A stretch of 64,000 nt of DNA from an uncultured Nitrososphaerota archaeon. GTDB taxonomy: Archaea; Thermoproteota; Nitrososphaeria; Nitrososphaerales; CADDZS01. The stretch spans positions 1,408,001-1,472,000 of the forward strand of contig CAWCYI010000004.1 of NCBI GenBank assembly GCA_963799845.1, written 5' to 3'. Positions 1 to 64,000 of the stretch are shown here, one piece after another. The translations under genes and the position numbers were made by a program. Under the pieces are notes generated by a model, which saw nothing but the letters and a program-made list of their open reading frames with translations, was not told where the DNA came from and made no database searches. How positions within the stretch are numbered: position 1 is the first letter of the stretch; each line of letters opens with the position of its first letter.

Positions 1-1
1 C

Positions 2-613
2 GGTAGCATTTTACTCACCGTTTCTGTCGTCTCTTATTACATTTCGCATCCCGTCCACCTGCCCACCAACTCACCCGTACCTTCAATCTCGCAGTTTCCC
101 GGGATTTCTATGTTTTTGATCGGCATCATTTTGGAAGTAGGCATAATCTATGTAGCCTGGTTCTCTGTGTGGTTTAAGATGTGCAACTCAATGAAAAAGT
201 TAGGCAATGAACTATCTCAGCCGCGTCTTCGAACCGCCGGAAATCTGTACATCCTTCAAATTCTTGCAGTAGTTGCAGCGGGTTTGTCATTTCTTCTGGT
301 CTTTGTTTACGGAAACGTCTTCTCGCGATCATCATCATTCCTCGCCGAAGAAAAAAACCTCTTTCTCGGCATATTCGGCTACTTTACACTCGGGGGTTAC
401 TGGCCGATATTGGGATTGAGTTTCTTGTTTGAGAACCTATTGCTTGTTGTCGGTTCATACCTCGCGTATGGCGCCCTTGGATCTGCCTCTAGAAACCTAG
501 CTCCGATAGCACCGCCCCAAATGAACTCCGGACAATTTTGTCCCCACTGCGGACACGTAGTAGACCCTTCAAACATTTTTTGTCCCAGCTGCGGTTCGAA
601 ATTGAAGAACTAG
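2..613 (+). CDS. Membrane protein with C-terminal zinc ribbon (5' end truncated by window)
   Basis: The frame is open from position 2. It has several hydrophobic helices and a C-terminal CPHCG...CPSCG double zinc ribbon. Confidence 0.75.
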   Translation, partial: GSILLTVSVVSYYISHPVHLPTNSPVPSISQFPGISMFLIGIILEVGIIYVAWFSVWFKMCNSMKKLGNELSQPRLRTAGNLYILQILAVVAAGLSFLLVFVYGNVFSRSSSFLAEEKNLFLGIFGYFTLGGYWPILGLSFLFENLLLVVGSYLAYGALGSASRNLAPIAPPQMNSGQFCPHCGHVVDPSNIFCPSCGSKLKN

Positions 614-678
614 AAAGTCGAATTCTACTCTTCACCATGGGTATGCTCTTATGCATGGAAATCACACAATAATATAGA

Positions 679-945
679 ATGCTTTCGGAAACGGCTACAG
701 TAACCAGCAAGGGCATGGTCAACATACCCGCCAAGATCAGGAAAAAGTTCTCAATTAAAGAAGGAACTAAGATCGTATTCATCGAGAGTGAGAACGGAAC
801 CTTGCAGCTGATACCCGTACCACCACTGTCAGAGTTATTCGGAGTAGCTCGCGAACATAAGAACATTCTGATCGCTGGCATAAGGGAATTAGAAAGTGAG
901 CACAGGCGCGAGATAGCTCTTGACCGCGAGAAACGTAGTGATTGA
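679..945 (+). CDS. AbrB/MazE/SpoVT-family antitoxin (VapB-like)
   Basis: TVTSKGMVNIPAKIRKKFSIKEG AbrB signature; overlaps the downstream PIN gene. Confidence 0.9.
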   Translation: MLSETATVTSKGMVNIPAKIRKKFSIKEGTKIVFIESENGTLQLIPVPPLSELFGVAREHKNILIAGIRELESEHRREIALDREKRSD

Positions 946-1321
946 TACAGGCGTTCCGACTCTATTCTTTACCGGAGAGGCTAGAGTACGAACTGCCTTC
1001 ATAGAGTTTGAGAGAGGCAGAACTAATGGATACATTACGTCAGTGAATCTTTCTGAATTCTATTACAAGACATGTGAGAAGATGGGAGAAGTCGCGACGC
1101 TGTGGTACCATCAATGTAGAGAACTACTTCAAATTCTCGAGACCGACCGAGAATTGTGTCTCTTGGCGGGAAAGGAAAAATGCCATCGAGGCACAAGTCT
1201 TTCACTTGCTGACTGTTTTGCTCTTGCTGCCGCAAAGAGTTTGAACGGCACTTTGATGACCACTGATCCGGAGCTCGAGAAGGTCAAGGAAGTCGATGTG
1301 AAGTTCTTTGATGTGAGTTGA
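920..1321 (+). CDS. vapC: PIN-domain toxin (VapC-like)
   Basis: PIN motifs VVIDTG, SVNLSEFYY, LSLADCFALA and LMTTD. Confidence 0.9.
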   Translation: MTARNVVIDTGVPTLFFTGEARVRTAFIEFERGRTNGYITSVNLSEFYYKTCEKMGEVATLWYHQCRELLQILETDRELCLLAGKEKCHRGTSLSLADCFALAAAKSLNGTLMTTDPELEKVKEVDVKFFDVS

Positions 1322-1401
1322 GTACTCGGTCGACGGTGAGGCATGTAGAAACCGAAGATGGCGCGATCAGATTATCCGTTCCGCAGCAGGGTTGATGATA
1401 T

Positions 1402-2859
1402 CTAGATGGAGAACGCATAAACTGCATCATCGCCTGCAGCAAAAACGAGCCCACCAGCTGCAGACGGCGTGACAAAATGTACCTCGCTGCCCAGAGAGTA
1501 GCTGAATATCGCAGTTCCATTCAACGCGTTTACAGCATGTAGCATGGCTAAATCCTGGTCAATAGTCCACACCGCCCCGCCTGTAACTATCGGAGAATTG
1601 GCGTAGAAACTGGTATTGTTCCAGAGGACGGAGAAGGTATAACCCTCCACCTTTAGGGCAAAGAGGCCGTTGGTGCACGGGACATAGATCACCGGCGAAA
1701 CGTAAGCGGTCCCACCGAAGGCCTCGTTGCATACCTTGAGCGAGAATTCTTCGCCCCCGACCCCTCCCAGACTGGATTCATTCAAAAGATAGCCGATTCC
1801 CTGCTTTCCGATCTGGAATATTGTATCGTTACCGAGGATCGTCGGGGCGAGCGATCCAAGATCACTGTCGTTTGCATTCAACGCCGCCCAGCTCGAAGGA
1901 GCGAAATAGTCGGTCTCGTTCAGACCGAACGAAAGATGGATGACCGCGTTTCCAAAGTCAAAGACAGATCCCGACGCGCTGTTTCCCGTTGCCGCGAAAA
2001 CTCCCGTCGAATCAATCGCGACCCCCGATGGAGCCCATATCCCTCCCTCCCGGCCCGTCGGCGCCTGGTATGAGAGCGTGGCGGACGAGTTATCCTCGTG
2101 CACGCCCAAAACATAGCCATAATACTGGCCGCAGTCGCCGGCCAGACCACCGTACGGTATGTAGATGGTGCCATCCGCCAGAGAAAGCGCACCCCTCTGT
2201 TGCTCCACGAGTGGGCTCACGCCGGGAGGATCAACTACACGCTGGAACGCGACATCACCCGATTTCAGATTTAGGGCAAAGAGGACATGATGCTGCGGGT
2301 AGAGGTACGCGACCACAAAGATCTCGCCCTCAGAGGAATCAATTACGGGAGTGCCCGTAATTCCGGACGGGTCGATGTCGCCACAGGGCAGAGTATTTCC
2401 GGGCACGGGAGTGCCGAGGTTTGTTCGCCATATGACCTGGCCGGTACTCTCGTTTAGAGCATAGGCGGAATCGTTTTCAGTGACCACGTAGACCGCACCG
2501 CTATCGATGAGCGGCTCGGCATAGATTGCACCGTCCAGAGTTTGAGATTGCCACACAAGACTCGGTGCAGAAATCGCAACAGAGGGCTCGTCGGGGTCGT
2601 AACCGTCCCGCGCAAGGTCTCTGTGGTACGTAAGCCAGCTGGAGGAAAAGTTTGGCGAGGACGGAGTGAATGTGGTGGTACTGGTCTGCGAAGTAAATGC
2701 GCTTGTCGGCGATTGAGTAATTATGCTACTTGAGGTCGTGAATTCGGATGAGATAATTGTGGAAGCGGAAAGAAAGGCATACGCGGCTGCGAGACCGATC
2801 GCGATGATTACGATTACGACAGCGACGATGAAGGTCAGCCGGAAACCCGAGCTTAACAT
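1402..2859 (-). CDS. Membrane-anchored PQQ-like beta-propeller repeat protein
   Basis: N-terminal TM helix, Ser/Thr-rich linker, SWLTYHRD..RDG motif and repeated 'ALN..TG..IW' propeller blades. Confidence 0.85.
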   Translation of the reverse strand: MLSSGFRLTFIVAVVIVIIAIGLAAAYAFLSASTIISSEFTTSSSIITQSPTSAFTSQTSTTTFTPSSPNFSSSWLTYHRDLARDGYDPDEPSVAISAPSLVWQSQTLDGAIYAEPLIDSGAVYVVTENDSAYALNESTGQVIWRTNLGTPVPGNTLPCGDIDPSGITGTPVIDSSEGEIFVVAYLYPQHHVLFALNLKSGDVAFQRVVDPPGVSPLVEQQRGALSLADGTIYIPYGGLAGDCGQYYGYVLGVHEDNSSATLSYQAPTGREGGIWAPSGVAIDSTGVFAATGNSASGSVFDFGNAVIHLSFGLNETDYFAPSSWAALNANDSDLGSLAPTILGNDTIFQIGKQGIGYLLNESSLGGVGGEEFSLKVCNEAFGGTAYVSPVIYVPCTNGLFALKVEGYTFSVLWNNTSFYANSPIVTGGAVWTIDQDLAMLHAVNALNGTAIFSYSLGSEVHFVTPSAAGGLVFAAGDDAVYAFSI

Positions 2860-2863
2860 GATA

Positions 2864-3886
2864 TCACCGGGAGGCGACGCGATAAATTTCGTTGCAGACT
2901 TTGATCAGACCCGGGAGCTCCCCTGGATCGAGCGCCTGCGCGGCGTCGCTCAGCGCTTCTTCCGGGCGATCATGAACCTCGATCATCAGTCCGTTTGCCC
3001 CGCACGCGATCGAAGCCTTGCTCATTGGGAGGATGAGGTCGCATCGGCCGGTTCCGTGGCTGGGATCGACGATGACCGGAAAAGGGGTTTCTTTTTTCAA
3101 AAGCGGTACCGCATTAAGGTCCAGAGTAAATCGCGTAGCTGGCTTGAACGAGCCGCCGAGAGGAGTGATCCCGCGCTCGCAGAGCAGGAGCTGTCTGTTC
3201 CCGTGCGCCGCGATTCTCTCGGCGAAGCTCAGGTATTCATCGATCTGCGCGGAAAAGCCGCGCTTGAACAAGATTGGTTTTTTCGTCTTGGCGCAGGCTT
3301 CGAGGAGGTCCTGGTTGTACATGTTTCGCGCGCCGATCTGCAAAATATCTGCGTACTTTGCTACCGTCTTTACATCGAACTCGCTTCGAATTTCTGTGAC
3401 GGTGGGCATGGAAAGATCATTTCCAACGTCTTTCAAATGCTTCAACCCCGTAATGCCAAGCCCCTGGAAGGAGTGAATGGAGGTACGCGGTTTATACGCG
3501 CCGCCGCGGAGTATGTGGGCGCCGGCTTCCTTCACCTTCTTCCCAATTCGACGGAGTTGCTCGTAGCTTTCGATTGAGCACGGGCCCGCGATGTAGACCG
3601 GAGGGTTTTCGCCGCCGATTTTCACGTCGCCGACCTTGACAACAATGTCGCGGTGGATGTAGCTCCGACTGACCAGACGGTAGGGAACCAGAATCGTAAT
3701 CACTTCTTGCACCCCTGGTAGCGAACCCAGAAATTCAAGATCTATCTTTTTTTCGTCGCCGATGATTCCAATAACGTTCTGGAACTCGCCGAACATCGTG
3801 TCGGTTTTGAGACCGGATGCCCTGATCGTTTTTAGGACGCGGGACATTTCCTTTGGAGAAGCTCCCGGCTTCATTACGACACTCAT
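2864..3886 (-). CDS. aroF: 3-deoxy-7-phosphoheptulonate (DAHP) synthase, type I-beta, with N-terminal regulatory domain
   Basis: Motifs IAGPCSIES, RGGAYKPRTS, QIGARNM, LCERGI, DPSHGTG and IEVH. Confidence 0.95.
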   Translation of the reverse strand: MSVVMKPGASPKEMSRVLKTIRASGLKTDTMFGEFQNVIGIIGDEKKIDLEFLGSLPGVQEVITILVPYRLVSRSYIHRDIVVKVGDVKIGGENPPVYIAGPCSIESYEQLRRIGKKVKEAGAHILRGGAYKPRTSIHSFQGLGITGLKHLKDVGNDLSMPTVTEIRSEFDVKTVAKYADILQIGARNMYNQDLLEACAKTKKPILFKRGFSAQIDEYLSFAERIAAHGNRQLLLCERGITPLGGSFKPATRFTLDLNAVPLLKKETPFPVIVDPSHGTGRCDLILPMSKASIACGANGLMIEVHDRPEEALSDAAQALDPGELPGLIKVCNEIYRVASR

Positions 3887-4039
3887 GCAGAAATGTCACT
3901 CCGTTTCGAGAAGTGGTTTTGGCCGGGGAAGACTGGCGTATTTGATCAACGGCCTTTATCACAGAATCAACGAGCTCGTTTTAAGTTTGGCGAGCCAGGA
4001 TCGAAATCTTCTAAAAACTGCATTAGAATAATCGGACTC

Positions 4040-4462
4040 ATGGGGAAGAGCAGGCCGTCAATAATTGCGGGCGGAATACTCGCGATCGTTGGCGGAGCTC
4101 TCATCATCACGAGCGGGTATCGAACGGGAAGTTTTCTAGTTACAGCAGCGTCCTACTCGGAAGCGAAATTCGGATCGTTCTTGTCGGGGCAGGAGCTTTC
4201 GGCCATACAGATCGCGCTGATCGTTCTGAGCTTTGTCATCAGTTTCGGAGGACTTTTAGCCATCCTTGGCGGTGTGCTCGTGATTTCAAAGCACCTGACA
4301 ACCGGGAAGATTTTGATTGGTCTGGGAGGCGGAGTGGGGTTTATCGGGATCGCGATCTCGGTCGGATACGCGATTTACGTGAACGGGTTTTCAGTACTCG
4401 TCGCGCATATTGACTACTGGGTGGGAGTGCTCATCGCGAGCATAGGAAGATATCTAGCGTGA
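4040..4462 (+). CDS. Gly-rich multi-pass membrane protein
   Basis: Four hydrophobic segments. ATG at 4040 is more plausible than the upstream start. Confidence 0.75.
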   Translation: MGKSRPSIIAGGILAIVGGALIITSGYRTGSFLVTAASYSEAKFGSFLSGQELSAIQIALIVLSFVISFGGLLAILGGVLVISKHLTTGKILIGLGGGVGFIGIAISVGYAIYVNGFSVLVAHIDYWVGVLIASIGRYLA

Positions 4463-4463
4463 T

Positions 4464-4724
4464 TCAGCTTGTGTCGAGGAAGCCCGCGTCCTCGGTTGCG
4501 ACCTTTTCCATCGCGGATTTTGCGGGCCCTTTTGCGAAGACGCCCAGCGCGCCCAGTTCCATCTCGGCGTGATAATTTATCTGGGCGCCTTCCTGACTTT
4601 TGATCGTCACCGATTTCATAAAGTCGGGGTGATGCTTCGGGAGGTTCTCAGGATGCGTAAAATATTCAATCACTTTAGGAACTGGAGCTTTTGTCTGACG
4701 GGAAAAATCCCACTTTGTTGCCAT
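4464..4724 (-). CDS. SRPBCC/START-like protein, apparently internally shortened
   Basis: The N-terminus 'KAPVPKVIEYFTHPENLPKHHP' is typical of SRPBCC, but the protein is only 86 aa. Confidence 0.55.
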   Translation of the reverse strand: MATKWDFSRQTKAPVPKVIEYFTHPENLPKHHPDFMKSVTIKSQEGAQINYHAEMELGALGVFAKGPAKSAMEKVATEDAGFLDTS

Positions 4725-4996
4725 GATAGTTTTTCACGCGGCGGAGCGGTTATTTAAAGAAAATATGTTCTTGACTCATTATTCACGAGCTTCGGTCACG
4801 ACATAGGAACTATCGCTCTGAAATTATGGCAAACGTGTTGCCGCTCTCTCGGATCCTTGAAAAGTTAGCGTGGCCCTACCAAGTGTCTAAAGAACTTTAG
4901 ATCGTTTTTGACGTCAGTACTGCCCATGTACGGAAATCGCAGTTGCCACGACGATTATCTTTTCAATGAAGACGCCAATCATTTAAGGCGATCAGG

Positions 4997-5293
4997 CTAA
5001 TCCTTGCGTTCGTCTTCCTTTTCCTTGATCTCTGCCCATTGATGTCCGCAGTGCTTGCATTTGTAAGAGTACTGGAATTTCTCAACATCGACATAGACAG
5101 GCTCGGTTTCTCCAAGCTCAACATATGATCCTGGGTATCCGCCGAAATAATCTTCAGAAATCGGCACGGATTCTTTGATGGTTTCAGAACCTACGAGTTC
5201 CTCGCTTACGAGTCTAATTTCAAATCTCTTTCCACAATTAGGACACCTTCGAAAGAAGGTCTCAATACTGGACATTGTTTTCGGTTTTCCCAC
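4997..5293 (-). CDS. Small zinc-ribbon protein
   Basis: CPNCG ... YKCKHCGHQW motifs. Confidence 0.8.
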   Translation of the reverse strand: MGKPKTMSSIETFFRRCPNCGKRFEIRLVSEELVGSETIKESVPISEDYFGGYPGSYVELGETEPVYVDVEKFQYSYKCKHCGHQWAEIKEKEDERKD

Positions 5294-5430
5294 AAGTATC
5301 TATTAAAGGAAACGAAACGGTTCAGGAACAAACAAGTCATCTTCAAACTTCCTCCGTAGCAACATGAAGCCCAAAACATCGAATCTTGGGTCAAACATAA
5401 ATCAGAGTACGTAATTCTGTCTAAGCGAAT

Positions 5431-6205
5431 TTGCAAGTTAGCGCGACGAAGAGCGTTGGGAGGACTCCAAAGAAATACTTGGAATTGCAAAAGGAGCTCA
5501 GTTCCAATGATCGAAAGGCAAAATTCGTGATGTACCTTTTCTCCGAAGGTCCCAGAGAATACGATTTTCTCCTCAAGATACTTAGCATGGGGCGCGACGT
5601 CTACTGGAGAAATTCAATCATTGAAAAAGCACGACCGTCCAAGGGAGGAAGGGTGCTGGATATTGCCTGCGGAACGGGGCTCGTCTCGTACCAGTTTGCC
5701 TCCCACGGGAATTCGGTTGTAGGAATAGACGTGACAAGAGAGATGCTTACCAGAGCCCTCGCCCTACGAGACGGCAAGAACGCAAAAGACGTGGATCTAA
5801 TCCAGGCAAGAGCTGAAAATCTGCCCCTGAGATCCAACGTCTTTGACTGCGCCACGATCAGCCTCGCTACCAGGAACGTATCAAATGTTTCGTCCACATT
5901 TCAGGAAATGGGAAGATGCGTCAAGACGGGCGGCCCCGTGATCTCGATGGACTTTACCAGACCTAGGGGAAGGGTTTTTGGGGCGTTTTACAATTTCTAC
6001 ACTTTCCGAGTCCTGCCGACTCTTGGGATGGTGATCTCAAGACACTGGAATGGAATCTTCGCCTATCTTGCCGGTTCGATCGAGCGATCCAAGACTCCCG
6101 AACAGCTCATCACAGATCATGGAAGGTGTCGGACTGGAGAACGCTGAAGTCAAGAGGATGACCCACGGAGTGACCGCACTGGTCACGGGATACAAAATCA
6201 CATGA
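5431..6205 (+). CDS. UbiE/MenG-family methyltransferase (apparent frameshift at ~6104-6108)
   Basis: Motifs VLDIACGTG, AENLP and ISLATRNV. The C-terminus 'SQIMEGVGLENAEVKRMTHGVTALVTGYKIT*' continues in the +1 frame after AGCT at 6104. Confidence 0.85.
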
Positions 6206-6224
6206 ATTGGGCCGCCTTGAAAAC

Positions 6225-6956
6225 ATGACATCCCAGAAACCCGCGTGGTACGCACTTGATGGACGTGGAACGTTATCCGACATAGTGAATCTCCTCCATC
6301 CGCCCTACACCCTGTGGCATCTGTCTTACATCGTAATTGGAATCGCGCTATCTCCGGTGATTCATGCTGATCGCTCGATAGCCGTCCTCGTTTCCTATTT
6401 TCTCGGGCTGGGTGTCGGAGCTCATGCACTTGACGAAACTATGGGTAACCCGCTTCAAACAAGATTATCCCGGAACAAACTTTACCTGATCGGATTCTCC
6501 TCGCTTACGGCCGCAGTCTCGATCGGGCTGTATTACGTTTTCACGGTGTCGCTGTTAATCCTCCCAATTATACTGGCTGAAGTTTTTTTCGCGCTGGCGT
6601 ACAACCTGGAAGCTTTTGACAAGAGGTTTCACAACACCTTCGTTTTCGCGCTATCCTGGGGAATCTTACCATTCCTTACGGGATATTTCATCAACTCCCT
6701 TTCTCTCAGCGCTGGAGTGCTAGCCGCTTCGGTTGGCATCGGGTTACTGACATATGTCCAGCGAACTCTCAGCCTTCAAGCAAGATCGATCAGGAGAAAC
6801 ATTCACTCGCCGATACAAAAGTTGAAACTGGAAAACGGGGACGAAATCAGCGTGACATCCAAAGACCTGATCTCGCCGGCAGAAAAATCTCTAAAGGCGC
6901 TGACGCTCATGATATTCGTTTTCGCTATCGCGCTGTTACTTCAAAGGCTCGCTTGA
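6225..6956 (+). CDS. UbiA-like polytopic membrane protein
   Basis: About 7-8 TM helices with LLHPPYTLWHLSY, AHALDET and AYNLE motifs; directly follows the UbiE-like gene. Confidence 0.6.
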   Translation: MTSQKPAWYALDGRGTLSDIVNLLHPPYTLWHLSYIVIGIALSPVIHADRSIAVLVSYFLGLGVGAHALDETMGNPLQTRLSRNKLYLIGFSSLTAAVSIGLYYVFTVSLLILPIILAEVFFALAYNLEAFDKRFHNTFVFALSWGILPFLTGYFINSLSLSAGVLAASVGIGLLTYVQRTLSLQARSIRRNIHSPIQKLKLENGDEISVTSKDLISPAEKSLKALTLMIFVFAIALLLQRLA

Positions 6957-7028
6957 TTTTGCAACATGTTTAATGAATCGGGTTTCTGCGGCCACGAAAT
7001 GTAATTGAACTGTAACGGGGCCGATGAA

Positions 7029-8524
7029 TTAAGGCGGAGGAGGTTCAAGGTCGTCTTCGCCGCGGATCGTTTTTTCATACGACCTTTCAACGTAATATCT
7101 TTCATACAGCGAAATATGCTGGTCTTCTATCTGCATCAGGTACTCGTGGACTCGTTGCGCCGCTTCCCGGCCCGACCCCATGGCTTTTACGACGAGCGTC
7201 TCTCCTGCAGTAACATCGCCAGCGGCGAAGACTCCAGAAAGCGAGGTCCTGTAATGGTCGTCTATCGCAATCGAATTTTTCTTTCCGGTATTGAGTCCAG
7301 CCTGTGTCTGGAGGAAAGAGTTCGGACCTCTTCCAATCGCGAGCAGTACTGCGGAGCACTTTAACGTGTACTCCTGTCCGGGAACGGGCTCGGGACTTCT
7401 CCTGCCCGTCGAATCCGGCTCGCCGAGTTTCATCGTATTCATCAGAACCGATGTAAGTTTTCCCTGGTCACCGAGGTATGCTTTCGGATCGGCAAGAAAC
7501 TTGAACTGGATTCCCTCGTCCCTCGCTTCATCGAGCATTATTGGATCTGCAGGCATCTCATTTTCCGTCCTTCGATAGACGATGGTAACATTTCCCTGCG
7601 CGAGTCTTAGAGTCTGTCCTGGCATCATCAAGCGCAGAGTCTCCTCCTCCAATCACCATCACGTCAGTTCCGAGATCATACATTGGGTTTTTCAGATACG
7701 ATTGGACGCCGTTCACGAAAACATCCTCCAGAAACTTGTAGCCATCGAACACACCTTTCAGGTCGATGCCCGGTGTATCGAGCTGAACCGGATATTTCAG
7801 CTCCCGTCGTTATGAGCACCGCGTCGGCATTATCCGAGAGCAATTGTGATAGAGACAAGTCCTTCCCGATCTTGAGGCCAGTTTTTATCTCGACTCCGCG
7901 TCCCTTGATTCGATCTGTCTCATATCCAAGCACATTCTTCGGTAGGTGATAGTCCGGGATGCCGTACCACGCCGTTCCGCCAGGGGCTACAAGTTCTTCA
8001 TAGATCGTTACCGCATGTCCGTAACGCTGCAAAAGAGAAGCGGCCGCAAGACCCGCTGGTCCCGATCCGACTATAGCAACACGCTTTCCGGTCCTGGCAT
8101 CTGCGTTGGGATCGGGCTGTCGGGATTCCGTTTGCTCCCAATCCGTAACAAATCTCTGCAGCATCCCGATGGAAATCGGCTGACCTTCCCAGTGCATGAC
8201 GCACGCATCTTCGCACAGACCTTGAAGTTGAGGACAACACCTAGCGGTGACTCCGGGCAAATCGTTGGTGTCCGATATCCTGACGAATGCAGTTTTCAGG
8301 TCGCCTCTGGAGACCGCTTCGCACATCCCCCTCACGTCCATCTGAACGGGACACGCATCAATGCAGACGGGAGTGCCGCAGAGAAGACATCTCTTCGCCT
8401 CCTCGATGGCCTGCTCTAAATTGTAGGGCTGCTCGACTTCAGAAAAATCATTTTTCCGTTTACTAGGATCTGACTTTGGAAAAGGGAATGGTCCAACCCT
8501 GTTGGGATTTACCTGGGTGCTCAG
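7029..8524 (-). CDS. GltD/SudA-like NAD(P)-dependent Fe-S flavoprotein oxidoreductase (two apparent frameshifts)
   Basis: Motifs EAKRCLLCGTPVCIDACP, VAIVGSGPAGL, VIGGGDSALD, YRR and VFAAGD are spread over three frames. Shifts are at ~7799 and ~7613. The frame is open upstream to a CTG at 8524. Confidence 0.9.
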
Positions 8525-8556
8525 TTATACCGCCTGTCTTCAATTTCCTTGGAAAT

Positions 8557-9183
8557 TCATCCGGTTGAATATAGTAAATACGAAGCAGCCGACAGCGGAA
8601 GGCCGATGTCCGCAAGCTCGTCACCAAGCCTTACTTCGTGTTTCAGTTTTCCCAGACCTGAAAGCGTACCGACATCGACTCCCCGGTGCCTGTTGAGTCT
8701 CTCCCTCGTTTCAAGATCGATTTCATTGACGTCGTGATAAGGGAAATTCACGAGCCTGCAGATGTACTTTGTTCCGCTCAGGTGGTGTTTCATCGATTTC
8801 CCCTCTGGAAGACTCTTGAACATGTAAACCTGGTTACCATGAGAAAAACAATTGGTCTTGATTTTCAATATCAGTTTCCCAGCTCCCTCGTAAACCGTCG
8901 TGGAAAAGGGAGATAACACTCCGTCAACCTTGGGATCAAAATGAAAAATCTTGGAACCATCTTCTGTTCGAAGTAAAGTACCCAGAACATTCTCTTTTTC
9001 AAGATGAGCGACCAATTTCCCAGATTGCATGATATCTGCATCCCTTGGGCTACCCGTCCTTCGCACGACGTATTCCACTTCCAAAGGATCTCTATCGAAT
9101 GATATTTTGAACGATCCCCACATTTGAAGTTTCGCGAGAAATTTTCCGGGATAAGTGTATACTCTATTGATTTTTGACAACAA
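8557..9183 (-). CDS. Hypothetical protein (possibly tubby C-terminal/LURP-like fold)
   Basis: 208-aa ORF with beta-rich composition ending in a hydrophobic helix. Confidence 0.6.
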   Translation of the reverse strand: MLSKINRVYTYPGKFLAKLQMWGSFKISFDRDPLEVEYVVRRTGSPRDADIMQSGKLVAHLEKENVLGTLLRTEDGSKIFHFDPKVDGVLSPFSTTVYEGAGKLILKIKTNCFSHGNQVYMFKSLPEGKSMKHHLSGTKYICRLVNFPYHDVNEIDLETRERLNRHRGVDVGTLSGLGKLKHEVRLGDELADIGLPLSAASYLLYSTG

Positions 9184-9239
9184 TGTTGAAAAAAGGAATT
9201 ATTAGCTGAATTCAGCCTCGTCCCTGGCAATCGATCCGA

Positions 9240-11096
9240 ATGGACTCGAATACAATCAGTCTCCGGAGGATTAAACACTCCGACCTTTTTGCATACAAAC
9301 CAATTTCTGACTACGGGATAATTGGGGACATGAAAAGCTGCGCTCTTGTGGGCGTGGACGGTTCCATCGACTGGTTCTGCGTGCCGAGGTTTGATTCTCC
9401 AAGCGTCTTCGGCGCGATAGTTGATTCGGAAAAGGGTGGCAGATTCCTGATTTGCCCGAGCGCAGATTCTTTTGGGACTACCCAATCATACGAACCACTT
9501 ACGAATGTCCTCGTAACAAATTTTTCATTCAATTCCTCTAATGTGACCCTGACCGATTTCATGCCCTGCTTCAATGTCGACAATACAATCGTTTCGTCCG
9601 GCGAAATTCACCGAAGATTGCAGTGCACAAATGGGACAATGGAAATCGAAGCGCATTTTGAACCCCGTTTCGCATACGGCTCAATTGTCCCGGAAAAATA
9701 CTGGACCAAAGGAATGGGTTACTCATTTTCCTCTCCCGCGTCAGACCAAGACGTAACCCTGCTGACAAACATGGAATTTCAGGAAATTGGCAAGGGTACA
9801 ATCTATTCCAAATTTGTAATGAAAGCAGGCGACAAGATCGATCTTGTGGTAAAATACGGTGGAACCAGATTTTATCACGCGGATGACACGTACACGGACA
9901 TCAAGCTGAAGGAGACGCGCGAATTCTGGAAGGGATGGGTGGAAAGATGCAATTTCATGGGGAAGTGGAAAGATCAAGTCCTGAGGTCCGCGCTCGTCCT
10001 GAAGCTGCTGGTCTACTCCCCCACCGGTGCGATAATCGCAGCGCCCACAACGTCCCTGCCGGAAGAAATAGGAGGTAAGAGGAACTGGGACTATCGATTT
10101 TCGTGGATCAGGGATTCATCCTTTGTAATCTGGGCTTTCCATTCTCTGGGTTTTGACGAGGAAGCGGACAGTTATCTCGATTGGTTATTGAGCGGATTCT
10201 GCCTGATGATCGACAGCCTGCAGCCGATGCTGGGAATCGCTGGCGAGCGCAATTTGGTTGAGCGATCCCTCGACCGTCTCTCCGGCTACAAGGGATCAGT
10301 CCCGGTTAGAATAGGAAACGACGCGTGGAACCAGTTCCAGCTCGACCTCTACGGAATATTCATCGACGCGCTGTACTTCTCCCACAAACACGGTCGCGGC
10401 ATAGATCGCAAGATGTTCGACTACCTTATTCGCCCGATGATCTCAGCGCTCGAGGACATGTGGACAAAGCCCGATTCCGGCATCTGGGAAGTTCGTTCGC
10501 AGAACGAGCACTTTGTCTATTCGAAGATGTGGGCATGGGTCGGAGTCGACAGGGCGCTAAAGATCGCGGATGAACTCGACTACTCCGTAGATGTGGAAAA
10601 GTGGTCAGCCCTCCGCGAGAAAATAAGATCCGAGATTTACTCCAAGGGTTTTGATGAAACATTGGGCTCGTTCGTCCGTGCTTTTGGATCAAATGAGCTC
10701 GACGCTGCAAATCTACTGATGCCGCAGGTCAGGTTCATTTCGGCAAACGATCCGAAAATGATCTCAACAATCGATGCCACAGTTAAGAAGCTGCTCACTG
10801 GAGGAAAATTCGTGTACCGTTACCTTGCCGAAGACGGCCTCCCGGGCAAGGAAGGCGCGTTTCTCATCTGCACATTCTGGCTCGTCAATTGTTTGACCAT
10901 GGCGGGGAGACTCAAGGAGGCTGAGCAGCTAATGGATTCGGTCGTCGGCTACGCAAACCACTTGGGACTTTTCTCCGAGGAGATCGATCCCCAAACCGGC
11001 GGCATGTTGGGAAATTTTCCGCAGGCGTTCACCCACATGGGTTTCATCACCGCCGCGGTCAACCTGAGCAACGCGATGGAAAAATCCCGGAATTAG
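9240..11096 (+). CDS. Glycoside hydrolase family 15 (glucoamylase/trehalase-like)
   Basis: Motifs AAPTTSLPE..GG.RNWDYRFSWIRD, PDSGIWEVR, GLFSEE and LGNFPQAFTH. Confidence 0.95.
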   Translation: MDSNTISLRRIKHSDLFAYKPISDYGIIGDMKSCALVGVDGSIDWFCVPRFDSPSVFGAIVDSEKGGRFLICPSADSFGTTQSYEPLTNVLVTNFSFNSSNVTLTDFMPCFNVDNTIVSSGEIHRRLQCTNGTMEIEAHFEPRFAYGSIVPEKYWTKGMGYSFSSPASDQDVTLLTNMEFQEIGKGTIYSKFVMKAGDKIDLVVKYGGTRFYHADDTYTDIKLKETREFWKGWVERCNFMGKWKDQVLRSALVLKLLVYSPTGAIIAAPTTSLPEEIGGKRNWDYRFSWIRDSSFVIWAFHSLGFDEEADSYLDWLLSGFCLMIDSLQPMLGIAGERNLVERSLDRLSGYKGSVPVRIGNDAWNQFQLDLYGIFIDALYFSHKHGRGIDRKMFDYLIRPMISALEDMWTKPDSGIWEVRSQNEHFVYSKMWAWVGVDRALKIADELDYSVDVEKWSALREKIRSEIYSKGFDETLGSFVRAFGSNELDAANLLMPQVRFISANDPKMISTIDATVKKLLTGGKFVYRYLAEDGLPGKEGAFLICTFWLVNCLTMAGRLKEAEQLMDSVVGYANHLGLFSEEIDPQTGGMLGNFPQAFTHMGFITAAVNLSNAMEKSRN

Positions 11097-12058
11097 TTCG
11101 TCATTTCTATCTTCTCGCCTTCAGCCGACGGGTAGTAATCGATCTTGATTTCGCGGCAGACCTTCTCTATCTCGTTCAGCTCCTGTATCGACAGTTGAAA
11201 GTCAAGCGAGCCTAGGTTCTCTCTCGCCTGTGCAGAATTCTTGACTCCCGGGATCGGGATTACGAGGGGATTTGAGGCAAGCCAGTTCAGCGCGACCTGC
11301 GAGACAGTGCACATGTGAGCTTTCGCGATGTTCGAAAGTACGGAAATTATTTTTTCGACCTGCAGCATGTTCTTTTCGACGAAAAGGATGTTCTCTGCGC
11401 GAACGTCACCCTTGGGCATGTTTTTCGAATTGTACTTTCCAGACAGCGCGCCCTGAGCCAGCGGGCTCCATGCTAGAACTGTGATATTTTCCCTCTTGCA
11501 GTACGGCATGACTTCTTTTTCGATGTTTCGCTGGAGGAGGTTGTACCTGAGCTGGTTTGACGCGATGTCAGTTCTCGAAAGATAAGACCTCGCTTCCTCC
11601 AGATCTCTCACCGCAAAGTTGCTCACGCCGATCGCCCTGATCTTTCCCTCAAGGTACAATTTCTCAAGAGCTTTAATCGTCTCCCGGAGCGGAATCTGCT
11701 CCCACGGATCTGGCCAGTGCACCTGGTATAGGTCGATTGAGCTGACTCCCAGTCTTCGCATGCTAGCAGCTGCGGCTTTCTGGAGTTCGTCGTACCCCAG
11801 ATGCGCTCCCGCAACCTTGGTCGCAATCACGAACTTTTCGCGGCCTAGCTGGGCCAATGCTCGCCCGAGAACTTTTTCGCTCCTACCTCCGCCGTACATT
11901 TCGGCGGTGTCGATCAGGTTAACTCCGAGTTCACCCGCGGTCTCTATCGCCTTGATGACCTGCTCGTCGTCCCCGTGCCACTCATCGCTGGCCTGCCAGA
12001 CGCCAATGCCAATCTTCGAAACCTTGATATCACTCCGCCCGAGGTTGATGTACTGCAT
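11093..12058 (-). CDS. Aldo/keto reductase
   Basis: Motifs IDTAEMYG, IDLYQVHWP, IGVSNF and AWSPLAQG. Confidence 0.95.
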   Translation of the reverse strand: MQYINLGRSDIKVSKIGIGVWQASDEWHGDDEQVIKAIETAGELGVNLIDTAEMYGGGRSEKVLGRALAQLGREKFVIATKVAGAHLGYDELQKAAAASMRRLGVSSIDLYQVHWPDPWEQIPLRETIKALEKLYLEGKIRAIGVSNFAVRDLEEARSYLSRTDIASNQLRYNLLQRNIEKEVMPYCKRENITVLAWSPLAQGALSGKYNSKNMPKGDVRAENILFVEKNMLQVEKIISVLSNIAKAHMCTVSQVALNWLASNPLVIPIPGVKNSAQARENLGSLDFQLSIQELNEIEKVCREIKIDYYPSAEGEKIEMTN

Positions 12059-12151
12059 GAGACTGACTTAATGGAGCGTGCTTTAGTAAAGCGTTTCTCT
12101 GAACGAATACTCCAGGAGCCGCAGATAAATGCGTATGAATTCTTTGTCTGC

Positions 12152-13450
12152 TTACTCTAGGAAAGAATCTTGAAAATAGATGTTGTCATTTTCGCTCAAG
12201 GCCGACTTGAAGGCTTTTTCGAGCTCTTCTTCGGTCGCCTTTTTCTTGGGCTTTTTCACTTCTTTGGAAATGGAGTCTTTTGCCGGTTCTTCTATTTTCG
12301 GGGGGACCAATATTTCTTGTGAGATCACGGGCTTTGGCTGTTCCACCGGTGCGTTTTGCCTAGTCTCTAGTTTTGGTTGTTCGATCGGTGTCTCGTGCCT
12401 GATCTCCGGGATCGAATACTTGACCACAATCGGAGGAGTAGATTCGCTGGGTTCTGGGGCAATCCCGATCTTTCCGGTAACCCATCCCTCATTCTCGTAA
12501 GTCTTGAGCACCTGGTTCAGACTTGGCGAGGAAGTGTTCGAAAGAGTTGGAACCTCCATCGGGCTTGGTGTCTGTCCGCGCTCAATCGAGTTGATCACTT
12601 TCTCGACCTCTTCCAGCGCCTTCAGTTTCACCTCGTCCGCCACGGGAACTTTGAGCTCGGCATCCTTGTCAAGCAGCCCTATGAACAAGCGGCCTGTATT
12701 CGAGTCGAACATGTCCTCCATCACGCGCATCTCGCGTCCCTGAAATGCTTCAATCAATCCGACTACGATGCCTTGGATGAAATGATTTCCCGTCGCTTCG
12801 CCGCGCTCTGACAGCGGCGGATCGCGGATGATTGCCTGCACTGTTTTTTCTTTCGAGTCAAGCAAACTGAATCTGCCCATCCCGGCAGCTTTGAAGTAGT
12901 CGTTCACGTTGTCCTGAATTATTCGATCGGGACAATCACGCGGGAATTTTCCGCGGATCTGCCTGACCGTGTCGAGGGCGTAAATTCGTCCAACCTCGAC
13001 CAGAGCAGCTTTTTCCTCGGGTGTGCCCAGTTGATGCTCGATGAGGAAGGTGAACTGCGAGTCCAGGATCACGACCCGATTGTCGAGGAGAGTAATCGGG
13101 AAGAAGAATCCGTCGAATAGGCGGTTTTCCGAACTGACTGAGCGCGCGTGCCGAACGGATTTCAGGAGTCTCAGTTCGACGACGAGCCCATCGGGGGTAA
13201 TGTCCGCGTTTCGCAGGTCGCATGATAAACATAGTACAAACTCGTGACTAGAATCATCGAGATAACCAAAATGGGATGCAATCTTCACGCGGTGCTTCAA
13301 GAAAAGATTCAGGACTTGGGCCTGAGTGGAAATCTTCTTTTCGTCCCGACCGGAAACCAGGAACGCGTGCTTTTTTCGATCGCCCGCGGTCGTTTGACCC
13401 AACTTGTATGGATAGTTATCGGGACCTGTCGGGACTTGTCCTGGAATCAT
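12152..13450 (-). CDS. ACT + V4R-like domain protein with long Pro/Glu/Lys-rich C-terminal tail
   Basis: ACT-like N-terminus, V4R-like core 'AAGMGRF...NHFIQGIVVG' and a low-complexity tail. Confidence 0.6.
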   Translation of the reverse strand: MIPGQVPTGPDNYPYKLGQTTAGDRKKHAFLVSGRDEKKISTQAQVLNLFLKHRVKIASHFGYLDDSSHEFVLCLSCDLRNADITPDGLVVELRLLKSVRHARSVSSENRLFDGFFFPITLLDNRVVILDSQFTFLIEHQLGTPEEKAALVEVGRIYALDTVRQIRGKFPRDCPDRIIQDNVNDYFKAAGMGRFSLLDSKEKTVQAIIRDPPLSERGEATGNHFIQGIVVGLIEAFQGREMRVMEDMFDSNTGRLFIGLLDKDAELKVPVADEVKLKALEEVEKVINSIERGQTPSPMEVPTLSNTSSPSLNQVLKTYENEGWVTGKIGIAPEPSESTPPIVVKYSIPEIRHETPIEQPKLETRQNAPVEQPKPVISQEILVPPKIEEPAKDSISKEVKKPKKKATEEELEKAFKSALSENDNIYFQDSFLE

Positions 13451-13713
13451 CCAATGTTCGCCAGAAACTTTACGGACGATATAGCGGCTTTTGAGCTAAT
13501 TAAGAGAAATCGTAGTCTACGTCTGAATTTAGGACAAGTACAAGAAGGGGGCAGCTATATATCAGAGTAGTTGCTCTAAACCACTCCTAAATTTCAATTC
13601 ACTTGTTCCAGAAACGCCATCTAATTTAGTCGGGTCGGTATCCGAGATTAGGGAACCGAAATAATCACGAAGCGTTCTGTAAACTGCGTTGTTTCTCGAG
13701 AACTTCGATCAGT

Positions 13714-14196
13714 CTATCCGCCCTTGATCCTCATTCGGTACTTTCGTTCGCCGATTTGTTCGAACATTTCATCGAAACCTATCGCGGCCGATTTTGCCAG
13801 TGCTTTCAGTTCTGCCCGACCTCTTTGACTGAAAATCTCTTTCGGAAAAGTATTGGGCTTTGAAATATTTCTCCTCCTGTTTCTGAATTTGAGCGAGGAT
13901 GAATACCCATCGACCCTCATCTCGTCCAATTCCTGCAAAGTGAGGGAGATCTTCGTCACAGCTTTGGTTATCGTGTCCCAATCCAGTTTTCTGCCGACGT
14001 CGGATTCTACTTTCTTCCTTGTCTTTCTGGAAATGCCGGGAGCGAGCTTTGCAAGTGGGCCAAGATAGGAGAGAGTTTTCTGCTCCACTTTGCCGGCGCT
14101 CCGTTTACCTTCCACGAGATACAGATAACGCCTGCCGGAGATCTTTTTGACTCTTACGTACAAACCTGCTGCCTTTTCCAAATTATGTAGATTCAA
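13714..14196 (-). CDS. Basic hypothetical protein with an N-terminal motif like those of mobile-element DNA-binding domains
   Basis: YVRVKKISGRRYLYLVEGKRSAGKVEQKTLSYLG resembles the N-termini of IS1634-type transposases and archaeal viral integrases. No catalytic domain is visible. Confidence 0.6.
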   Translation of the reverse strand: MNLHNLEKAAGLYVRVKKISGRRYLYLVEGKRSAGKVEQKTLSYLGPLAKLAPGISRKTRKKVESDVGRKLDWDTITKAVTKISLTLQELDEMRVDGYSSSLKFRNRRRNISKPNTFPKEIFSQRGRAELKALAKSAAIGFDEMFEQIGERKYRMRIKGG

Positions 14197-14241
14197 TGTT
14201 AAATGTTGTACCTAAAATGGGGTGAACGGATGGTGTGACCG

Positions 14242-14655
14242 ATGTCTGCAGGTTATTCGAAAAAATCATTGATCCAGAAGCTTGGGATCAAGGAAGGTTT
14301 CAAAATTACGATTATCAACGCACCGTCAGACTATGTTAAGAAACTGGGTAAATTGCCGCCAAATGTCGCACTTGTGGAGGCCGCATCAGAGGGAACATTC
14401 GACTTTATTCATTTTTTCACGAAGAGTCATCAGCAATTAGAAACAGAGTTTCCAAAGCTCAAAAGCAAAATTTCACAAAACGGCATTCTGTGGATTTCCT
14501 GGCCAAAACGGACTTCTGGGGAAAAGACTGACCTGAATGATAACGTTGTCAGAAAGGTGGGCTTGGATAATGGGATGGCCGATGTCAAGGTGGCAGCAAT
14601 CGATGAGACTTGGTCCGGACTCAAATTCGTATTCAGGATCAGAGATAGAAAATAA
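14242..14655 (+). CDS. DUF3052-family protein
   Basis: Motifs GYS.KSL..KLGIK, LWISWPK and VDVKVAAIDETWSGLKFV. Confidence 0.85.
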   Translation: MSAGYSKKSLIQKLGIKEGFKITIINAPSDYVKKLGKLPPNVALVEAASEGTFDFIHFFTKSHQQLETEFPKLKSKISQNGILWISWPKRTSGEKTDLNDNVVRKVGLDNGMADVKVAAIDETWSGLKFVFRIRDRK

Positions 14656-14660
14656 AATCC

Positions 14661-15440
14661 TCAATCTTTGAAATAAGCTTCTGGCTTTCGCTCCGAGAGC
14701 CTTTCTTTTCTCAGAGCGGTTGTCTCACCGCTGAAGGACAACTTTGAAACGTATATCCTCTTCCCCGTTGACGACTTTACAAGCTCCTGAACCTTCATTA
14801 TGCCCTGCGCTTTTTCATACTTCAGTCCCAGCAGCACGCTGCCACCCGGAACGCGATTTCTCAGAAAAGGATTGGCTGCGACTATCGGTACCCTGTTTTC
14901 AAGGACGCGCGCCGTGATGTACGCCCGCCACGGTTCGATTCCGAGGGTGGTGATGAGGGAGGGATTGAGGATGACTTCGGCGCCCTTGAGAACGAGCGTC
15001 CTCGCGCTCTCGGGGAACACCACATCGTGACAGACCATGACTCCGACGTTTATGCCGTCTATCTTGAACGGATCGAAACTGTTTCCCCCGATCGCGATGT
15101 TATTTTCCCTGCGAAACAGGTGGACCTTTTTTTGTTTTGAAATTATTTTTCCATCGGGAGAGATCGTGGGGCTCACAAAGAAGGTACTCGATTCAGACGA
15201 GTCGAATATTCCGCCGAGATTGATGTATGCGCTCAGTTCTTTTGCTAGATCGGAAAAAATTCCGTAAATTTCATCGTCGGATGTCAATACCCTGTCGATC
15301 AGCCAGTGCTCAGGAAAGCAGACCAGTCTCGCGGATCGTTGCGCTGCCTTTCTTACAAATGATACCGCTTCGCGGATAGCTCTTTTCTCATCTTTCGGGT
15401 ACAGACCGCTCTGGACAAGGGCGACTGTGAGAGATTGCAT
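14661..15440 (-). CDS. Carbon-nitrogen hydrolase (nitrilase superfamily)
   Basis: Catalytic triad E (FPE), K (KVHLF) and C (VCHDVVFPE). Confidence 0.9.
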   Translation of the reverse strand: MQSLTVALVQSGLYPKDEKRAIREAVSFVRKAAQRSARLVCFPEHWLIDRVLTSDDEIYGIFSDLAKELSAYINLGGIFDSSESSTFFVSPTISPDGKIISKQKKVHLFRRENNIAIGGNSFDPFKIDGINVGVMVCHDVVFPESARTLVLKGAEVILNPSLITTLGIEPWRAYITARVLENRVPIVAANPFLRNRVPGGSVLLGLKYEKAQGIMKVQELVKSSTGKRIYVSKLSFSGETTALRKERLSERKPEAYFKD

Positions 15441-15446
15441 GGGTTC

Positions 15447-16721
15447 TCAGAAATTCACGAGCTTTCTTTCGATGATGAAAACCAGAATTTGCGATGCGAT
15501 TTCATCCTTGGACGCCTTTTTCAGGACTTTCGGCTCTCCTTCACCAGGAACCAGAATTACTTCGTTGTAATCAGAACCGAATCCGATATCGGCTCGGCCC
15601 ACATCGTTTGCAATTACCAGATCTGATCCAGACTTTTCCAGGCTCTCCCTCGCCTTGCGTATGAGCTCGCCCTCATTCACTCCGTACTCAGCCTTGAACG
15701 CGACGACGCAGATATCCGGATACTTTTCTTTCACGACGCTGACGATCTTCCGGGTCGCGTTGAGCTGGATTGACAAATGATCGTTTTCCGCCGTACTGAT
15801 TTTTCCCTTCTTCGGAGACGCAACCGAGTAGTCAGCCGGAGCTCCGGCCGAGATGAATACGTCGTATTTTCCGGAAGCGAGCTCTTCCGTCACGGAGTCA
15901 AGCATGTCCTCGGTAGAAACGACGGATATTGTTTTGATCTTGCGCGCATCAAAACCTGCGGGTAGGCTGACTCCGGGGCCGAGAATCAGGCATACGTTTC
16001 CAGCGCCTCCCTTCTCGCAGGCCTGAGCGAGGGCGATTCCCATCTTGCCCGAACTCGCATTGGAAATAAACCGGACCTGATCTATCGCCTCTCTGGTTGG
16101 ACCGGCGGTGATTAGAAACCCGAGGGATTCGAGCTCGCGCGAGCCTGCAACTTCATTCTTGAACGATGCCATCACTGCTGCGAAAATATCTTCCGGCGTC
16201 GCGATCTTTGATTTCGATTCCTCCAACCTTCCTTCGACGAACTTTACGCCCAACCGTTTGAGTTTCGCAATCGACTCCACTAGGATCGGATTTCTCAACA
16301 TCGGCTCGTGCATGGCCGGCGCGATTACAAGCGGAATCTCTGTCCCGAGGGAAGTGCAGACTAGAGTCGAAACAGGATCGTCAGAAATCCCGGCCGCAAT
16401 CTTGGAAAGAGTATTTGCAGTGCACGGCGCGATTAGGATCAGATCGACCCTGTCCTTCGAAGTCACCAGCTCCACATGCTCGACCCTTCCCGTGATCTTC
16501 GTGATCGGCGCATTTCCGGTCGACCACTCAAAGATTGTTGGGGAAACTAGTTCGGCAGCTTCTTCAGTGAGGATCGCAACAACATCGGCACCGTGCCGCA
16601 TTAGAGTTCTAGCGATGCGGGGAGCTTCAGTGATCGAAACGCTTGCGGTAACGCACAGCGCAATTTTTTTCCCTGATAGCTCTTTTCCGTCGGAGCCAAT
16701 GATATCTTTCAAGTGTGACAA
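15447..16721 (-). CDS. coaBC: Bifunctional phosphopantothenoylcysteine decarboxylase/ligase
   Basis: Motifs APCTANT, PAMHEPM, TAGPTREAID.VRFISNASSGKMG, FKAE and IANDV. Confidence 0.95.
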   Translation of the reverse strand: MSHLKDIIGSDGKELSGKKIALCVTASVSITEAPRIARTLMRHGADVVAILTEEAAELVSPTIFEWSTGNAPITKITGRVEHVELVTSKDRVDLILIAPCTANTLSKIAAGISDDPVSTLVCTSLGTEIPLVIAPAMHEPMLRNPILVESIAKLKRLGVKFVEGRLEESKSKIATPEDIFAAVMASFKNEVAGSRELESLGFLITAGPTREAIDQVRFISNASSGKMGIALAQACEKGGAGNVCLILGPGVSLPAGFDARKIKTISVVSTEDMLDSVTEELASGKYDVFISAGAPADYSVASPKKGKISTAENDHLSIQLNATRKIVSVVKEKYPDICVVAFKAEYGVNEGELIRKARESLEKSGSDLVIANDVGRADIGFGSDYNEVILVPGEGEPKVLKKASKDEIASQILVFIIERKLVNF

Positions 16722-16792
16722 TTAGAAAACCTGACTATTAGTTTCAAGAATTTAGCACCGCTTACCTTCTTGATCTTTTCGCGATTCCATTG

Positions 16793-16967
16793 TCAAACTA
16801 CTTCAACTGTTATCCCTAACTTCCTTGCAAGATCAACGGCCGTCTCGGTCTTCCCTCACAAGCTTGGCTGAAGTTCCTTCCGGTATCTCTGGCATTTTCC
16901 TCAAGACCTTCTTGGCACGTTCTAAAGCCGCACTCCGTTTTGCTTGTGCCAGTCTGTTGCACCTCAA
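16793..16967 (-). pseudogene. Relic of a vapBC toxin-antitoxin pair
   Basis: 16967-16833 translates to '...KMPEIPEGTSAKLVREDRDGR*', an archaeal VapB-type C-terminus. It is immediately followed by 'DLARKLGITVEVV*', a VapC-type C-terminus. Confidence 0.55.
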
Positions 16968-17094
16968 TCTGATCACTCGTTGATTCTGAGCCTTATGCTG
17001 CGAACTCTCTGGGAATCCGACGATAACAACCTTTTCGACTAATTTCGGCTCACAAGTAAACTCTTAGACTAAGCAAAACAAGTCCCCCACACAA

Positions 17095-17878
17095 GTGAAC
17101 TCAGAAAAAGATTATCCCGAGCACGTTCGGTGCAATCGTGCAGCGTGGAAGAAGTTTTCAGTAGATTACGCAGAACCTGGCCGGCGGGCTTGGCGGGAAG
17201 AACCACACTGGGGTATCTGGCACATACCAGAAAAAGAAGTCCAGCTGCTGCCTGAAGTTGCCGGACGCGATGTCATTGAATTGGGCTGCGGAACTGCTTA
17301 CATATCTGCTTGGCTCGCGCGACGCGGAGCTGAGAGTCACGGGAATCGACATCTCCGAAGAACAGCTGAAGACTGCGCGATCACTACAAGCCGAGCATCG
17401 TCTCAACTTTCCACTGATCCATGGCAGCGCAGAGCAAGTACCGCTGCCCGATGCTTCCTTTGACCTTGCCATTAGCGAGTACGGCGCAAGCATCTGGTGC
17501 GATCCGTACAGGTGGATTCCGGAAGCGTCACGCCTGCTGCGCCCCGACGGCCAGCTTATCTTCCTGGTCAACGGAACGATTCTCGTACTCTGCATGCCGG
17601 ACGACGAGAGCAAGCCCACTACTCCCGAGCTCCTCAGAACTTACTTTGGCATGCGTCGCTTCGAGTGGTCGGAAGGAGACGAATCGGTCGAGTTTCACCT
17701 TGGCTACGGGGAATGGATCCGTCTCCTGCGAGCGAATGGTTTTGAAATTGAAAATTTGATAGAGCTCAGGCCTCCAGAGGGTGCAACGACCCGCTATCCA
17801 TTTGTGACACTGGAGTGGGCGCGGCGCTGGCCTTCGGAAGAGGTATGGATAGCTCGAAAGCGCGGGCCGCTGAAATGA
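17095..17878 (+). CDS. Class I SAM-dependent methyltransferase (apparent frameshift at ~17332)
   Basis: VIELGCGTAY in the first frame and GIDISEEQL/SFDLAISEYGA in the next. Removing the G of AGCTGA at 17328-17333 restores one frame. Confidence 0.9.
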
Positions 17879-18549
17879 AGATACTCAAGACGATTCGCAG
17901 TGCAGACGTTCGGCGGGTGTTTAACGACATCACATTAGAAATTATCAGCAGCAGGGACTACTTGACCGAACTCGATTCAATTGGTGGCGACGGTGATCAT
18001 GGTGTAAATCTGGAGAGAGGATTTCTTCAGGTCAGAGCTCAACTAGGACAGCTTGGTGGCGAGGACATCGGATCAATTCTGACTTCGGTGGGGTCGATCC
18101 TGATGTCAACCGTAGGCGGCTCAACTGGTTCACTTTACGGAGCTTCGCTGATAAAAGCCGGTAGTGCTTGTAAAGGAAAGACGGAACTCACGGACCAGGA
18201 TGTCTCGAAGATCTTTCAGGAATGTGAAAATGCCATCGCGAACCTAGGCGGAGCGAAACCTGGTGATAAGACGATGCTGGATGTCCTTCATCCAGCTAGG
18301 GAAGCAATATCTCAGGCAGCTTCTGAGAGTGACGACCTCGTTTACATCCTGGCTGAGGGTGCAAGAGCTGCGCGGCTCGGCCTTGAAAGTACTAAATCGA
18401 TGGTCGCCCGAAAGGGGAGAGCGATGTACCTCGGGAATCGGACTCTCGGACATTATGATGTCGGCGCGGCGTCGCTATGCCTGATGATAGAATCGTGCGC
18501 GAGAACGTTAAAAGCGATAGATTCGAGTGAGACGGGAGAAAACGCCTAG
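17875..18549 (+). CDS. dhaL: Dihydroxyacetone kinase subunit L
   Basis: Motifs LTELDS.GGDGDHG.N, VGGSTG.LYG, GDKTMLD, GRA.YLG.R and DVGA. Confidence 0.92.
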   Translation: MKILKTIRSADVRRVFNDITLEIISSRDYLTELDSIGGDGDHGVNLERGFLQVRAQLGQLGGEDIGSILTSVGSILMSTVGGSTGSLYGASLIKAGSACKGKTELTDQDVSKIFQECENAIANLGGAKPGDKTMLDVLHPAREAISQAASESDDLVYILAEGARAARLGLESTKSMVARKGRAMYLGNRTLGHYDVGAASLCLMIESCARTLKAIDSSETGENA

Positions 18550-19538
18550 ATAATAGCTGGAAATGCGGGTGTCGTTTGCGGAGCGAGCAGCATCTGTTTC
18601 ATTTCCTCATCAACCCTCAAGAGGGAAAGTGAAAAACCCGCCATCTCGAGCGATGTCGCATAGTTACCTGCGGTTGCCCTAAAGACTCTAATTCCATCCA
18701 AATTCAGCATCTCCCTCACTTTCCTCGAAACAATCAAGAGCTCCATCAACGGCGTGCCACCCATGCCATTCACCAGAAGAAATATCTCCTCTCCCTTTTT
18801 GAGTCCCAAATCATTCGAAACTCTTCTGTAAAGAATTTCAGCAATAATGTCCGCTGACGCGATCTCCATCCTCTCTACGCCGGCCTCTCCATGCATTCCG
18901 ATACCAACTTCCATCTGATTCTCGCCGATTGAGAAGATGGGCTTCCCTACCGAGGGATTGATGCACGAAGAAAGCGCAACTCCCATTGTCCTAACATTCG
19001 AAATGACATGATCCGCGAGCCTCTTCACATCGTCAAGAGTCGCTCCCGTCTCGGCTTTGGCGCCAGCGATCTTGTGAACGAGAACCGTACCCGCAACACC
19101 TCGCCTATTCTCGGGTTCTTTGATCGCAATATCATCATTAACAATGACGTGTGATAATTCGATTCCCGATGCCGCCGCGAGCTCCTCAGCGATCCTGAAA
19201 TTCATGATGTCACCCGAGTAGTTCTTGATAATCAGCAACACTCCCCGGCCCCCATTGACGAAAGACACAGCTCTGAGAATCTGATCCGGAGGCGGTGCGC
19301 TGAATACTGCTCCGGAAACAGCCGCATCCAGCATACCCTTCCCAACGTAACCGCTATGGAGAGGCTCATGACCACTGCCGCCGCCGCTGACAAGAGCGAC
19401 CTTGTCTTTTACGGGAGAATCGATCCTTACAGTTATTCCTGTTCCCCTGATTGTACGAAGAATCATGGGATAGAGGGCAGCCAGCCCTTCCAGTTCTTCA
19501 GCTACCACGTTCCCGGGTTCATTCACGAATTTTTTCAA
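18546..19538 (-). CDS. dhaK: Dihydroxyacetone kinase subunit K
   Basis: Motifs SGGGSGHEP, KNYSGD.MNF, RRGVAG, GIGMHGEAG and TSLEMAGFS. Confidence 0.95.
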   Translation of the reverse strand: MKKFVNEPGNVVAEELEGLAALYPMILRTIRGTGITVRIDSPVKDKVALVSGGGSGHEPLHSGYVGKGMLDAAVSGAVFSAPPPDQILRAVSFVNGGRGVLLIIKNYSGDIMNFRIAEELAAASGIELSHVIVNDDIAIKEPENRRGVAGTVLVHKIAGAKAETGATLDDVKRLADHVISNVRTMGVALSSCINPSVGKPIFSIGENQMEVGIGMHGEAGVERMEIASADIIAEILYRRVSNDLGLKKGEEIFLLVNGMGGTPLMELLIVSRKVREMLNLDGIRVFRATAGNYATSLEMAGFSLSLLRVDEEMKQMLLAPQTTPAFPAII

Positions 19539-20462
19539 ACATCGGATCGATTCCTCGAATAGTACTTACGTCTAGCCCGTTCGACCATTTCATCCTCCCG
19601 TTCCGAGTACGGGATGTAGCCCTGACCGACCTGGATAGAACTGACATTTGCACCGATTACTTCTCTCATGGACTTGTTAAGTTCGAAACCTACATAATGT
19701 CGAAAATTAGCTTTCGCAACGACGGCTGTTGTCCCATTTCCCATGAAGGGATCTGGTACTACATCACCAGGGCGAGTCGAGAAATCGATGCATCGTTGGA
19801 TCAGTTCTTCTGGAAGTTTTGTGCCGTTCTTTACTTCCCCCTTTCTGTACGTTCGATTGATATCCCACACATCCAGAGGGTAGTGATTAATTTTGTTGAA
19901 GTAATAATTTTCAGTCTTTGAGAAAAACAAGACGTGATAATGACTGGTTACAAATTTTCTCTGTGTAAATACGCCAAATTGGTATCTCCAAATTATATGG
20001 TTGATTAGCAATAGCTTCGCGTCTCTTGCGGCATTCAGAATATCAATCAAGTTCGTCCATCCACTGAATATCCAAGCGGTAGATGTTGGTTTCATTATTC
20101 GTGGAAGTACTGCTATCCATTTCTTTGAAAATTCTGCGTAGTCTCCCCTCAGCTTCTTGATATCCACTTCGGACATATCTATCGTCCCGATTATAGATAG
20201 ATTCCTTTCCAGTAAATGAAAGACCGAAGGGCGGATCTGCGATAATACAGTCGATGCTATCACCGGGGAGTGCGTGCATTCCTGAAATACAATCACGATA
20301 TTGAATTTTGTCGACCGTAAGACAAGGCTCAGAAGCATAATATTTCGACATGGCTTGGGTGATGTCCCAATCTTCGGTGGGTTTGAAGTTCAGTGCTGCT
20401 AAATTTGGGATGTATTTATTCTTCCTAGCTTTCTTGAATCTTTGCTCAGGTTCAACTTTCAA
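19535..20462 (-). CDS. Orphan beta-class N4-cytosine/N6-adenine DNA methyltransferase (apparent frameshift at ~20150)
   Basis: The catalytic DPPF motif precedes the SAM-binding DPFMGNGTT motif (beta order), and INHIIWRYQFGV.T..KFVTSHYH is present. Removing one base at AGCT 20151 joins the two ORFs (...GYQEARGDYAEF...). Confidence 0.9.
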
Positions 20463-20785
20463 ATTGACTTGGCATCCTTTTCAATGTGCGGACGAAATAG
20501 GCATAGAGATCTTCTCGTCAAATAAATGAGTTTAATCACAGACACTGTCATCTTTTTAAGAAGCAAAGTGACCCTCGCTGGAGGAAAGTACGAGAGCTGG
20601 GTGCAGCTAACCTGTGAGCTCCAGCGGGACTGGAGTCGTCGGGACAACCGTACCGTCGTTCACTCAAATACTCTTCGACCCAGCTTCCCCTGATTATATC
20701 CTCGAACACCGAGAGCAACCCATCTATCGCACTAGCTGGGCGGATGCTGGCCATTTTATTGTAGCCTCTTGCTGCTGTAGCAATC

Positions 20786-21520
20786 CTACTTGGTACGGAC
20801 CCAGGCGGGATCGCCCCTAGAAAGCGTTCGCGCCATCACCGCGACAATCATCGTAATAATTAGGGCGATCACAATAGGATAGACAATGGAAACATAAAGT
20901 ATCATCAGACTTCCGATGAGAGCTCCGATAAACATAGCTAACACGGATATCAAACGGCGGCCCAATCTCGATCCGCTCCCGCCCACGACATGACTGTCTG
21001 CAGCAATCCCAACGATGGTCAAGGTGAGCACGGTTGTCGTCAGATCAGGTACTGCAAGCTTGCGGGCAGAGGCGTTCTGGATTCCCATCGTGATACCTAA
21101 CGCGATTATTAGGCAGTAGCTGTAGACTAGTTGTATCGGATTCTGGGACAGTGCTGAAAGGACTGCTGAGACACCGAGGAAGAACACTTGCAGGGCAGTA
21201 GAAATTCTGAGCAGATGCCCTCTGTGTCCACTAGTGCGCGAACCGACTAAACCTCCAACTAGGCTGCCGACAATAAACGAGCCCAACGCAATGAGGGAGG
21301 AAATAACCGAGAAGCCTTGGGCGCCAGCTAGAGCGAATGCAAGGAACACCACGTTGCCGGTCATATTTGCGACGAATACGTGACCAAGAACCAGATAACT
21401 GAACGAGTCGACCAGACCAGTGACCAGAGTCATCGCTACCAGCATCGGAGGCAGCGGGCCATCTTTGGAGTCGGAGCGAGGCAAGAGCGTCTCGCGTACT
21501 TCTGAAAAGAAACTACTCAT
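20786..21520 (-). CDS. YoaK/DUF1275 membrane protein
   Basis: Motifs GLVDSFSY..LGHVFVANMTGN, MGIQNA and TTTVLT. Confidence 0.9.
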   Translation of the reverse strand: MSSFFSEVRETLLPRSDSKDGPLPPMLVAMTLVTGLVDSFSYLVLGHVFVANMTGNVVFLAFALAGAQGFSVISSLIALGSFIVGSLVGGLVGSRTSGHRGHLLRISTALQVFFLGVSAVLSALSQNPIQLVYSYCLIIALGITMGIQNASARKLAVPDLTTTVLTLTIVGIAADSHVVGGSGSRLGRRLISVLAMFIGALIGSLMILYVSIVYPIVIALIITMIVAVMARTLSRGDPAWVRTK

Positions 21521-21712
21521 TGATGGAAAACTCTGATAATATTGGGCAGTCTCGGTCTAACTGACACTCATAGTAGTTGGACCTCTTAGGGTCTCCAACC
21601 GTAATAACTTTTCCAACTAGTTGGATCTGCTTGGTTTACAGTTGTTTCAGGATTTTACGATCTTGCGAGCTTCCTGAAAACAGTCCAAGATATCTCTAGT
21701 CACTGGGATATC

Positions 21713-22708
21713 TTAATTATTTTTTGCGAGGCGCTTACCTATTTCCTCACCGAGCCAATCTTGCACGACGATGAGCTCCTTCATGATGCCCATCTTTACA
21801 TTATTGACGCCGTCAAGACCCTTTATCCATTTAGTGATGTCATCAGCCTCTGACGCGTTGTCGAACAACCCTACGAATTTCGAGTACTGTCTTGAACTTG
21901 TATCGGAGAGCTCGTTTCGATGCAGCTCTGTGAGTATGAGTCTGTCGACCGCACGCTTTTTCTCCTCATCCCGACAGAACACCAAAAAGACGCAGCTTAC
22001 ACCCACGACTGTCCTAAAGTTTGGGGCACCCTGAAGGTAAACCGCGCGTCCGTCTTTCATTAATGTGAGCCGTCTCCCAATCGTGCGGACGGACACGCCG
22101 ATCGAATCTGAGACTTCTTCAAGGTTCTTCCTGGCATCTCCCTGCATAGCTTCCACTATCTTCCAGTCAGTCTTGGTCATCCGAATACCCGAGCGAGGAA
22201 AGCCCAATTTCCAGAATGTCAGTTCCTTTGAGCCGCAGATTGATCTAATGAGCTCGGTCTTCGTTCTCAATGCATCTCCATTTTGGTAGTAAAACGTCAC
22301 CTGCAATCCTCTCCCCCGGGAGTCAAGGATCTTGATGACTCCATCGACCCGCCTGATCTCGGCGATCGCTTCATCCTTCTTCTCTTCCTCTTCAACATCC
22401 AAATCCAAACTCGCTGCCTCACAATCTATCAGACGGGGATTGACCATCATCCTCCAGCTGGGCAGCGGCCCCAGATCCTCAGCTCGCTTGAGCCTCTTCC
22501 TGACGGTCTCTTCATCGACGCCGAGCCTCCTTGCAATGTTGGAATAAGATTCCCTGACATTCCATTGAAACGAGCCGGGGCTTCCGAGTTCTTTGATTAT
22601 CCTGATGTCAAGGTCGTCCAGGCGGTGCAAGACTATGCTGAAATCCGAAGGCGATGCGTTAAGGCTGTCGGAATTCCTCTCCACCCTAGGGTCAGAGTTA
22701 AGAGTCAC
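21713..22708 (-). CDS. Lrp/AsnC-family regulator with two HTH modules
   Basis: LDDLDIRIIKEL...IARRLGVDEETVRKRL, plus a second module TDWKIVEAMQGDARK...SVRTIGRRL. Confidence 0.85.
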   Translation of the reverse strand: MTLNSDPRVERNSDSLNASPSDFSIVLHRLDDLDIRIIKELGSPGSFQWNVRESYSNIARRLGVDEETVRKRLKRAEDLGPLPSWRMMVNPRLIDCEAASLDLDVEEEEKKDEAIAEIRRVDGVIKILDSRGRGLQVTFYYQNGDALRTKTELIRSICGSKELTFWKLGFPRSGIRMTKTDWKIVEAMQGDARKNLEEVSDSIGVSVRTIGRRLTLMKDGRAVYLQGAPNFRTVVGVSCVFLVFCRDEEKKRAVDRLILTELHRNELSDTSSRQYSKFVGLFDNASEADDITKWIKGLDGVNNVKMGIMKELIVVQDWLGEEIGKRLAKNN

Positions 22709-22726
22709 GGATCGGTATCAAGATGC

Positions 22727-23068
22727 ATGCAATCAACGAATAACGCAAAGGAAGTCGTACTTTCTTACATCAAGGCACTGGACAGCCAGGATTATAATGC
22801 TGCCAGGCGCTTTATGAATGATCGTTTGCCTATCAAAGGGCCTGGCGAGTTAATCGACAAACCGGAAGAACTCCTCAAGATGCTACAGAAATACCGTGGG
22901 AAGTACGACGTGAAGAAAGTCATCGCAGACGGCGACGATGTGTGTCTGCTCTACGACCTGACTACAAGTACCCCTGCTCTAACTGTGCTGATGTGCAGTT
23001 GGTATCACGTCAAAGACGGAAGAATAGATTCGATCCAGACAATTTTTGACCCTCGTCCCTACGCTTGA
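22727..23068 (+). CDS. SnoaL/NTF2-like protein
   Basis: Motifs KVIADGDDVCLLYD and WYHVKDGRI..IQTIFDPRP; divergent from the Lrp regulator. Confidence 0.85.
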   Translation: MQSTNNAKEVVLSYIKALDSQDYNAARRFMNDRLPIKGPGELIDKPEELLKMLQKYRGKYDVKKVIADGDDVCLLYDLTTSTPALTVLMCSWYHVKDGRIDSIQTIFDPRPYA

Positions 23069-23080
23069 ACTTCACGAAAA

Positions 23081-23368
23081 TTATACGGATGATTCTTGAT
23101 TATGCAATTTCTTCTCTCTGAAGTTGCTCCAAGCTGTACCCAAGAGAACCACGGCAAAACCGGAAGCACCAGCTATTGCCGGTTCAGCGATTTTTAGGAC
23201 AGATAGAACTATTACGATCGCAGCTCCTAAAAGAGCGGCCCCAACCACTAGGAAAGAGTAACTGCCTTTATTCAAGTTCAATTCACCTATTCTTGCATTA
23301 TGGATCGCACAAATAACAGATAAAGTAAAGATACAAATCTCATTTTTGAGAATCAGCTCAATCTCCAA
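23081..23368 (-). CDS. Small 2-TM membrane protein (true start probably ~23281)
   Basis: Two hydrophobic helices. Confidence 0.5.
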   Translation of the reverse strand: MEIELILKNEICIFTLSVICAIHNARIGELNLNKGSYSFLVVGAALLGAAIVIVLSVLKIAEPAIAGASGFAVVLLGTAWSNFREKKLHNQESSV

Positions 23369-23478
23369 GCTTAATATGGAATGAAAGTGGGCTCCTGTAA
23401 TCTACGAGACAGACTGCGAAATATGATTCACAAAAAATCACACCTTATCGAAAATGGAAAGATCGTTTCTCTTTCGCA

Positions 23479-24255
23479 TCATGTTTCCCAATCCGCAAGC
23501 ACATTTTTAATTGGGTTGAATGCTCTGATGAGCTTCGAAAGGACCGAGGGTGACTGTATGCTTGGCTTCCAAGCTTTTTCCGTCAACAGATCGCTTATTA
23601 CAAACACCGCTGATGTCTCTATTCCCCTTACTTGGCCTACTGCAAAAACGGCAGAAGACTCCATCTCCACGGTCATCACGCCCTCAGACCTGTAGTGAAT
23701 TAGTTCCTTCACTGTTTCGCGATATGGGGCGTCGATAGTCCAGCTCGATCCCTTGTACACTCTCCTGAACGTTTTCGAAAGCGATCCAAACAAAGCTCCC
23801 GTCAAGCCTTTGGTGGCAAAGGCATACTTTGCATTCTTGACATAGTGGTGGGAAGTTCCCTCATCCCTTATGCTCTTGGTGCAGACAACGACGTCTCCCG
23901 GCCTTAGTTTTTCGTTTAATCCGCCGGCCATCCCAAGAATCACGAAACGCTTGGCTCCCCACGCGATCAACTCTTCCATGTGCATGACAGTTGAAGGAGC
24001 TCCCACACCGAAACCAGCCAGGATTCCAACTTTATTTCCGGTTCCGCCAACGGAATAGAGTTTGGTCTCTACATTATCGAAAATCCCTGGTATCACGCTG
24101 ATCTGATGAATATTTTGAATCTGATCATTTAGGCGCTTTGAATAACAGAGGACAATGCTCTGAGGCATAACGAGGGGCATTCTCCCGACCCGCTTTGAGT
24201 ACTTGAGATATTCCTTTGTGGAAATGATGGGACTTTCTGAATGCTTCCCCCTCAT
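23479..24255 (-). CDS. Nucleoside phosphorylase (PNP/UDP family)
   Basis: Motifs GVGAP, RDEGTSHHY, WTIDAPYRET and VEMESSA. Confidence 0.92.
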   Translation of the reverse strand: MRGKHSESPIISTKEYLKYSKRVGRMPLVMPQSIVLCYSKRLNDQIQNIHQISVIPGIFDNVETKLYSVGGTGNKVGILAGFGVGAPSTVMHMEELIAWGAKRFVILGMAGGLNEKLRPGDVVVCTKSIRDEGTSHHYVKNAKYAFATKGLTGALFGSLSKTFRRVYKGSSWTIDAPYRETVKELIHYRSEGVMTVEMESSAVFAVGQVRGIETSAVFVISDLLTEKAWKPSIQSPSVLSKLIRAFNPIKNVLADWET

Positions 24256-24317
24256 CTTAGGATAGGATAATTTATTGTCACCTTTGGTAAGTGCGTCGTG
24301 TGGTTAGCATCATGATT

Positions 24318-25076
24318 TTATTTCTTCTTATATGAAACGGAGACAATCCCCGGACTTTTTTCCGTGAATTTTTCCTTACGAAAACTTCCAAATACTTCGT
24401 CTACCTCAAATCCCGTACGCTGCAAGAGTTTCAGGAGCTCGTCATGAAATATGTAGCGACCTTGGATTCTGACAATGGATCTTTTGATCGAGCCATTAGG
24501 TCTGACTAGGTCATAAATTGCAGTTGAGTCGATTAGCTGCTTTTCTAAATCTGGGCTGTCAGAGGAGAAACGAAGAAACGTATTACCGTTTTTTAATTTG
24601 TTGAGGTGATCTAATCTCAATATGTGTTGAGGCCTAGATAGATCAGGGTTGAATATGTCAAGAATTAACACGCCATTATCTTCGAGATGATTTGCGATGC
24701 ATCGTAAACTCTTTTCTTCGTCCTCGATTGAGGTATTTTGTATGAACGATGCGAACGCGATGAAGGCGAGCTTGAATTTTCTATCCATGGAGAAGTTTCG
24801 CATGTCTCCCTTGACCAAGTGTACTCGCTTTCTAACGGATTGATTCTCCTTCAGCAGTTTAGACCGGCACACACGAAGCATCTTTTCGTTCATGTCGAGA
24901 CCAGTGATGTCGAAGCCAGCTCTCGCTATTTGTATAGCAAGTCTGCCAGTACCCGAACAGCATTCCAGAACAGGTCCGCCAGTCTTTGCGCAGTACTCCA
25001 GATAAAGTGGAATGTCGTCTTGTCTGTCGTAGACCTGATCATAGAAGGGGGCTTCTACGTCATATCGATCGATCAT
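24318..25076 (-). CDS. Class I SAM-dependent methyltransferase
   Basis: Motifs VLECCSGTGR, GLDMN and GDMRNF. Confidence 0.9.
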   Translation of the reverse strand: MIDRYDVEAPFYDQVYDRQDDIPLYLEYCAKTGGPVLECCSGTGRLAIQIARAGFDITGLDMNEKMLRVCRSKLLKENQSVRKRVHLVKGDMRNFSMDRKFKLAFIAFASFIQNTSIEDEEKSLRCIANHLEDNGVLILDIFNPDLSRPQHILRLDHLNKLKNGNTFLRFSSDSPDLEKQLIDSTAIYDLVRPNGSIKRSIVRIQGRYIFHDELLKLLQRTGFEVDEVFGSFRKEKFTEKSPGIVSVSYKKK

Positions 25077-25217
25077 GGGCTTGGAATAGATTTACGCCCC
25101 TATATTACCGTGGGCAGTTTCAAATAGTCATTCGGTTTTCAGAGCTTCGCACGAATTCAAAAAGCGCTAATAATAAGAATCTGATCCGTCCAGGCAGAAT
25201 AAATCGGGAAAAGGAAC

Positions 25218-25328
25218 TTGTCAAAGGAAACCAAAAAATCCGATAATCCTTACGGCAAGACGATAACGATACTGGTGATCCTCCTAATCGTGGTTTTCGT
25301 CGTGCTTGGCTTTCTTCAAGCTTACTGA
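25218..25328 (+). CDS. Single-TM microprotein (36 aa, MSKETKKSDNPYGKTITILVILLIVVFVVLGFLQAY)
   Basis: Manual translation. TTG start after a purine-rich tract; charged N-terminus followed by one TM helix. Confidence 0.55.
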   Translation: MSKETKKSDNPYGKTITILVILLIVVFVVLGFLQAY

Positions 25329-25353
25329 CAAACGAGCTAGGCTGGGGAGATCG

Positions 25354-25470
25354 ATGTCGGACAAACCGGAAGGAAAAAATCGCAGTGACAGGATCGTCCT
25401 CATCCTTGTGATAGTTTTCATTCTCCTCTTTGCATTTCTGGGTTTCATACTGCCGTTGTTTTTCTTTTGA
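25354..25470 (+). CDS. Single-TM microprotein (38 aa, MSDKPEGKNRSDRIVLILVIVFILLFAFLGFILPLFFF)
   Basis: Manual translation. GGGGAG RBS-like element upstream; same architecture as the preceding peptide. Confidence 0.6.
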   Translation: MSDKPEGKNRSDRIVLILVIVFILLFAFLGFILPLFFF

Positions 25471-25503
25471 GATTGACGATGAGGAGTCTTCTGCAGTTAT
25501 GGA

Positions 25504-26049
25504 CTATGCCAAAGTTCCTGCTACAATGGAAGGACAAGTTATCGAACCCTGAGGCGGCAACGACCTGCAGTCAAAGCGAATATTCAGCACTCCCAAAACT
25601 GGTTCAGCTAATGTCGCGTTTCCCTTTGCCTCCCAGGAGATCTGATTGCCGTAGCTCAAGAAGTACGACCAGAGCACATGGGAACTTCCAGATAGAATCA
25701 CATCGAGGTTCGTGTTGATCGTCGTCGAGGCGTGTGCGAGGATCTTGACATGTTGGGTGATTACGCCTGCACCTAAGTAATTTCCATTTCCATACAAGAG
25801 GTACGACGCATTTTCGAGCGTCGCCGAGATAGGCGTGGGATTGTCGAGACTGAACTGGATTTGTAGTTTCGTACTCGAGAATCCGATCGATTCTATTCCA
25901 ACCACACCGAATTGAGAAATTGACACCTGATCAGTTTTTGCCAACTGGCCCGCGGCGGAAAGCTGCTCCTGATAGTATACAGCGCTGACCAGCAGAACTG
26001 CTACAAATATCAGGAAAGCGATGGTACCTATTTCTGCTCGCCCGCTCAT
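25504..26049 (-). CDS. LEA type 2 (WHy) domain membrane protein
   Basis: N-terminal TM helix and the motif 'LDNPTPISATLENASY.LYGNG.YLG.G'. Confidence 0.8.
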   Translation of the reverse strand: MSGRAEIGTIAFLIFVAVLLVSAVYYQEQLSAAGQLAKTDQVSISQFGVVGIESIGFSSTKLQIQFSLDNPTPISATLENASYLLYGNGNYLGAGVITQHVKILAHASTTINTNLDVILSGSSHVLWSYFLSYGNQISWEAKGNATLAEPVLGVLNIRFDCRSLPPQGSITCPSIVAGTLA

Positions 26050-26195
26050 CTTAGAACCGAGTCCTCAAGATGCTCCGTAATGATCAAGCTTCTCTGCATT
26101 TTCAAGCATACCAAGAAAATAGCATTGCGGATCGAGTCAACGGAAGATAAGAACGAATAACATGAAAACAGGAGGGATTCCAGTTCCAATCCCGA

Positions 26196-26318
26196 CTACC
26201 ACATCGTTGTCTGTTTGAACGGTCTCGGCTCTCGTTTGTGACTCGTTCCACACCTTCTCTTATGCCTTGTGATCTTCTTCTCGCTTATGAGCTTACCACA
26301 CTTTGGGCAGGTAGGCAT
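26196..26318 (-). CDS. C2HC zinc-finger microprotein (40 aa, MPTCPKCGKLISEKKITRHKRRCGTSHKREPRPFKQTTMW)
   Basis: Manual translation. Strong AGGAGGT RBS; C-x2-C-x11-H-x3-C pattern. Confidence 0.7.
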   Translation of the reverse strand: MPTCPKCGKLISEKKITRHKRRCGTSHKREPRPFKQTTMW

Positions 26319-26427
26319 GGACCTCCTATTGGTTTGTTAGATATAATACAGATTTTGGTTTTCATCGCTAGGGAATTTGCAACACATCACTTTTTTTGGT
26401 CGCTTACTCCTCTGTTCCCCATAGGAG

Positions 26428-26640
26428 GTGTCATGTATAGCAGGATTCACGACAGAATCACCAAGCAAGCAATTCGTCATCTTGGCAGAGTCGGGCAGAT
26501 GCGAGAACCTCTTGCAGGCTTTGGAGACCAGGATAGCTAATGGCTATCGAGTTGTTCAGTGCTGGGGTTCCGGTGGCGGACAGGGCCTTTTCGGTTCATC
26601 AAGCAATATGACCTATGTGTTGCTCGAGAAGGTCAATTGA
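26428..26640 (+). CDS. Small hypothetical protein (start uncertain)
   Basis: The 'NGYRVVQ...YVLLEK' pattern resembles small DUF4177-like domains. Confidence 0.5.
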   Translation: MSCIAGFTTESPSKQFVILAESGRCENLLQALETRIANGYRVVQCWGSGGGQGLFGSSSNMTYVLLEKVN

Positions 26641-26650
26641 CTTAGGGCGC

Positions 26651-26680
26651 GTGGAGTTCCGACATCTTGTCGGACACCAC
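26651..26680. terminator. Hairpin between convergent genes
   Basis: GTGG-AG-TTCCGACA-TCT-TGTCGGA-CA-CCAC inverted repeat. Confidence 0.35.
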
Positions 26681-26685
26681 ATCCG

Positions 26686-27126
26686 TCAACTGATTTTGCT
26701 GTAGGAAGGGAACTCTTCGACGAGTAAAATGATACTTCTCATTCCCCTCACGACCGCGATCTTTCCTTCTTCAATTACGGAATCCGATTCCGCAGACCAC
26801 AGCTCAGGATTCAGCACGCCATTTTTTTCTTCATATACCTTGACGATGCCCCTGTCGGCCCTTCCAGCAACTCGCTTGATGATTAGGCACTTTGAGCCTA
26901 GAATTTGTCTTGGCGTTACTGTTCCAAGGTGTATCATTTCCATAGATTCTACTAGAAATATTATCACAAATACGCACGCGCTCATCACGGCAGGGATGAT
27001 GAACCCATACGAATAGAGGACAAAAGAAGTCAGCACTAGCCCGCCCAGCACTACGAATGAATCTGGTCCGAACCGAGCGATCGTGAAAAAAGACGAAAGT
27101 CTATTGCTCATGCTCGTACCCGACAA
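26686..27126 (-). CDS. NfeD-family membrane protein
   Basis: Two TM helices followed by an OB-like tail 'GIVKV...ELWSAES...IEEG...V'. Confidence 0.8.
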   Translation of the reverse strand: MSGTSMSNRLSSFFTIARFGPDSFVVLGGLVLTSFVLYSYGFIIPAVMSACVFVIIFLVESMEMIHLGTVTPRQILGSKCLIIKRVAGRADRGIVKVYEEKNGVLNPELWSAESDSVIEEGKIAVVRGMRSIILLVEEFPSYSKIS

Positions 27127-27270
27127 TTTCTAAAATGACTTTTGTTCCTTTAAATGGATTTTATAGCCCTACAGAGTTTTCTCTCGTTGTTTGCTATTTA
27201 TTAACACCGACGGATGAAGCGCTTCAATCCGCAACACAAATCAGGTACGAACACGAACTGGTTGTCAGAT

Positions 27271-28105
27271 ATGGCCACTCCGGTATTTGATCAGATAGCG
27301 GACGTGTACGACGAGACGAGGAGAGAGCTCGGCGAGGCTACGCTGAGGGGGATAGAGGATAAGCTGACAAAGCATGGGTGCAGGTCCATTCTCGAAATAG
27401 GCGTCGGCACCGGACGCATCGCGCTTCCGCTTATCAAAAGTGGCTTCGAGGTTTCTGGCATGGACATCTCACGTCGGATGATGGAGAAGGCCAGAGCCAA
27501 AGGAATGAGGAGTCTCTTCCGAGCTGAAGGGAGTCAAGCTCCGTTCAGGGAGAAAAGTTTTGACGCAGTTCTAATGGCGCATGTCTTCCATCTACTTGAC
27601 GACCCTCAATCAGTAATGCGGGAGGCCGCGAGACTGAGCCGTGTAGGAGTATTCGCGCTAGTAAGAAAGAGAACTGAGGCTCATTCGTGGTCGTTCTACG
27701 GCGGTGATGACTCTGCCGAAAGAATGAGCGATGAAGATACAAGGAAATTCTTCGAAGAAAGAAGAGAGCGCTTCAGGAAGATTTTCAAAAAGTATGGCAA
27801 GGATCCTTCCCAAATCTTTCCAAACTGGAGGAAAGAAAAGGAGGTCCTCGATACCTATCCACCCGACGATCTAAAAATAGTGAGCGATGTAGTCGTGACC
27901 GAGAACATCGAGGACAGGATCGCTCGATTCGAGAAGGGCAGCTGACAGCTCCATACTGCGCATGCCGGTTGAAATGCGAAAAGAGATCGTCGAAGAAATG
28001 CGTACTTACTCTTCGTCACGCTTGGGTCAAGAAGCGAGGATGCAACCCCGACATGAAGTCTACCAGCTAGCATTATGGAACTCAAATAAGTTGCTTGCAT
28101 CCTAA
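27271..28105 (+). CDS. Class I SAM-dependent methyltransferase (apparent frameshift at ~27944)
   Basis: LEIGVGTGR motif. Removing the G in AGCTGA (27940-27945) extends the frame through 'SYSSILRMPVEMRKEI...' to TAA at 28105. Confidence 0.85.
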
Positions 28106-28152
28106 AATTTCAATTCTTATCAAAATTTGCAAGTTTAGGCCAGGGGTATCCC

Positions 28153-30209
28153 CTACATAGCATCGAGTCTCTTTGCAACGAACTCTGAAGTCCTCTTCGA
28201 CATTGACATTATGGTAATCATCGGGTTTGCACCAAGCGTCGTAGGGAAAACTGAAGCATCCGCTATGAACAAGTTTCTCATTCCCAGTAGCTCTCCTTCC
28301 ACGCTTACTGCAGCAAGAGATTCATCAGCGCCCATTCTGCAGGATCCCATGATATGAGCGCTGAAGAGCATGAGTCTATTTGGCGCGATGCCCCTTTTTT
28401 CTACCAAGTCGTTGAACCGATCGAGCTCTTTCTGCGATAGAGAAGTACTTCCCTTTGGAGCATCTACTTCTAGAAGATCGGAGTGCAGAGTCGAGAGACC
28501 CTTTGCCCCAGCCGCAGCCAGTATCCTTCCAGTTTCCTTAATCCCTTGGACCATGTTCCTTCTATCTCTTTCTTCAAGCTCGTAATTTACAATTGCAGAG
28601 CCGTGCTTATCGACACCAACACTTCCGCTACTCCATTCTCTTAGAAGGACAATATTGGCAGTTGAATGATTAAATCGCTCTCGCATGAAATCCTTATGTC
28701 TGCGTCCATCGGGCCAGGGAGCACTTAGTGCGAAGAGTCCGGGATGAGCTGGTGCCGCCTCCATCCAGAACCCGTGACTCGTGCCATTGAGGTTCAGATA
28801 CTTTGTAACAACGACAGTTTGCGGTGGACCGTCCCACGTCCTAACTTCTTGCTCGAAAAGTCCGGACACGGCCGTCGTCGGATGAAGCTTCAGCCTCTTA
28901 CCAATGTTTTTCCCTTTTATTCCCGAGTTCAGGAGAAGGACGGGCGTCTTTACTGAACCGCACGCAAGAACGACAACCTTCGCGCGAATCCGGATGTTGA
29001 TGGTTTTGCCATTACGAGATGTTCTGGCTTCAATTCCCTTCGCCGCTCCTTGTTCCACTACTATCATTTCGACTTTTGTGTCGAAAAGAAATCGTGCTCC
29101 GTTCTTGAATGCCATGGGTAGATAGTTCATGATTGTTGATTGTTTGCAGGAATAGACGCACCCATACGTGCAATACGCGCATCTTTCTCTACAGTCCACG
29201 GCATCCCTCCAGATTCGTTCAAAATCCAGGCCCTCATTGTATCCGAGAGCTTGGCATCCTCTCAACAGTGCTTCGTTGTTGAAGTTCAACTGACTCTCGT
29301 TCAGGTTGACCTTCAAGAGCTTCCAGATCTCTTCGACATTCGAATTGAATTCTTTACCTGTGAGGCCTACGATTCCGAATTCTTGCTCCCAATTTTTCAA
29401 AACATCCGAAGGAGGTCTGATACATGTCATCCAGTTAACGGTCGTTCCTCCTCCAGCGCCTCTCCCAGATAGAAGAACAAATGAGAGATCCCTTGTCGCA
29501 GCAGTCCCATACTCATCGAAGAGCTTACTCATCATAGAAGCTCTCCCTGGTCAAAAGAATCTGCCGTGGCGTACGGACCTGACTCCACAACGAGGACAGC
29601 GAATCCTCTTTTGCTCAGTTCAAATGCAGCCACGCTTCCTCCCGCTCCTGAGCCTACCACGCAAACGTCGCATTCCAGAGTTTGATCTTTCTCGGGTATG
29701 GTCGGATCTATCTTGAGATCTTGCGGGTGGCCGAGGTGCATCCTGGTTTGGGGTCCCGGATATTCTATTTCGCTCCAGTTCGGATTTGATCCTTTTTCAT
29801 CTGCAATCGCGTAGAATAAGAAGCAGACAAGTCTCTTTAGAGCCTGAAAAGCCTGTCTTTTCGATCCAAGTGAGCTGTCTCTCCAGCTTGCAAGATATCT
29901 TGTTCTTTCCTCCCCAACCTTCAACTCGGAGAATTTTGTTGGTCTTCCGGTCAGAACGAGGTTGTAAAATCTGCTGTCTATGATAGAAAGCAGTCTCCGA
30001 AACTGTTCTCTCAGGGCAGGTTCGAGTCTCGTTTCGATCATCTCGGCTAGTGTCTTGTCCAATGCGAGATCCGTAGCGGAGCGCTCGTAGAATGCTTTCG
30101 TCTGTTCCGAGTAAGCTGGTGAAAAATCCTGAGTTACGCTTACCTTAGGTACAATCGTATCGCAGATAGCGGCTATCGTGCCTAGCTCTCGTTCCGTGAG
30201 ATCCATCAA
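28153..30209 (-). CDS. GMC-family oxidoreductase (long-chain fatty alcohol oxidase-like; apparent frameshift at ~29539)
   Basis: VVGSGAGGSV in the 5' ORF; GGGTTVNW, LHP, SAHIMGSCRMG and DASVFPT..GANPM in the 3' ORF. Confidence 0.9.
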
Positions 30210-30316
30210 TCAACCGAAGATTGTATCAGTGCTAAAAGCATGTCTTATTAAAACCAAGGGATCAGCATTGCTGTATTTTGAAGCGCAACAAGATGGAAAT
30301 TAAGAAGCTTTAGATC

Positions 30317-30670
30317 CTAATTCTTGTTTAGATTCTCTTTTACCCTATACTTTACAATTTTCCGCACCATGGCAAATGGAATCGGTTTATCTATCGGAAA
30401 CTGGACTGTACCTCTTGCTACCTTGTACTGCGACAACTCTTTCTTGAATGCTTCAATACCTGATGAAGTGGGGTAGAATCCAATATGATTTTTGAACGCG
30501 CCGAAATGTACCAAGTTGCCATTTAGTTTGAATGTTGGTATTCGATAGCTGATCGCTTCTTGGGCTTCAGGGGCAGATTCTTTAATTGTTAGTCTAAGTT
30601 TTTCTAGAATATTTTGGACATTATCGGGGAACATGGAAATATATTCGTCTATGGTTTTGACTTGCTTCAT
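30317..30670 (-). CDS. DUF1801/YdhG-family protein
   Basis: Motifs IDEYI, ISYRIPTF, FKNHIGFYP and GTVQFP. Confidence 0.9.
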   Translation of the reverse strand: MKQVKTIDEYISMFPDNVQNILEKLRLTIKESAPEAQEAISYRIPTFKLNGNLVHFGAFKNHIGFYPTSSGIEAFKKELSQYKVARGTVQFPIDKPIPFAMVRKIVKYRVKENLNKN

Positions 30671-30680
30671 GTGCTACTTG

Positions 30681-32640
30681 TCACTCTTTCAAATCAGGAT
30701 CAAGACCATTCTTGATCAATACTTGGCGGTAGCGCGGATCTTTTCTTGCGCGTTCGAATAACGGCGAGTACCTGAAAACCATCGGATTGAAAACGTGTGT
30801 CTCCACGCACTTGAACATTGCATCAAAATATCCATCCGTATCACCTAGAAAGTATTTCATGTTGCCAACAAAGCGGTGGGCAGTAGCTTTGCCTTTGAAT
30901 TTCTGATTTAGTATCGTAATTGTTTCCTCCGCTTTTTTCCTGTCTCCGGTTAACGCCGATAGATATCCGCGCATGACGATCACTATGATATCTTCGGGCC
31001 GCGACCTTTCCATGAATTCAATTTCCTTTTCAGCCGCTTGATAGTCAGCTTTGATCAGATAGTAATCTGCCTTAATTCGGGAAGCTTCAAACGGATCGAT
31101 GAGACGGTTCTTGGTCCAGATGTCCTCCGCCTCCTTCTCCAGACCCATGAACACGTACATATGTCCCAGAAAACGGATCGGCACCGGATCCAGAGGATCA
31201 AGCTCATTAGCAGTTTCAAAGTTCCTGATTGCTTCATTTGGATACCCGTTCGTTGCCTTGATTAATGCAAGCATGGTATACCCATCAGAAGAACTGGGAT
31301 TGAGCTCTATCGCGAGCTTTGCTTCCTTTTCATCCGTGGCGAGATCATCTTCCACCCACGCAATCTTGGAAAGAAGCGAATGAACTTCTGCCAAGTCGGG
31401 ATTGGTGTCAACCGCTCTCTTCGCAGCCGAACGTGCCCCGGCCACCGACTCCTCGTAAGTCAGAAGACTCTTTGCCCCAAGCTCAATGTATGTCGAGCCC
31501 ATGTAGACGTAGGCACGTGTAAATGAAGGATCTAGTTTGACGGCTTCCACAAATAGGGCAAGGGCTTCGCGCAAGGAGCTTTCAGTCTTTTGATAGGTCA
31601 GCTGTCTCAGCTCTGAGAAAGTACGAGTATGCCGTGATATTATCTGTGTCTCTTTCCTGAGAGAAAGGAATTTTTTCATTTGTCACGCTGCTGGGCAGCG
31701 ATTTGACTATGCTGGAAGCGATGTCGCTCTGAACAGCAAATATGTCGTCAAGATCCTTGTCGTATCTGGAGGACCACAAGTGTTCCTCGGTTGCAGCGTC
31801 AATCAACTGTGCGGTGACCCTGATCCTGTTACCAGCTTTTCTCACACTGCCTTCTACAAGAGTTTGTACCCCAAGCTCACTTCCGATTTCAGATGCTTTT
31901 CTATCCTTCTTCTTGTAGTTCATTACCGATGTTCGCGCGATCACCCTCAACCCCTTCACCTGGGACAGGCGATCGATAATTTCTTCGGTCATTCCGTCGG
32001 CAAAATATTCGTCAGAAGGATCGGGACTGATGTTTGTAAAAGGCAGGACAGCGATTCTGTTACCAGATATCGGTTTTTTGCTTTGAAACGAAGTTGCTTG
32101 AACATCCCATGGCAGGATGATTTTGAACACATCAACAACGTATCGAACATTCTTTAGCTCCTTCTCTTCAAGCTTCAAAAATTGGTATGATACCTTGTTT
32201 CTAACTTGATCAAAGACCTGTTCCGAGATACATACTCCCTCTGGCGAAGCAAGCGGCTCTATCCGCGAGGCAATGTTTACAGCGTCACCGAAAATGTCTC
32301 CCTGCTTGTGTACCACATCACCGAGATGGATCCCTATTCTTAGCTTGATTCTCCACTCTTCCCGAGAGGAAGTATTGTAATCTCTCAAAAAAGTCTGAAT
32401 CTCGATCGCGCATTTTACCGCATCCACGGCACTGTCGAATTCGACAAGGAATGAATCACCTATCGTCTTGATTTCTTTCCCACGATGTCTGGATATGATC
32501 GGTCTGAGAAGTCGATTGTGCCTGTCTAATATTTCCAGAGCGAGTGATTCGTTTGACTGAGCCAGAGCGGTGTAGCCGACCATGTCGGTGAACATGATGG
32601 CCGCCAGCCTCCGTTCTTCCCTGCTAGTATCGACTGACAA
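30681..32640 (-). CDS. Class III adenylate cyclase + TolB-like + TPR protein (apparent frameshift at ~31600-31612)
   Basis: Cyclase motifs MFTDMVGYT, KTIGDSF, LRIGIHLGDV and DIFGDAVNIASRIE; IAVLPF..YFADGMTEE TolB-N motif; TPRs in the downstream frame. Confidence 0.9.
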
Positions 32641-32696
32641 GCGAATCTTCTGAATTGAATCCCATTATTACTTAAATTGGTTTGTTGTCTGAATTC

Positions 32697-32846
32697 TTAC
32701 TTTGCATGGCCGTACTTGTGAGGATCACTGTCAAACTTTGTCTTGCAAGCAGCCGAGCAGAAGTAAAATGTCTGTCCTTCATGCTCAGACTTCAGCTTCG
32801 TCTTCTTTTCATCTACCATCATTCCACATATTGGATCTTTCATCAT
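32697..32846 (-). CDS. YHS/TRASH copper metallochaperone
   Basis: MMKDPICGMMVD...YFCSAACK.KFD.DP.KY; divergent from the regulator and copA. Confidence 0.9.
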   Translation of the reverse strand: MMKDPICGMMVDEKKTKLKSEHEGQTFYFCSAACKTKFDSDPHKYGHAK

Positions 32847-32900
32847 AGCTCGGAACGACCTCTTGCGTAGTTCGAGAGGGGAAACTATTTCACATTTTGT

Positions 32901-32916
32901 CTTTACATTTGTAAAG
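32901..32916. promoter_or_regulatory. Palindromic candidate copper-regulator operator CTTTACA-TT-TGTAAAG
   Basis: Perfect 7-bp inverted repeat between the divergent chaperone and regulator genes. A degenerate copy lies at 33580-33595, upstream of copA. Confidence 0.6.
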
Positions 32917-32957
32917 TATTTATCACAGAACCGCACTTATTAGAATGAATCGCCAAA

Positions 32958-33584
32958 TTGAAACTCGATCCGATAGATCTCGTTATTTTGAAGGAACTCA
33001 ACACCGACGGTCGTGCGTCTCTCCGCCAGATCGCAAAGAAATCGTCACTTTCCACTCCAACTGTTTCGAGCAGGTTCGAGAGGATGAAGAAGGCCGGGCT
33101 GATTCAAAAGTTCATTCCGATCTTGAGCCCTGACGCATCAAATGATTCAAGTGTTCTGGCTTTCGTTACCCTTAGCGCGCCATCCTCTTCCATCGAAAGG
33201 ATCACGAAACAGCTAGAGGTCAAGCCCGGGGTGATCGGAGTCTTTGTCACAACCGGAGCCAACAATCTTATGATCAAAGTCAGCGTCCGAAACGCCCAGT
33301 CGTTGCAGCGATTCCTAACAAGCCCAGAATTCAGAAAACTTGGCGTCGAGGTGGCGAGCAGTCAAATTATTACCGAGACGGTGAAGGATGAGCGTCCTCT
33401 ACCGTTCACGGACGAGATTTACATGAAACTCTCCTGCGATCTCTGCAATGGCGAGATAACTTCTAACACACCTTATACGATCAGGGTAGCCTCGTCGAGA
33501 TACTATTTCTGCTGCAAGACATGCAAAGCAACATATCTCCAAAAGCACGGCGACAGAATCAGGTCAATCAACAAAGCGAATTAA
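32958..33584 (+). CDS. copR: Lrp/AsnC HTH + TRASH copper-responsive regulator (CopR/CopT-like)
   Basis: N-terminal Lrp HTH and a C-terminal CDLC...YFCCKTC TRASH domain. Confidence 0.85.
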   Translation: MKLDPIDLVILKELNTDGRASLRQIAKKSSLSTPTVSSRFERMKKAGLIQKFIPILSPDASNDSSVLAFVTLSAPSSSIERITKQLEVKPGVIGVFVTTGANNLMIKVSVRNAQSLQRFLTSPEFRKLGVEVASSQIITETVKDERPLPFTDEIYMKLSCDLCNGEITSNTPYTIRVASSRYYFCCKTCKATYLQKHGDRIRSINKAN

Positions 33585-33638
33585 CGTTTGTAAATGTGAG
33601 CCTTTAACCTCTAAATCCTTCTAATCTTCATTCAGACA

Positions 33639-35726
33639 ATGGCGATCGATCCAGTCTGCGGAATGTATGTCGAGGAATCTCCCGACACACTCCACGCAAC
33701 TGTCAGGAGGACAACATACTATTTTTGCAGCGAGTCCTGCCTGAATGAGTTCACAAGACCAGAGGTGGAGCTGCAGAGCATCAAGCGAAACATCGTCCTC
33801 AGCTTAGCGTTGGGCATCCCGATCCTCGTCCTCTCGTATGTCCCGGTGTCACTCCCATTTCCCCTTGGCTGGCTTCTCCTTGCGCTTGCAACGCCGGTGC
33901 AGTTTATCGCCGGGGCAAGGTTCTACCGCGGGACCTGGGACGCCATCAGGATGCGTTCCTCGAACATGGACGTGTTAATCGCGATTGGAACGTCCACGGC
34001 ATACTTTTATAGCCTCGCCTACGTTCTGTTTCCAAAACAGTTCCTGTACGGCGGACTGTACTTCGACAGTTCCGCGATAATCATTGCTCTAATCTTGATC
34101 GGAAGATTGCTCGAATTCAACGTCCGGGGGAAAGCCACCGACGCAATCCGAAAACTGGCCGAGCTGCAACCAAAGATCGCGATCGTAATTCGAGACGGCA
34201 TGGAAAAAGAAATTCCTATAGAACAGGTCGTCGAGGGAGACATCTTCATCGTAAAGCCGGGCGAAAGAATTGCAACCGATGGCGAAGTTATCGATGGAGA
34301 CTCTTCAGTCGACGAAAAAATGATCACCGGAGAAAGCATCCCCGTTGAGAAAGAGAAGGGGAACGCGGTCATCGGCGGGACTATAAACGGTCAGGGCTCT
34401 CTGAAGGTTAGAGCAACCAAAGTCGGCGCGGATACTACCCTCTCCAAAATCGTGAACGTGGTGCAGGGGGCGCTAACCTCAAAGGGACCTATCGAGAGGC
34501 TGGTTGACACGATTTCAAAGTATTTCGTCCCCATCGTCGTCTTCGTCGCACTGCTGTCTTTCGTTCTCTGGGTCTTCGTCGCTCACAAGCCTGTGAGCTT
34601 TGGTTTCACCACGGCAGTTGCGGTCCTGATCATTGCCTGCCCCTGCGCGCTCGGACTTGCGACTCCGGCCGCAATAGCAGTTGGAGCGGGGAAGGGTGCG
34701 GAGAACGGGATACTGATCAAGGGCGGAGAATATCTTGAGAGAACAGAAAAGATCGACACAGTAGTTTTCGACAAGACAGGTACACTGACCAGAGGCGAAC
34801 CTTCCGTGACTGACATACTCAATCTGAGTTCGGAATCATTTACTGACGATGAGATCTTGAAATTCGCAGCAATCGCGGAGAATCGGTCCGAGCATCCTCT
34901 CGCTTCTGCGATCATGAAGAAGGCAAAAGAAAAGTTCCCGAATCAATCGTTCGACGGAGCAGCGAACTTTGAATCCATTCCGGGCAGGGGAGTAAGGGCA
35001 ACTTACTCTGGCCATGAGATTTTATTTGGAAACACGAAGGTTCTGGAGTCTGAGCAACTTACACCGGCGATTGCAATGAAACTGGATGAACTCCGCGACC
35101 AGGGAAAGACGACCATGATTCTGATGGTAGATGGTTCTGTTGTAGGTTTGATCGCGGCCGCTGACACGATAAAAGAACATTCCAAAGAAGCAATCAGCGC
35201 ACTGCAGAAAATGAAACTCGAAGTGATGATGCTGACCGGCGATAATAAGCAGACCGCGGCTGCAATATCGCATCAGCTCGGGATTATGAGATTCATAGCG
35301 GACGTGCTACCGGAAGATAAGTATGAAGCAATCAAAAAACTACAGAGTGAAGAACATCGCAAGGTCGCAATGGTGGGAGATGGGATAAATGATGCACCCG
35401 CTCTGGCTCAGGCCGATGTCGGGATCGCAATGGGGTCTGGTTCCGACATTGCAATCGAAACTGGCGGGCTGATTTTGATGAAGGACGATCCGAGAGATGT
35501 CGTCGCGGGAATCCAGCTTTCAAGAAAAACCATGAGCAAGATAAAGCAAAACCTGTTCTGGGCATTCGTTTACAACGTCGGGCTGATCCCGGTTGCAGCT
35601 GGGCTGCTGTACATCATCGCTGGAATCCTGCTCAATCCCATCTTCTCGGGGTTTGCGATGGCGATGTCGTCGGTAACTGTAGTAACAAATTCTCTAACAC
35701 TGCGAAGATTCAAACCCAAGTTGTAA
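33639..35726 (+). CDS. copA: Cu(I)-translocating P1B-type ATPase with N-terminal YHS/TRASH domain
   Basis: Motifs DPVCGM..YFCS..C, TGES, CPC, DKTGT, SEHP, GDGINDAP, YN and MAMSS. Confidence 0.97.
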   Translation: MAIDPVCGMYVEESPDTLHATVRRTTYYFCSESCLNEFTRPEVELQSIKRNIVLSLALGIPILVLSYVPVSLPFPLGWLLLALATPVQFIAGARFYRGTWDAIRMRSSNMDVLIAIGTSTAYFYSLAYVLFPKQFLYGGLYFDSSAIIIALILIGRLLEFNVRGKATDAIRKLAELQPKIAIVIRDGMEKEIPIEQVVEGDIFIVKPGERIATDGEVIDGDSSVDEKMITGESIPVEKEKGNAVIGGTINGQGSLKVRATKVGADTTLSKIVNVVQGALTSKGPIERLVDTISKYFVPIVVFVALLSFVLWVFVAHKPVSFGFTTAVAVLIIACPCALGLATPAAIAVGAGKGAENGILIKGGEYLERTEKIDTVVFDKTGTLTRGEPSVTDILNLSSESFTDDEILKFAAIAENRSEHPLASAIMKKAKEKFPNQSFDGAANFESIPGRGVRATYSGHEILFGNTKVLESEQLTPAIAMKLDELRDQGKTTMILMVDGSVVGLIAAADTIKEHSKEAISALQKMKLEVMMLTGDNKQTAAAISHQLGIMRFIADVLPEDKYEAIKKLQSEEHRKVAMVGDGINDAPALAQADVGIAMGSGSDIAIETGGLILMKDDPRDVVAGIQLSRKTMSKIKQNLFWAFVYNVGLIPVAAGLLYIIAGILLNPIFSGFAMAMSSVTVVTNSLTLRRFKPKL

Positions 35727-35855
35727 TTTAGTAGTTTTGATATCCAGAAGGTTTTGGAGGACTGCAAAACCCCTTGAACTCCCTTCGCTAAAGGAAGCAA
35801 GAGAGCGCACGAAAGAGACCGAGTCGAGGATAGTTCGGACAAATAGGAGAAGCGC

Positions 35856-36083
35856 GTGGGTCTCCAGCCTCAAATGATCGCAAAGATTCGACTATACACC
35901 TATGTTGGCTTCCGCGTTCTCGTTGTGGCGTACGCTGTCTTTCTTTTCTCTTGGCTAGAGACAGTCTTTCGCACTCGGCAGTTCTCGATAGATATGGGAA
36001 TGTTGGTCTTTCCTGTCGTGATTGTTGCGTATCTCGCATTCTTCGAGATCTATCGTTTTACTCAAAAACTGACAAACCGATAG
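35856..36083 (+). CDS. Small 2-TM membrane protein
   Basis: Two hydrophobic helices. Confidence 0.5.
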   Translation: MGLQPQMIAKIRLYTYVGFRVLVVAYAVFLFSWLETVFRTRQFSIDMGMLVFPVVIVAYLAFFEIYRFTQKLTNR

Positions 36084-36114
36084 ATTTTATATCCAGAACC
36101 TACATTATATCGGT

Positions 36115-37167
36115 TTGACCGCAATGAACCAAACCGATAGACCGCATCTTTCCAAGACCTCTCCGTGGGATAAGGCCCTACGAGCAGTAGCAATCATCAG
36201 GGCTATTGGGAAGGCTAAACCCACAACGAGTCCGAGACTCACCAAAAAGATTTCGGAGCTTCTAGACGAACTCGCAGCCATTCGTAAAGACGACCCTCGA
36301 ATCATCATCAAACTCACCAAAAAGCTGCGTGTCAAGTATACTTACCATACTAATTCCATCGAGGGCAACACACTCACCGAGTCGGAGACACGGTCTTTCA
36401 TCGAGACTGGCATGACGGTCTCAGGCAAACCACTTCGAGACTTCACCGAAACTAAAAACATTCCAGAAGCTCTTAACATGATCATCGACATGGCGCAAGC
36501 GAACAAGCCACTAAGACTCTCCGATCTCCTAGACCTCCACAAGATCGTCGTCAAAGACACCGAGGAAGCGGAGCCTGGTTATTTCAGGAAAGGTTTTGTC
36601 AGGATAGGCAACAGTCCATACGTTCCACCACCAGTCTACGAGCTCGACAATCTCGTCGATGAAATGCTCACTTACTCCAACAATAACCCCGACAAGCTCA
36701 ACCCCTATGAGCTCGCCTTCAAGACCCATCTGTGGCTCGTATCCATTCACCCCTTTGAAGATGGCAACGGCAGAGTCACGAGACTCGTTGCGGGTCTCAT
36801 CCAACTAAGACACCACATGCCACCAATCATCATCAAGAGAGAACACAGGAGACGCTACTGGTCAGTTCTCAGGGCTACCCAAAAGCAAGAGGGTCTGAAG
36901 CCGTACTACGACTTTATGGCAGAGGAGTATATCGCAACCCTCATCGAATACGTTACAGCTGCGAGACAAACAGGTCCAGAAGACAACTTGGTTCCATTGG
37001 CAGAAGCTGCGAAGAAGTACAAGCTTGACACAGAATACTTGGGTCTTCTAGCGCGGACAGGAGTCATCAAGGGAATGAAGAACGGAGGTCGATGGATGAT
37101 AAGAGTCAAAGACATGGAAGACTATGTGGCTCATCGAAGAAAACCGAAAGCTAGAGAAAGAAAATGA
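36115..37167 (+). CDS. Fic-family AMP transferase with C-terminal HTH
   Basis: Canonical HPFEDGNGRVTR motif, N-terminal autoinhibitory-type TNSIEGN motif and a C-terminal excisionase-like HTH. Confidence 0.92.
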   Translation: MTAMNQTDRPHLSKTSPWDKALRAVAIIRAIGKAKPTTSPRLTKKISELLDELAAIRKDDPRIIIKLTKKLRVKYTYHTNSIEGNTLTESETRSFIETGMTVSGKPLRDFTETKNIPEALNMIIDMAQANKPLRLSDLLDLHKIVVKDTEEAEPGYFRKGFVRIGNSPYVPPPVYELDNLVDEMLTYSNNNPDKLNPYELAFKTHLWLVSIHPFEDGNGRVTRLVAGLIQLRHHMPPIIIKREHRRRYWSVLRATQKQEGLKPYYDFMAEEYIATLIEYVTAARQTGPEDNLVPLAEAAKKYKLDTEYLGLLARTGVIKGMKNGGRWMIRVKDMEDYVAHRRKPKARERK

Positions 37168-37588
37168 GGACATGGCACTTCCCGCTGCAATACGTCTGAA
37201 GCAGAAACACCCCACCAGAAAGCACCAGTCTCTTGGGAAGTACATCAGACACTAGCAATGATGTACCGTGGCCCAAGGTACTTGCGTCAAATAGCAGTGG
37301 GCATCCAGCCTCAATTTTGATGTCTTCGACACGAATAGCACCACCGTCAGTTCGAAATGCCGTAATCGTAATCTTGGCGCGAGGAAAGACCCCCCTAGGC
37401 TCAAAACAAAATAGATACAAATGTGAAGATCGATAAGAACATAAGCCCAGAGCCCAATGCAAAATATGGGATCGATTTTTTTCTGGCTCTCCGCCAATTG
37501 ATCTTCCAATCATCTTCATTGTCTGAGCCTGACAAATTAAATCAGTCCTTGATGATCCAGTAGCTAACTAGGAACTTGCAGTTTCCAT

Positions 37589-38232
37589 CTATTTCCGAAC
37601 AAGAGTCAAACAAAAATGTCCGTCCTTCTTCGTCAGTCGCTTAACGGTACATTTTTTGAATAATCCGACCAACTCGACTTTCAAGAAATGATGATGTGGA
37701 ATGTTCGCCTCCTCGCCCTTGGGACCATATTAGAGTGCCAGGCTCAACTGCAGTAGCGTGCGGGTTTTGGATTTTCTCGGATTTCGACCAGCTGAGGTAC
37801 CTCAACGTAAATGTATCCGCCCTTTCTCGTCACTCTCTCGATCTCGGTAGCGATTTTTCTGATCTTGTCACTGAAAGTATGGTGGAAGACCCTCATAACT
37901 AGGACACCGTCAAAAAAAGAACTAGCGTATGGAAAAGGGATGCCATTCATATCCCAGATCCTTAGTTTTGCACTAAGCCGTTCCTTATGCAATTCTTCTC
38001 TAGTGCGGCTTATCGCCTTTCGTGACCAGTCAAAACCATAAACATCGAATCCCAACTTGGCAAGATAGACCGTGTGCCTGCCTGTACCGCAGCCAAAGTC
38101 GAGTACTCTCGAAGCCCTTCTCCACTTTTTCAGCAGACTTGCTGCTAGGGAAACCACGCCTTGCTCTACCCGTCTGTCTGGATACCAATCGAGCCAAGTG
38201 TCCTTGATAACAGGTCGAGTTCTATGGGGCAT
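37589..38232 (-). CDS. Class I SAM-dependent methyltransferase (two apparent frameshifts)
   Basis: VLDFGCGTGRH motif. The frame continues after AGCT 37790 (VPSWSKSEK..EPGTL) and again after ~37718 (GEEANIPHHHF) to TAG at 37589. Confidence 0.8.
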
Positions 38233-38299
38233 ATTTAGGGATCTACGACCAGATGGACAATTTGAATCAGGATAGGTAACTCTCTAAGTGGTGAACGAT

Positions 38300-38452
38300 A
38301 TGTCTTTCCTTCTTATAATGATCAAGGGCGGCGAGTACCTCGAAAGGAATCAGAAGATTGACACGATTGTCTTTAACAAAGTTTGGGAGACTATCCCACT
38401 AACGTTTAGCTTCTTTCAACCTGCTGTAGTTTCTTTCCTGATACTCGCTTAG
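38300..38452 (+). pseudogene. Short fragment of a second P1B-ATPase phosphorylation region
   Basis: IMIKGGEYLERNQKIDTIVFNK matches copA ILIKGGEYLERTEKIDTVVFDK (34710-34775), with mostly third-position differences. Confidence 0.7.
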
Positions 38453-39097
38453 ACCTTCCATCGAGCAAAGCAGACCTTGTTCACGGATTTCTAGATCGTA
38501 CTGAGATTCAGGTGTTCGAATCATAGAAGAAATTTATCCCTGTTCGTCGGAAAAGTGATGTCGTGCTTTTTCTTCTAACCACTGACGGCTCTATTCGGTC
38601 GTTTCATTGCATGATAACCTCTTTGGAAGCTCTGGATCCATTCAATGTTGGAGTCTTGTTTGCCGAAGAGTTATAGTGATTAGCAATTTCGCAAGTGCCT
38701 TAATACTGAGTAAGGAAACCGAGCTCAGCGATCTTGAAACTCTTGGAACATTATGGTCGTCTTTCAATTCCAAGAATCAGCGAATTATCGAAATACTCCG
38801 AGCTGGAATGCGGTTTAAGACTGGGTAATCTAGTAGCGAAGTTCACACTCTTAAAAGTCCGAAAATTTGTTGTGTTTCGGGAAGGGGTGTAGTCGCTGGC
38901 GAATGGGTCATACCATCTTCAGCGCTCGCTCCTTCCCGCCTCATATTGCTCATGAACTGTCTGAAGTTTCGAGGGAAGCTTTGCTTTGGTCTATCGAATT
39001 TGGGCAATAACTGGGGAAAAATGATTGCACATTTCGCGTTAGAACTCTCCATTAAACGTCAAAGGTTATGACATCGTAACTAAGTAGAAGATGTGTA

Positions 39098-39406
39098 ATG
39101 AGCTCCGTTGAAAATACTTACAGAGAAGTAGCCAAATTTGTTTCACTAGCTCTCTCTGTCACTCCCAATACCAAAACTGAAGGTTATCTTGAAGAAGCTT
39201 GGAAACTAATTGAGACGCTTCCAGATAAGAATAAGCGTGGTTTTCGGTACACGTACCCTGAGATCTACGAGGCGATAACCGTGGGTATAAGGCCGACATT
39301 AATAGAAGCGATCAGGGATGAGCTTTCAGAGTTGACTCTGACTACAAAGGAAGACGTTGAATCCATAGAAAAAGATGTAGAGGAAATTGAAGAAGAGAAG
39401 AAATGA
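39098..39406 (+). CDS. Acidic helical hypothetical protein
   Basis: Clean 102-aa ATG ORF in an otherwise gene-poor stretch. Confidence 0.65.
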   Translation: MSSVENTYREVAKFVSLALSVTPNTKTEGYLEEAWKLIETLPDKNKRGFRYTYPEIYEAITVGIRPTLIEAIRDELSELTLTTKEDVESIEKDVEEIEEEKK

Positions 39407-39958
39407 GTGTGTTGCAGACAACCAGAAACGTGCTAGTTCAATAGCATGTAACACTGATGCCATCGTCATCGGAACCAGAGTTTTTCTAGGGGGTTCAACA
39501 GCGGATCTGGAAGATTATGCGTACGATCCTTGTCCATAAGGGTTAGAAAAATGAAAAGCATGCAAATGATCACAATCGCAGTACTTGGAGCATTCATTCT
39601 GGTTTCTGGCTTGTTGCAGCCATCTCTTCGTCACAAACTATTACATCTCAGACGACGCAGATAACCACAGTGATAAACGTTTACCTTGCTTTCCTCTTTT
39701 AGGGCATCGTGGAACTCTTTGACTAATTGTGTTGCAGAGTTCATTCGAGGCACCCTCAATAAGTAACTGAATTAAGGTTTCTGGTAACCGAAATTTCCAA
39801 TGTTCTTAGGTCTCACCTCAGACGATGGGCGGAATCTGGGTCTCAGGCATGAATTCACGAATCAGATCTTCAATCCTACATGTCGTAAATATCAGATCGA
39901 AGATTTTCAAAACGTTGTTTACAAGGAGAGCTTTGAGTGAAGTGGGTCAGGACATAAG

Positions 39959-40249
39959 ATGGTCAGAAACAAGCTAAAGGAAAATCAAGAAAGAGGGAAG
40001 CTAGGAGAGGAGGATGCTAAAAGGGACCTTGAGTTGATGGGATATGAAGTAATAAGAAAAGATACGTTAAAACGAGGCAGCGATTTCTTGGCAAGGCGTA
40101 CCAGTCCAGTTGATCTAAGATCCGAGATTTTCCCGGTCGAAGTGAAGACGGGCAATTCAAGACTCTCTCAGAATCAGACGGAGTCAAAGCAAAGATATGG
40201 GAGAAGGTACAAGATATTGCGCCCCGACTCTGATTTTTTGGACCAATAA
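39959..40249 (+). CDS. Small PD-(D/E)XK nuclease-fold protein (Hjc/YraN-like)
   Basis: Motif order G..GE....L...GY.V ... GSDF ... VEVKTG..RLS.NQ. Confidence 0.8.
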   Translation: MVRNKLKENQERGKLGEEDAKRDLELMGYEVIRKDTLKRGSDFLARRTSPVDLRSEIFPVEVKTGNSRLSQNQTESKQRYGRRYKILRPDSDFLDQ

Positions 40250-40540
40250 GGACAAAGGATTTCACTTCTAATTTCCTGACTGATGGTCAATTATCTCTTG
40301 AATTACACTTTGGATTCCATTCGTCTCCCTATTTGCTAACGCCCCGCACTTACTTGGGCAACAGAATTTTTCTACTCTTCAAGCCTGAATTTCGGAGCTG
40401 CAATATCAATCCTCAAAGATTTCACCGATATTGAGAGAAATTCGAGAGAATGAGATCGGAGTTTAGCTCTTTTTGAACCCTTTATTGCGGGAGATAATTC
40501 CTTTCATCTCTCAATACTGAAAAGAAGGATTGACAATATC

Positions 40541-43152
40541 TTGGTTCTTCAAGTCTTTAGATCTGGACTTTTCAATACTAGGCACGAAAGGGATCAGACA
40601 GAAAAACTCATTGAATCTCTTCATAGAGATTTTGCTGGGACTAACGATGATTGCCGAATAATTATTGATCCGATGTTTTCAATTCCAATTAAGACTGGCG
40701 TGCAGAATTTCCAACTTGACGCGATCGTCCTAAAAGACAATATGATTGCCATCATTGAATTGAAAGATCACGAGGGAATAATAAGGGCGAACTATTCAAA
40801 AGGAGCAATTTGGACCGTTGACACAGGAAAAGGCCCCTATGAAGTGAAATCATCTAATCCTTACGAGCAGGCAGCGCTCAAACGATTGGGGCTTTGTGTA
40901 TTTCTTGATCAACACTTCTTCGGGGATTCCAATCCCAGTAAGAATCTCGATGACTTAGAAAACTACTATTATGAAGTAACCGACAAAGTAAAACTCAAAG
41001 TGAAGTCTTGGGTAGTCGTAAATGAAAACTCGCAAATTATCGGCGATGGCTCACGCCCTCAAGAGCGGCCCTGGTTCAGACATCTGAAAATTCACGAAGT
41101 AGCGCGAGCTAGCACTCGAAAGATCTTCTTCAAAGTTTCTGACCGACCAGCAATTTCAGGATTTTCTAAAAGAATTACGAGCTGTAAGAGTACCTTGGGA
41201 CAGATGGTTCGCGGGTATTCCATTGGAGGATGCCCCAAAAGAACATCCCATGAGGATACCACTTCTTGACAGTTGGATCTCTAGTGGTGATGCCACACAA
41301 GTTACAGAAGCTCTTTCCTATATTAGCAAGCTTTGGTTGCGACAATACGAAAATGAAATACTGTATCTATGGCACATTAGTAATCCCGATATAAGACAAC
41401 GGTGCCTGAGCATATTGATCTCGTGGAACTCAGAAAAATTGCCTACGATTTTGAGCGAGGCACTTTCAGATAATGAACCAACTATCATATCCCTCGCTTT
41501 GACTCACTTGTCTCAAATCGGTTTTCCAGAAGCCTTTCCCGCCTTGCGTAACATGCTTCGCAATAATCAGGGGCAATTTACGCGGCAAGTGTTGAAGGCG
41601 ATAGCCGCTTCTGGCCATCGATCTTCTTGCGAAGCACTAATGGAGTTTGCAATTCAGAAATTTGAGTCAAAGAACTTCGCTATCTCTGCAGAATATGACG
41701 AGGCCGCGATATCTTGGAAGAGCGGCAGGCAAGATTACTTGAAGAATGGCCGCTACGAGGAAGAAAGGGGTGCTCTAAACGATTTGGAGCATCGCAAGCG
41801 AGATTTCCTTTCACTTTTCAGAAGCGTTTGTGAAGCAATGGGAGAAGCTAAGTGCAGCCATGCGGTCCCCTGGCTTCTTGAGTTTGTTTCTTCGCCACGC
41901 AGGATGGGACTAGACCGGGATGCCTTTCCTGATTTCGGTGAATACAGGTTTGATTCTTGTTATAGTGTCTTTCAAATCGCAGCTGAGGCTATGGGCGAAA
42001 TAGGATCACAGGAAGCATTGCCTACACTGCTTCAAAAACTTGAATCAGTGGGCGAGGACTATCAGGAAATAATCATCAATGCACTTGGAGAAATTGGGGA
42101 CCCAGCTGCATCAACTGAGTTAGCAAAGTATCTCGACCACGTCAAAAATCCGCACATGTATGACAGAACGGTTTACGCTTTGGGTCAGACGGGGGCAAAA
42201 GATGCTTTCGACAAATTGGCGGCCAACTATGTCAAGGATCCCTTGAGCGATAGTGGGCGGTGGACGGCCGAAGCCTTGGTTAAGATCGATGTGAAAAAGT
42301 TTGAAAACACTCTTCTAACTGCATTGCAGTCTGAGGCAAACCAGGAATTTAAGGATGCATTTCTTTTTGCGTTGCTACCTATTGCCACCACAGAGTCTGC
42401 GCAAATCCTTTTTCCCTTACTCAAAGATCCTGTCTTATCGAATCGGGCCGCATGGATTCTTAGTAATCTGTCGAATGATTTGGGCGTTTCCAGTAAAGCC
42501 AAGACACTTACGAAATCTCAAGACTCGATCGAGAAAGCAGCAGCCATTTTCATCCTCAACGATTACTATCTCAAACATCTTAGTGAAATCGAACAGTTCG
42601 AGGGATCTGCTGAAGGAGTTGAAGTTAGGCGTGCCGTGACCAGTCTCTACGAAGTCAGCTCGCTTGACAAGTCGACTTCTCAAATATGCAGGAGATCCTG
42701 ATGAAATTGTCCGATCCATCGTATTCGACAGTTATGAGTTCGGAGGCGGAAAATACCTCGGTGATTTTTATCTCGCCTCTGATTCTGAAGAGGCTCAGAA
42801 TTGTAGGGTCGTGATAAACAGTGAGGGTCTGGCAATAGAACTGAGGAATAAAGTGCTATTTGTAAGGATGACGAGTCTACAACACGTTGTTGTAACTGAA
42901 TCATCCTCCGCAGCGAGTGGTGTTTTCATGCTAGTTGATGGAAGGACCACTCACGATCATTACCTCTTGGTTCCAGATGAACATTGGCATCACGACACCT
43001 CGGAAAGTGAAGCAGCTGAGTTGTTTCTAGAGATATCGTCAATCGCTCACGGCCAAGTAGGCACGCCAAAACTAGATGGAGATGAAATGCGGATTGCAAT
43101 CGAGCTGTGGAACGCGGTTCCTGATGAATTCAAGAATAGCGTGAGAGCTTGA
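40541..43152 (+). CDS. NERD nuclease domain + HEAT-repeat protein, ~870 aa (two apparent frameshifts)
   Basis: NERD motifs (HE, LDAIV, IIELK, NPYEQ) and HEAT/PBS repeats (AAEAMGEIG, ALGEIGD, ALGQTG). The frames join at AGCT 41107 and AGCT 42657 (YEVARLTSRLLKYAGDPDEIVR). Confidence 0.8.
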
Positions 43153-43439
43153 ACTTCACTAAAGTGTCTAACCAAAAGTCGACTGACGAGTAAATCTAAA
43201 GAAAATTATGTCTTCTCCCTTTCTCCCCTTTTCTGCCAAAATCGTTTTTTTGCTCGTAGAACCTGCAAGGCCCTCGTCGAGGAAAATCAACTATCAAAAA
43301 TACTGAATACGCAGGAGATGTTGAAAGCTACTCTGGCGATCGGCGAGAGCCAGAACAACAACAGCGAGCCAAAGCTTTTAGGAATGGCAAAGCCCGCTTT
43401 CAGAGGTAAGACATTCGGGTTTATGAAGGAGATATTGCT

Positions 43440-44132
43440 TTGAGTCAAAACGTCGGCAATACAGCAAACCAACCGTTGAGCCGTGTGCCATTTAGGAGAC
43501 GTCGAAGGATCGCGTTTGAATTAGTGACGTATTTCATTCTTGGACTGTTTGCAATAATTAGTCTCTGGACGAACGGAGGTCTGATAACTTATCCCACAGA
43601 TCTCGCTTTGGTAACACTCACTGGTTACACGCTCATTCTCGTTCTACCAATTCAGAAGTTCAAGCTGTCACCTGGAGGCGTGGAAGGAGAAGTCAGAGAA
43701 GATTTTGAAGTACCTCCTATTAGCGAATCTGAACAGGATGATCTCCTACGAAAAGTAGTCTCAAAGCAGACTCTTGACCCTTCAATCGCGGACAAGATAG
43801 TTGAAGGCCTGAAAGAAGAAGAGATTACGATTGACTCAACAAAACTGTTGGGAGAAAAAAGAGGCCTTGTATGGAGATTACCGTTTAGTCAATTTGAGAC
43901 AGTTCAGCAGTTATTGGATTCAATTTGGGCATCCCTTCCCAGAGATGTAGTCAAACCGTACACTTATGGAAAAAGCTGGTTGCTTAAGGATGACAAAGAC
44001 AAAATCCTATACAACATAGGAAGTAGCTCAAGCTTTGCAAAAAGTATAGGGAGACGGCGAATTGATTTAAGAAAGCTTGAGGACATCGATGTGAAGCCCG
44101 GAACACGGCTCTACGTAGTACCCGCTGGTTAA
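43440..44132 (+). CDS. 2-TM protein with a C-terminal putative ubiquitin-like (beta-grasp) domain
   Basis: Two TM helices, then a tail 'DLRKLEDIDVKPGTRLYVV' resembling ubiquitin 'DGRTLSDYNIQKESTLHLV'. The fold assignment is inferred. Confidence 0.65.
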   Translation: MSQNVGNTANQPLSRVPFRRRRRIAFELVTYFILGLFAIISLWTNGGLITYPTDLALVTLTGYTLILVLPIQKFKLSPGGVEGEVREDFEVPPISESEQDDLLRKVVSKQTLDPSIADKIVEGLKEEEITIDSTKLLGEKRGLVWRLPFSQFETVQQLLDSIWASLPRDVVKPYTYGKSWLLKDDKDKILYNIGSSSSFAKSIGRRRIDLRKLEDIDVKPGTRLYVVPAG

Positions 44133-44303
44133 TTCCTGTCGTCCTTTTTGTAGGGCGTGTCAAAATCGCTTTTCCTTCCTTTTCCAACTCACAATAGCAC
44201 CTTCCGAAATGCCGGTGCTCCTTCTGATTTCTTGAGGTATGGGGATTGGTAGCAAAGGCGCCTTGTAAGAAATGTATCGACCTGAGAACTCCAATCAATA
44301 ATC

Positions 44304-44753
44304 TTAGAACGCATTTGCAGGGTTTGGATGGTCTTTCGTTACTTGTTGGGTTATGTCCCAATACTCCACGATCTTGTTCTTGGGGCCGAATCGGAACAAG
44401 TGCACCTGCCTCAATCCGCCTTCATCTGGCCTTGATTTGGAATTAAGGAGCTCGGTGTGGACTGCTACCGTGTTTCCGTCGGCGAGTACGTGCTTGATGG
44501 CAAAGTCCATGTCGTCAAATTGCGGAGTCGTGCTCTGCTGCACAGAAGTGATTGATTCCATCAGGGCATCCATGCCTCCCTTTACAAATGGATTATGCTG
44601 TCTTGCGTCTGGCGCGAAGAACTTCAGCGCCTCGCTCGGCGTTCCCAAAGTTGCAAAGAATTCCTTTACTATCAACTTGTGTTGCGACATCAATCTCGCA
44701 CCTGTCGAGCGTGATGTCTTATTCGCTACAAGTTTCTTTTTCATAATGTCCAA
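44304..44753 (-). CDS. SnoaL/NTF2-like protein
   Basis: Motifs QHNP, IKHVLADGNTVAVH and LFRF...KIVEYWD. Confidence 0.88.
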   Translation of the reverse strand: MDIMKKKLVANKTSRSTGARLMSQHKLIVKEFFATLGTPSEALKFFAPDARQHNPFVKGGMDALMESITSVQQSTTPQFDDMDFAIKHVLADGNTVAVHTELLNSKSRPDEGGLRQVHLFRFGPKNKIVEYWDITQQVTKDHPNPANAF

Positions 44754-45473
44754 TATTTTGTACTTATTATAAAACCTGTTCCGCCCTTTGGGGAGTGACT
44801 TCTATCCAGCGCAGGTGAAGTACGGAACGTCGCCCATCTTACGAAAAAGAGGCATGTTCAAAGGAGCAAGCGGTGGCAGAACCTATCTTGTAGCTCGATC
44901 CCAGCTCGCAGGCGTCTTTCACGAAGTCAAGAAAATACAAGAAGCTGCCCATTCATGCTTCATAGACGGGATGTGGGACCCCCGCACATAATTTACAAGT
45001 TCCAATGCTAATACTCATTAGAGATCCTTCGGCTACGTCCAGATAGCCCGCGAACCATCAAATTGGGGCTTCATACTAATTTGTGGCTTGCTCGGCCAGG
45101 GCATTGGCAGAGAATCTTACACGCCACAACCATTTTCGCTGGAATCCTTTTTTGAAACCCGCAGCACTAGCTAATCCCCAGAGGCCCGCTCCCGATCCGT
45201 TTTGGAAAATGCAACCTTGTCTCACAGAATTCGATTCAAAGTATTACCAGATGGCGATAACAATTCTACACCCGCCCACTTGTCTCAAAGAAGACAAATT
45301 GTGAAACAAGCTTCAACCCCTCGCCCTTCACCCTCCTGTTACTTCCTCAAAATGCGACGGTTCCACCGGTATCATCCTATGACGCGCGCCGACCCGCGCG
45401 CCTGACGAACCCTCCTACCACCACCCCCGCTTCCTTCGTTCATATACTAGTTACCATTGATTCTTATACAGAA

Positions 45474-45689
45474 TTTTTTTCTGCGTTTCTACACACGTGA
45501 GCACTTTTTGGCCGAAGAGCTGACGTTCAAGCTCTGTTCAATGCGTTCAGCTCGTTTCAAGCTCTGTAAGCTCAGAAGAGCTCGTTTCAAGCTGTTACAC
45601 AGAGAGGGGGCCCCTAGGGAAGCTCCACATCCGCGCGTTTGTACTCGGCAGATTGCTCTCTAGCAGCTCGTTTCAATCTGAACGGAGCT
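45474..45689 (+). repeat. AGCT-rich non-coding element, copy 1 (30-bp periodic AGCTCGTTTCAAGCT units)
   Basis: Units end with TTCAA at 45530, 45560 and 45590, with a fourth at 45676. There are 10 AGCT sites between 45518 and 45689. 45474-45589 matches the reverse complement of 59276-59387. Confidence 0.9.
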
Positions 45690-45916
45690 TAGAAAAAACG
45701 CTGGACTCTGACTTTTGCAAAGGGCACGAGATGACCCTTTTTCTGTAGGTAACGGGGGTTTTTGCTTTCAAGCGTATCAAAGGTGAGAAGGATTCGATCT
45801 TCAAAATCGTAAAAACGTTAAGAAAATCATCCTAGAATGCGGATCAGCTTTTCGGAGCTGCGTCCCATTCTATTCTTTTCTTAAAAGAGCAGTATTCCGT
45901 CTCCGAATTGTGAGGC

Positions 45917-47344
45917 TTAACTTCCAAGAACATGCTCGTGGTAATGCTCGACAGGCATGAGTGATCCTACCGCGCGTTGGACGACCTCGTTCATCGCGGG
46001 ATGGATGTGGATTGCTTCCTCGATAATTTCCGCGCTTCGAGTAGGGGCATACATCACGTTGATGATTTCCTGGATTAGCACGGATGCCTGCGGCCCGATG
46101 ATGTGCGCGCCGACAATTTCGTTGTTTGATCCGTTCACGATCACCTTGACGAAATAATCTTTGACGTTCATCGCCTCGCCCTTCGCGGTATTCTCGTACT
46201 CATAATATCCGATCATCACTTTCTCCTTGCCGAATTTCTCTACCGCCTCCTTCTCGAGCATGCCAACGCTCGCGATCTCCGGATAAGTGAAGACCGCGTG
46301 CGGAACCGCGTGGTAGTCGACCTTGACCTTTCGGTTGAGTATCGCATTGTAGTAGACCAGTATCGACTCGTAGTTTGCGACGTGGCGAAACAGGTAGTGC
46401 CCGTCCGCGTCTCCAAACGCCCAGATATTCGGTTGGGAGGTCTGGAAATATTCATCCACCTGAATCCACCCGTCGTTTGTGGTCTTGACACCGCTCTTCT
46501 CGGGATGGAGGATGTCGGTCAGCGGGCCCCTGCCGCACGCGATCATTATCTCCTCAGCATCGACCTGGATTGTAGCCCCGCTGCTTCTATCACGGGCGAC
46601 CAGACGTTTCAGTCCATCTGGAGTCCTTTGCGCTTCGATCACCTCATAGTTCGTGATCATTTCGATGTGCTTCCCGAGTACCTTTTTCGCAAGTTCCGAT
46701 ACCTCGGGTTCTTCCTCCGGGAGGAACCTTGGATTTCTTCCAACAATAGTAACCTTCGCACCCATCGAAGAAAGAAAGTGACCATACTCCGCCGCTATGT
46801 AACCGCCGCCGCAAATCGCGACGCTTTGCGGGAGTCTTGTTAGCTGAAGTACGGTGTCGCTAGTCAAATAGCCTACTTCCTCGAGACCCTTGATGTTGGG
46901 TATGATCGTCTTTGACCCGGTGGTGAGGAAAATCATGCCGGACTTGATCGTCTCGCTGCCGACCTTCATGGTGTACGGGGAAACAAACTCCGCAACGTCG
47001 TGATAGTAATCAATGTTCTCGGACGAAGACAGCCCCTGCCGGATCGATTCGATATCTTTCCCGATGAGAGATCGCATCCGTTCCATTATCTTCAGGAAAT
47101 CAATTTTGGTAATGTCGGCCTCGACGCCTAACTCCCTTGCTTCCTCGATGTGCCTCACGAGCTCGGCCGGGTAGAGCAGGATCTTTGACGGGATGCACCC
47201 ACGGGTAAGGCAGATCCCGCCCGGCTCGTCCTTGTCGATGATCGCAATCTTCATTTTGGGATTGGACTGTATCAGAGGATCAATCAGGTTTGTCGCAGAA
47301 CCGCTTCCAATAACAATCAGGTCATAGTTTTTCAATTCAACCAC
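45917..47344 (-). CDS. Dihydrolipoamide dehydrogenase / pyridine nucleotide-disulfide oxidoreductase
   Basis: Motifs IGSGS, GGICLTRGCIPSK, GGGYIAAE and HIHPAMNE. Confidence 0.92.
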   Translation of the reverse strand: MVELKNYDLIVIGSGSATNLIDPLIQSNPKMKIAIIDKDEPGGICLTRGCIPSKILLYPAELVRHIEEARELGVEADITKIDFLKIMERMRSLIGKDIESIRQGLSSSENIDYYHDVAEFVSPYTMKVGSETIKSGMIFLTTGSKTIIPNIKGLEEVGYLTSDTVLQLTRLPQSVAICGGGYIAAEYGHFLSSMGAKVTIVGRNPRFLPEEEPEVSELAKKVLGKHIEMITNYEVIEAQRTPDGLKRLVARDRSSGATIQVDAEEIMIACGRGPLTDILHPEKSGVKTTNDGWIQVDEYFQTSQPNIWAFGDADGHYLFRHVANYESILVYYNAILNRKVKVDYHAVPHAVFTYPEIASVGMLEKEAVEKFGKEKVMIGYYEYENTAKGEAMNVKDYFVKVIVNGSNNEIVGAHIIGPQASVLIQEIINVMYAPTRSAEIIEEAIHIHPAMNEVVQRAVGSLMPVEHYHEHVLGS

Positions 47345-47404
47345 GAGGAGGGCTGTAGCAATTTATAAGTTGGGATTCTCAGGAATTCAAATCAGGAATA
47401 AGAA

Positions 47405-47884
47405 ATGGACGACTCCCAAGACAATGTCCCCAGATGGACGATTCCGAAACGTACCCGAATTGACAATGAATACCTGCACATTTCTGATTTTAATCTAGTG
47501 AGAAAGAGCAACGACAGAGATTCGGTGCTGTTCGTGAAGGGTGGTCCAAAATTTCCGGTTTCCTTCAAGAGGGGTAAGTGGCTCCTTCCAGCTGCCATAT
47601 TGGATTTCGGAGAAAAACCGAAAGACGTAGCAAAGCGAATTCTGAACGAGCAACTTGGGAACGTCGAGTACCTAGATCCAACGTTCCTTTCGATGCAGTC
47701 CTATCTCGGAGCTCACTGGGATATCGTGTTCATTTTTGAATCGCATCTTGGGGAAGGCAAACCGATCCCAACAGCGAAGGAGCCCTTTGTCGGAGTCATG
47801 TTCTACAATCTAAACTCGCTTCCGAGACACGAGATTGCGGAAGATCATCTGGAAGTGCTGGATGAGCTGAAGAAGGGAATCTAA
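47405..47884 (+). CDS. NUDIX-fold protein
   Basis: Degenerate Nudix box GKWLLPA..LDFGEKPKDVAKRILNEQLG. Confidence 0.75.
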   Translation: MDDSQDNVPRWTIPKRTRIDNEYLHISDFNLVRKSNDRDSVLFVKGGPKFPVSFKRGKWLLPAAILDFGEKPKDVAKRILNEQLGNVEYLDPTFLSMQSYLGAHWDIVFIFESHLGEGKPIPTAKEPFVGVMFYNLNSLPRHEIAEDHLEVLDELKKGI

Positions 47885-47922
47885 TTGCCGCGCATTTCAT
47901 ACATACCCGAAAAATGTTTTCA

Positions 47923-48921
47923 CTAAGCTTGCATACGGGCGTTTCCCTTTTCAAAAAGTTCAGAGAAGAACGAATATCCTTTCTTTTCATAAATCCGACG
48001 TATCAGATCCCTCTCAGTGATCACTCCAACCAACCCTCGGCTGTCGACAACGGCAAATCCTCCAGTCCCGAGCTCCCGCATCAAATACGCAGCATTTCCA
48101 CAATCTTCCTTTGGATCTATCAGCGGCATAGGCGATTGCATGACAGTTTTTACCGGTTGTTTGATGGCGAGGCTCACATCCAGCATGTCGTACGAAATCA
48201 TACTCTCGAGATAACGAAGAATCATCTTGTTCGTAACCATACCTCGAACTGAGATACCACCTACTCCGTTTTTCGGTGACCTAACAACAGGAAGTCTTCT
48301 CACTTTCTCCTCACGCATTGAAGTCATCGCAGAAAGAATTGAATCTCGCTCATCCGCGGTTGCGACTCGATCAGTCATGCAATCCTCGATTCGCACTCCA
48401 AATGGACTGTAGGCTGCCAAGATTGAAACAATGTCTCTCAATGTAACGATTCCCACAAGTTTTCCATTTGATTTTTTCTCTTGGATCGATGGATTAGATC
48501 CCCCTTTTGTAGAAGTTTCGTCGTCTTCGACAATCAAAAGCGAGCCGATATTCTTCTGCCCGATGATTCTTATCGCATCTAGGATAGTGTGGCTTGGTCT
48601 AATGGTAACTGGATTGTCGTTCGCTATTGCTGACATTCGGGTATTCAGTGAAGACATTAAGTTAATGCCCCGTTCTTCACAAGCCGCAAAGGTATCGATC
48701 AAGTCACCCGCGGAAACAATGCCAGACACTATTCCATCGTTCACCACTGGAAGGTGCCTGAATCCTCTGTGTGCCATTATTCTTAGGGCAGTCCGAACCG
48801 TATCCTTCGACTCGACTACACTCGTATATCTTGTGAGCAGATGCCACCAATCTCTGAACGTTAGCGTTTCGACTCGACGCAATGAATCCAAATTGCGGTT
48901 ATCGGAAGTATTTTCCTTCAT
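47923..48921 (-). CDS. CBS-domain protein (4 CBS)
   Basis: Motifs FRHLPVV, GIVTLRDI, VRRLPVV and GVITERDL. Confidence 0.92.
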   Translation of the reverse strand: MKENTSDNRNLDSLRRVETLTFRDWWHLLTRYTSVVESKDTVRTALRIMAHRGFRHLPVVNDGIVSGIVSAGDLIDTFAACEERGINLMSSLNTRMSAIANDNPVTIRPSHTILDAIRIIGQKNIGSLLIVEDDETSTKGGSNPSIQEKKSNGKLVGIVTLRDIVSILAAYSPFGVRIEDCMTDRVATADERDSILSAMTSMREEKVRRLPVVRSPKNGVGGISVRGMVTNKMILRYLESMISYDMLDVSLAIKQPVKTVMQSPMPLIDPKEDCGNAAYLMRELGTGGFAVVDSRGLVGVITERDLIRRIYEKKGYSFFSELFEKGNARMQA

Positions 48922-49006
48922 ATTGTTGTCAAATCTCTACGCGATCATCCGCTAGCATGCTCTTACAAGTTTCTCTCAACACAAATTTACTTCTTTGCGG
49001 ATGAAA

Positions 49007-49531
49007 TCATGCAGGAATTAACCCCGCTCTTGCTAGAAGGTTAGTTCCGACTTGTCTTCCAATCTGTTCGAATCTCTTCTCTTCTCCTTCTTTGAGCCAT
49101 GCATCACCGACCCGTCCATCCTCAAGAAAGACCGTGGCGGACTCACATTGTGCAATGATCTCCAGGCCCAGATGTTTCAACCGTTTCTCAATGAACTTGG
49201 CTGCACTGCCGGAAAACAATCGATCAAGTTTCGTATCGAACGCAAAGCCATATTTTCCTGAAAAATCGACGTTCTCGAGCTTTTTCAACAACTCCTTCAT
49301 CGGCTTTGATGATGTGTGCCATTCGGTTGGACAGCCAAGACAAATCAGATCGTATTCCTTCAATGATTCGACGCTGACTGCTTTTGCGTTAGTGCAGAGA
49401 GTTTCAATATCGACTTCCCGTAGTCCCGATTCGAACCATCTTGCAATCTTTTCTGTGTTACCGAACCTTGTGTCGAAGATAACTATTGCGCGTTTTGGTC
49501 CAGCTTTCCTGACAGGAACCTGGTCTGTCAA
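49007..49531 (-). CDS. Flavodoxin-family protein
   Basis: Motifs DTRFGNTEKIA, LGCPT and AFDT. Confidence 0.9.
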   Translation of the reverse strand: MTDQVPVRKAGPKRAIVIFDTRFGNTEKIARWFESGLREVDIETLCTNAKAVSVESLKEYDLICLGCPTEWHTSSKPMKELLKKLENVDFSGKYGFAFDTKLDRLFSGSAAKFIEKRLKHLGLEIIAQCESATVFLEDGRVGDAWLKEGEEKRFEQIGRQVGTNLLARAGLIPA

Positions 49532-49693
49532 TTCAGTTTGATCTCAGACCATAGGAGACACTGGAATCTTACTTAAATCTGGTATACGATCATCAATTAT
49601 GATACTACCTGGACCAACTGAATCTGAACTTGGTAGTGCGTTTTTCCGTATCGGACATTGAGAGGGAAAATCTCGTTCTGCATCAGATTTAGG

Positions 49694-50479
49694 TCATTGA
49701 GATTCATTGTCTTGGAAGTCAAGATTAGCGATCTTCCTGAACTCTCTTATTGTCTCGGGAGCGAAGCCTGCGAAATGATTGTTGGAAAATACGAAAACCT
49801 CGTTCACCGAATCGAGTACAGAGCTAACTCTCTTCCAACATTCCTCGAGTAACGTTGTTCTATTCAGCTGGATTCTGTCGAATTTCGTGAGCTGTCTGTC
49901 GCCGATGAATCTCAAGTAAAGAAAATCCGCCGTGACCTTGGCGAGAAAGTCTCGTGTGTACTGGTTGGCAGACCACACGAAGCACACGTTGTTCTCCCAC
50001 AGAAGGTCGAACGTTTCGTCCCTGAAAAACGAACTGTTCCTTAGCTCGACCGCTAGCCTGATATCACCCCGGATTCCCTTTTCGTCTTGGACAAATTCTG
50101 CTAGTGCTGCAAAATCATCTCTGAAGTTGAAAGAAGGAGGCATCTGAGCGAGAATGCATTTCAATTTAGGGCGCAGTGGTTGCAAAACGGAGAGAAATCC
50201 TGATAGTTCTGCGTCGGAGGCTCTGAGCCTCCTTTCGTGTGTTATCGTCTGCGGGATCTTGACTGTGAATGAGAAGTTTTCAGGGGTCACATTCATCCAA
50301 CGATTAACCAGCCATGCACTGGGGCTGGAATAGAATGTAGTGTCAATCTCGACAATGTCGAAGACATTAGAATATAACGGCAAGTATTCATTTGGTTTTG
50401 AACCCAGAGGATAGAAGGGACCGATCCAATCCTCGTAACTCCAACCTGTGCAACCAGTTTTGATCTTATTTTCATTCAA
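49694..50479 (-). CDS. DUF72 (YecE-like) protein
   Basis: Motifs GCTGWSY.DW.G.FYP, VEIDTTFY, QMPPSF, YLRF.G and NNHFAG. Confidence 0.92.
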   Translation of the reverse strand: MNENKIKTGCTGWSYEDWIGPFYPLGSKPNEYLPLYSNVFDIVEIDTTFYSSPSAWLVNRWMNVTPENFSFTVKIPQTITHERRLRASDAELSGFLSVLQPLRPKLKCILAQMPPSFNFRDDFAALAEFVQDEKGIRGDIRLAVELRNSSFFRDETFDLLWENNVCFVWSANQYTRDFLAKVTADFLYLRFIGDRQLTKFDRIQLNRTTLLEECWKRVSSVLDSVNEVFVFSNNHFAGFAPETIREFRKIANLDFQDNESQ

Positions 50480-50558
50480 TTTTTCTCGCTATCAAAAGTT
50501 TGGAGATCCGTCAAAGGCGACCGGAATTTTGGGAAAAACTGTAAGAGCCATGTCCTTC

Positions 50559-51326
50559 TTACTGCACTCGAATTCTTCTGAACGCGAGCACCGCAATTCC
50601 GAAAACTGCAGCGGCAACGACTGACAGCGTTATGACTTCGAGCGACAACGTCGGCGTGAACGAACTGAAGAGGCCTGCTCTAAACATGTCGGTCGTCCAT
50701 GTCAAAGGATTTCCGTAGCTAATCACTTTTATCGCGCTGGGAGCCGAACTTGCTGGATAGAAAACCGATGAAGTGAACAGGAAAACGAAAAACGCGAATG
50801 TTGAAACAATCTGGAAGGTTTCTGACGATCGAAGCACAACGGATAGCGCAATCGCAAAAGATCCAAACAATATCGTCCCGAGAAACAATGCCGCTCCCAC
50901 AAAGAAAACTCCCTCAGGCGTGATTTGAAGATGCGCTCCCAAAACTGGAAGTGCGATGAGGAAGACGATCAATGAACCTGCTATACCGATGATCAGGGTG
51001 GCAAGAATAATACTGAAGATGTATTGAGCTCTGGAAAACGGTCCCATGAGTAACTGCTCGAACATCCCGTTTTTTCGATCGTACCAGAGCTGCGTTCCAG
51101 CGTTAGTGCCGCCATTGATAACGGTGAGGGTGACGGCCCCAGCAGCCAGATAGAGTTGATAGGGAACCGTCAGACCATTACCGAGACTCACCTTCCCCGC
51201 AATTCCTCCCAAACCTGGCCCCTCTACAAAAATGAAGAAGATTGGAAAAATCAGCTCGAAGAAAAGGGACGCGAAATCAAGATTTGCCCGCAGGTTTCTG
51301 TAGGTGAGTCTGACATAGGTATTCAA
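50559..51326 (-). CDS. ABC-2 type exporter permease
   Basis: Six TM helices and an NPLTW motif; coupled to the upstream ATPase. Confidence 0.9.
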   Translation of the reverse strand: MNTYVRLTYRNLRANLDFASLFFELIFPIFFIFVEGPGLGGIAGKVSLGNGLTVPYQLYLAAGAVTLTVINGGTNAGTQLWYDRKNGMFEQLLMGPFSRAQYIFSIILATLIIGIAGSLIVFLIALPVLGAHLQITPEGVFFVGAALFLGTILFGSFAIALSVVLRSSETFQIVSTFAFFVFLFTSSVFYPASSAPSAIKVISYGNPLTWTTDMFRAGLFSSFTPTLSLEVITLSVVAAAVFGIAVLAFRRIRVQ

Positions 51327-52363
51327 TTCGAGTACACCTCAGATTTCTTGGCACTTTCTTGGTTTGAATTTCCGACAAGACTAACGAACGCATCTTCAAG
51401 CGAAGTCTCTGAAATGTAAATTGAGGTAATCTGCAGCCCGAGTTTTTCCGACTGTCGGTAAAGCTCCGGTATGATAAGTTCCGGCTTCATCGTCGAGATT
51501 CTGTAGGAACCACTCTCCGGGTCTTGCACGATTTTCGTTACAGAATCGACTCGCCCAATTTCACTGGCGAGCTGCTCCGAAGTTCCTTCCAGAAGCTTGA
51601 ACTCGACCGCCTTTGCGCTGCCGAACCGTCTCTTCAGGTTCTCCGGCGAATCAATCTGAATGATCTTGCCGTAGTTGATTATCGCAATACGGTTGCAGAG
51701 ATACTCGGCTTCCTCGAGTATGTGGGTCGTAAAGAAGATCGTCAGCCCTTCTTTTTCCACCTTCTCCTTGAAAAAATTGAGAACCGATCTCCTCGCGATG
51801 GGATCAAGACCGACCGTGGGCTCATCTAGAAACAGCAAATCCATGTCGTGCATGAATTCTCGAGCGACCTGAAGCCTGCGTCTCTGGCCGGCGGACAGAT
51901 CGATGGTCGGGTTTTTCCTGAATTCGTCCATCCCGAATTTATCAATCAGCTCGGTCATGCGCTTCCTCCTCTCCTCGGCCGGCATGTCCCAAATCAGCCC
52001 GTAGATGTCCAGACTGGTCTCCACTTTCAAGCCTTGGTCGAAGCTGTCCTGCTGTTGAACCACGCCAATTTTTTCTCGGATCTTTTTTGCCTGTGATCGC
52101 AGATCGAAGCCGAGTATCGAAGCTGCTCCGCTCGAGGGCGGAATAAGAGTGGTGAGCATTTTTATCGTGGTAGTCTTGCCGGCACCATTCGGACCAAGAA
52201 AACCGAAGACCTCTCCCCGCTTGACCTCGAAGTTTACCGAGTCAACCGCAACCTTATCGCCAAATCTCTTTGAGAGTTCAGCTGTAGAAATGGCAAGTTC
52301 GGAGGGCAACCAACGTCGTGTTTTCTCGGGCCTCATTAAAGTAGTTCCGTTCAACACGCTCAA
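51323..52363 (-). CDS. ABC exporter ATP-binding protein (DrrA-like)
   Basis: Motifs GPNGAGKTT, LSAGQ, LFLDEPT and TTH. Confidence 0.95.
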   Translation of the reverse strand: MSVLNGTTLMRPEKTRRWLPSELAISTAELSKRFGDKVAVDSVNFEVKRGEVFGFLGPNGAGKTTTIKMLTTLIPPSSGAASILGFDLRSQAKKIREKIGVVQQQDSFDQGLKVETSLDIYGLIWDMPAEERRKRMTELIDKFGMDEFRKNPTIDLSAGQRRRLQVAREFMHDMDLLFLDEPTVGLDPIARRSVLNFFKEKVEKEGLTIFFTTHILEEAEYLCNRIAIINYGKIIQIDSPENLKRRFGSAKAVEFKLLEGTSEQLASEIGRVDSVTKIVQDPESGSYRISTMKPELIIPELYRQSEKLGLQITSIYISETSLEDAFVSLVGNSNQESAKKSEVYSN

Positions 52364-52510
52364 CTGAAAATCGATGTGATAGATACTTCATGAAATTGAG
52401 AACGGGATATGAGTAGAAGTCATCTGTACAGTAGCAATAATCAAGCTGGATAGGATCTCAATTAGATTCAGACAACATTATGTTACCCGAAGATCAATTG
52501 AGTTTGGGAT

Positions 52511-52762
52511 ATGCCTTCAAAGGCTAATTATCATAAGCAGAAGCTACACGCCCCGAAGGATGTTGAAGAAAAGCTGGGTCTTGTTGAGGGTGACAAACCT
52601 GAAATCCGAATCGTGGATGAAAAATCATTCACTGTATCCCTAAGATGTAAATCTTCTCCCGAGGACAGAATGATCGAGAGAATTGACCAGAGGCCGTTCA
52701 TCTCCAAGATGAAAGCAAAGACTCTCAAACGAGAGGATTACTACGATACGGATAGAAGTTAA
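52511..52762 (+). CDS. AbrB/SpoVT-like antitoxin, apparently orphan
   Basis: KLHAPKDVEEKLGLVEGD AbrB-like motif and a C-terminal LKREDYYD typical of VapB. Confidence 0.6.
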   Translation: MPSKANYHKQKLHAPKDVEEKLGLVEGDKPEIRIVDEKSFTVSLRCKSSPEDRMIERIDQRPFISKMKAKTLKREDYYDTDRS

Positions 52763-52805
52763 CGGGACTAATATTCCATTAACCACATTCACGAATCCAA
52801 GTCCA

Positions 52806-53951
52806 TCATTCAACATAATCAACCCGCTTTGTTATTCTAATTCCGCGCTTTTCCAGTTCCTTTGAAAACTGTTGAGAATCAATCGCGAGTTCAGGCGCCA
52901 AAACGCCCTTCCCAACTTTATCTTCAGCCAGGTACTGCCCAAATATCGATCCGGCGACTCCCGTGAGGTACGCGGTCGCATTCTTGAATCCATAGGAGCC
53001 GGGAGCAGAAACGAGGTCGCAGCTTACAGTGCATTTCTTTCCATCACCTACTCCGCTAACAACCGTCTTCAAAGCCACCCACCTCTCCAGCGATTCTGAG
53101 GAGTTGACGTTGAAAAACGAGACGAGGAATTCTTTTGGCGAGACGAGCTGACCGTTAATCGGCACCTCTCGCTCCTCCGACAGCATGCCGATTTCAATCA
53201 AAGGTGACAGCGCCCTCACCATTTTTTCCGAGATGCCCAGTCGGAATTCCACGTTCTTTACTCCCCTCCCGATTGAAGCGGGAAGCGTCGCCGGTTCGGA
53301 GTGGATCGAGTAGTGACAGACACTTTTTCCCACCGGCTCAGTGAATCTAACTTCCTCGTCCCCCGAAAGGGGCGGCACCTCAACATAGCCTCCGTTGAGG
53401 AACTCTACCGGTTTTCGCGTGTATTCGTCAATTACCGTGGAAACTGAGAATGGAAAAACCAAACCCGTGTTGCTCGAAGTCTCTTTCGATCCGGCATAGA
53501 CTTTGACAGAATCAACCGACTCTAGTCCTTCGGCTACGAGTGCGCACATCACGTTTGTGATCCCGGGACTTTCTCCTCCGCCGACGACCATGGATATTCC
53601 GCGAGTCTTAGCTTCGGAATCCAGAGAGAGCTGCTTTCGGGTCACGTGGAATAATCCTCCGAGGTCGTCATAGTTGCAGCCCGCCTTCAGACACGCTCTC
53701 ATTACATGCAAGTTGTTTTCGTACCACGTCGCATTTACGACGGCCTCGTATTTCTGGAGAAGCGATGAGAGAGACTCGAGATCAGTAACCTCCACTTTGA
53801 ACGCCTGTCCTGAACCTGCCTCCTTCACGAGCCCCTGCGCTCTATCAAGATGCATGTCCCCGACACCAAGCTCAACGTCCTTCCCCGTGCGGATCAGATC
53901 CTGAACGATGGCGGAACCCATCCTGCCGGCACCGAGAACGAAAACTCTCAT
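52806..53951 (-). CDS. Saccharopine dehydrogenase-family oxidoreductase
   Basis: Motifs VLGAGRMG, YDDLGG, GESPGITN and HSEPATL. Confidence 0.9.
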   Translation of the reverse strand: MRVFVLGAGRMGSAIVQDLIRTGKDVELGVGDMHLDRAQGLVKEAGSGQAFKVEVTDLESLSSLLQKYEAVVNATWYENNLHVMRACLKAGCNYDDLGGLFHVTRKQLSLDSEAKTRGISMVVGGGESPGITNVMCALVAEGLESVDSVKVYAGSKETSSNTGLVFPFSVSTVIDEYTRKPVEFLNGGYVEVPPLSGDEEVRFTEPVGKSVCHYSIHSEPATLPASIGRGVKNVEFRLGISEKMVRALSPLIEIGMLSEEREVPINGQLVSPKEFLVSFFNVNSSESLERWVALKTVVSGVGDGKKCTVSCDLVSAPGSYGFKNATAYLTGVAGSIFGQYLAEDKVGKGVLAPELAIDSQQFSKELEKRGIRITKRVDYVE

Positions 53952-54088
53952 TGGACGTTACAACTTCTTCGGACTTTTTGAACAATTCGGAAAAATTGAC
54001 GCCCGTCGAATTGATCTAATCAGGCTAAGGAATTATTCATCCAATCCAACGTTCCGTTGAGACGCGGTAAACCCCAAAATATCAATCC

Positions 54089-54111
54089 TTATTACAGTAA
54101 TATTACAGTAA
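54089..54111. promoter_or_regulatory. Tandem palindromic ATTACAGTAA(T) motif upstream of tfb
   Basis: TT-ATTACAGTAA-T-ATTACAGTAA, about 40 bp before the tfb ATG in a divergent intergenic region. Confidence 0.45.
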
Positions 54112-54148
54112 CTTTCCTGCTTTTTCCAGGGAAGATGCTTAGAACCAA

Positions 54149-55069
54149 ATGACAAGCGAACAAGATTATTCTGAGAAGAGTAGAACTCTCGACGTGCCCG
54201 CGTGCTGCGCCCAGTGCGGCAGAGGCCCCTTCGTCCTTGACTCGTTCACCGGCGAGCTAGTCTGCAGCAGCTGCGGATACGTGGTAAAGGAAAAGATAGA
54301 GGATACCGAAGAGGAATGGAATCGGTACTCACGCGAGAATTCGCGAAACATTACAAACCGGGATATCTCGACGGTAATCGGCAAGGAAAACCTCGATGCC
54401 TCGGGCAGATCTTTTGGCTCTTCTATGAGAATGACGTTAGAGCGCCTTCGCTCCTGGGACAGGAGGACAAAGTTTCACTCATCGTTCGACGTGAGCCTTG
54501 CGAAGGGGCTGGCGCAGCTTGACGGGTTTGTGGAGAGAATGCATCTCAGCAGCTCCGTCGCGGAAAAAGCGGCATACATTTACAGAAAGTCTGTTGAGAA
54601 AAAATTGATCCACGGGCACACTATCTCCGGGATCGTTGCCGCATCTATGTACATCGCGATAAGAGAGACCGGGACGCCGCGAACGCTTAAAGAAGTTTCA
54701 GAGATCAGCGGGATTGAACGCTCCAAACTCTCCAACTGCTACCGGGTGATCGTTCGCGAGCTCGACCTCCGAATGCCGGTTGTCGATCCGAGGAGGCTGC
54801 TCTCGGGGATCGCGAGACGTGTTAATGCTCCAGAAAAAACGGAGAGGGCCGCGCTCGATATCTTGAGGCGCGCGACGGAGACGGGCGTCGCGAGTGGCAA
54901 AAATCCGACGGTGATGGCGGCGACTGCTCTCTATGTGGCCGGCGCCCAGCAATCCAGTGGGATAACCAAAAAGGATCTTGAGGTTGCTGCCGGTATTACT
55001 CTTCTGACGATAAGGTACCGCTCCAGGGAACTCGTTGAGGGACTGGAACTACCAAAGTTTGTTCGTTAG
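54149..55069 (+). CDS. tfb: Transcription initiation factor IIB (TFB) paralog with shortened B-reader
   Basis: CAQC..CSSCG zinc ribbon, ISTVIG..N.DASG, two cyclin folds (AAYIYRK, PRTLKEV, GKNP..MAA.ALY). Confidence 0.93.
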   Translation: MTSEQDYSEKSRTLDVPACCAQCGRGPFVLDSFTGELVCSSCGYVVKEKIEDTEEEWNRYSRENSRNITNRDISTVIGKENLDASGRSFGSSMRMTLERLRSWDRRTKFHSSFDVSLAKGLAQLDGFVERMHLSSSVAEKAAYIYRKSVEKKLIHGHTISGIVAASMYIAIRETGTPRTLKEVSEISGIERSKLSNCYRVIVRELDLRMPVVDPRRLLSGIARRVNAPEKTERAALDILRRATETGVASGKNPTVMAATALYVAGAQQSSGITKKDLEVAAGITLLTIRYRSRELVEGLELPKFVR

Positions 55070-55233
55070 ACCCCTTCGACTCGCTTTACTACCAGAGGCC
55101 TGACCTTTCTCAACACGCGGTACCCGCAGCTGATACACTTTATCTCGGGGAGCTGGAGCAGCTCCTCGAGAGACTGCTTAGTCCCGCATCTCTCGCACTC
55201 GTAGATAACGGAACCGAATACTTTGTCGCTCAT
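55066..55233 (-). CDS. rpo12: DNA-directed RNA polymerase subunit P (Rpo12), 55 aa
   Basis: Manual translation MSDKVFGSVIYECERCGTKQSLEELLQLPEIKCISCGYRVLRKVRPLVVKRVEGV. It carries the Y.C..CG ... C..CGYRVL.K.R....K signature and an ATGA overlap with the upstream gene. Confidence 0.9.
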   Translation of the reverse strand: MSDKVFGSVIYECERCGTKQSLEELLQLPEIKCISCGYRVLRKVRPLVVKRVEGV

Positions 55234-55862
55234 TTGCGCAACCACTCCTTCGCCTTTCCGACCTCGACGCTGATGAGGGAATGCGTCGAATCCTCCCAGT
55301 TCATGGTGACCTGCGCGCCGGCACCCTCCAGCATCTTCTGGAGAGCGACTGTACCTTCCCTCGGAATCATCGAGTCAAACCGCCCGGCCGAGATGAACAC
55401 TTTCTTCCCCGAAAGGTCCGGCATCTTCTCGAGCCTTAGCGGAAGCATCGCTCTAAATAAAATCGCGCGTCTCAAAGTCTCGGGCCTGAGGAGCAGCAAA
55501 CTCGCTCCGATATTAGCGCCGTTGGAATAGCCCAGCCCCACAACCGATCGTGGATCAAAGCCGTATTTCTTCGAAGCCGCTGAAACGAAATCGGCGAGTT
55601 CGGCTGTCCTGAACCTCAAGTCCTCAACGTCAAACACGCCCTCGGCAAAACGCCGGAAAAATCGCGGCATCCCATTTTCGAGTACCTTTCCTCTCGGACT
55701 CAGTATCGCCGCTTCTCCGTCGATCGTCCTTGCGAGCGAGAGCATGTCGTCCTCGTCTCCGCCGGTACCGTGGAGGACGAGCAGGGTATTTGCGCCGGCC
55801 CGTTTTGCTGGAATGAACCTGTGGATGAACCCCAGCTCTGAATCCATCTGTCTTGTGCTCAT
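55230..55862 (-). CDS. Alpha/beta hydrolase (phospholipase/carboxylesterase, MhqD-like)
   Basis: Motifs LHGTGG.E, GYSNGA and a C-terminal D/H catalytic pair. Confidence 0.92.
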   Translation of the reverse strand: MSTRQMDSELGFIHRFIPAKRAGANTLLVLHGTGGDEDDMLSLARTIDGEAAILSPRGKVLENGMPRFFRRFAEGVFDVEDLRFRTAELADFVSAASKKYGFDPRSVVGLGYSNGANIGASLLLLRPETLRRAILFRAMLPLRLEKMPDLSGKKVFISAGRFDSMIPREGTVALQKMLEGAGAQVTMNWEDSTHSLISVEVGKAKEWLRK

Positions 55863-56962
55863 TTGGACTCCCTCACCTTCGCAAGCTTTGCGACGACGAG
55901 CGATTCCGGCGGCGTGGTAACTCTTGGATATTGCGGGGGCCCCGCCTGCGAATTCTTGTTATCTGTTTCTCCGAGAACTCTTTCAATATCCGCACGTCGA
56001 TCTTCTTCCCAGGGAGGCAGTACTAGTTTAGTCCCCAGTTTTTCAAGTGGCTCATCTACGGTGTATCCCGGATTCTTTGTTGCAATCTCTAGCAGGTTCC
56101 CGTCGGGATCCCGGAAGTAAAGCGAGTGAAACCAGAACCGATCAATTATTCCGGAGTTGTTTATTCCGAGGTCGTTTAGGCGCTTCATGATCTTCTGCTG
56201 GTCTTTGTCATCTTGAACCGCCATCGCGATGTGGTGGACGTTGCCCTTTCCGACAAAACCGTGCGACGCCTCCTCCGAAATCAGGTACCGCATAAAGTCC
56301 GGCTGTTCATCGTTCCCGATCGCGAGGATTGCAGTTCCCTCCTGATCCGGGTTCGGTTTCGTAAAGGGATTTTTCAGTGCGAGAAGTTTGTCAAAGAACA
56401 TAGTAGTGAGGTGCGCATCATTTGCAACGGGAGTCGCGTGGTTGAATTTCACGAGACGCATATCGGGGCTTATTGAAGTAACGCTGGAAGCAACTTTTCC
56501 TGCCTCGTCGAGGTATTCCTGCGATACCTCGTTGTTCGGATCTGGCACGGTAATCTCGACGATGACCCCGTCAGGATCTCGGAGGTACAGCGAAACTCGG
56601 CCATCCCTTGAGTAAGGGCCGGTGACCGAGACGCCCTGCGAGACAAGCCACGACTTCCATTTGTGTAAAGAATCAATGCTGGGAGCGGTGTACGCCAGGT
56701 GATGAGGAGATCCCAGCCCAATCTGTCCCCTCGGCAGGTCAGGCCACTCGAAGAAAGTTATGGCACTACCGGTGGTTCCCTTCTCGTCGGCATAGAAAAG
56801 GTGCCGGTGAAATATATCGTCTTGATTGACTGTGAGCTTTACTCGGCGCAGCCCCAGTATCTCTGTGTAAAACTTGTTGTTAACAACTTGGTTTGAAGTA
56901 ACGAGAGTGATGTGGTGCAGTCCTTTGACCAGGCCTTGCAAATCTTGAGACATTTTAATCAC
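55859..56962 (-). CDS. Ring-cleaving dioxygenase / glyoxalase (VOC, MhqA/E/O-like)
   Basis: Motifs GLHHIT, LRRVKLTVNQDD, VHHIA and DRFWFHSLYFRDPDG.LLEIAT..PG. Confidence 0.92.
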   Translation of the reverse strand: MIKMSQDLQGLVKGLHHITLVTSNQVVNNKFYTEILGLRRVKLTVNQDDIFHRHLFYADEKGTTGSAITFFEWPDLPRGQIGLGSPHHLAYTAPSIDSLHKWKSWLVSQGVSVTGPYSRDGRVSLYLRDPDGVIVEITVPDPNNEVSQEYLDEAGKVASSVTSISPDMRLVKFNHATPVANDAHLTTMFFDKLLALKNPFTKPNPDQEGTAILAIGNDEQPDFMRYLISEEASHGFVGKGNVHHIAMAVQDDKDQQKIMKRLNDLGINNSGIIDRFWFHSLYFRDPDGNLLEIATKNPGYTVDEPLEKLGTKLVLPPWEEDRRADIERVLGETDNKNSQAGPPQYPRVTTPPESLVVAKLAKVRESK

Positions 56963-57054
56963 TCCAAGACATTAGGCGCTCCTAAGTAATAAATCCCGCA
57001 GTTTCTCTCGGCCCAGTTAGTCCGTGCGGCTTTACCTAGAAACCTCTCCGTGAC

Positions 57055-57462
57055 CTAGACCTCGGTAAGATCTTCTTTGGATTTTCCGATGAAGATCTTC
57101 CCAAAAAAGATGTTATCTTTCTCCCTGAGTTTCAAGAGTTCGTTCGCGAGTCTCCTCTCGGCATATGGCATCGCGATGTTAATCCCGAGAGCTGCGTACC
57201 ACGACAAAATTGCGTAGATGAAAAGAGAGGCGATGATATACTCTCCCGGACCGGTTTTTAATTCAAACACGTTCAAAAGGAACAAGACAAGCGATGCGCC
57301 ACCCGAGGCCGAATAAACGAATCCCAGCCAGTAATATTGCAGCTGGGAATTGTCTATCTGCCTGATCTTTATCGTCCCGTTCAGGAGCGGGGCAACAAGA
57401 GCGAGGAGGGGCAAGAAAAGCAGGGAGAGCCCGTACTCCGGTAAAATGATATTGTACGACAA
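57055..57462 (-). CDS. Membrane protein
   Basis: Three hydrophobic helices. Confidence 0.65.
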   Translation of the reverse strand: MSYNIILPEYGLSLLFLPLLALVAPLLNGTIKIRQIDNSQLQYYWLGFVYSASGGASLVLFLLNVFELKTGPGEYIIASLFIYAILSWYAALGINIAMPYAERRLANELLKLREKDNIFFGKIFIGKSKEDLTEV

Positions 57463-57643
57463 GAGAAAGCGGGGCCATCGGGATTGATCCGGACTCCGTC
57501 TCGCTTCCGAAAAAGTTCCTGAAAATATCTCTGAATGAAGAGCGTGTAAACTAGATTTAGAGCAAGGACGAGTGTGAGATCGATGAAGAAGCTTTTGAAC
57601 GATAACAGGTTGAATAGTCCCTTATTGTCCTCTTCTCCGGGAT

Positions 57644-57964
57644 TCAGTTTTTCTGTATGCCCTCGATATCTCGTCTAGAAGTCGATATCACAAATTTCCT
57701 GCGTAGAAGCTTGTTGTTCGCAAAAAGCTTCACGAGCTGGACGAGAACGATCCCCCCGAAGACATAAGTGAACAGAAAACCTATGCCCACCCAGAGCGGC
57801 GATGCGATGACCTCGTGCAGCGTCGCCGTGGATATAGTCGCAATGCTCGGCAGTCCAAGCCGGTGTGGAATAATCCTGTGAAGCAGGATCCTGACTAACG
57901 CGTATATTGCGACGAGGAGGAACGGCGCAACCCAGAGAACCGCGATTTGAAGCCGTCGATTCAA
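57644..57964 (-). CDS. Small membrane protein
   Basis: Two hydrophobic helices. Confidence 0.6.
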   Translation of the reverse strand: MNRRLQIAVLWVAPFLLVAIYALVRILLHRIIPHRLGLPSIATISTATLHEVIASPLWVGIGFLFTYVFGGIVLVQLVKLFANNKLLRRKFVISTSRRDIEGIQKN

Positions 57965-57982
57965 GTCTGACGATTCAAATCT

Positions 57983-58507
57983 TTACGAAACCTTGGATCG
58001 CTCTAGCTTGTTACCGTATTTTTCGAGGAAGACAAGCTCTTCGAGCGACTTGCGGTTTTTCTTCTTCCCGGTGATTTTCTTTGCAGGGTATCCGAATCCG
58101 ACGACTATAGATGGCTCCAAGTTCGCGGGAATTGCAAGATCTTTTCTCATCTTGGAGAGATCAAACCCGGTGTACAGCCTGGATGCAACGCCGAAGTTCC
58201 AGGCGGCGACCTGCATATCTTGGGTAACTCTTCCCGCATCGATCAAATGAAATCCCAGTTTAGGATCGGTCAAGACTACAATTGCGAAATTGGCGCCCTG
58301 CACCCACTGCCCCGAAGTGCTGTCGTCTGCTAACTGCTTCAAGTTCTTGGGGTCCTGCACGAGAATAAACCGCCAGTGCTGGCTGTTGACACCACTGCCA
58401 GTCAACCTCGCAGCTTCCAGGATCTTTAGCTTTACATCTTTCGGAACCGGTTTTGAGTCGAATTCTTTTACGTCCAGCTTTGTTACAACTGCATCATATG
58501 CATCCAT
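57983..58507 (-). CDS. Nitroreductase-family protein
   Basis: Motifs ILEAAR.TGS..NSQHWRFILV, DAG and GFGYP. Confidence 0.9.
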   Translation of the reverse strand: MDAYDAVVTKLDVKEFDSKPVPKDVKLKILEAARLTGSGVNSQHWRFILVQDPKNLKQLADDSTSGQWVQGANFAIVVLTDPKLGFHLIDAGRVTQDMQVAAWNFGVASRLYTGFDLSKMRKDLAIPANLEPSIVVGFGYPAKKITGKKKNRKSLEELVFLEKYGNKLERSKVS

Positions 58508-58655
58508 CGCAAATCTTACCTTCTCGAAAATAGAGTGATTATCTTTCTTAAAATCCAATCGTTAGTCCAAATTTTTGTGGACTCGGTAAAATTGTAAAAG
58601 ATTAGATGGGTCGAGCCGCGACTATGCGAGAATCTTTTCTATTACATCGCGATCC

Positions 58656-59213
58656 ATGGTGTTCATGACCAGTTCCAAACCCCTAGTTTTCGTTGTCCAG
58701 AAGCACAAGGCTACTTCGCTCCACTATGATTTCCGTCTCGAGATCGGAGGAGTAATGCCGTCGTGGTCGATTCCAAAGGGGCCTTCCCTCGACCCAAGTG
58801 TTAGACGCCTTGCCTTGCCCACTACCGACCATCCAATGGAATACAGGGATTTTGAAGGTGTACTGCCAAGAGGGGAGTACGGAGCGGGGCCCGTGATGAT
58901 CTGGGACGAAGGAACTTACGACGCCGAGAAGGAAATTACAAAGGGGATACGGGAAGAAATCACCGACCCGAAAAAAGGGAATATGGTCATGGAAGAGGGG
59001 TTGAAGGAAGGAAACCTGAAATTTCGCCTCTTCGGAAAAAAGTTGCAGGGCTCCTTTGCCCTGGTGCGGACTAAGGGATTCGGCGGTACGAAAGAGTCCT
59101 GGCTTTTCATAAAACACCGCGATCAGTTTGCGGTCAAGGGATACGATGCAAACGATTACGATGTTTCGGCGAGGACAAACAAGTCGCTCGCGGAAATTGC
59201 GGCTTCTCAATGA
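58656..59213 (+). CDS. Stand-alone LigD 3'-phosphoesterase (PE) domain protein
   Basis: Motifs FVVQKH.AT.LHYDFRLE, SW.IPKGPS.DP, DHP.EY..FEG and IWD.GTY. Confidence 0.93.
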   Translation: MVFMTSSKPLVFVVQKHKATSLHYDFRLEIGGVMPSWSIPKGPSLDPSVRRLALPTTDHPMEYRDFEGVLPRGEYGAGPVMIWDEGTYDAEKEITKGIREEITDPKKGNMVMEEGLKEGNLKFRLFGKKLQGSFALVRTKGFGGTKESWLFIKHRDQFAVKGYDANDYDVSARTNKSLAEIAASQ

Positions 59214-59275
59214 GTTGTGCTTACTGTAATATTACACCAACAGTTGAAAGAATGCCGTTAGCAAAAAACAGGGCA

Positions 59276-59387
59276 TGAAACGAACTGTCCTGAGCTTACA
59301 GAGCTCGAAACGATCTGAACGCATTGAACAGAGCTTGAACATAGCTCTTCGGCCAAAAGCTTGCACGTGTGGGAACGCAGAAAAATT
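59276..59387 (-). repeat. AGCT-rich non-coding element, copy 2 (inverted relative to copy 1)
   Basis: The reverse complement aligns with 45474-45589 at roughly 85% identity by eye. AGCT occurs at 59293, 59302, 59332, 59343 and 59358. Confidence 0.9.
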
Positions 59388-59465
59388 TTGGTTCTGTTCG
59401 TTCAAGCGGTGATTTTCTCGCCTGTTCGGCTGACGGTGATAAATCAAGGCCTTAAGCTTTTCCGG

Positions 59466-59693
59466 CTAATTCGACATTCTCCCTTTCTGAATATGGTCAT
59501 GGATTCCAGTGAGTAGAGCCGCTGTAATCATGGCGATAATAGCAGTTATTACGGCCGCGCCTATCGGAGATCCCAAAATTGGAAGCGTACCGTAGTAAGT
59601 GAATAGAGTGATGATGTTGAGCCCTAGATAGGATAAGTAAATTACGAAAAAGATGATTCCGAAACAGATTCCAAAGAAAAGACCGTTCGTCAA
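59466..59693 (-). CDS. Small 2-TM membrane protein
   Basis: Two hydrophobic helices. Confidence 0.5.
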   Translation of the reverse strand: MTNGLFFGICFGIIFFVIYLSYLGLNIITLFTYYGTLPILGSPIGAAVITAIIAMITAALLTGIHDHIQKGRMSN

Positions 59694-60250
59694 ATAGTCC
59701 GACAGCTTCGAACCGAAACTGTGTATAAATCCCTTTTATTTCGGTGCAACAGAATTAACAAAATCATTTTTGGCGGTCAGGGATGAATTTTGAAAAATCA
59801 GGCAAGACCTGCTTAAATGAAAGAATCCCGTTTAAGAAAAAATGCGATGAACCTTCAATCGCTAATAGCGGTCGCTCCATTTGCGACACTACTATTCAAG
59901 ACTAAACAAAAGTCTGTTAGTGTGCCAGCGATGATAGCGATTCTGATCGTGCTAGGGCTCGTCTTCCAAAACTGACAACAATCTCATACAGAGTCTACTC
60001 GATTCAGGGAAGCGTCCTCGTGGGAAAACAGGAGTTCATAACGGGATTCCAGATAGTCGCATTCGTTCTTGGGAGCATCAATTCGGTCGCGATTATCCCG
60101 GCTTCGCTTGCGAAGAGGAGGGTCTCAAATATCGCCAAGGACGAGAAGAAGCTGAGCGACGTACAACATTAGATCGTTTTGCGCATTTACTGTGATGAAA
60201 CGGCGAAAAGAATTTTGAGATGAGTTTCGAAAAACGATTTCGATTATAAT

Positions 60251-60535
60251 TTGAGGTTAGGAATTGTAATTTTCGGATTAGTTTTCCTTTTTCTGGGGAC
60301 TGCAACTTATGCTTACACCGTTACTGCAAATCTTCAAGAATATGCTTGTTCAGATCCTTGCACTCTGGTAATAACCGGAAATACAACACACTCGACATGT
60401 CAGAATAATTGTCCATATATCGGCGTGCCGGGTTCTGACGTTAAAATTGGCGGAGTTCTACTTGCAATTTTAGGAAGCATCTTAATCGGGATTGGTTTCC
60501 TTCCTAAGAGAAATAATCCATACATAACCTTGTGA
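60251..60535 (+). CDS. Small 2-TM protein with Cys-containing loop
   Basis: TM - CxxxC...CxxxC loop - TM. Confidence 0.6.
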   Translation: MRLGIVIFGLVFLFLGTATYAYTVTANLQEYACSDPCTLVITGNTTHSTCQNNCPYIGVPGSDVKIGGVLLAILGSILIGIGFLPKRNNPYITL

Positions 60536-60640
60536 GCGTTCAGATATCGGACTTACTTTCGTGCCCCTTAGCTTTATCTTAAATCGGAAAAGTTTCGTCT
60601 GCATTCACTTTTTTAGCTTCCAACAAATTTTCTTTAGCAG

Positions 60641-63466
60641 ATGAAGCCAAAGCGCTCGATCGATGCGAACCTAGAGCCCCCACCCTCCAAGGACAGGATC
60701 AGCAGGGACATACACCTCCTGGGCGACATGTTCGGCGAGACTATCATCGAGCAGGAGGGCGCCGAGATCTTTGAACTCGAGGAAAAGCTCCGCAACCTCA
60801 CGAAGAGGACGCGGGCATCAGCTTCAAAAAAATCAAGGTCGAGGTTTCAGGAAAAAACAATCGACCTCGTCGCGAAGCTAAATTACAAAGAGTGTCTTGC
60901 GATCATTCATTCTTTCTCGACCTACTTTCAGCTCGTCAACCTGGTCGAAGATCACCACCGCGTCAGGGTCTTACGCGAGAGGGAGGAGAAGTTCGACGAG
61001 ATAAACCGAAAGGAGAAACCAAAGAATCCGCTCCGAGTTGCAGAGTCTGCTTACGATCTCGTATTCACCCTGAAAGAGAGGGGCCTCTCGCTTGATGAAG
61101 CGCTCGGATTTTTCGCAAATCTGCAGATAGAACTTGTATTCACGGCGCACCCGAATGAGGCGAGGCGGCGCACCATTCTTGAGAAGACATTCAGGATTTC
61201 AAGACTCCTGCTGAATATAGAAACAACAGCCGGGATGACCCCACTCGAGCGAAAGCAGCTTCTGCTCCAGATGCGAGCCCACATCGCGTCGTTGTGGCAG
61301 ACCGACGAAGTACGAAATAGGGACTTAACGGTCATGGATGAAGTAAAGATCGGGCTGTACTACATGAAGGAGATCGTATTCCCGATGATCCCGGTCGTCT
61401 ATTCAAGGTTCGAGGACGCACTGGAGCAGGCTTATAGAAAATCTGTCCACTTACACCCATTCGTGTTTTACGGCACCTGGCGCGGATCAGACCGCGATGG
61501 AAACCCGAACGTCACTCCCGAGCTGACTGTCGAGGCCGCGACATTAATGCGCAAGTCAATAATCGGGCTATACGACGAAAAACTATTTGACTTGACGGAC
61601 AAGCTCTCACAATCGCTCCAGGTTACGAGTTTTGACCAAGCGCTGCTGGAATCGATTGAGATGGAGAGGAAACTACGACCCGATGTCTGGCGCGAGATCG
61701 AGGGGTCAAACCGGTACGAGCCGTACCGCGCGAAACTCACATTCATGCATAACCGGCTCATTGAGACACTGAAGGAAAGCGAACTTCCAAAGTACGATGA
61801 CTCGTTACAATTTCTCGCTGACCTCCAGATGATCTACGCGAGCCTTGCTGAAAACAGGAGTGAGGTTGTCGCGAAAGCGTTCGTTTTGCCGCTCATCAGG
61901 CAGGTTGAGACCTTCGGATTCGAGTTTGCCTTCATGGACATCAGGCAGCACAGCGCCAAACACGAGAAGATCGTTTCGACCGTATTAGAGCACAATGGTA
62001 TCAATGATTATCGGAAATTGTCAGAAGTCGAGAAATCAATACTGCTAACCGATCTTATCGAACAGGATCGAGAGATTCGAATTCCGGAAACTTGGAGTGA
62101 CCCAGAGGTGGCGGAACATTTTGAAGTCTTTCGTATGATAAAACGGGTTCACGAAAAATACTCGCAAAGAGCGATCAGGACATACATCGTGAGCATGTCC
62201 AGCGCGGAGAGCGACATACTAGAAATCTTATTCCTTATGAAACTCACGGACTTGATCAATTTTGCGGAATCCAGGTCGGAGCTGGGCATCGTACCGCTCT
62301 TCGAGACGATCGAAGACCTGCGCAACTCCGCCTCGATAATGGAAAGCCTCATCCAGAACGGGGCGTACCTGAAGCAACTGTCGCTCCGTCAAAATGCGCA
62401 GGAGATCATGCTCGGATACTCTGACAGCACGAAGGACGGTGGCTACATTACTTCGCGATGGGAACTCCACAAAGCGGAGGAGAGTCTTTCCAGATTATTC
62501 CAGAACAGCGGCATCGAGATGAAGTTCTTCCACGGCCGCGGCGGCTCGGTTAGTCGGGGCGGCGAGCCTATGATAGATGCGATAAGGAGCGAGCCGGCTG
62601 ATGTCTATTCGGGGAAAATCAAAATCACGGAGCAGGGGGAAGTCATTCCGTCAAACTACTCCACGGTCGGACTGGCAGTACGACACGTTGAGCAGATCTC
62701 GTTTGGGATGGCGCTCGCGATGCTGGACAAGAGAGCCAAGGATTCGTGGCTTGACCCGAAGTGGTCTGAATTCATGGAGGAAATGTCCCGGGATAACTTT
62801 GAGCGGTTCCAAAAGCTGGTCTATGAAACGAAGGAATTCCGCGACTATTTTGAGAAGGCAACCCCGATCCGGGAGCTGACTCTGCTGAAAATTGGGTCGA
62901 GGCCTGTTTCAAGAACGGGAACGATTACGATCGAGGATGTTAGAGCAATACCATGGGTGTTCGGATGGACTCAGAATCGCCACCTCTTCCCCGGCTGGTA
63001 TCCCGCCGGGTTTGTACTGGACTCGTTCATCAAAAAGAGAAAAGGAGGACTCGTCTCACTCCGCGAAATGTACCAACGGTGGTTTTTCTTCAGGACTGTA
63101 ATCGACAACCTCCAGATGATCATGATCAAGGCAGACATGATGATTTCAGAACTTTATTCCAGGCTTGAAGACGATCCAGCTATTAGAGATGAGATATTTG
63201 GAGAAATAAGATCGCAGTACCAGCTCGCTCTGGAAAGGATTCTTGATGTTACGAGACAAAAACATCTTCTGGAGAAAAACGTTCTCCTGAGGTACTCGAT
63301 CGAAGTGCGAAATCCCTACATCGATCCGATGAACTACATTCAGGTGAGGCTGCTAAAAGAAAAGCGAAGCGATGAAAAGATATCAGCGGAATCCGAAGAG
63401 ACCCTTCTCACAGGAGTCAAGCTGAGCATCATAGGGATCGCATCGGGAATGAAGAATACCGGTTAA
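60641..63466 (+). CDS. ppc: Phosphoenolpyruvate carboxylase, bacterial/plant type (941 aa)
   Basis: Motifs VFTAHP, DRDGNP, MLGYSDS.KDGG, FHGRGGSV.RGG, RAIPW.F.W.Q.R and a C-terminal GMKNTG. Confidence 0.97.
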   Translation: MKPKRSIDANLEPPPSKDRISRDIHLLGDMFGETIIEQEGAEIFELEEKLRNLTKRTRASASKKSRSRFQEKTIDLVAKLNYKECLAIIHSFSTYFQLVNLVEDHHRVRVLREREEKFDEINRKEKPKNPLRVAESAYDLVFTLKERGLSLDEALGFFANLQIELVFTAHPNEARRRTILEKTFRISRLLLNIETTAGMTPLERKQLLLQMRAHIASLWQTDEVRNRDLTVMDEVKIGLYYMKEIVFPMIPVVYSRFEDALEQAYRKSVHLHPFVFYGTWRGSDRDGNPNVTPELTVEAATLMRKSIIGLYDEKLFDLTDKLSQSLQVTSFDQALLESIEMERKLRPDVWREIEGSNRYEPYRAKLTFMHNRLIETLKESELPKYDDSLQFLADLQMIYASLAENRSEVVAKAFVLPLIRQVETFGFEFAFMDIRQHSAKHEKIVSTVLEHNGINDYRKLSEVEKSILLTDLIEQDREIRIPETWSDPEVAEHFEVFRMIKRVHEKYSQRAIRTYIVSMSSAESDILEILFLMKLTDLINFAESRSELGIVPLFETIEDLRNSASIMESLIQNGAYLKQLSLRQNAQEIMLGYSDSTKDGGYITSRWELHKAEESLSRLFQNSGIEMKFFHGRGGSVSRGGEPMIDAIRSEPADVYSGKIKITEQGEVIPSNYSTVGLAVRHVEQISFGMALAMLDKRAKDSWLDPKWSEFMEEMSRDNFERFQKLVYETKEFRDYFEKATPIRELTLLKIGSRPVSRTGTITIEDVRAIPWVFGWTQNRHLFPGWYPAGFVLDSFIKKRKGGLVSLREMYQRWFFFRTVIDNLQMIMIKADMMISELYSRLEDDPAIRDEIFGEIRSQYQLALERILDVTRQKHLLEKNVLLRYSIEVRNPYIDPMNYIQVRLLKEKRSDEKISAESEETLLTGVKLSIIGIASGMKNTG

Positions 63467-63647
63467 TAGAATTCTAATGCTATAGTATAGAAGTCGAATG
63501 GTTTTCGACATTCTACAGTAATCATACAATAATAGTGACCGATGCAGGTCTATATCAGCTGATTCTGTACCTGCAGACCTGAAAAGAAGGACAGCCGCGA
63601 ATATCCGGATGAATCCGTAAATGCCGTTCTAACATCCCGAAGCTCGT

Positions 63648-63938
63648 TTGTCCGGAGCTGTCAAACTCCAGTTTAACAGGGATCGATTCCTGACCTTCAT
63701 ACTATATGGCATAGTCTGCGAGATCGTTGCGATCATCCTCGGCTACATTTACCTCCCAGTCATATCTCTACTGGCTCTCGGGGTGTGCTTCACGAGGTAC
63801 CGCGGTCTCATGGTCAGGGATTCCTCAAAGAACCTCCTGGCAGCTTTCGTGATGGGTGTGGTGCTCGCGGCAATAGTCGTCTACTTCGCACTTTCTCTAG
63901 GACTGGTTCACAGAACACCACTAGCAATTGACTTCTGA
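63648..63938 (+). CDS. Small membrane protein
   Basis: Hydrophobic helices. Confidence 0.55.
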   Translation: MSGAVKLQFNRDRFLTFILYGIVCEIVAIILGYIYLPVISLLALGVCFTRYRGLMVRDSSKNLLAAFVMGVVLAAIVVYFALSLGLVHRTPLAIDF

Positions 63939-64000
63939 TCAATTCCTTTCTGATTCTCGTTCTCACATCTGAGAATCGTCCGTGAATTAATAGCGATCTT

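Follow-up and report, generated by a model that had tools for sequence, protein, structure and literature searches.

Most of the frame breaks that interrupt genes in the window, a stretch of 64,000 nucleotides from an uncultured soil archaeon, are very probably one-base errors of a long-read consensus at true AGCT sites, likely arising from N4-methylcytosine (m4C) there, and not mutations. Between positions 24000 and 43000, which were checked against reads, the errors, their confinement to AGCT, and the wholeness of the genes in the reads were observed directly. Since most breaks are one-letter errors at AGCT, a word known to be methylated in this group of archaea, it is advisable to regard the genes as intact.

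Frame breaks in the window

Contigs from the public soil-metagenome runs X1, X2, and X3 were aligned to positions 24000 to 43000 of the window; runs X1 to X4 all come from one study, and the source sample of the assembly may be among them. Leaving aside one stretch that matches a paralogue, the contigs equal the window except at eight places, in matches that extend for up to 4.3 kb, and all eight places lie at true AGCT (Table 1). A one-base indel explains six of the differences (27944, 29537, 31608, 37794, 38726, and 42656); each of the other two (36635-6 and 39938-9) is a miscall of two adjacent bases. Run X1 is free of all eight, X2 of those at 29537 and 31608, and X3 of the one at 29537; a further X2 contig stops at 27943, where its loose end goes on without the G. 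The region holds 97 true AGCT sites, covering 3.1% of its positions, of which eight are wrong in the window, and the probability of all eight differences falling on them, with the paralogue-confounded stretch excluded, is about 8e-13. No errors away from AGCT were found in the read-checked 19 kb, and applying the six indel edits merges the split frames.

Table 1. Frame breaks and read-corrected AGCT sites of the window. Square brackets enclose the letter regarded as extra.
Positions	Strand	Spelling and gene	Evidence	Frame in codons
6104..6108	+	AGCT plus extra base 6108; ubiE-like methyltransferase	+1 vs G003, 85% identity	259 without 6108
7611..7615	-	AG[T]CT (CAG[A]CT on the coding strand); gltD-like oxidoreductase	+1 at 7613 vs G002	207- and 282-codon pieces to 497 without 7613 and 7798
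7797..7802	-	T[C]AGCT; gltD-like	Ambiguous gap placement (+2/-1), 67-69% identity	See preceding line
17328..17333	+	AGCT[G]A; class I SAM methyltransferase	+1 at 17332 or 17333 in two relatives	131+237 to 269 without 17332
20149..20154	-	T[C]AGCT; PF01555 DNA methylase, DPPF motif	Ambiguous placement, 66% identity	284+145 to 314 without 20150
27940..27945	+	AGCT[G]A, reads AGCTA; methyltransferase	X1 contig omits 27944	246 to 299
29535..29542	-	GAAGCT, reads GAAAGCT; GMC oxidoreductase	X1, X2, X3 insert A behind 29537	465+225 to 685
31607..31612	-	T[C]AGCT, reads TAGCT; adenylate cyclase-TPR	X1, X2 omit 31608	333+360 to 660
36633..36638	.	CAGTCT, reads CAGCTT; two-base miscall destroying AGCT	X1: T>C 36635, C>T 36636
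37716..37723	-	GGG run; the sole claimed break away from AGCT	X1 contig covers it without change; paralogue has GG
37790..37795	-	AGCT[G]A, reads AGCTA; class I methyltransferase	X1 omits 37794	179 to 213
38722..38727	.	AGCT[C]AG, reads AGCTAG	X1 contig omits 38726
39935..39941	.	GAGTGAA, reads GAGCTAA; two-base miscall of AGCTA	X1: T>C 39938, G>T 39939
41103..41269	+	NERD/HEAT frame overlap, claimed break 41107	X1, X2 contigs span it unchanged
42655..42660	+	T[C]AGCT, reads TAGCT; HEAT-repeat	X1 omits 42656	532+170 to 682

AGCT is present at all 11 break coordinates for which the initial annotation had named it, with 7611 reading AGTCT, that is AG[T]CT, as it had claimed. The annotation had further regarded the broken genes as probably intact, the indels as artefacts that independent reads would lack, and AGCT[G]A as their common signature. 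The run contigs bear this out for five of the seven breaks named between 24000 and 43000, contradicting the window at 27944, 29537, 31608, 37794, and 42656, and four of these sites show exactly the proposed signature, two of them as such (27944 and 37794) and two on the opposite strand (31608 and 42656). The remaining two breaks, 41107 and 37718, are spanned by the contigs without change, the former despite an AGCTA there, so their status as errors is not supported and both could be real. At the former, coding potential switches from the NERD frame to the HEAT frame between about 41000 and 41150, and a search for the NERD part in 100 further genomes of the order gave no homologue, nor did anything in the family match it at the DNA level. 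At 29537/29538, the relative G005, like the reads, has one more base than the window.

For the five breaks outside the read-checked region (6108, 7613, 7798, 17332, and 20150), comparison with relatives and the merging of frames support a reading as probable errors. The ubiE-like gene, which matches the Pfam family Ubie_methyltran, has the same 259 codons as that of its relative once base 6108 is removed. In the gltD-like gene, relative G001 has a 3-base gap at 7611-7613, less clean than the gap of G002 at 7613, and the spelling CAGACT recurs across the genome where the relative reads CAGCT. For the DNA methylase gene, the alignment of the relative, at 66% identity, puts the +1 in a CCCC run at 20145.

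As side observations, the repeat spelling GAGCTGACG, which the initial annotation had named, occurs at 45517, beyond the coordinates that it had given, and the other spelling, GAGCTATG, occurs solely as its reverse complement, at 32844 and 59340. An Rfam search of the window gave no match.

Frameshift contexts across the genome

The genome was compared with 120 contigs of a same-genus relative (G003) over 454,528 aligned columns, and only cases where the frame of the relative is open and that of the studied genome is broken were kept, leaving 45 frameshifts. AGCT-type contexts account for 21 of these, against a baseline of 7.5%, and AGCTGA or CAGACT for 15 (baseline, 0.58%), all of them among the 26 +1 events. 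The reverse control class gives a corresponding figure of 3 of 19. The initial claim that almost every frameshift sits at AGCT thus describes the window well but only about half of this genome-wide sample, the other 24 frameshifts being of other types, many of which look like homopolymer deletions by eye.

A scan of 919 intervals in which the coding frame switches found AGCT 349 times, against 249.4 expected, making it the sole strongly enriched word among the 16 palindromic 4-mers, and the top 6-mer was AGCTGA (122 versus 53.3 expected). In a first 4-mer test, AGCT was also at the top, with a modest score (0.336 versus 0.264), because real gene junctions dilute the signal and some of the errors destroy AGCT. 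Indels at the AGCT sites of the relative itself occur at 8.7 per 1000, compared with an overall rate of 4.9, which puts AGCT in tenth place after AT-rich words; intergenic indels and an identity of 80-85% blur this measure. The expected distortion of k-mer counts, with AGCTA depleted and AGCTGA in excess, was discarded as a test, since it is small genome-wide (observed/expected 0.90 for AGCTA and 1.03 for AGCTGA) and the window is not unusual in this respect. We also considered AGTACC as a by-product of neighbouring AGCT, and rejected this as the association is not significant (10.8% versus 5.9%, p=0.13).

Modification of AGCT and other causes

The organism belongs to the Nitrososphaerales. 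The best named matches of one protein of the genome belong to Nitrososphaerales archaeon MAGs (92% and 82% identity), the nearest named relatives are Nitrososphaerales or Thaumarchaeota MAGs, and genomes of the same genus and family are 65-85% identical in DNA. The motif SPPY marks N4-cytosine methylases, and DPPF is more typical of N6-adenine enzymes. Among the 12 PF01555 matches in the genome, two carry SPPY (C8:12137-12946 and C6:1380695-1381642); for one of the two, six families of the order have orthologues at 57-72% identity. NCBIfam and PDB sequence searches of both returned generic names only, and the named homologues all come from uncultured MAGs. The DNA methylase of the window itself was set aside as a candidate for the AGCT enzyme, as it carries DPPF.

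Methylation of AGCT is described in related archaea. According to the available text of a REBASE survey of complete genomes, all 8 Nitrososphaerales and all 14 Nitrosopumilales carry persistent orphan m4C AGCT methylases (PMC10609329), M.Nca01I, M.NspBD3I, and M.TarMY3I are tabulated as AGCT m4C enzymes in an excerpt of PMC11033074, and SMRT metaepigenomics found AGCT to be 82-91% modified in Thaumarchaeota MAGs (PMC8919816, excerpt). We infer that AGCT is methylated in the studied genome, as m4C, as the initial annotation had proposed, and that this caused the errors; the assembly platform appears to have been nanopore. An orphan PF01555-type methylase, as in the relatives, would likely place N4-methylcytosine on AGCT, and the base-caller or polisher would then misread the altered signal. 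The main product is AGCTGA in place of a true AGCTA (TCAGCT for TAGCT on the opposite strand), where the added base shifts the frame. Less often, CAGACT stands for CAGCT, AGCTCA or AGTGA stands for AGCTA, or a base next to AGCT is lost.

Poor handling of AGCTA-like contexts by the base-caller or polisher, unrelated to any DNA modification, would fit the strong dependence on the flanking base, with 6 of 29 AGCTA or TAGCT sites wrong in the read-checked region versus 2 of 68 other AGCT sites. We regard it as unlikely, since AGCT alone among the palindromic 4-mers is strongly enriched at frame switches, whereas GATC, the m6A motif of the phylum, shows no excess there (1.02). To our knowledge, no general weakness at AGCTA has been reported for long-read platforms, and a literature search found none. 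The enriched word is also the one reported to be universally m4C-methylated in the phylum (PMC10609329, available text). In favor of such a weakness, C>T and G>A substitutions predominate among published modification errors (PMC11610603, excerpt), and the modification at AGCT is here an inferred one. The modification could in principle be of another kind, namely, m5C, as placed by AluI-type methylases, or for instance phosphorothioation, as an archaeal AGCT m5C methylase exists, M.Mco254ORF415P (PMC11033074, excerpt), and phosphorothioation was reported in a Thaumarchaeota strain (PMC8919816, excerpt). This appears very improbable, since every persistent AGCT methylase that the survey gives for Nitrososphaerota is of the m4C type (PMC10609329, available text). 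The C5 methylase family PF00145 was not found in the genome, while control genomes matched, an absence that argues against m5C but is unproven as the genome is 86.7% complete.

Real indels, produced by motif-targeted mutation or by the decay of pseudogenes in the assembled strain, would agree with the unchanged reads at 41107 and 37718 and with a genome of 4.6 Mb, which is large for the genus (1.4-3.3 Mb in relatives that are fragmentary). Such an origin is scarcely credible for the AGCT breaks, as otherwise identical contigs of up to three runs lack the indels at five of them, which contradicts a true pseudogene or programmed frameshift at these five sites. The corrected frames equal those of relatives in length. 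In addition, a paralogue at C4:524649-525188 with identical local context has the same spelling as 37790..37795 and the same truncated 179-codon frame.

Consequences and comparison with known error types

With m4C at AGCT as the favored cause, the biological change is small, since no gene is truly broken by these errors and methylation of AGCT has already been published for the phylum. The practical weight lies in quality control, for this genome and for long-read soil MAGs like it. Of the 12 claimed breaks in the window, 10 are genes split by one-base errors at AGCT, and a rough extrapolation to the whole genome gives a few hundred such splits. They probably lower the estimated completeness (86.7%) and would pass for pseudogenes or gene fission. 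The signature is simple to screen for, and reads of the same study, presumably short ones, already correct the errors.

A more general reading, that m4C at AGCT leaves a specific scar which can be read from the assembly (AGCTA to AGCTGA and CAGCT to CAGACT), is a tentative one, to which we give slightly less than an even chance. If it is true, a finished long-read assembly would be enough to deduce methylation motifs, with no need for the raw signal, and public long-read Nitrososphaerota MAGs would each hold hundreds of false pseudogenes and have lowered completeness scores. AGTACC may be a second scar of this kind, left at GTAC, the m4C motif of this order. In a full-text literature search, insertion errors specific to AGCT were not found described for assemblies of Nitrososphaerota, and the word AGCT is absent from the main text of the Nanomotif preprint, the supplements of which may list such motifs.

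The closest known case is modification-induced error in Oxford Nanopore assemblies, described in the available parts of the Hammerhead study as surviving polishing with R10.4.1 data, at motifs that match methylases (PMC11610603). Both there and here, the errors are confined to a motif, survive polishing, and are removed by independent accurate reads. Unlike those errors, which in the same excerpt are mainly C>T/G>A substitutions at 5mC and 6mA motifs of cultured bacteria, the ones described here are mainly a gene-breaking +1 insertion (AGCTA to AGCTGA) at a motif presumed to carry 4mC, in an uncultured archaeon from soil. The persistent orphan m4C AGCT methylases of groups HG11 and HG19 (PMC10609329, available text) share phylum and motif with our case, and the two SPPY-bearing PF01555 proteins would be candidates for enzymes of this type. 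Homopolymer indels of long-read assemblies are likewise one base long and split genes, and among the 10 -1 events relative to G003 that are not of the AGCT type, several are, by eye, such shortened runs (CCC to CC and TTTTTTT to TTTTTT). The AGCT errors differ from them in lying outside single-base runs, except for 29537, where an AAA run abuts AGCT.

Assembly errors at AGCT in the window

The motif AGCT is present at every coordinate where the initial annotation had located it, with AGTCT at 7611 as claimed, and the gene names agree with the Pfam matches (see table). The decisive test was the alignment of k-mer contigs from four public runs (X1 to X4), all from one 2024 soil-metagenome study and all containing the window DNA, to window positions 24000-43000. 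Contigs from X1 are identical to the window over long stretches, for example at 25990-30315, where they show 0 other letters and 2 gaps. Apart from 38349-38932, where the run contigs carry the spelling of a paralogue and mimic SNPs and indels, the differences number eight in total (listed in the table). The change at 29537 is present in three runs and that at 31608 in two; an X2 contig ends at 27943, its loose end running on with the G omitted.

All eight differences fall on AGCT of the read-supported sequence, where the 97 such sites make up 3.1% of positions (P ~8e-13). Both substitutions restore an AGCT that is destroyed in the assembly, which reads CAGTCT for CAGCTT and GAGTGAA for GAGCTAA. 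The context AGCTA/TAGCT accounts for six of the eight, with 6/29 such sites being wrong vs 2/68 of the other AGCT sites. Within this stretch, the consensus of the assembly is in error at about 8% of the AGCT sites and at no other position checked, and the errors fall into a few set types according to the flanking base.

Frame breaks and affected genes in the window, with differences found in run contigs (24000-43000) or in relatives, and open frames in codons
Gene	Break	Difference	Frames
ubiE-like class I methyltransferase	6104	6108: +1 directly after AGCT vs G003 (85% identical here)	259 after removal
gltD-like oxidoreductase	7611	7613, AG[T]CT: +1 vs G002; gap 3 bases wide in G001	
gltD-like oxidoreductase	7799	7798-9: one base of T[C]AGCT removed	merged, 497
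class I methyltransferase	17328	17332 or 17333, inside AGCT[G]A: +1 vs two relatives	
PF01555 DNA methylase, 19535-20479 (-)	20151	20145-20150: one base of T[C]AGCT removed	merged, 314
class I methyltransferase	27940	27944: base omitted by run contigs	246 to 299
GMC oxidoreductase	29539	29537: A inserted behind by run contigs	465+225 to 685
adenylate cyclase with TPR repeats	~31600-31612	31608: base omitted by run contigs	333+360 to 660
second methyltransferase	37790	37794: base omitted by run contigs	179 to 213
NERD protein	41107		
HEAT protein	42657	42656: base omitted by run contigs	532+170 to 682
		38726: base omitted by run contigs	
		36635-6: two-base substitution	
		39938-9: two-base substitution	

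We applied the six read-supported indels to the window and recomputed the frames. The frames merge with the read-supported letters, showing that these genes are intact, as proposed, and supporting the reading of the AGCT frameshifts, themselves confirmed, as artefacts. This does not extend to the breaks at 41107 and 37718, which the same contigs bridge unchanged. Near 41107, coding potential does switch, between ~41000 and 41150, from the NERD to the HEAT frame; no homologue showing a fused NERD-HEAT form was found in 100 other genomes of the order or in DNA of the family. The window reads GGG at 37718, vs GG in the paralogue.

This paralogue is the second copy of a 1.9 kb duplication that includes the methyltransferase gene (window 37504-39413 and C4:524392-526225 on the same contig, 88-90% identity). 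Its frame at C4:524649-525188 shows, in the same 60-base context, the identical AGCTGA and the identical 179-codon truncation, which is exactly what a context-determined error would give. Between 32448 and 32612, where the catalytic domain of the cyclase starts, numerous run contigs end or fork with dissimilar loose ends, and word depth triples (18.9 vs ~7); paralogues of this domain are numerous both here and in related genomes.

For the five breaks lying beyond the read-checked stretch, we turned to related genomes (G001 to G003, G003 being of the same genus). Removing 6108 gives a frame of the exact length of the relative's, with a +2 at 6216-7 then lying behind the stop. The alignments at 7798-9 and 20145-20150 are 66-69% identical, with ambiguous gap placement. 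One of the two gltD alignments is to a G001 locus flagged as unpublished, and no result rests solely on it.

AGCT-type frameshifts across the genome

The assembly, in which the window spans C4:1408001-1472000, totals 4.6 Mb (9 contigs, 47.7% G+C, completeness estimated at 86.7%). Its contigs reach 2.1 Mb vs short-contig MAGs of 110-470 contigs in relatives, and we therefore infer a long-read metagenome assembly. The closest named homologues of one of its proteins come from 'Nitrososphaerales archaeon' MAGs (92% and 82% identity); Thaumarchaeota and Bathyarchaeia come next. Same-genus relatives have 1.4-3.3 Mb (58-87% completeness), the larger size here reflecting either an accessory genome largely missed by short-read MAGs or extra material in the bin (contamination estimate 4.9%). 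Long open frames throughout the genome strongly avoid CGN codons for arginine, yet the commonest palindromic 4-mers are TCGA and GATC.

We aligned 120 contigs of G003 (658,668 bases) to the genome; at >=76% identity, this gave 171 alignments (454,528 columns) with 455 gap clusters of net frame shift. In 59 of these, the frame of the relative is open over 120 bases to either side and that of our genome is not; two further filters (<=3 gap columns and local identity >=0.7) kept 45. Tabulating the indel contexts, as the initial annotation had proposed, shows 21/45 to be AGCT-type, vs 7.5% of 10,394 random columns (binomial p 1.5e-12). AGCTGA, the main signature, in which a true AGCTA is misspelled, or CAGACT is found at 15/45 vs a 0.58% baseline (binomial p 7.7e-23), each of the 15 being one of the 26 +1 events. 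Four times, CAGCT in the relative corresponds to CAGACT in our genome. The reverse class, with the relative broken, includes 3/19 AGCT-type events. As judged by eye, shortened homopolymers account for several of the 24 events that are not AGCT-type. Others of the 24 may be genuine differences, or errors on the relative's side, so that the AGCT share is at least 47%.

Independently of this comparison, all contigs were segmented with a dicodon hidden-Markov model. It placed 919 frame switches within one strand, at a permitted interval of 1-300 bases; ordinary gene junctions make up many of them. AGCT is the sole strongly enriched palindromic 4-mer here (349 vs 249.4 expected from flanking controls), GATC showing no excess (1.02), and the most enriched 6-mer is AGCTGA (122 vs 53.3), with AGTCTG/CAGACT at 61 vs 32.0. 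The motif counts of the window are ordinary for the genome. CAGACT also occurs at 2895, in the junction (2864-2904) of the minus-strand frames 1402-2859 and 2864-3886, and may reflect one more error of the AGCT type or simply an ordinary junction between genes. The intergenic stretch 45500-45700 has ten AGCT in ~170 bases, as loose copies of GTTCAAGCTC (TRF period 11, score 37), with no match in an Rfam search; a string cited in the initial annotation as one copy of a repeat lies here, at 45517.

Ranked by excess, AGTACC/GGTACT comes fourth among the enriched 6-mers (67 vs 29.6 expected); in the window it occurs, for example, at 17437 and, within the overlap of the NERD and HEAT frames, at 41189. 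Other GTAC contexts show no enrichment at the frame switches, and an association of AGTACC/GGTACT with nearby AGCT was not significant. The sole two clean +1 events with this 6-mer in the comparison with G003 are insertions in our genome. It may be a second error scar, left at GTAC, for which m4C is reported in 8/8 Nitrososphaerales (PMC10609329).

Methylation as the likely cause and comparison with known errors

Four-base palindromes such as AGCT are of the kind recognised by type II methylases. The genome has 12 PF01555 matches, two of them (C8:12137-12946 and C6:1380695-1381642, on other contigs) with the SPPY motif, which we take to be typical of N4-cytosine enzymes; orthologues of the C6 gene, 57-72% identical, occur in six families of the order. 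A search of the genome, at 86.7% completeness, found no C5 methylase of PF00145. The PF01555 methylase of the window, itself split by an AGCT-type break, has a DPPF motif, presumably adenine-type, and so may be the phylum's GATC enzyme. GATC m6A is reported for 27/29 Nitrososphaerota (PMC10609329).

The same REBASE survey of complete archaeal genomes reports persistent orphan m4C AGCT methylases in 8/8 Nitrososphaerales and 14/14 Nitrosopumilales (PMC10609329), and both Thaumarchaeota MAGs examined by SMRT metaepigenomics are reported as 82-91% modified at AGCT (PMC8919816). M.Nca01I, M.NspBD3I, and M.TarMY3I are listed as AGCT m4C enzymes in a review table (PMC11033074). For nanopore R10.4.1, modification-induced errors that resist polishing are described as established (PMC11610603). 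The motif type, the taxon, the methylases of the genome, and this nanopore precedent suggest methylation as the likely cause: AGCT would be modified in the genomic DNA, and a base-caller or polisher little trained on this modification would misread the signal. The missing GATC excess at frame switches would be consistent with a base-caller able to handle 6mA but not 4mC.

Both this kind of artefact and AGCT m4C methylation in the phylum are already known, and the finding, an artefact, adds no new biology but is of practical use in annotation and in the quality control of MAGs. In literature searches and term look-ups in individual papers, including the main text of the Nanomotif preprint, we found no description of AGCTA to AGCTGA and CAGCT to CAGACT +1 insertions breaking genes of Nitrososphaerales long-read MAGs. 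The published modification errors are mainly C>T and G>A substitutions (PMC11610603), whereas those in the present genome are mainly +1 insertions.
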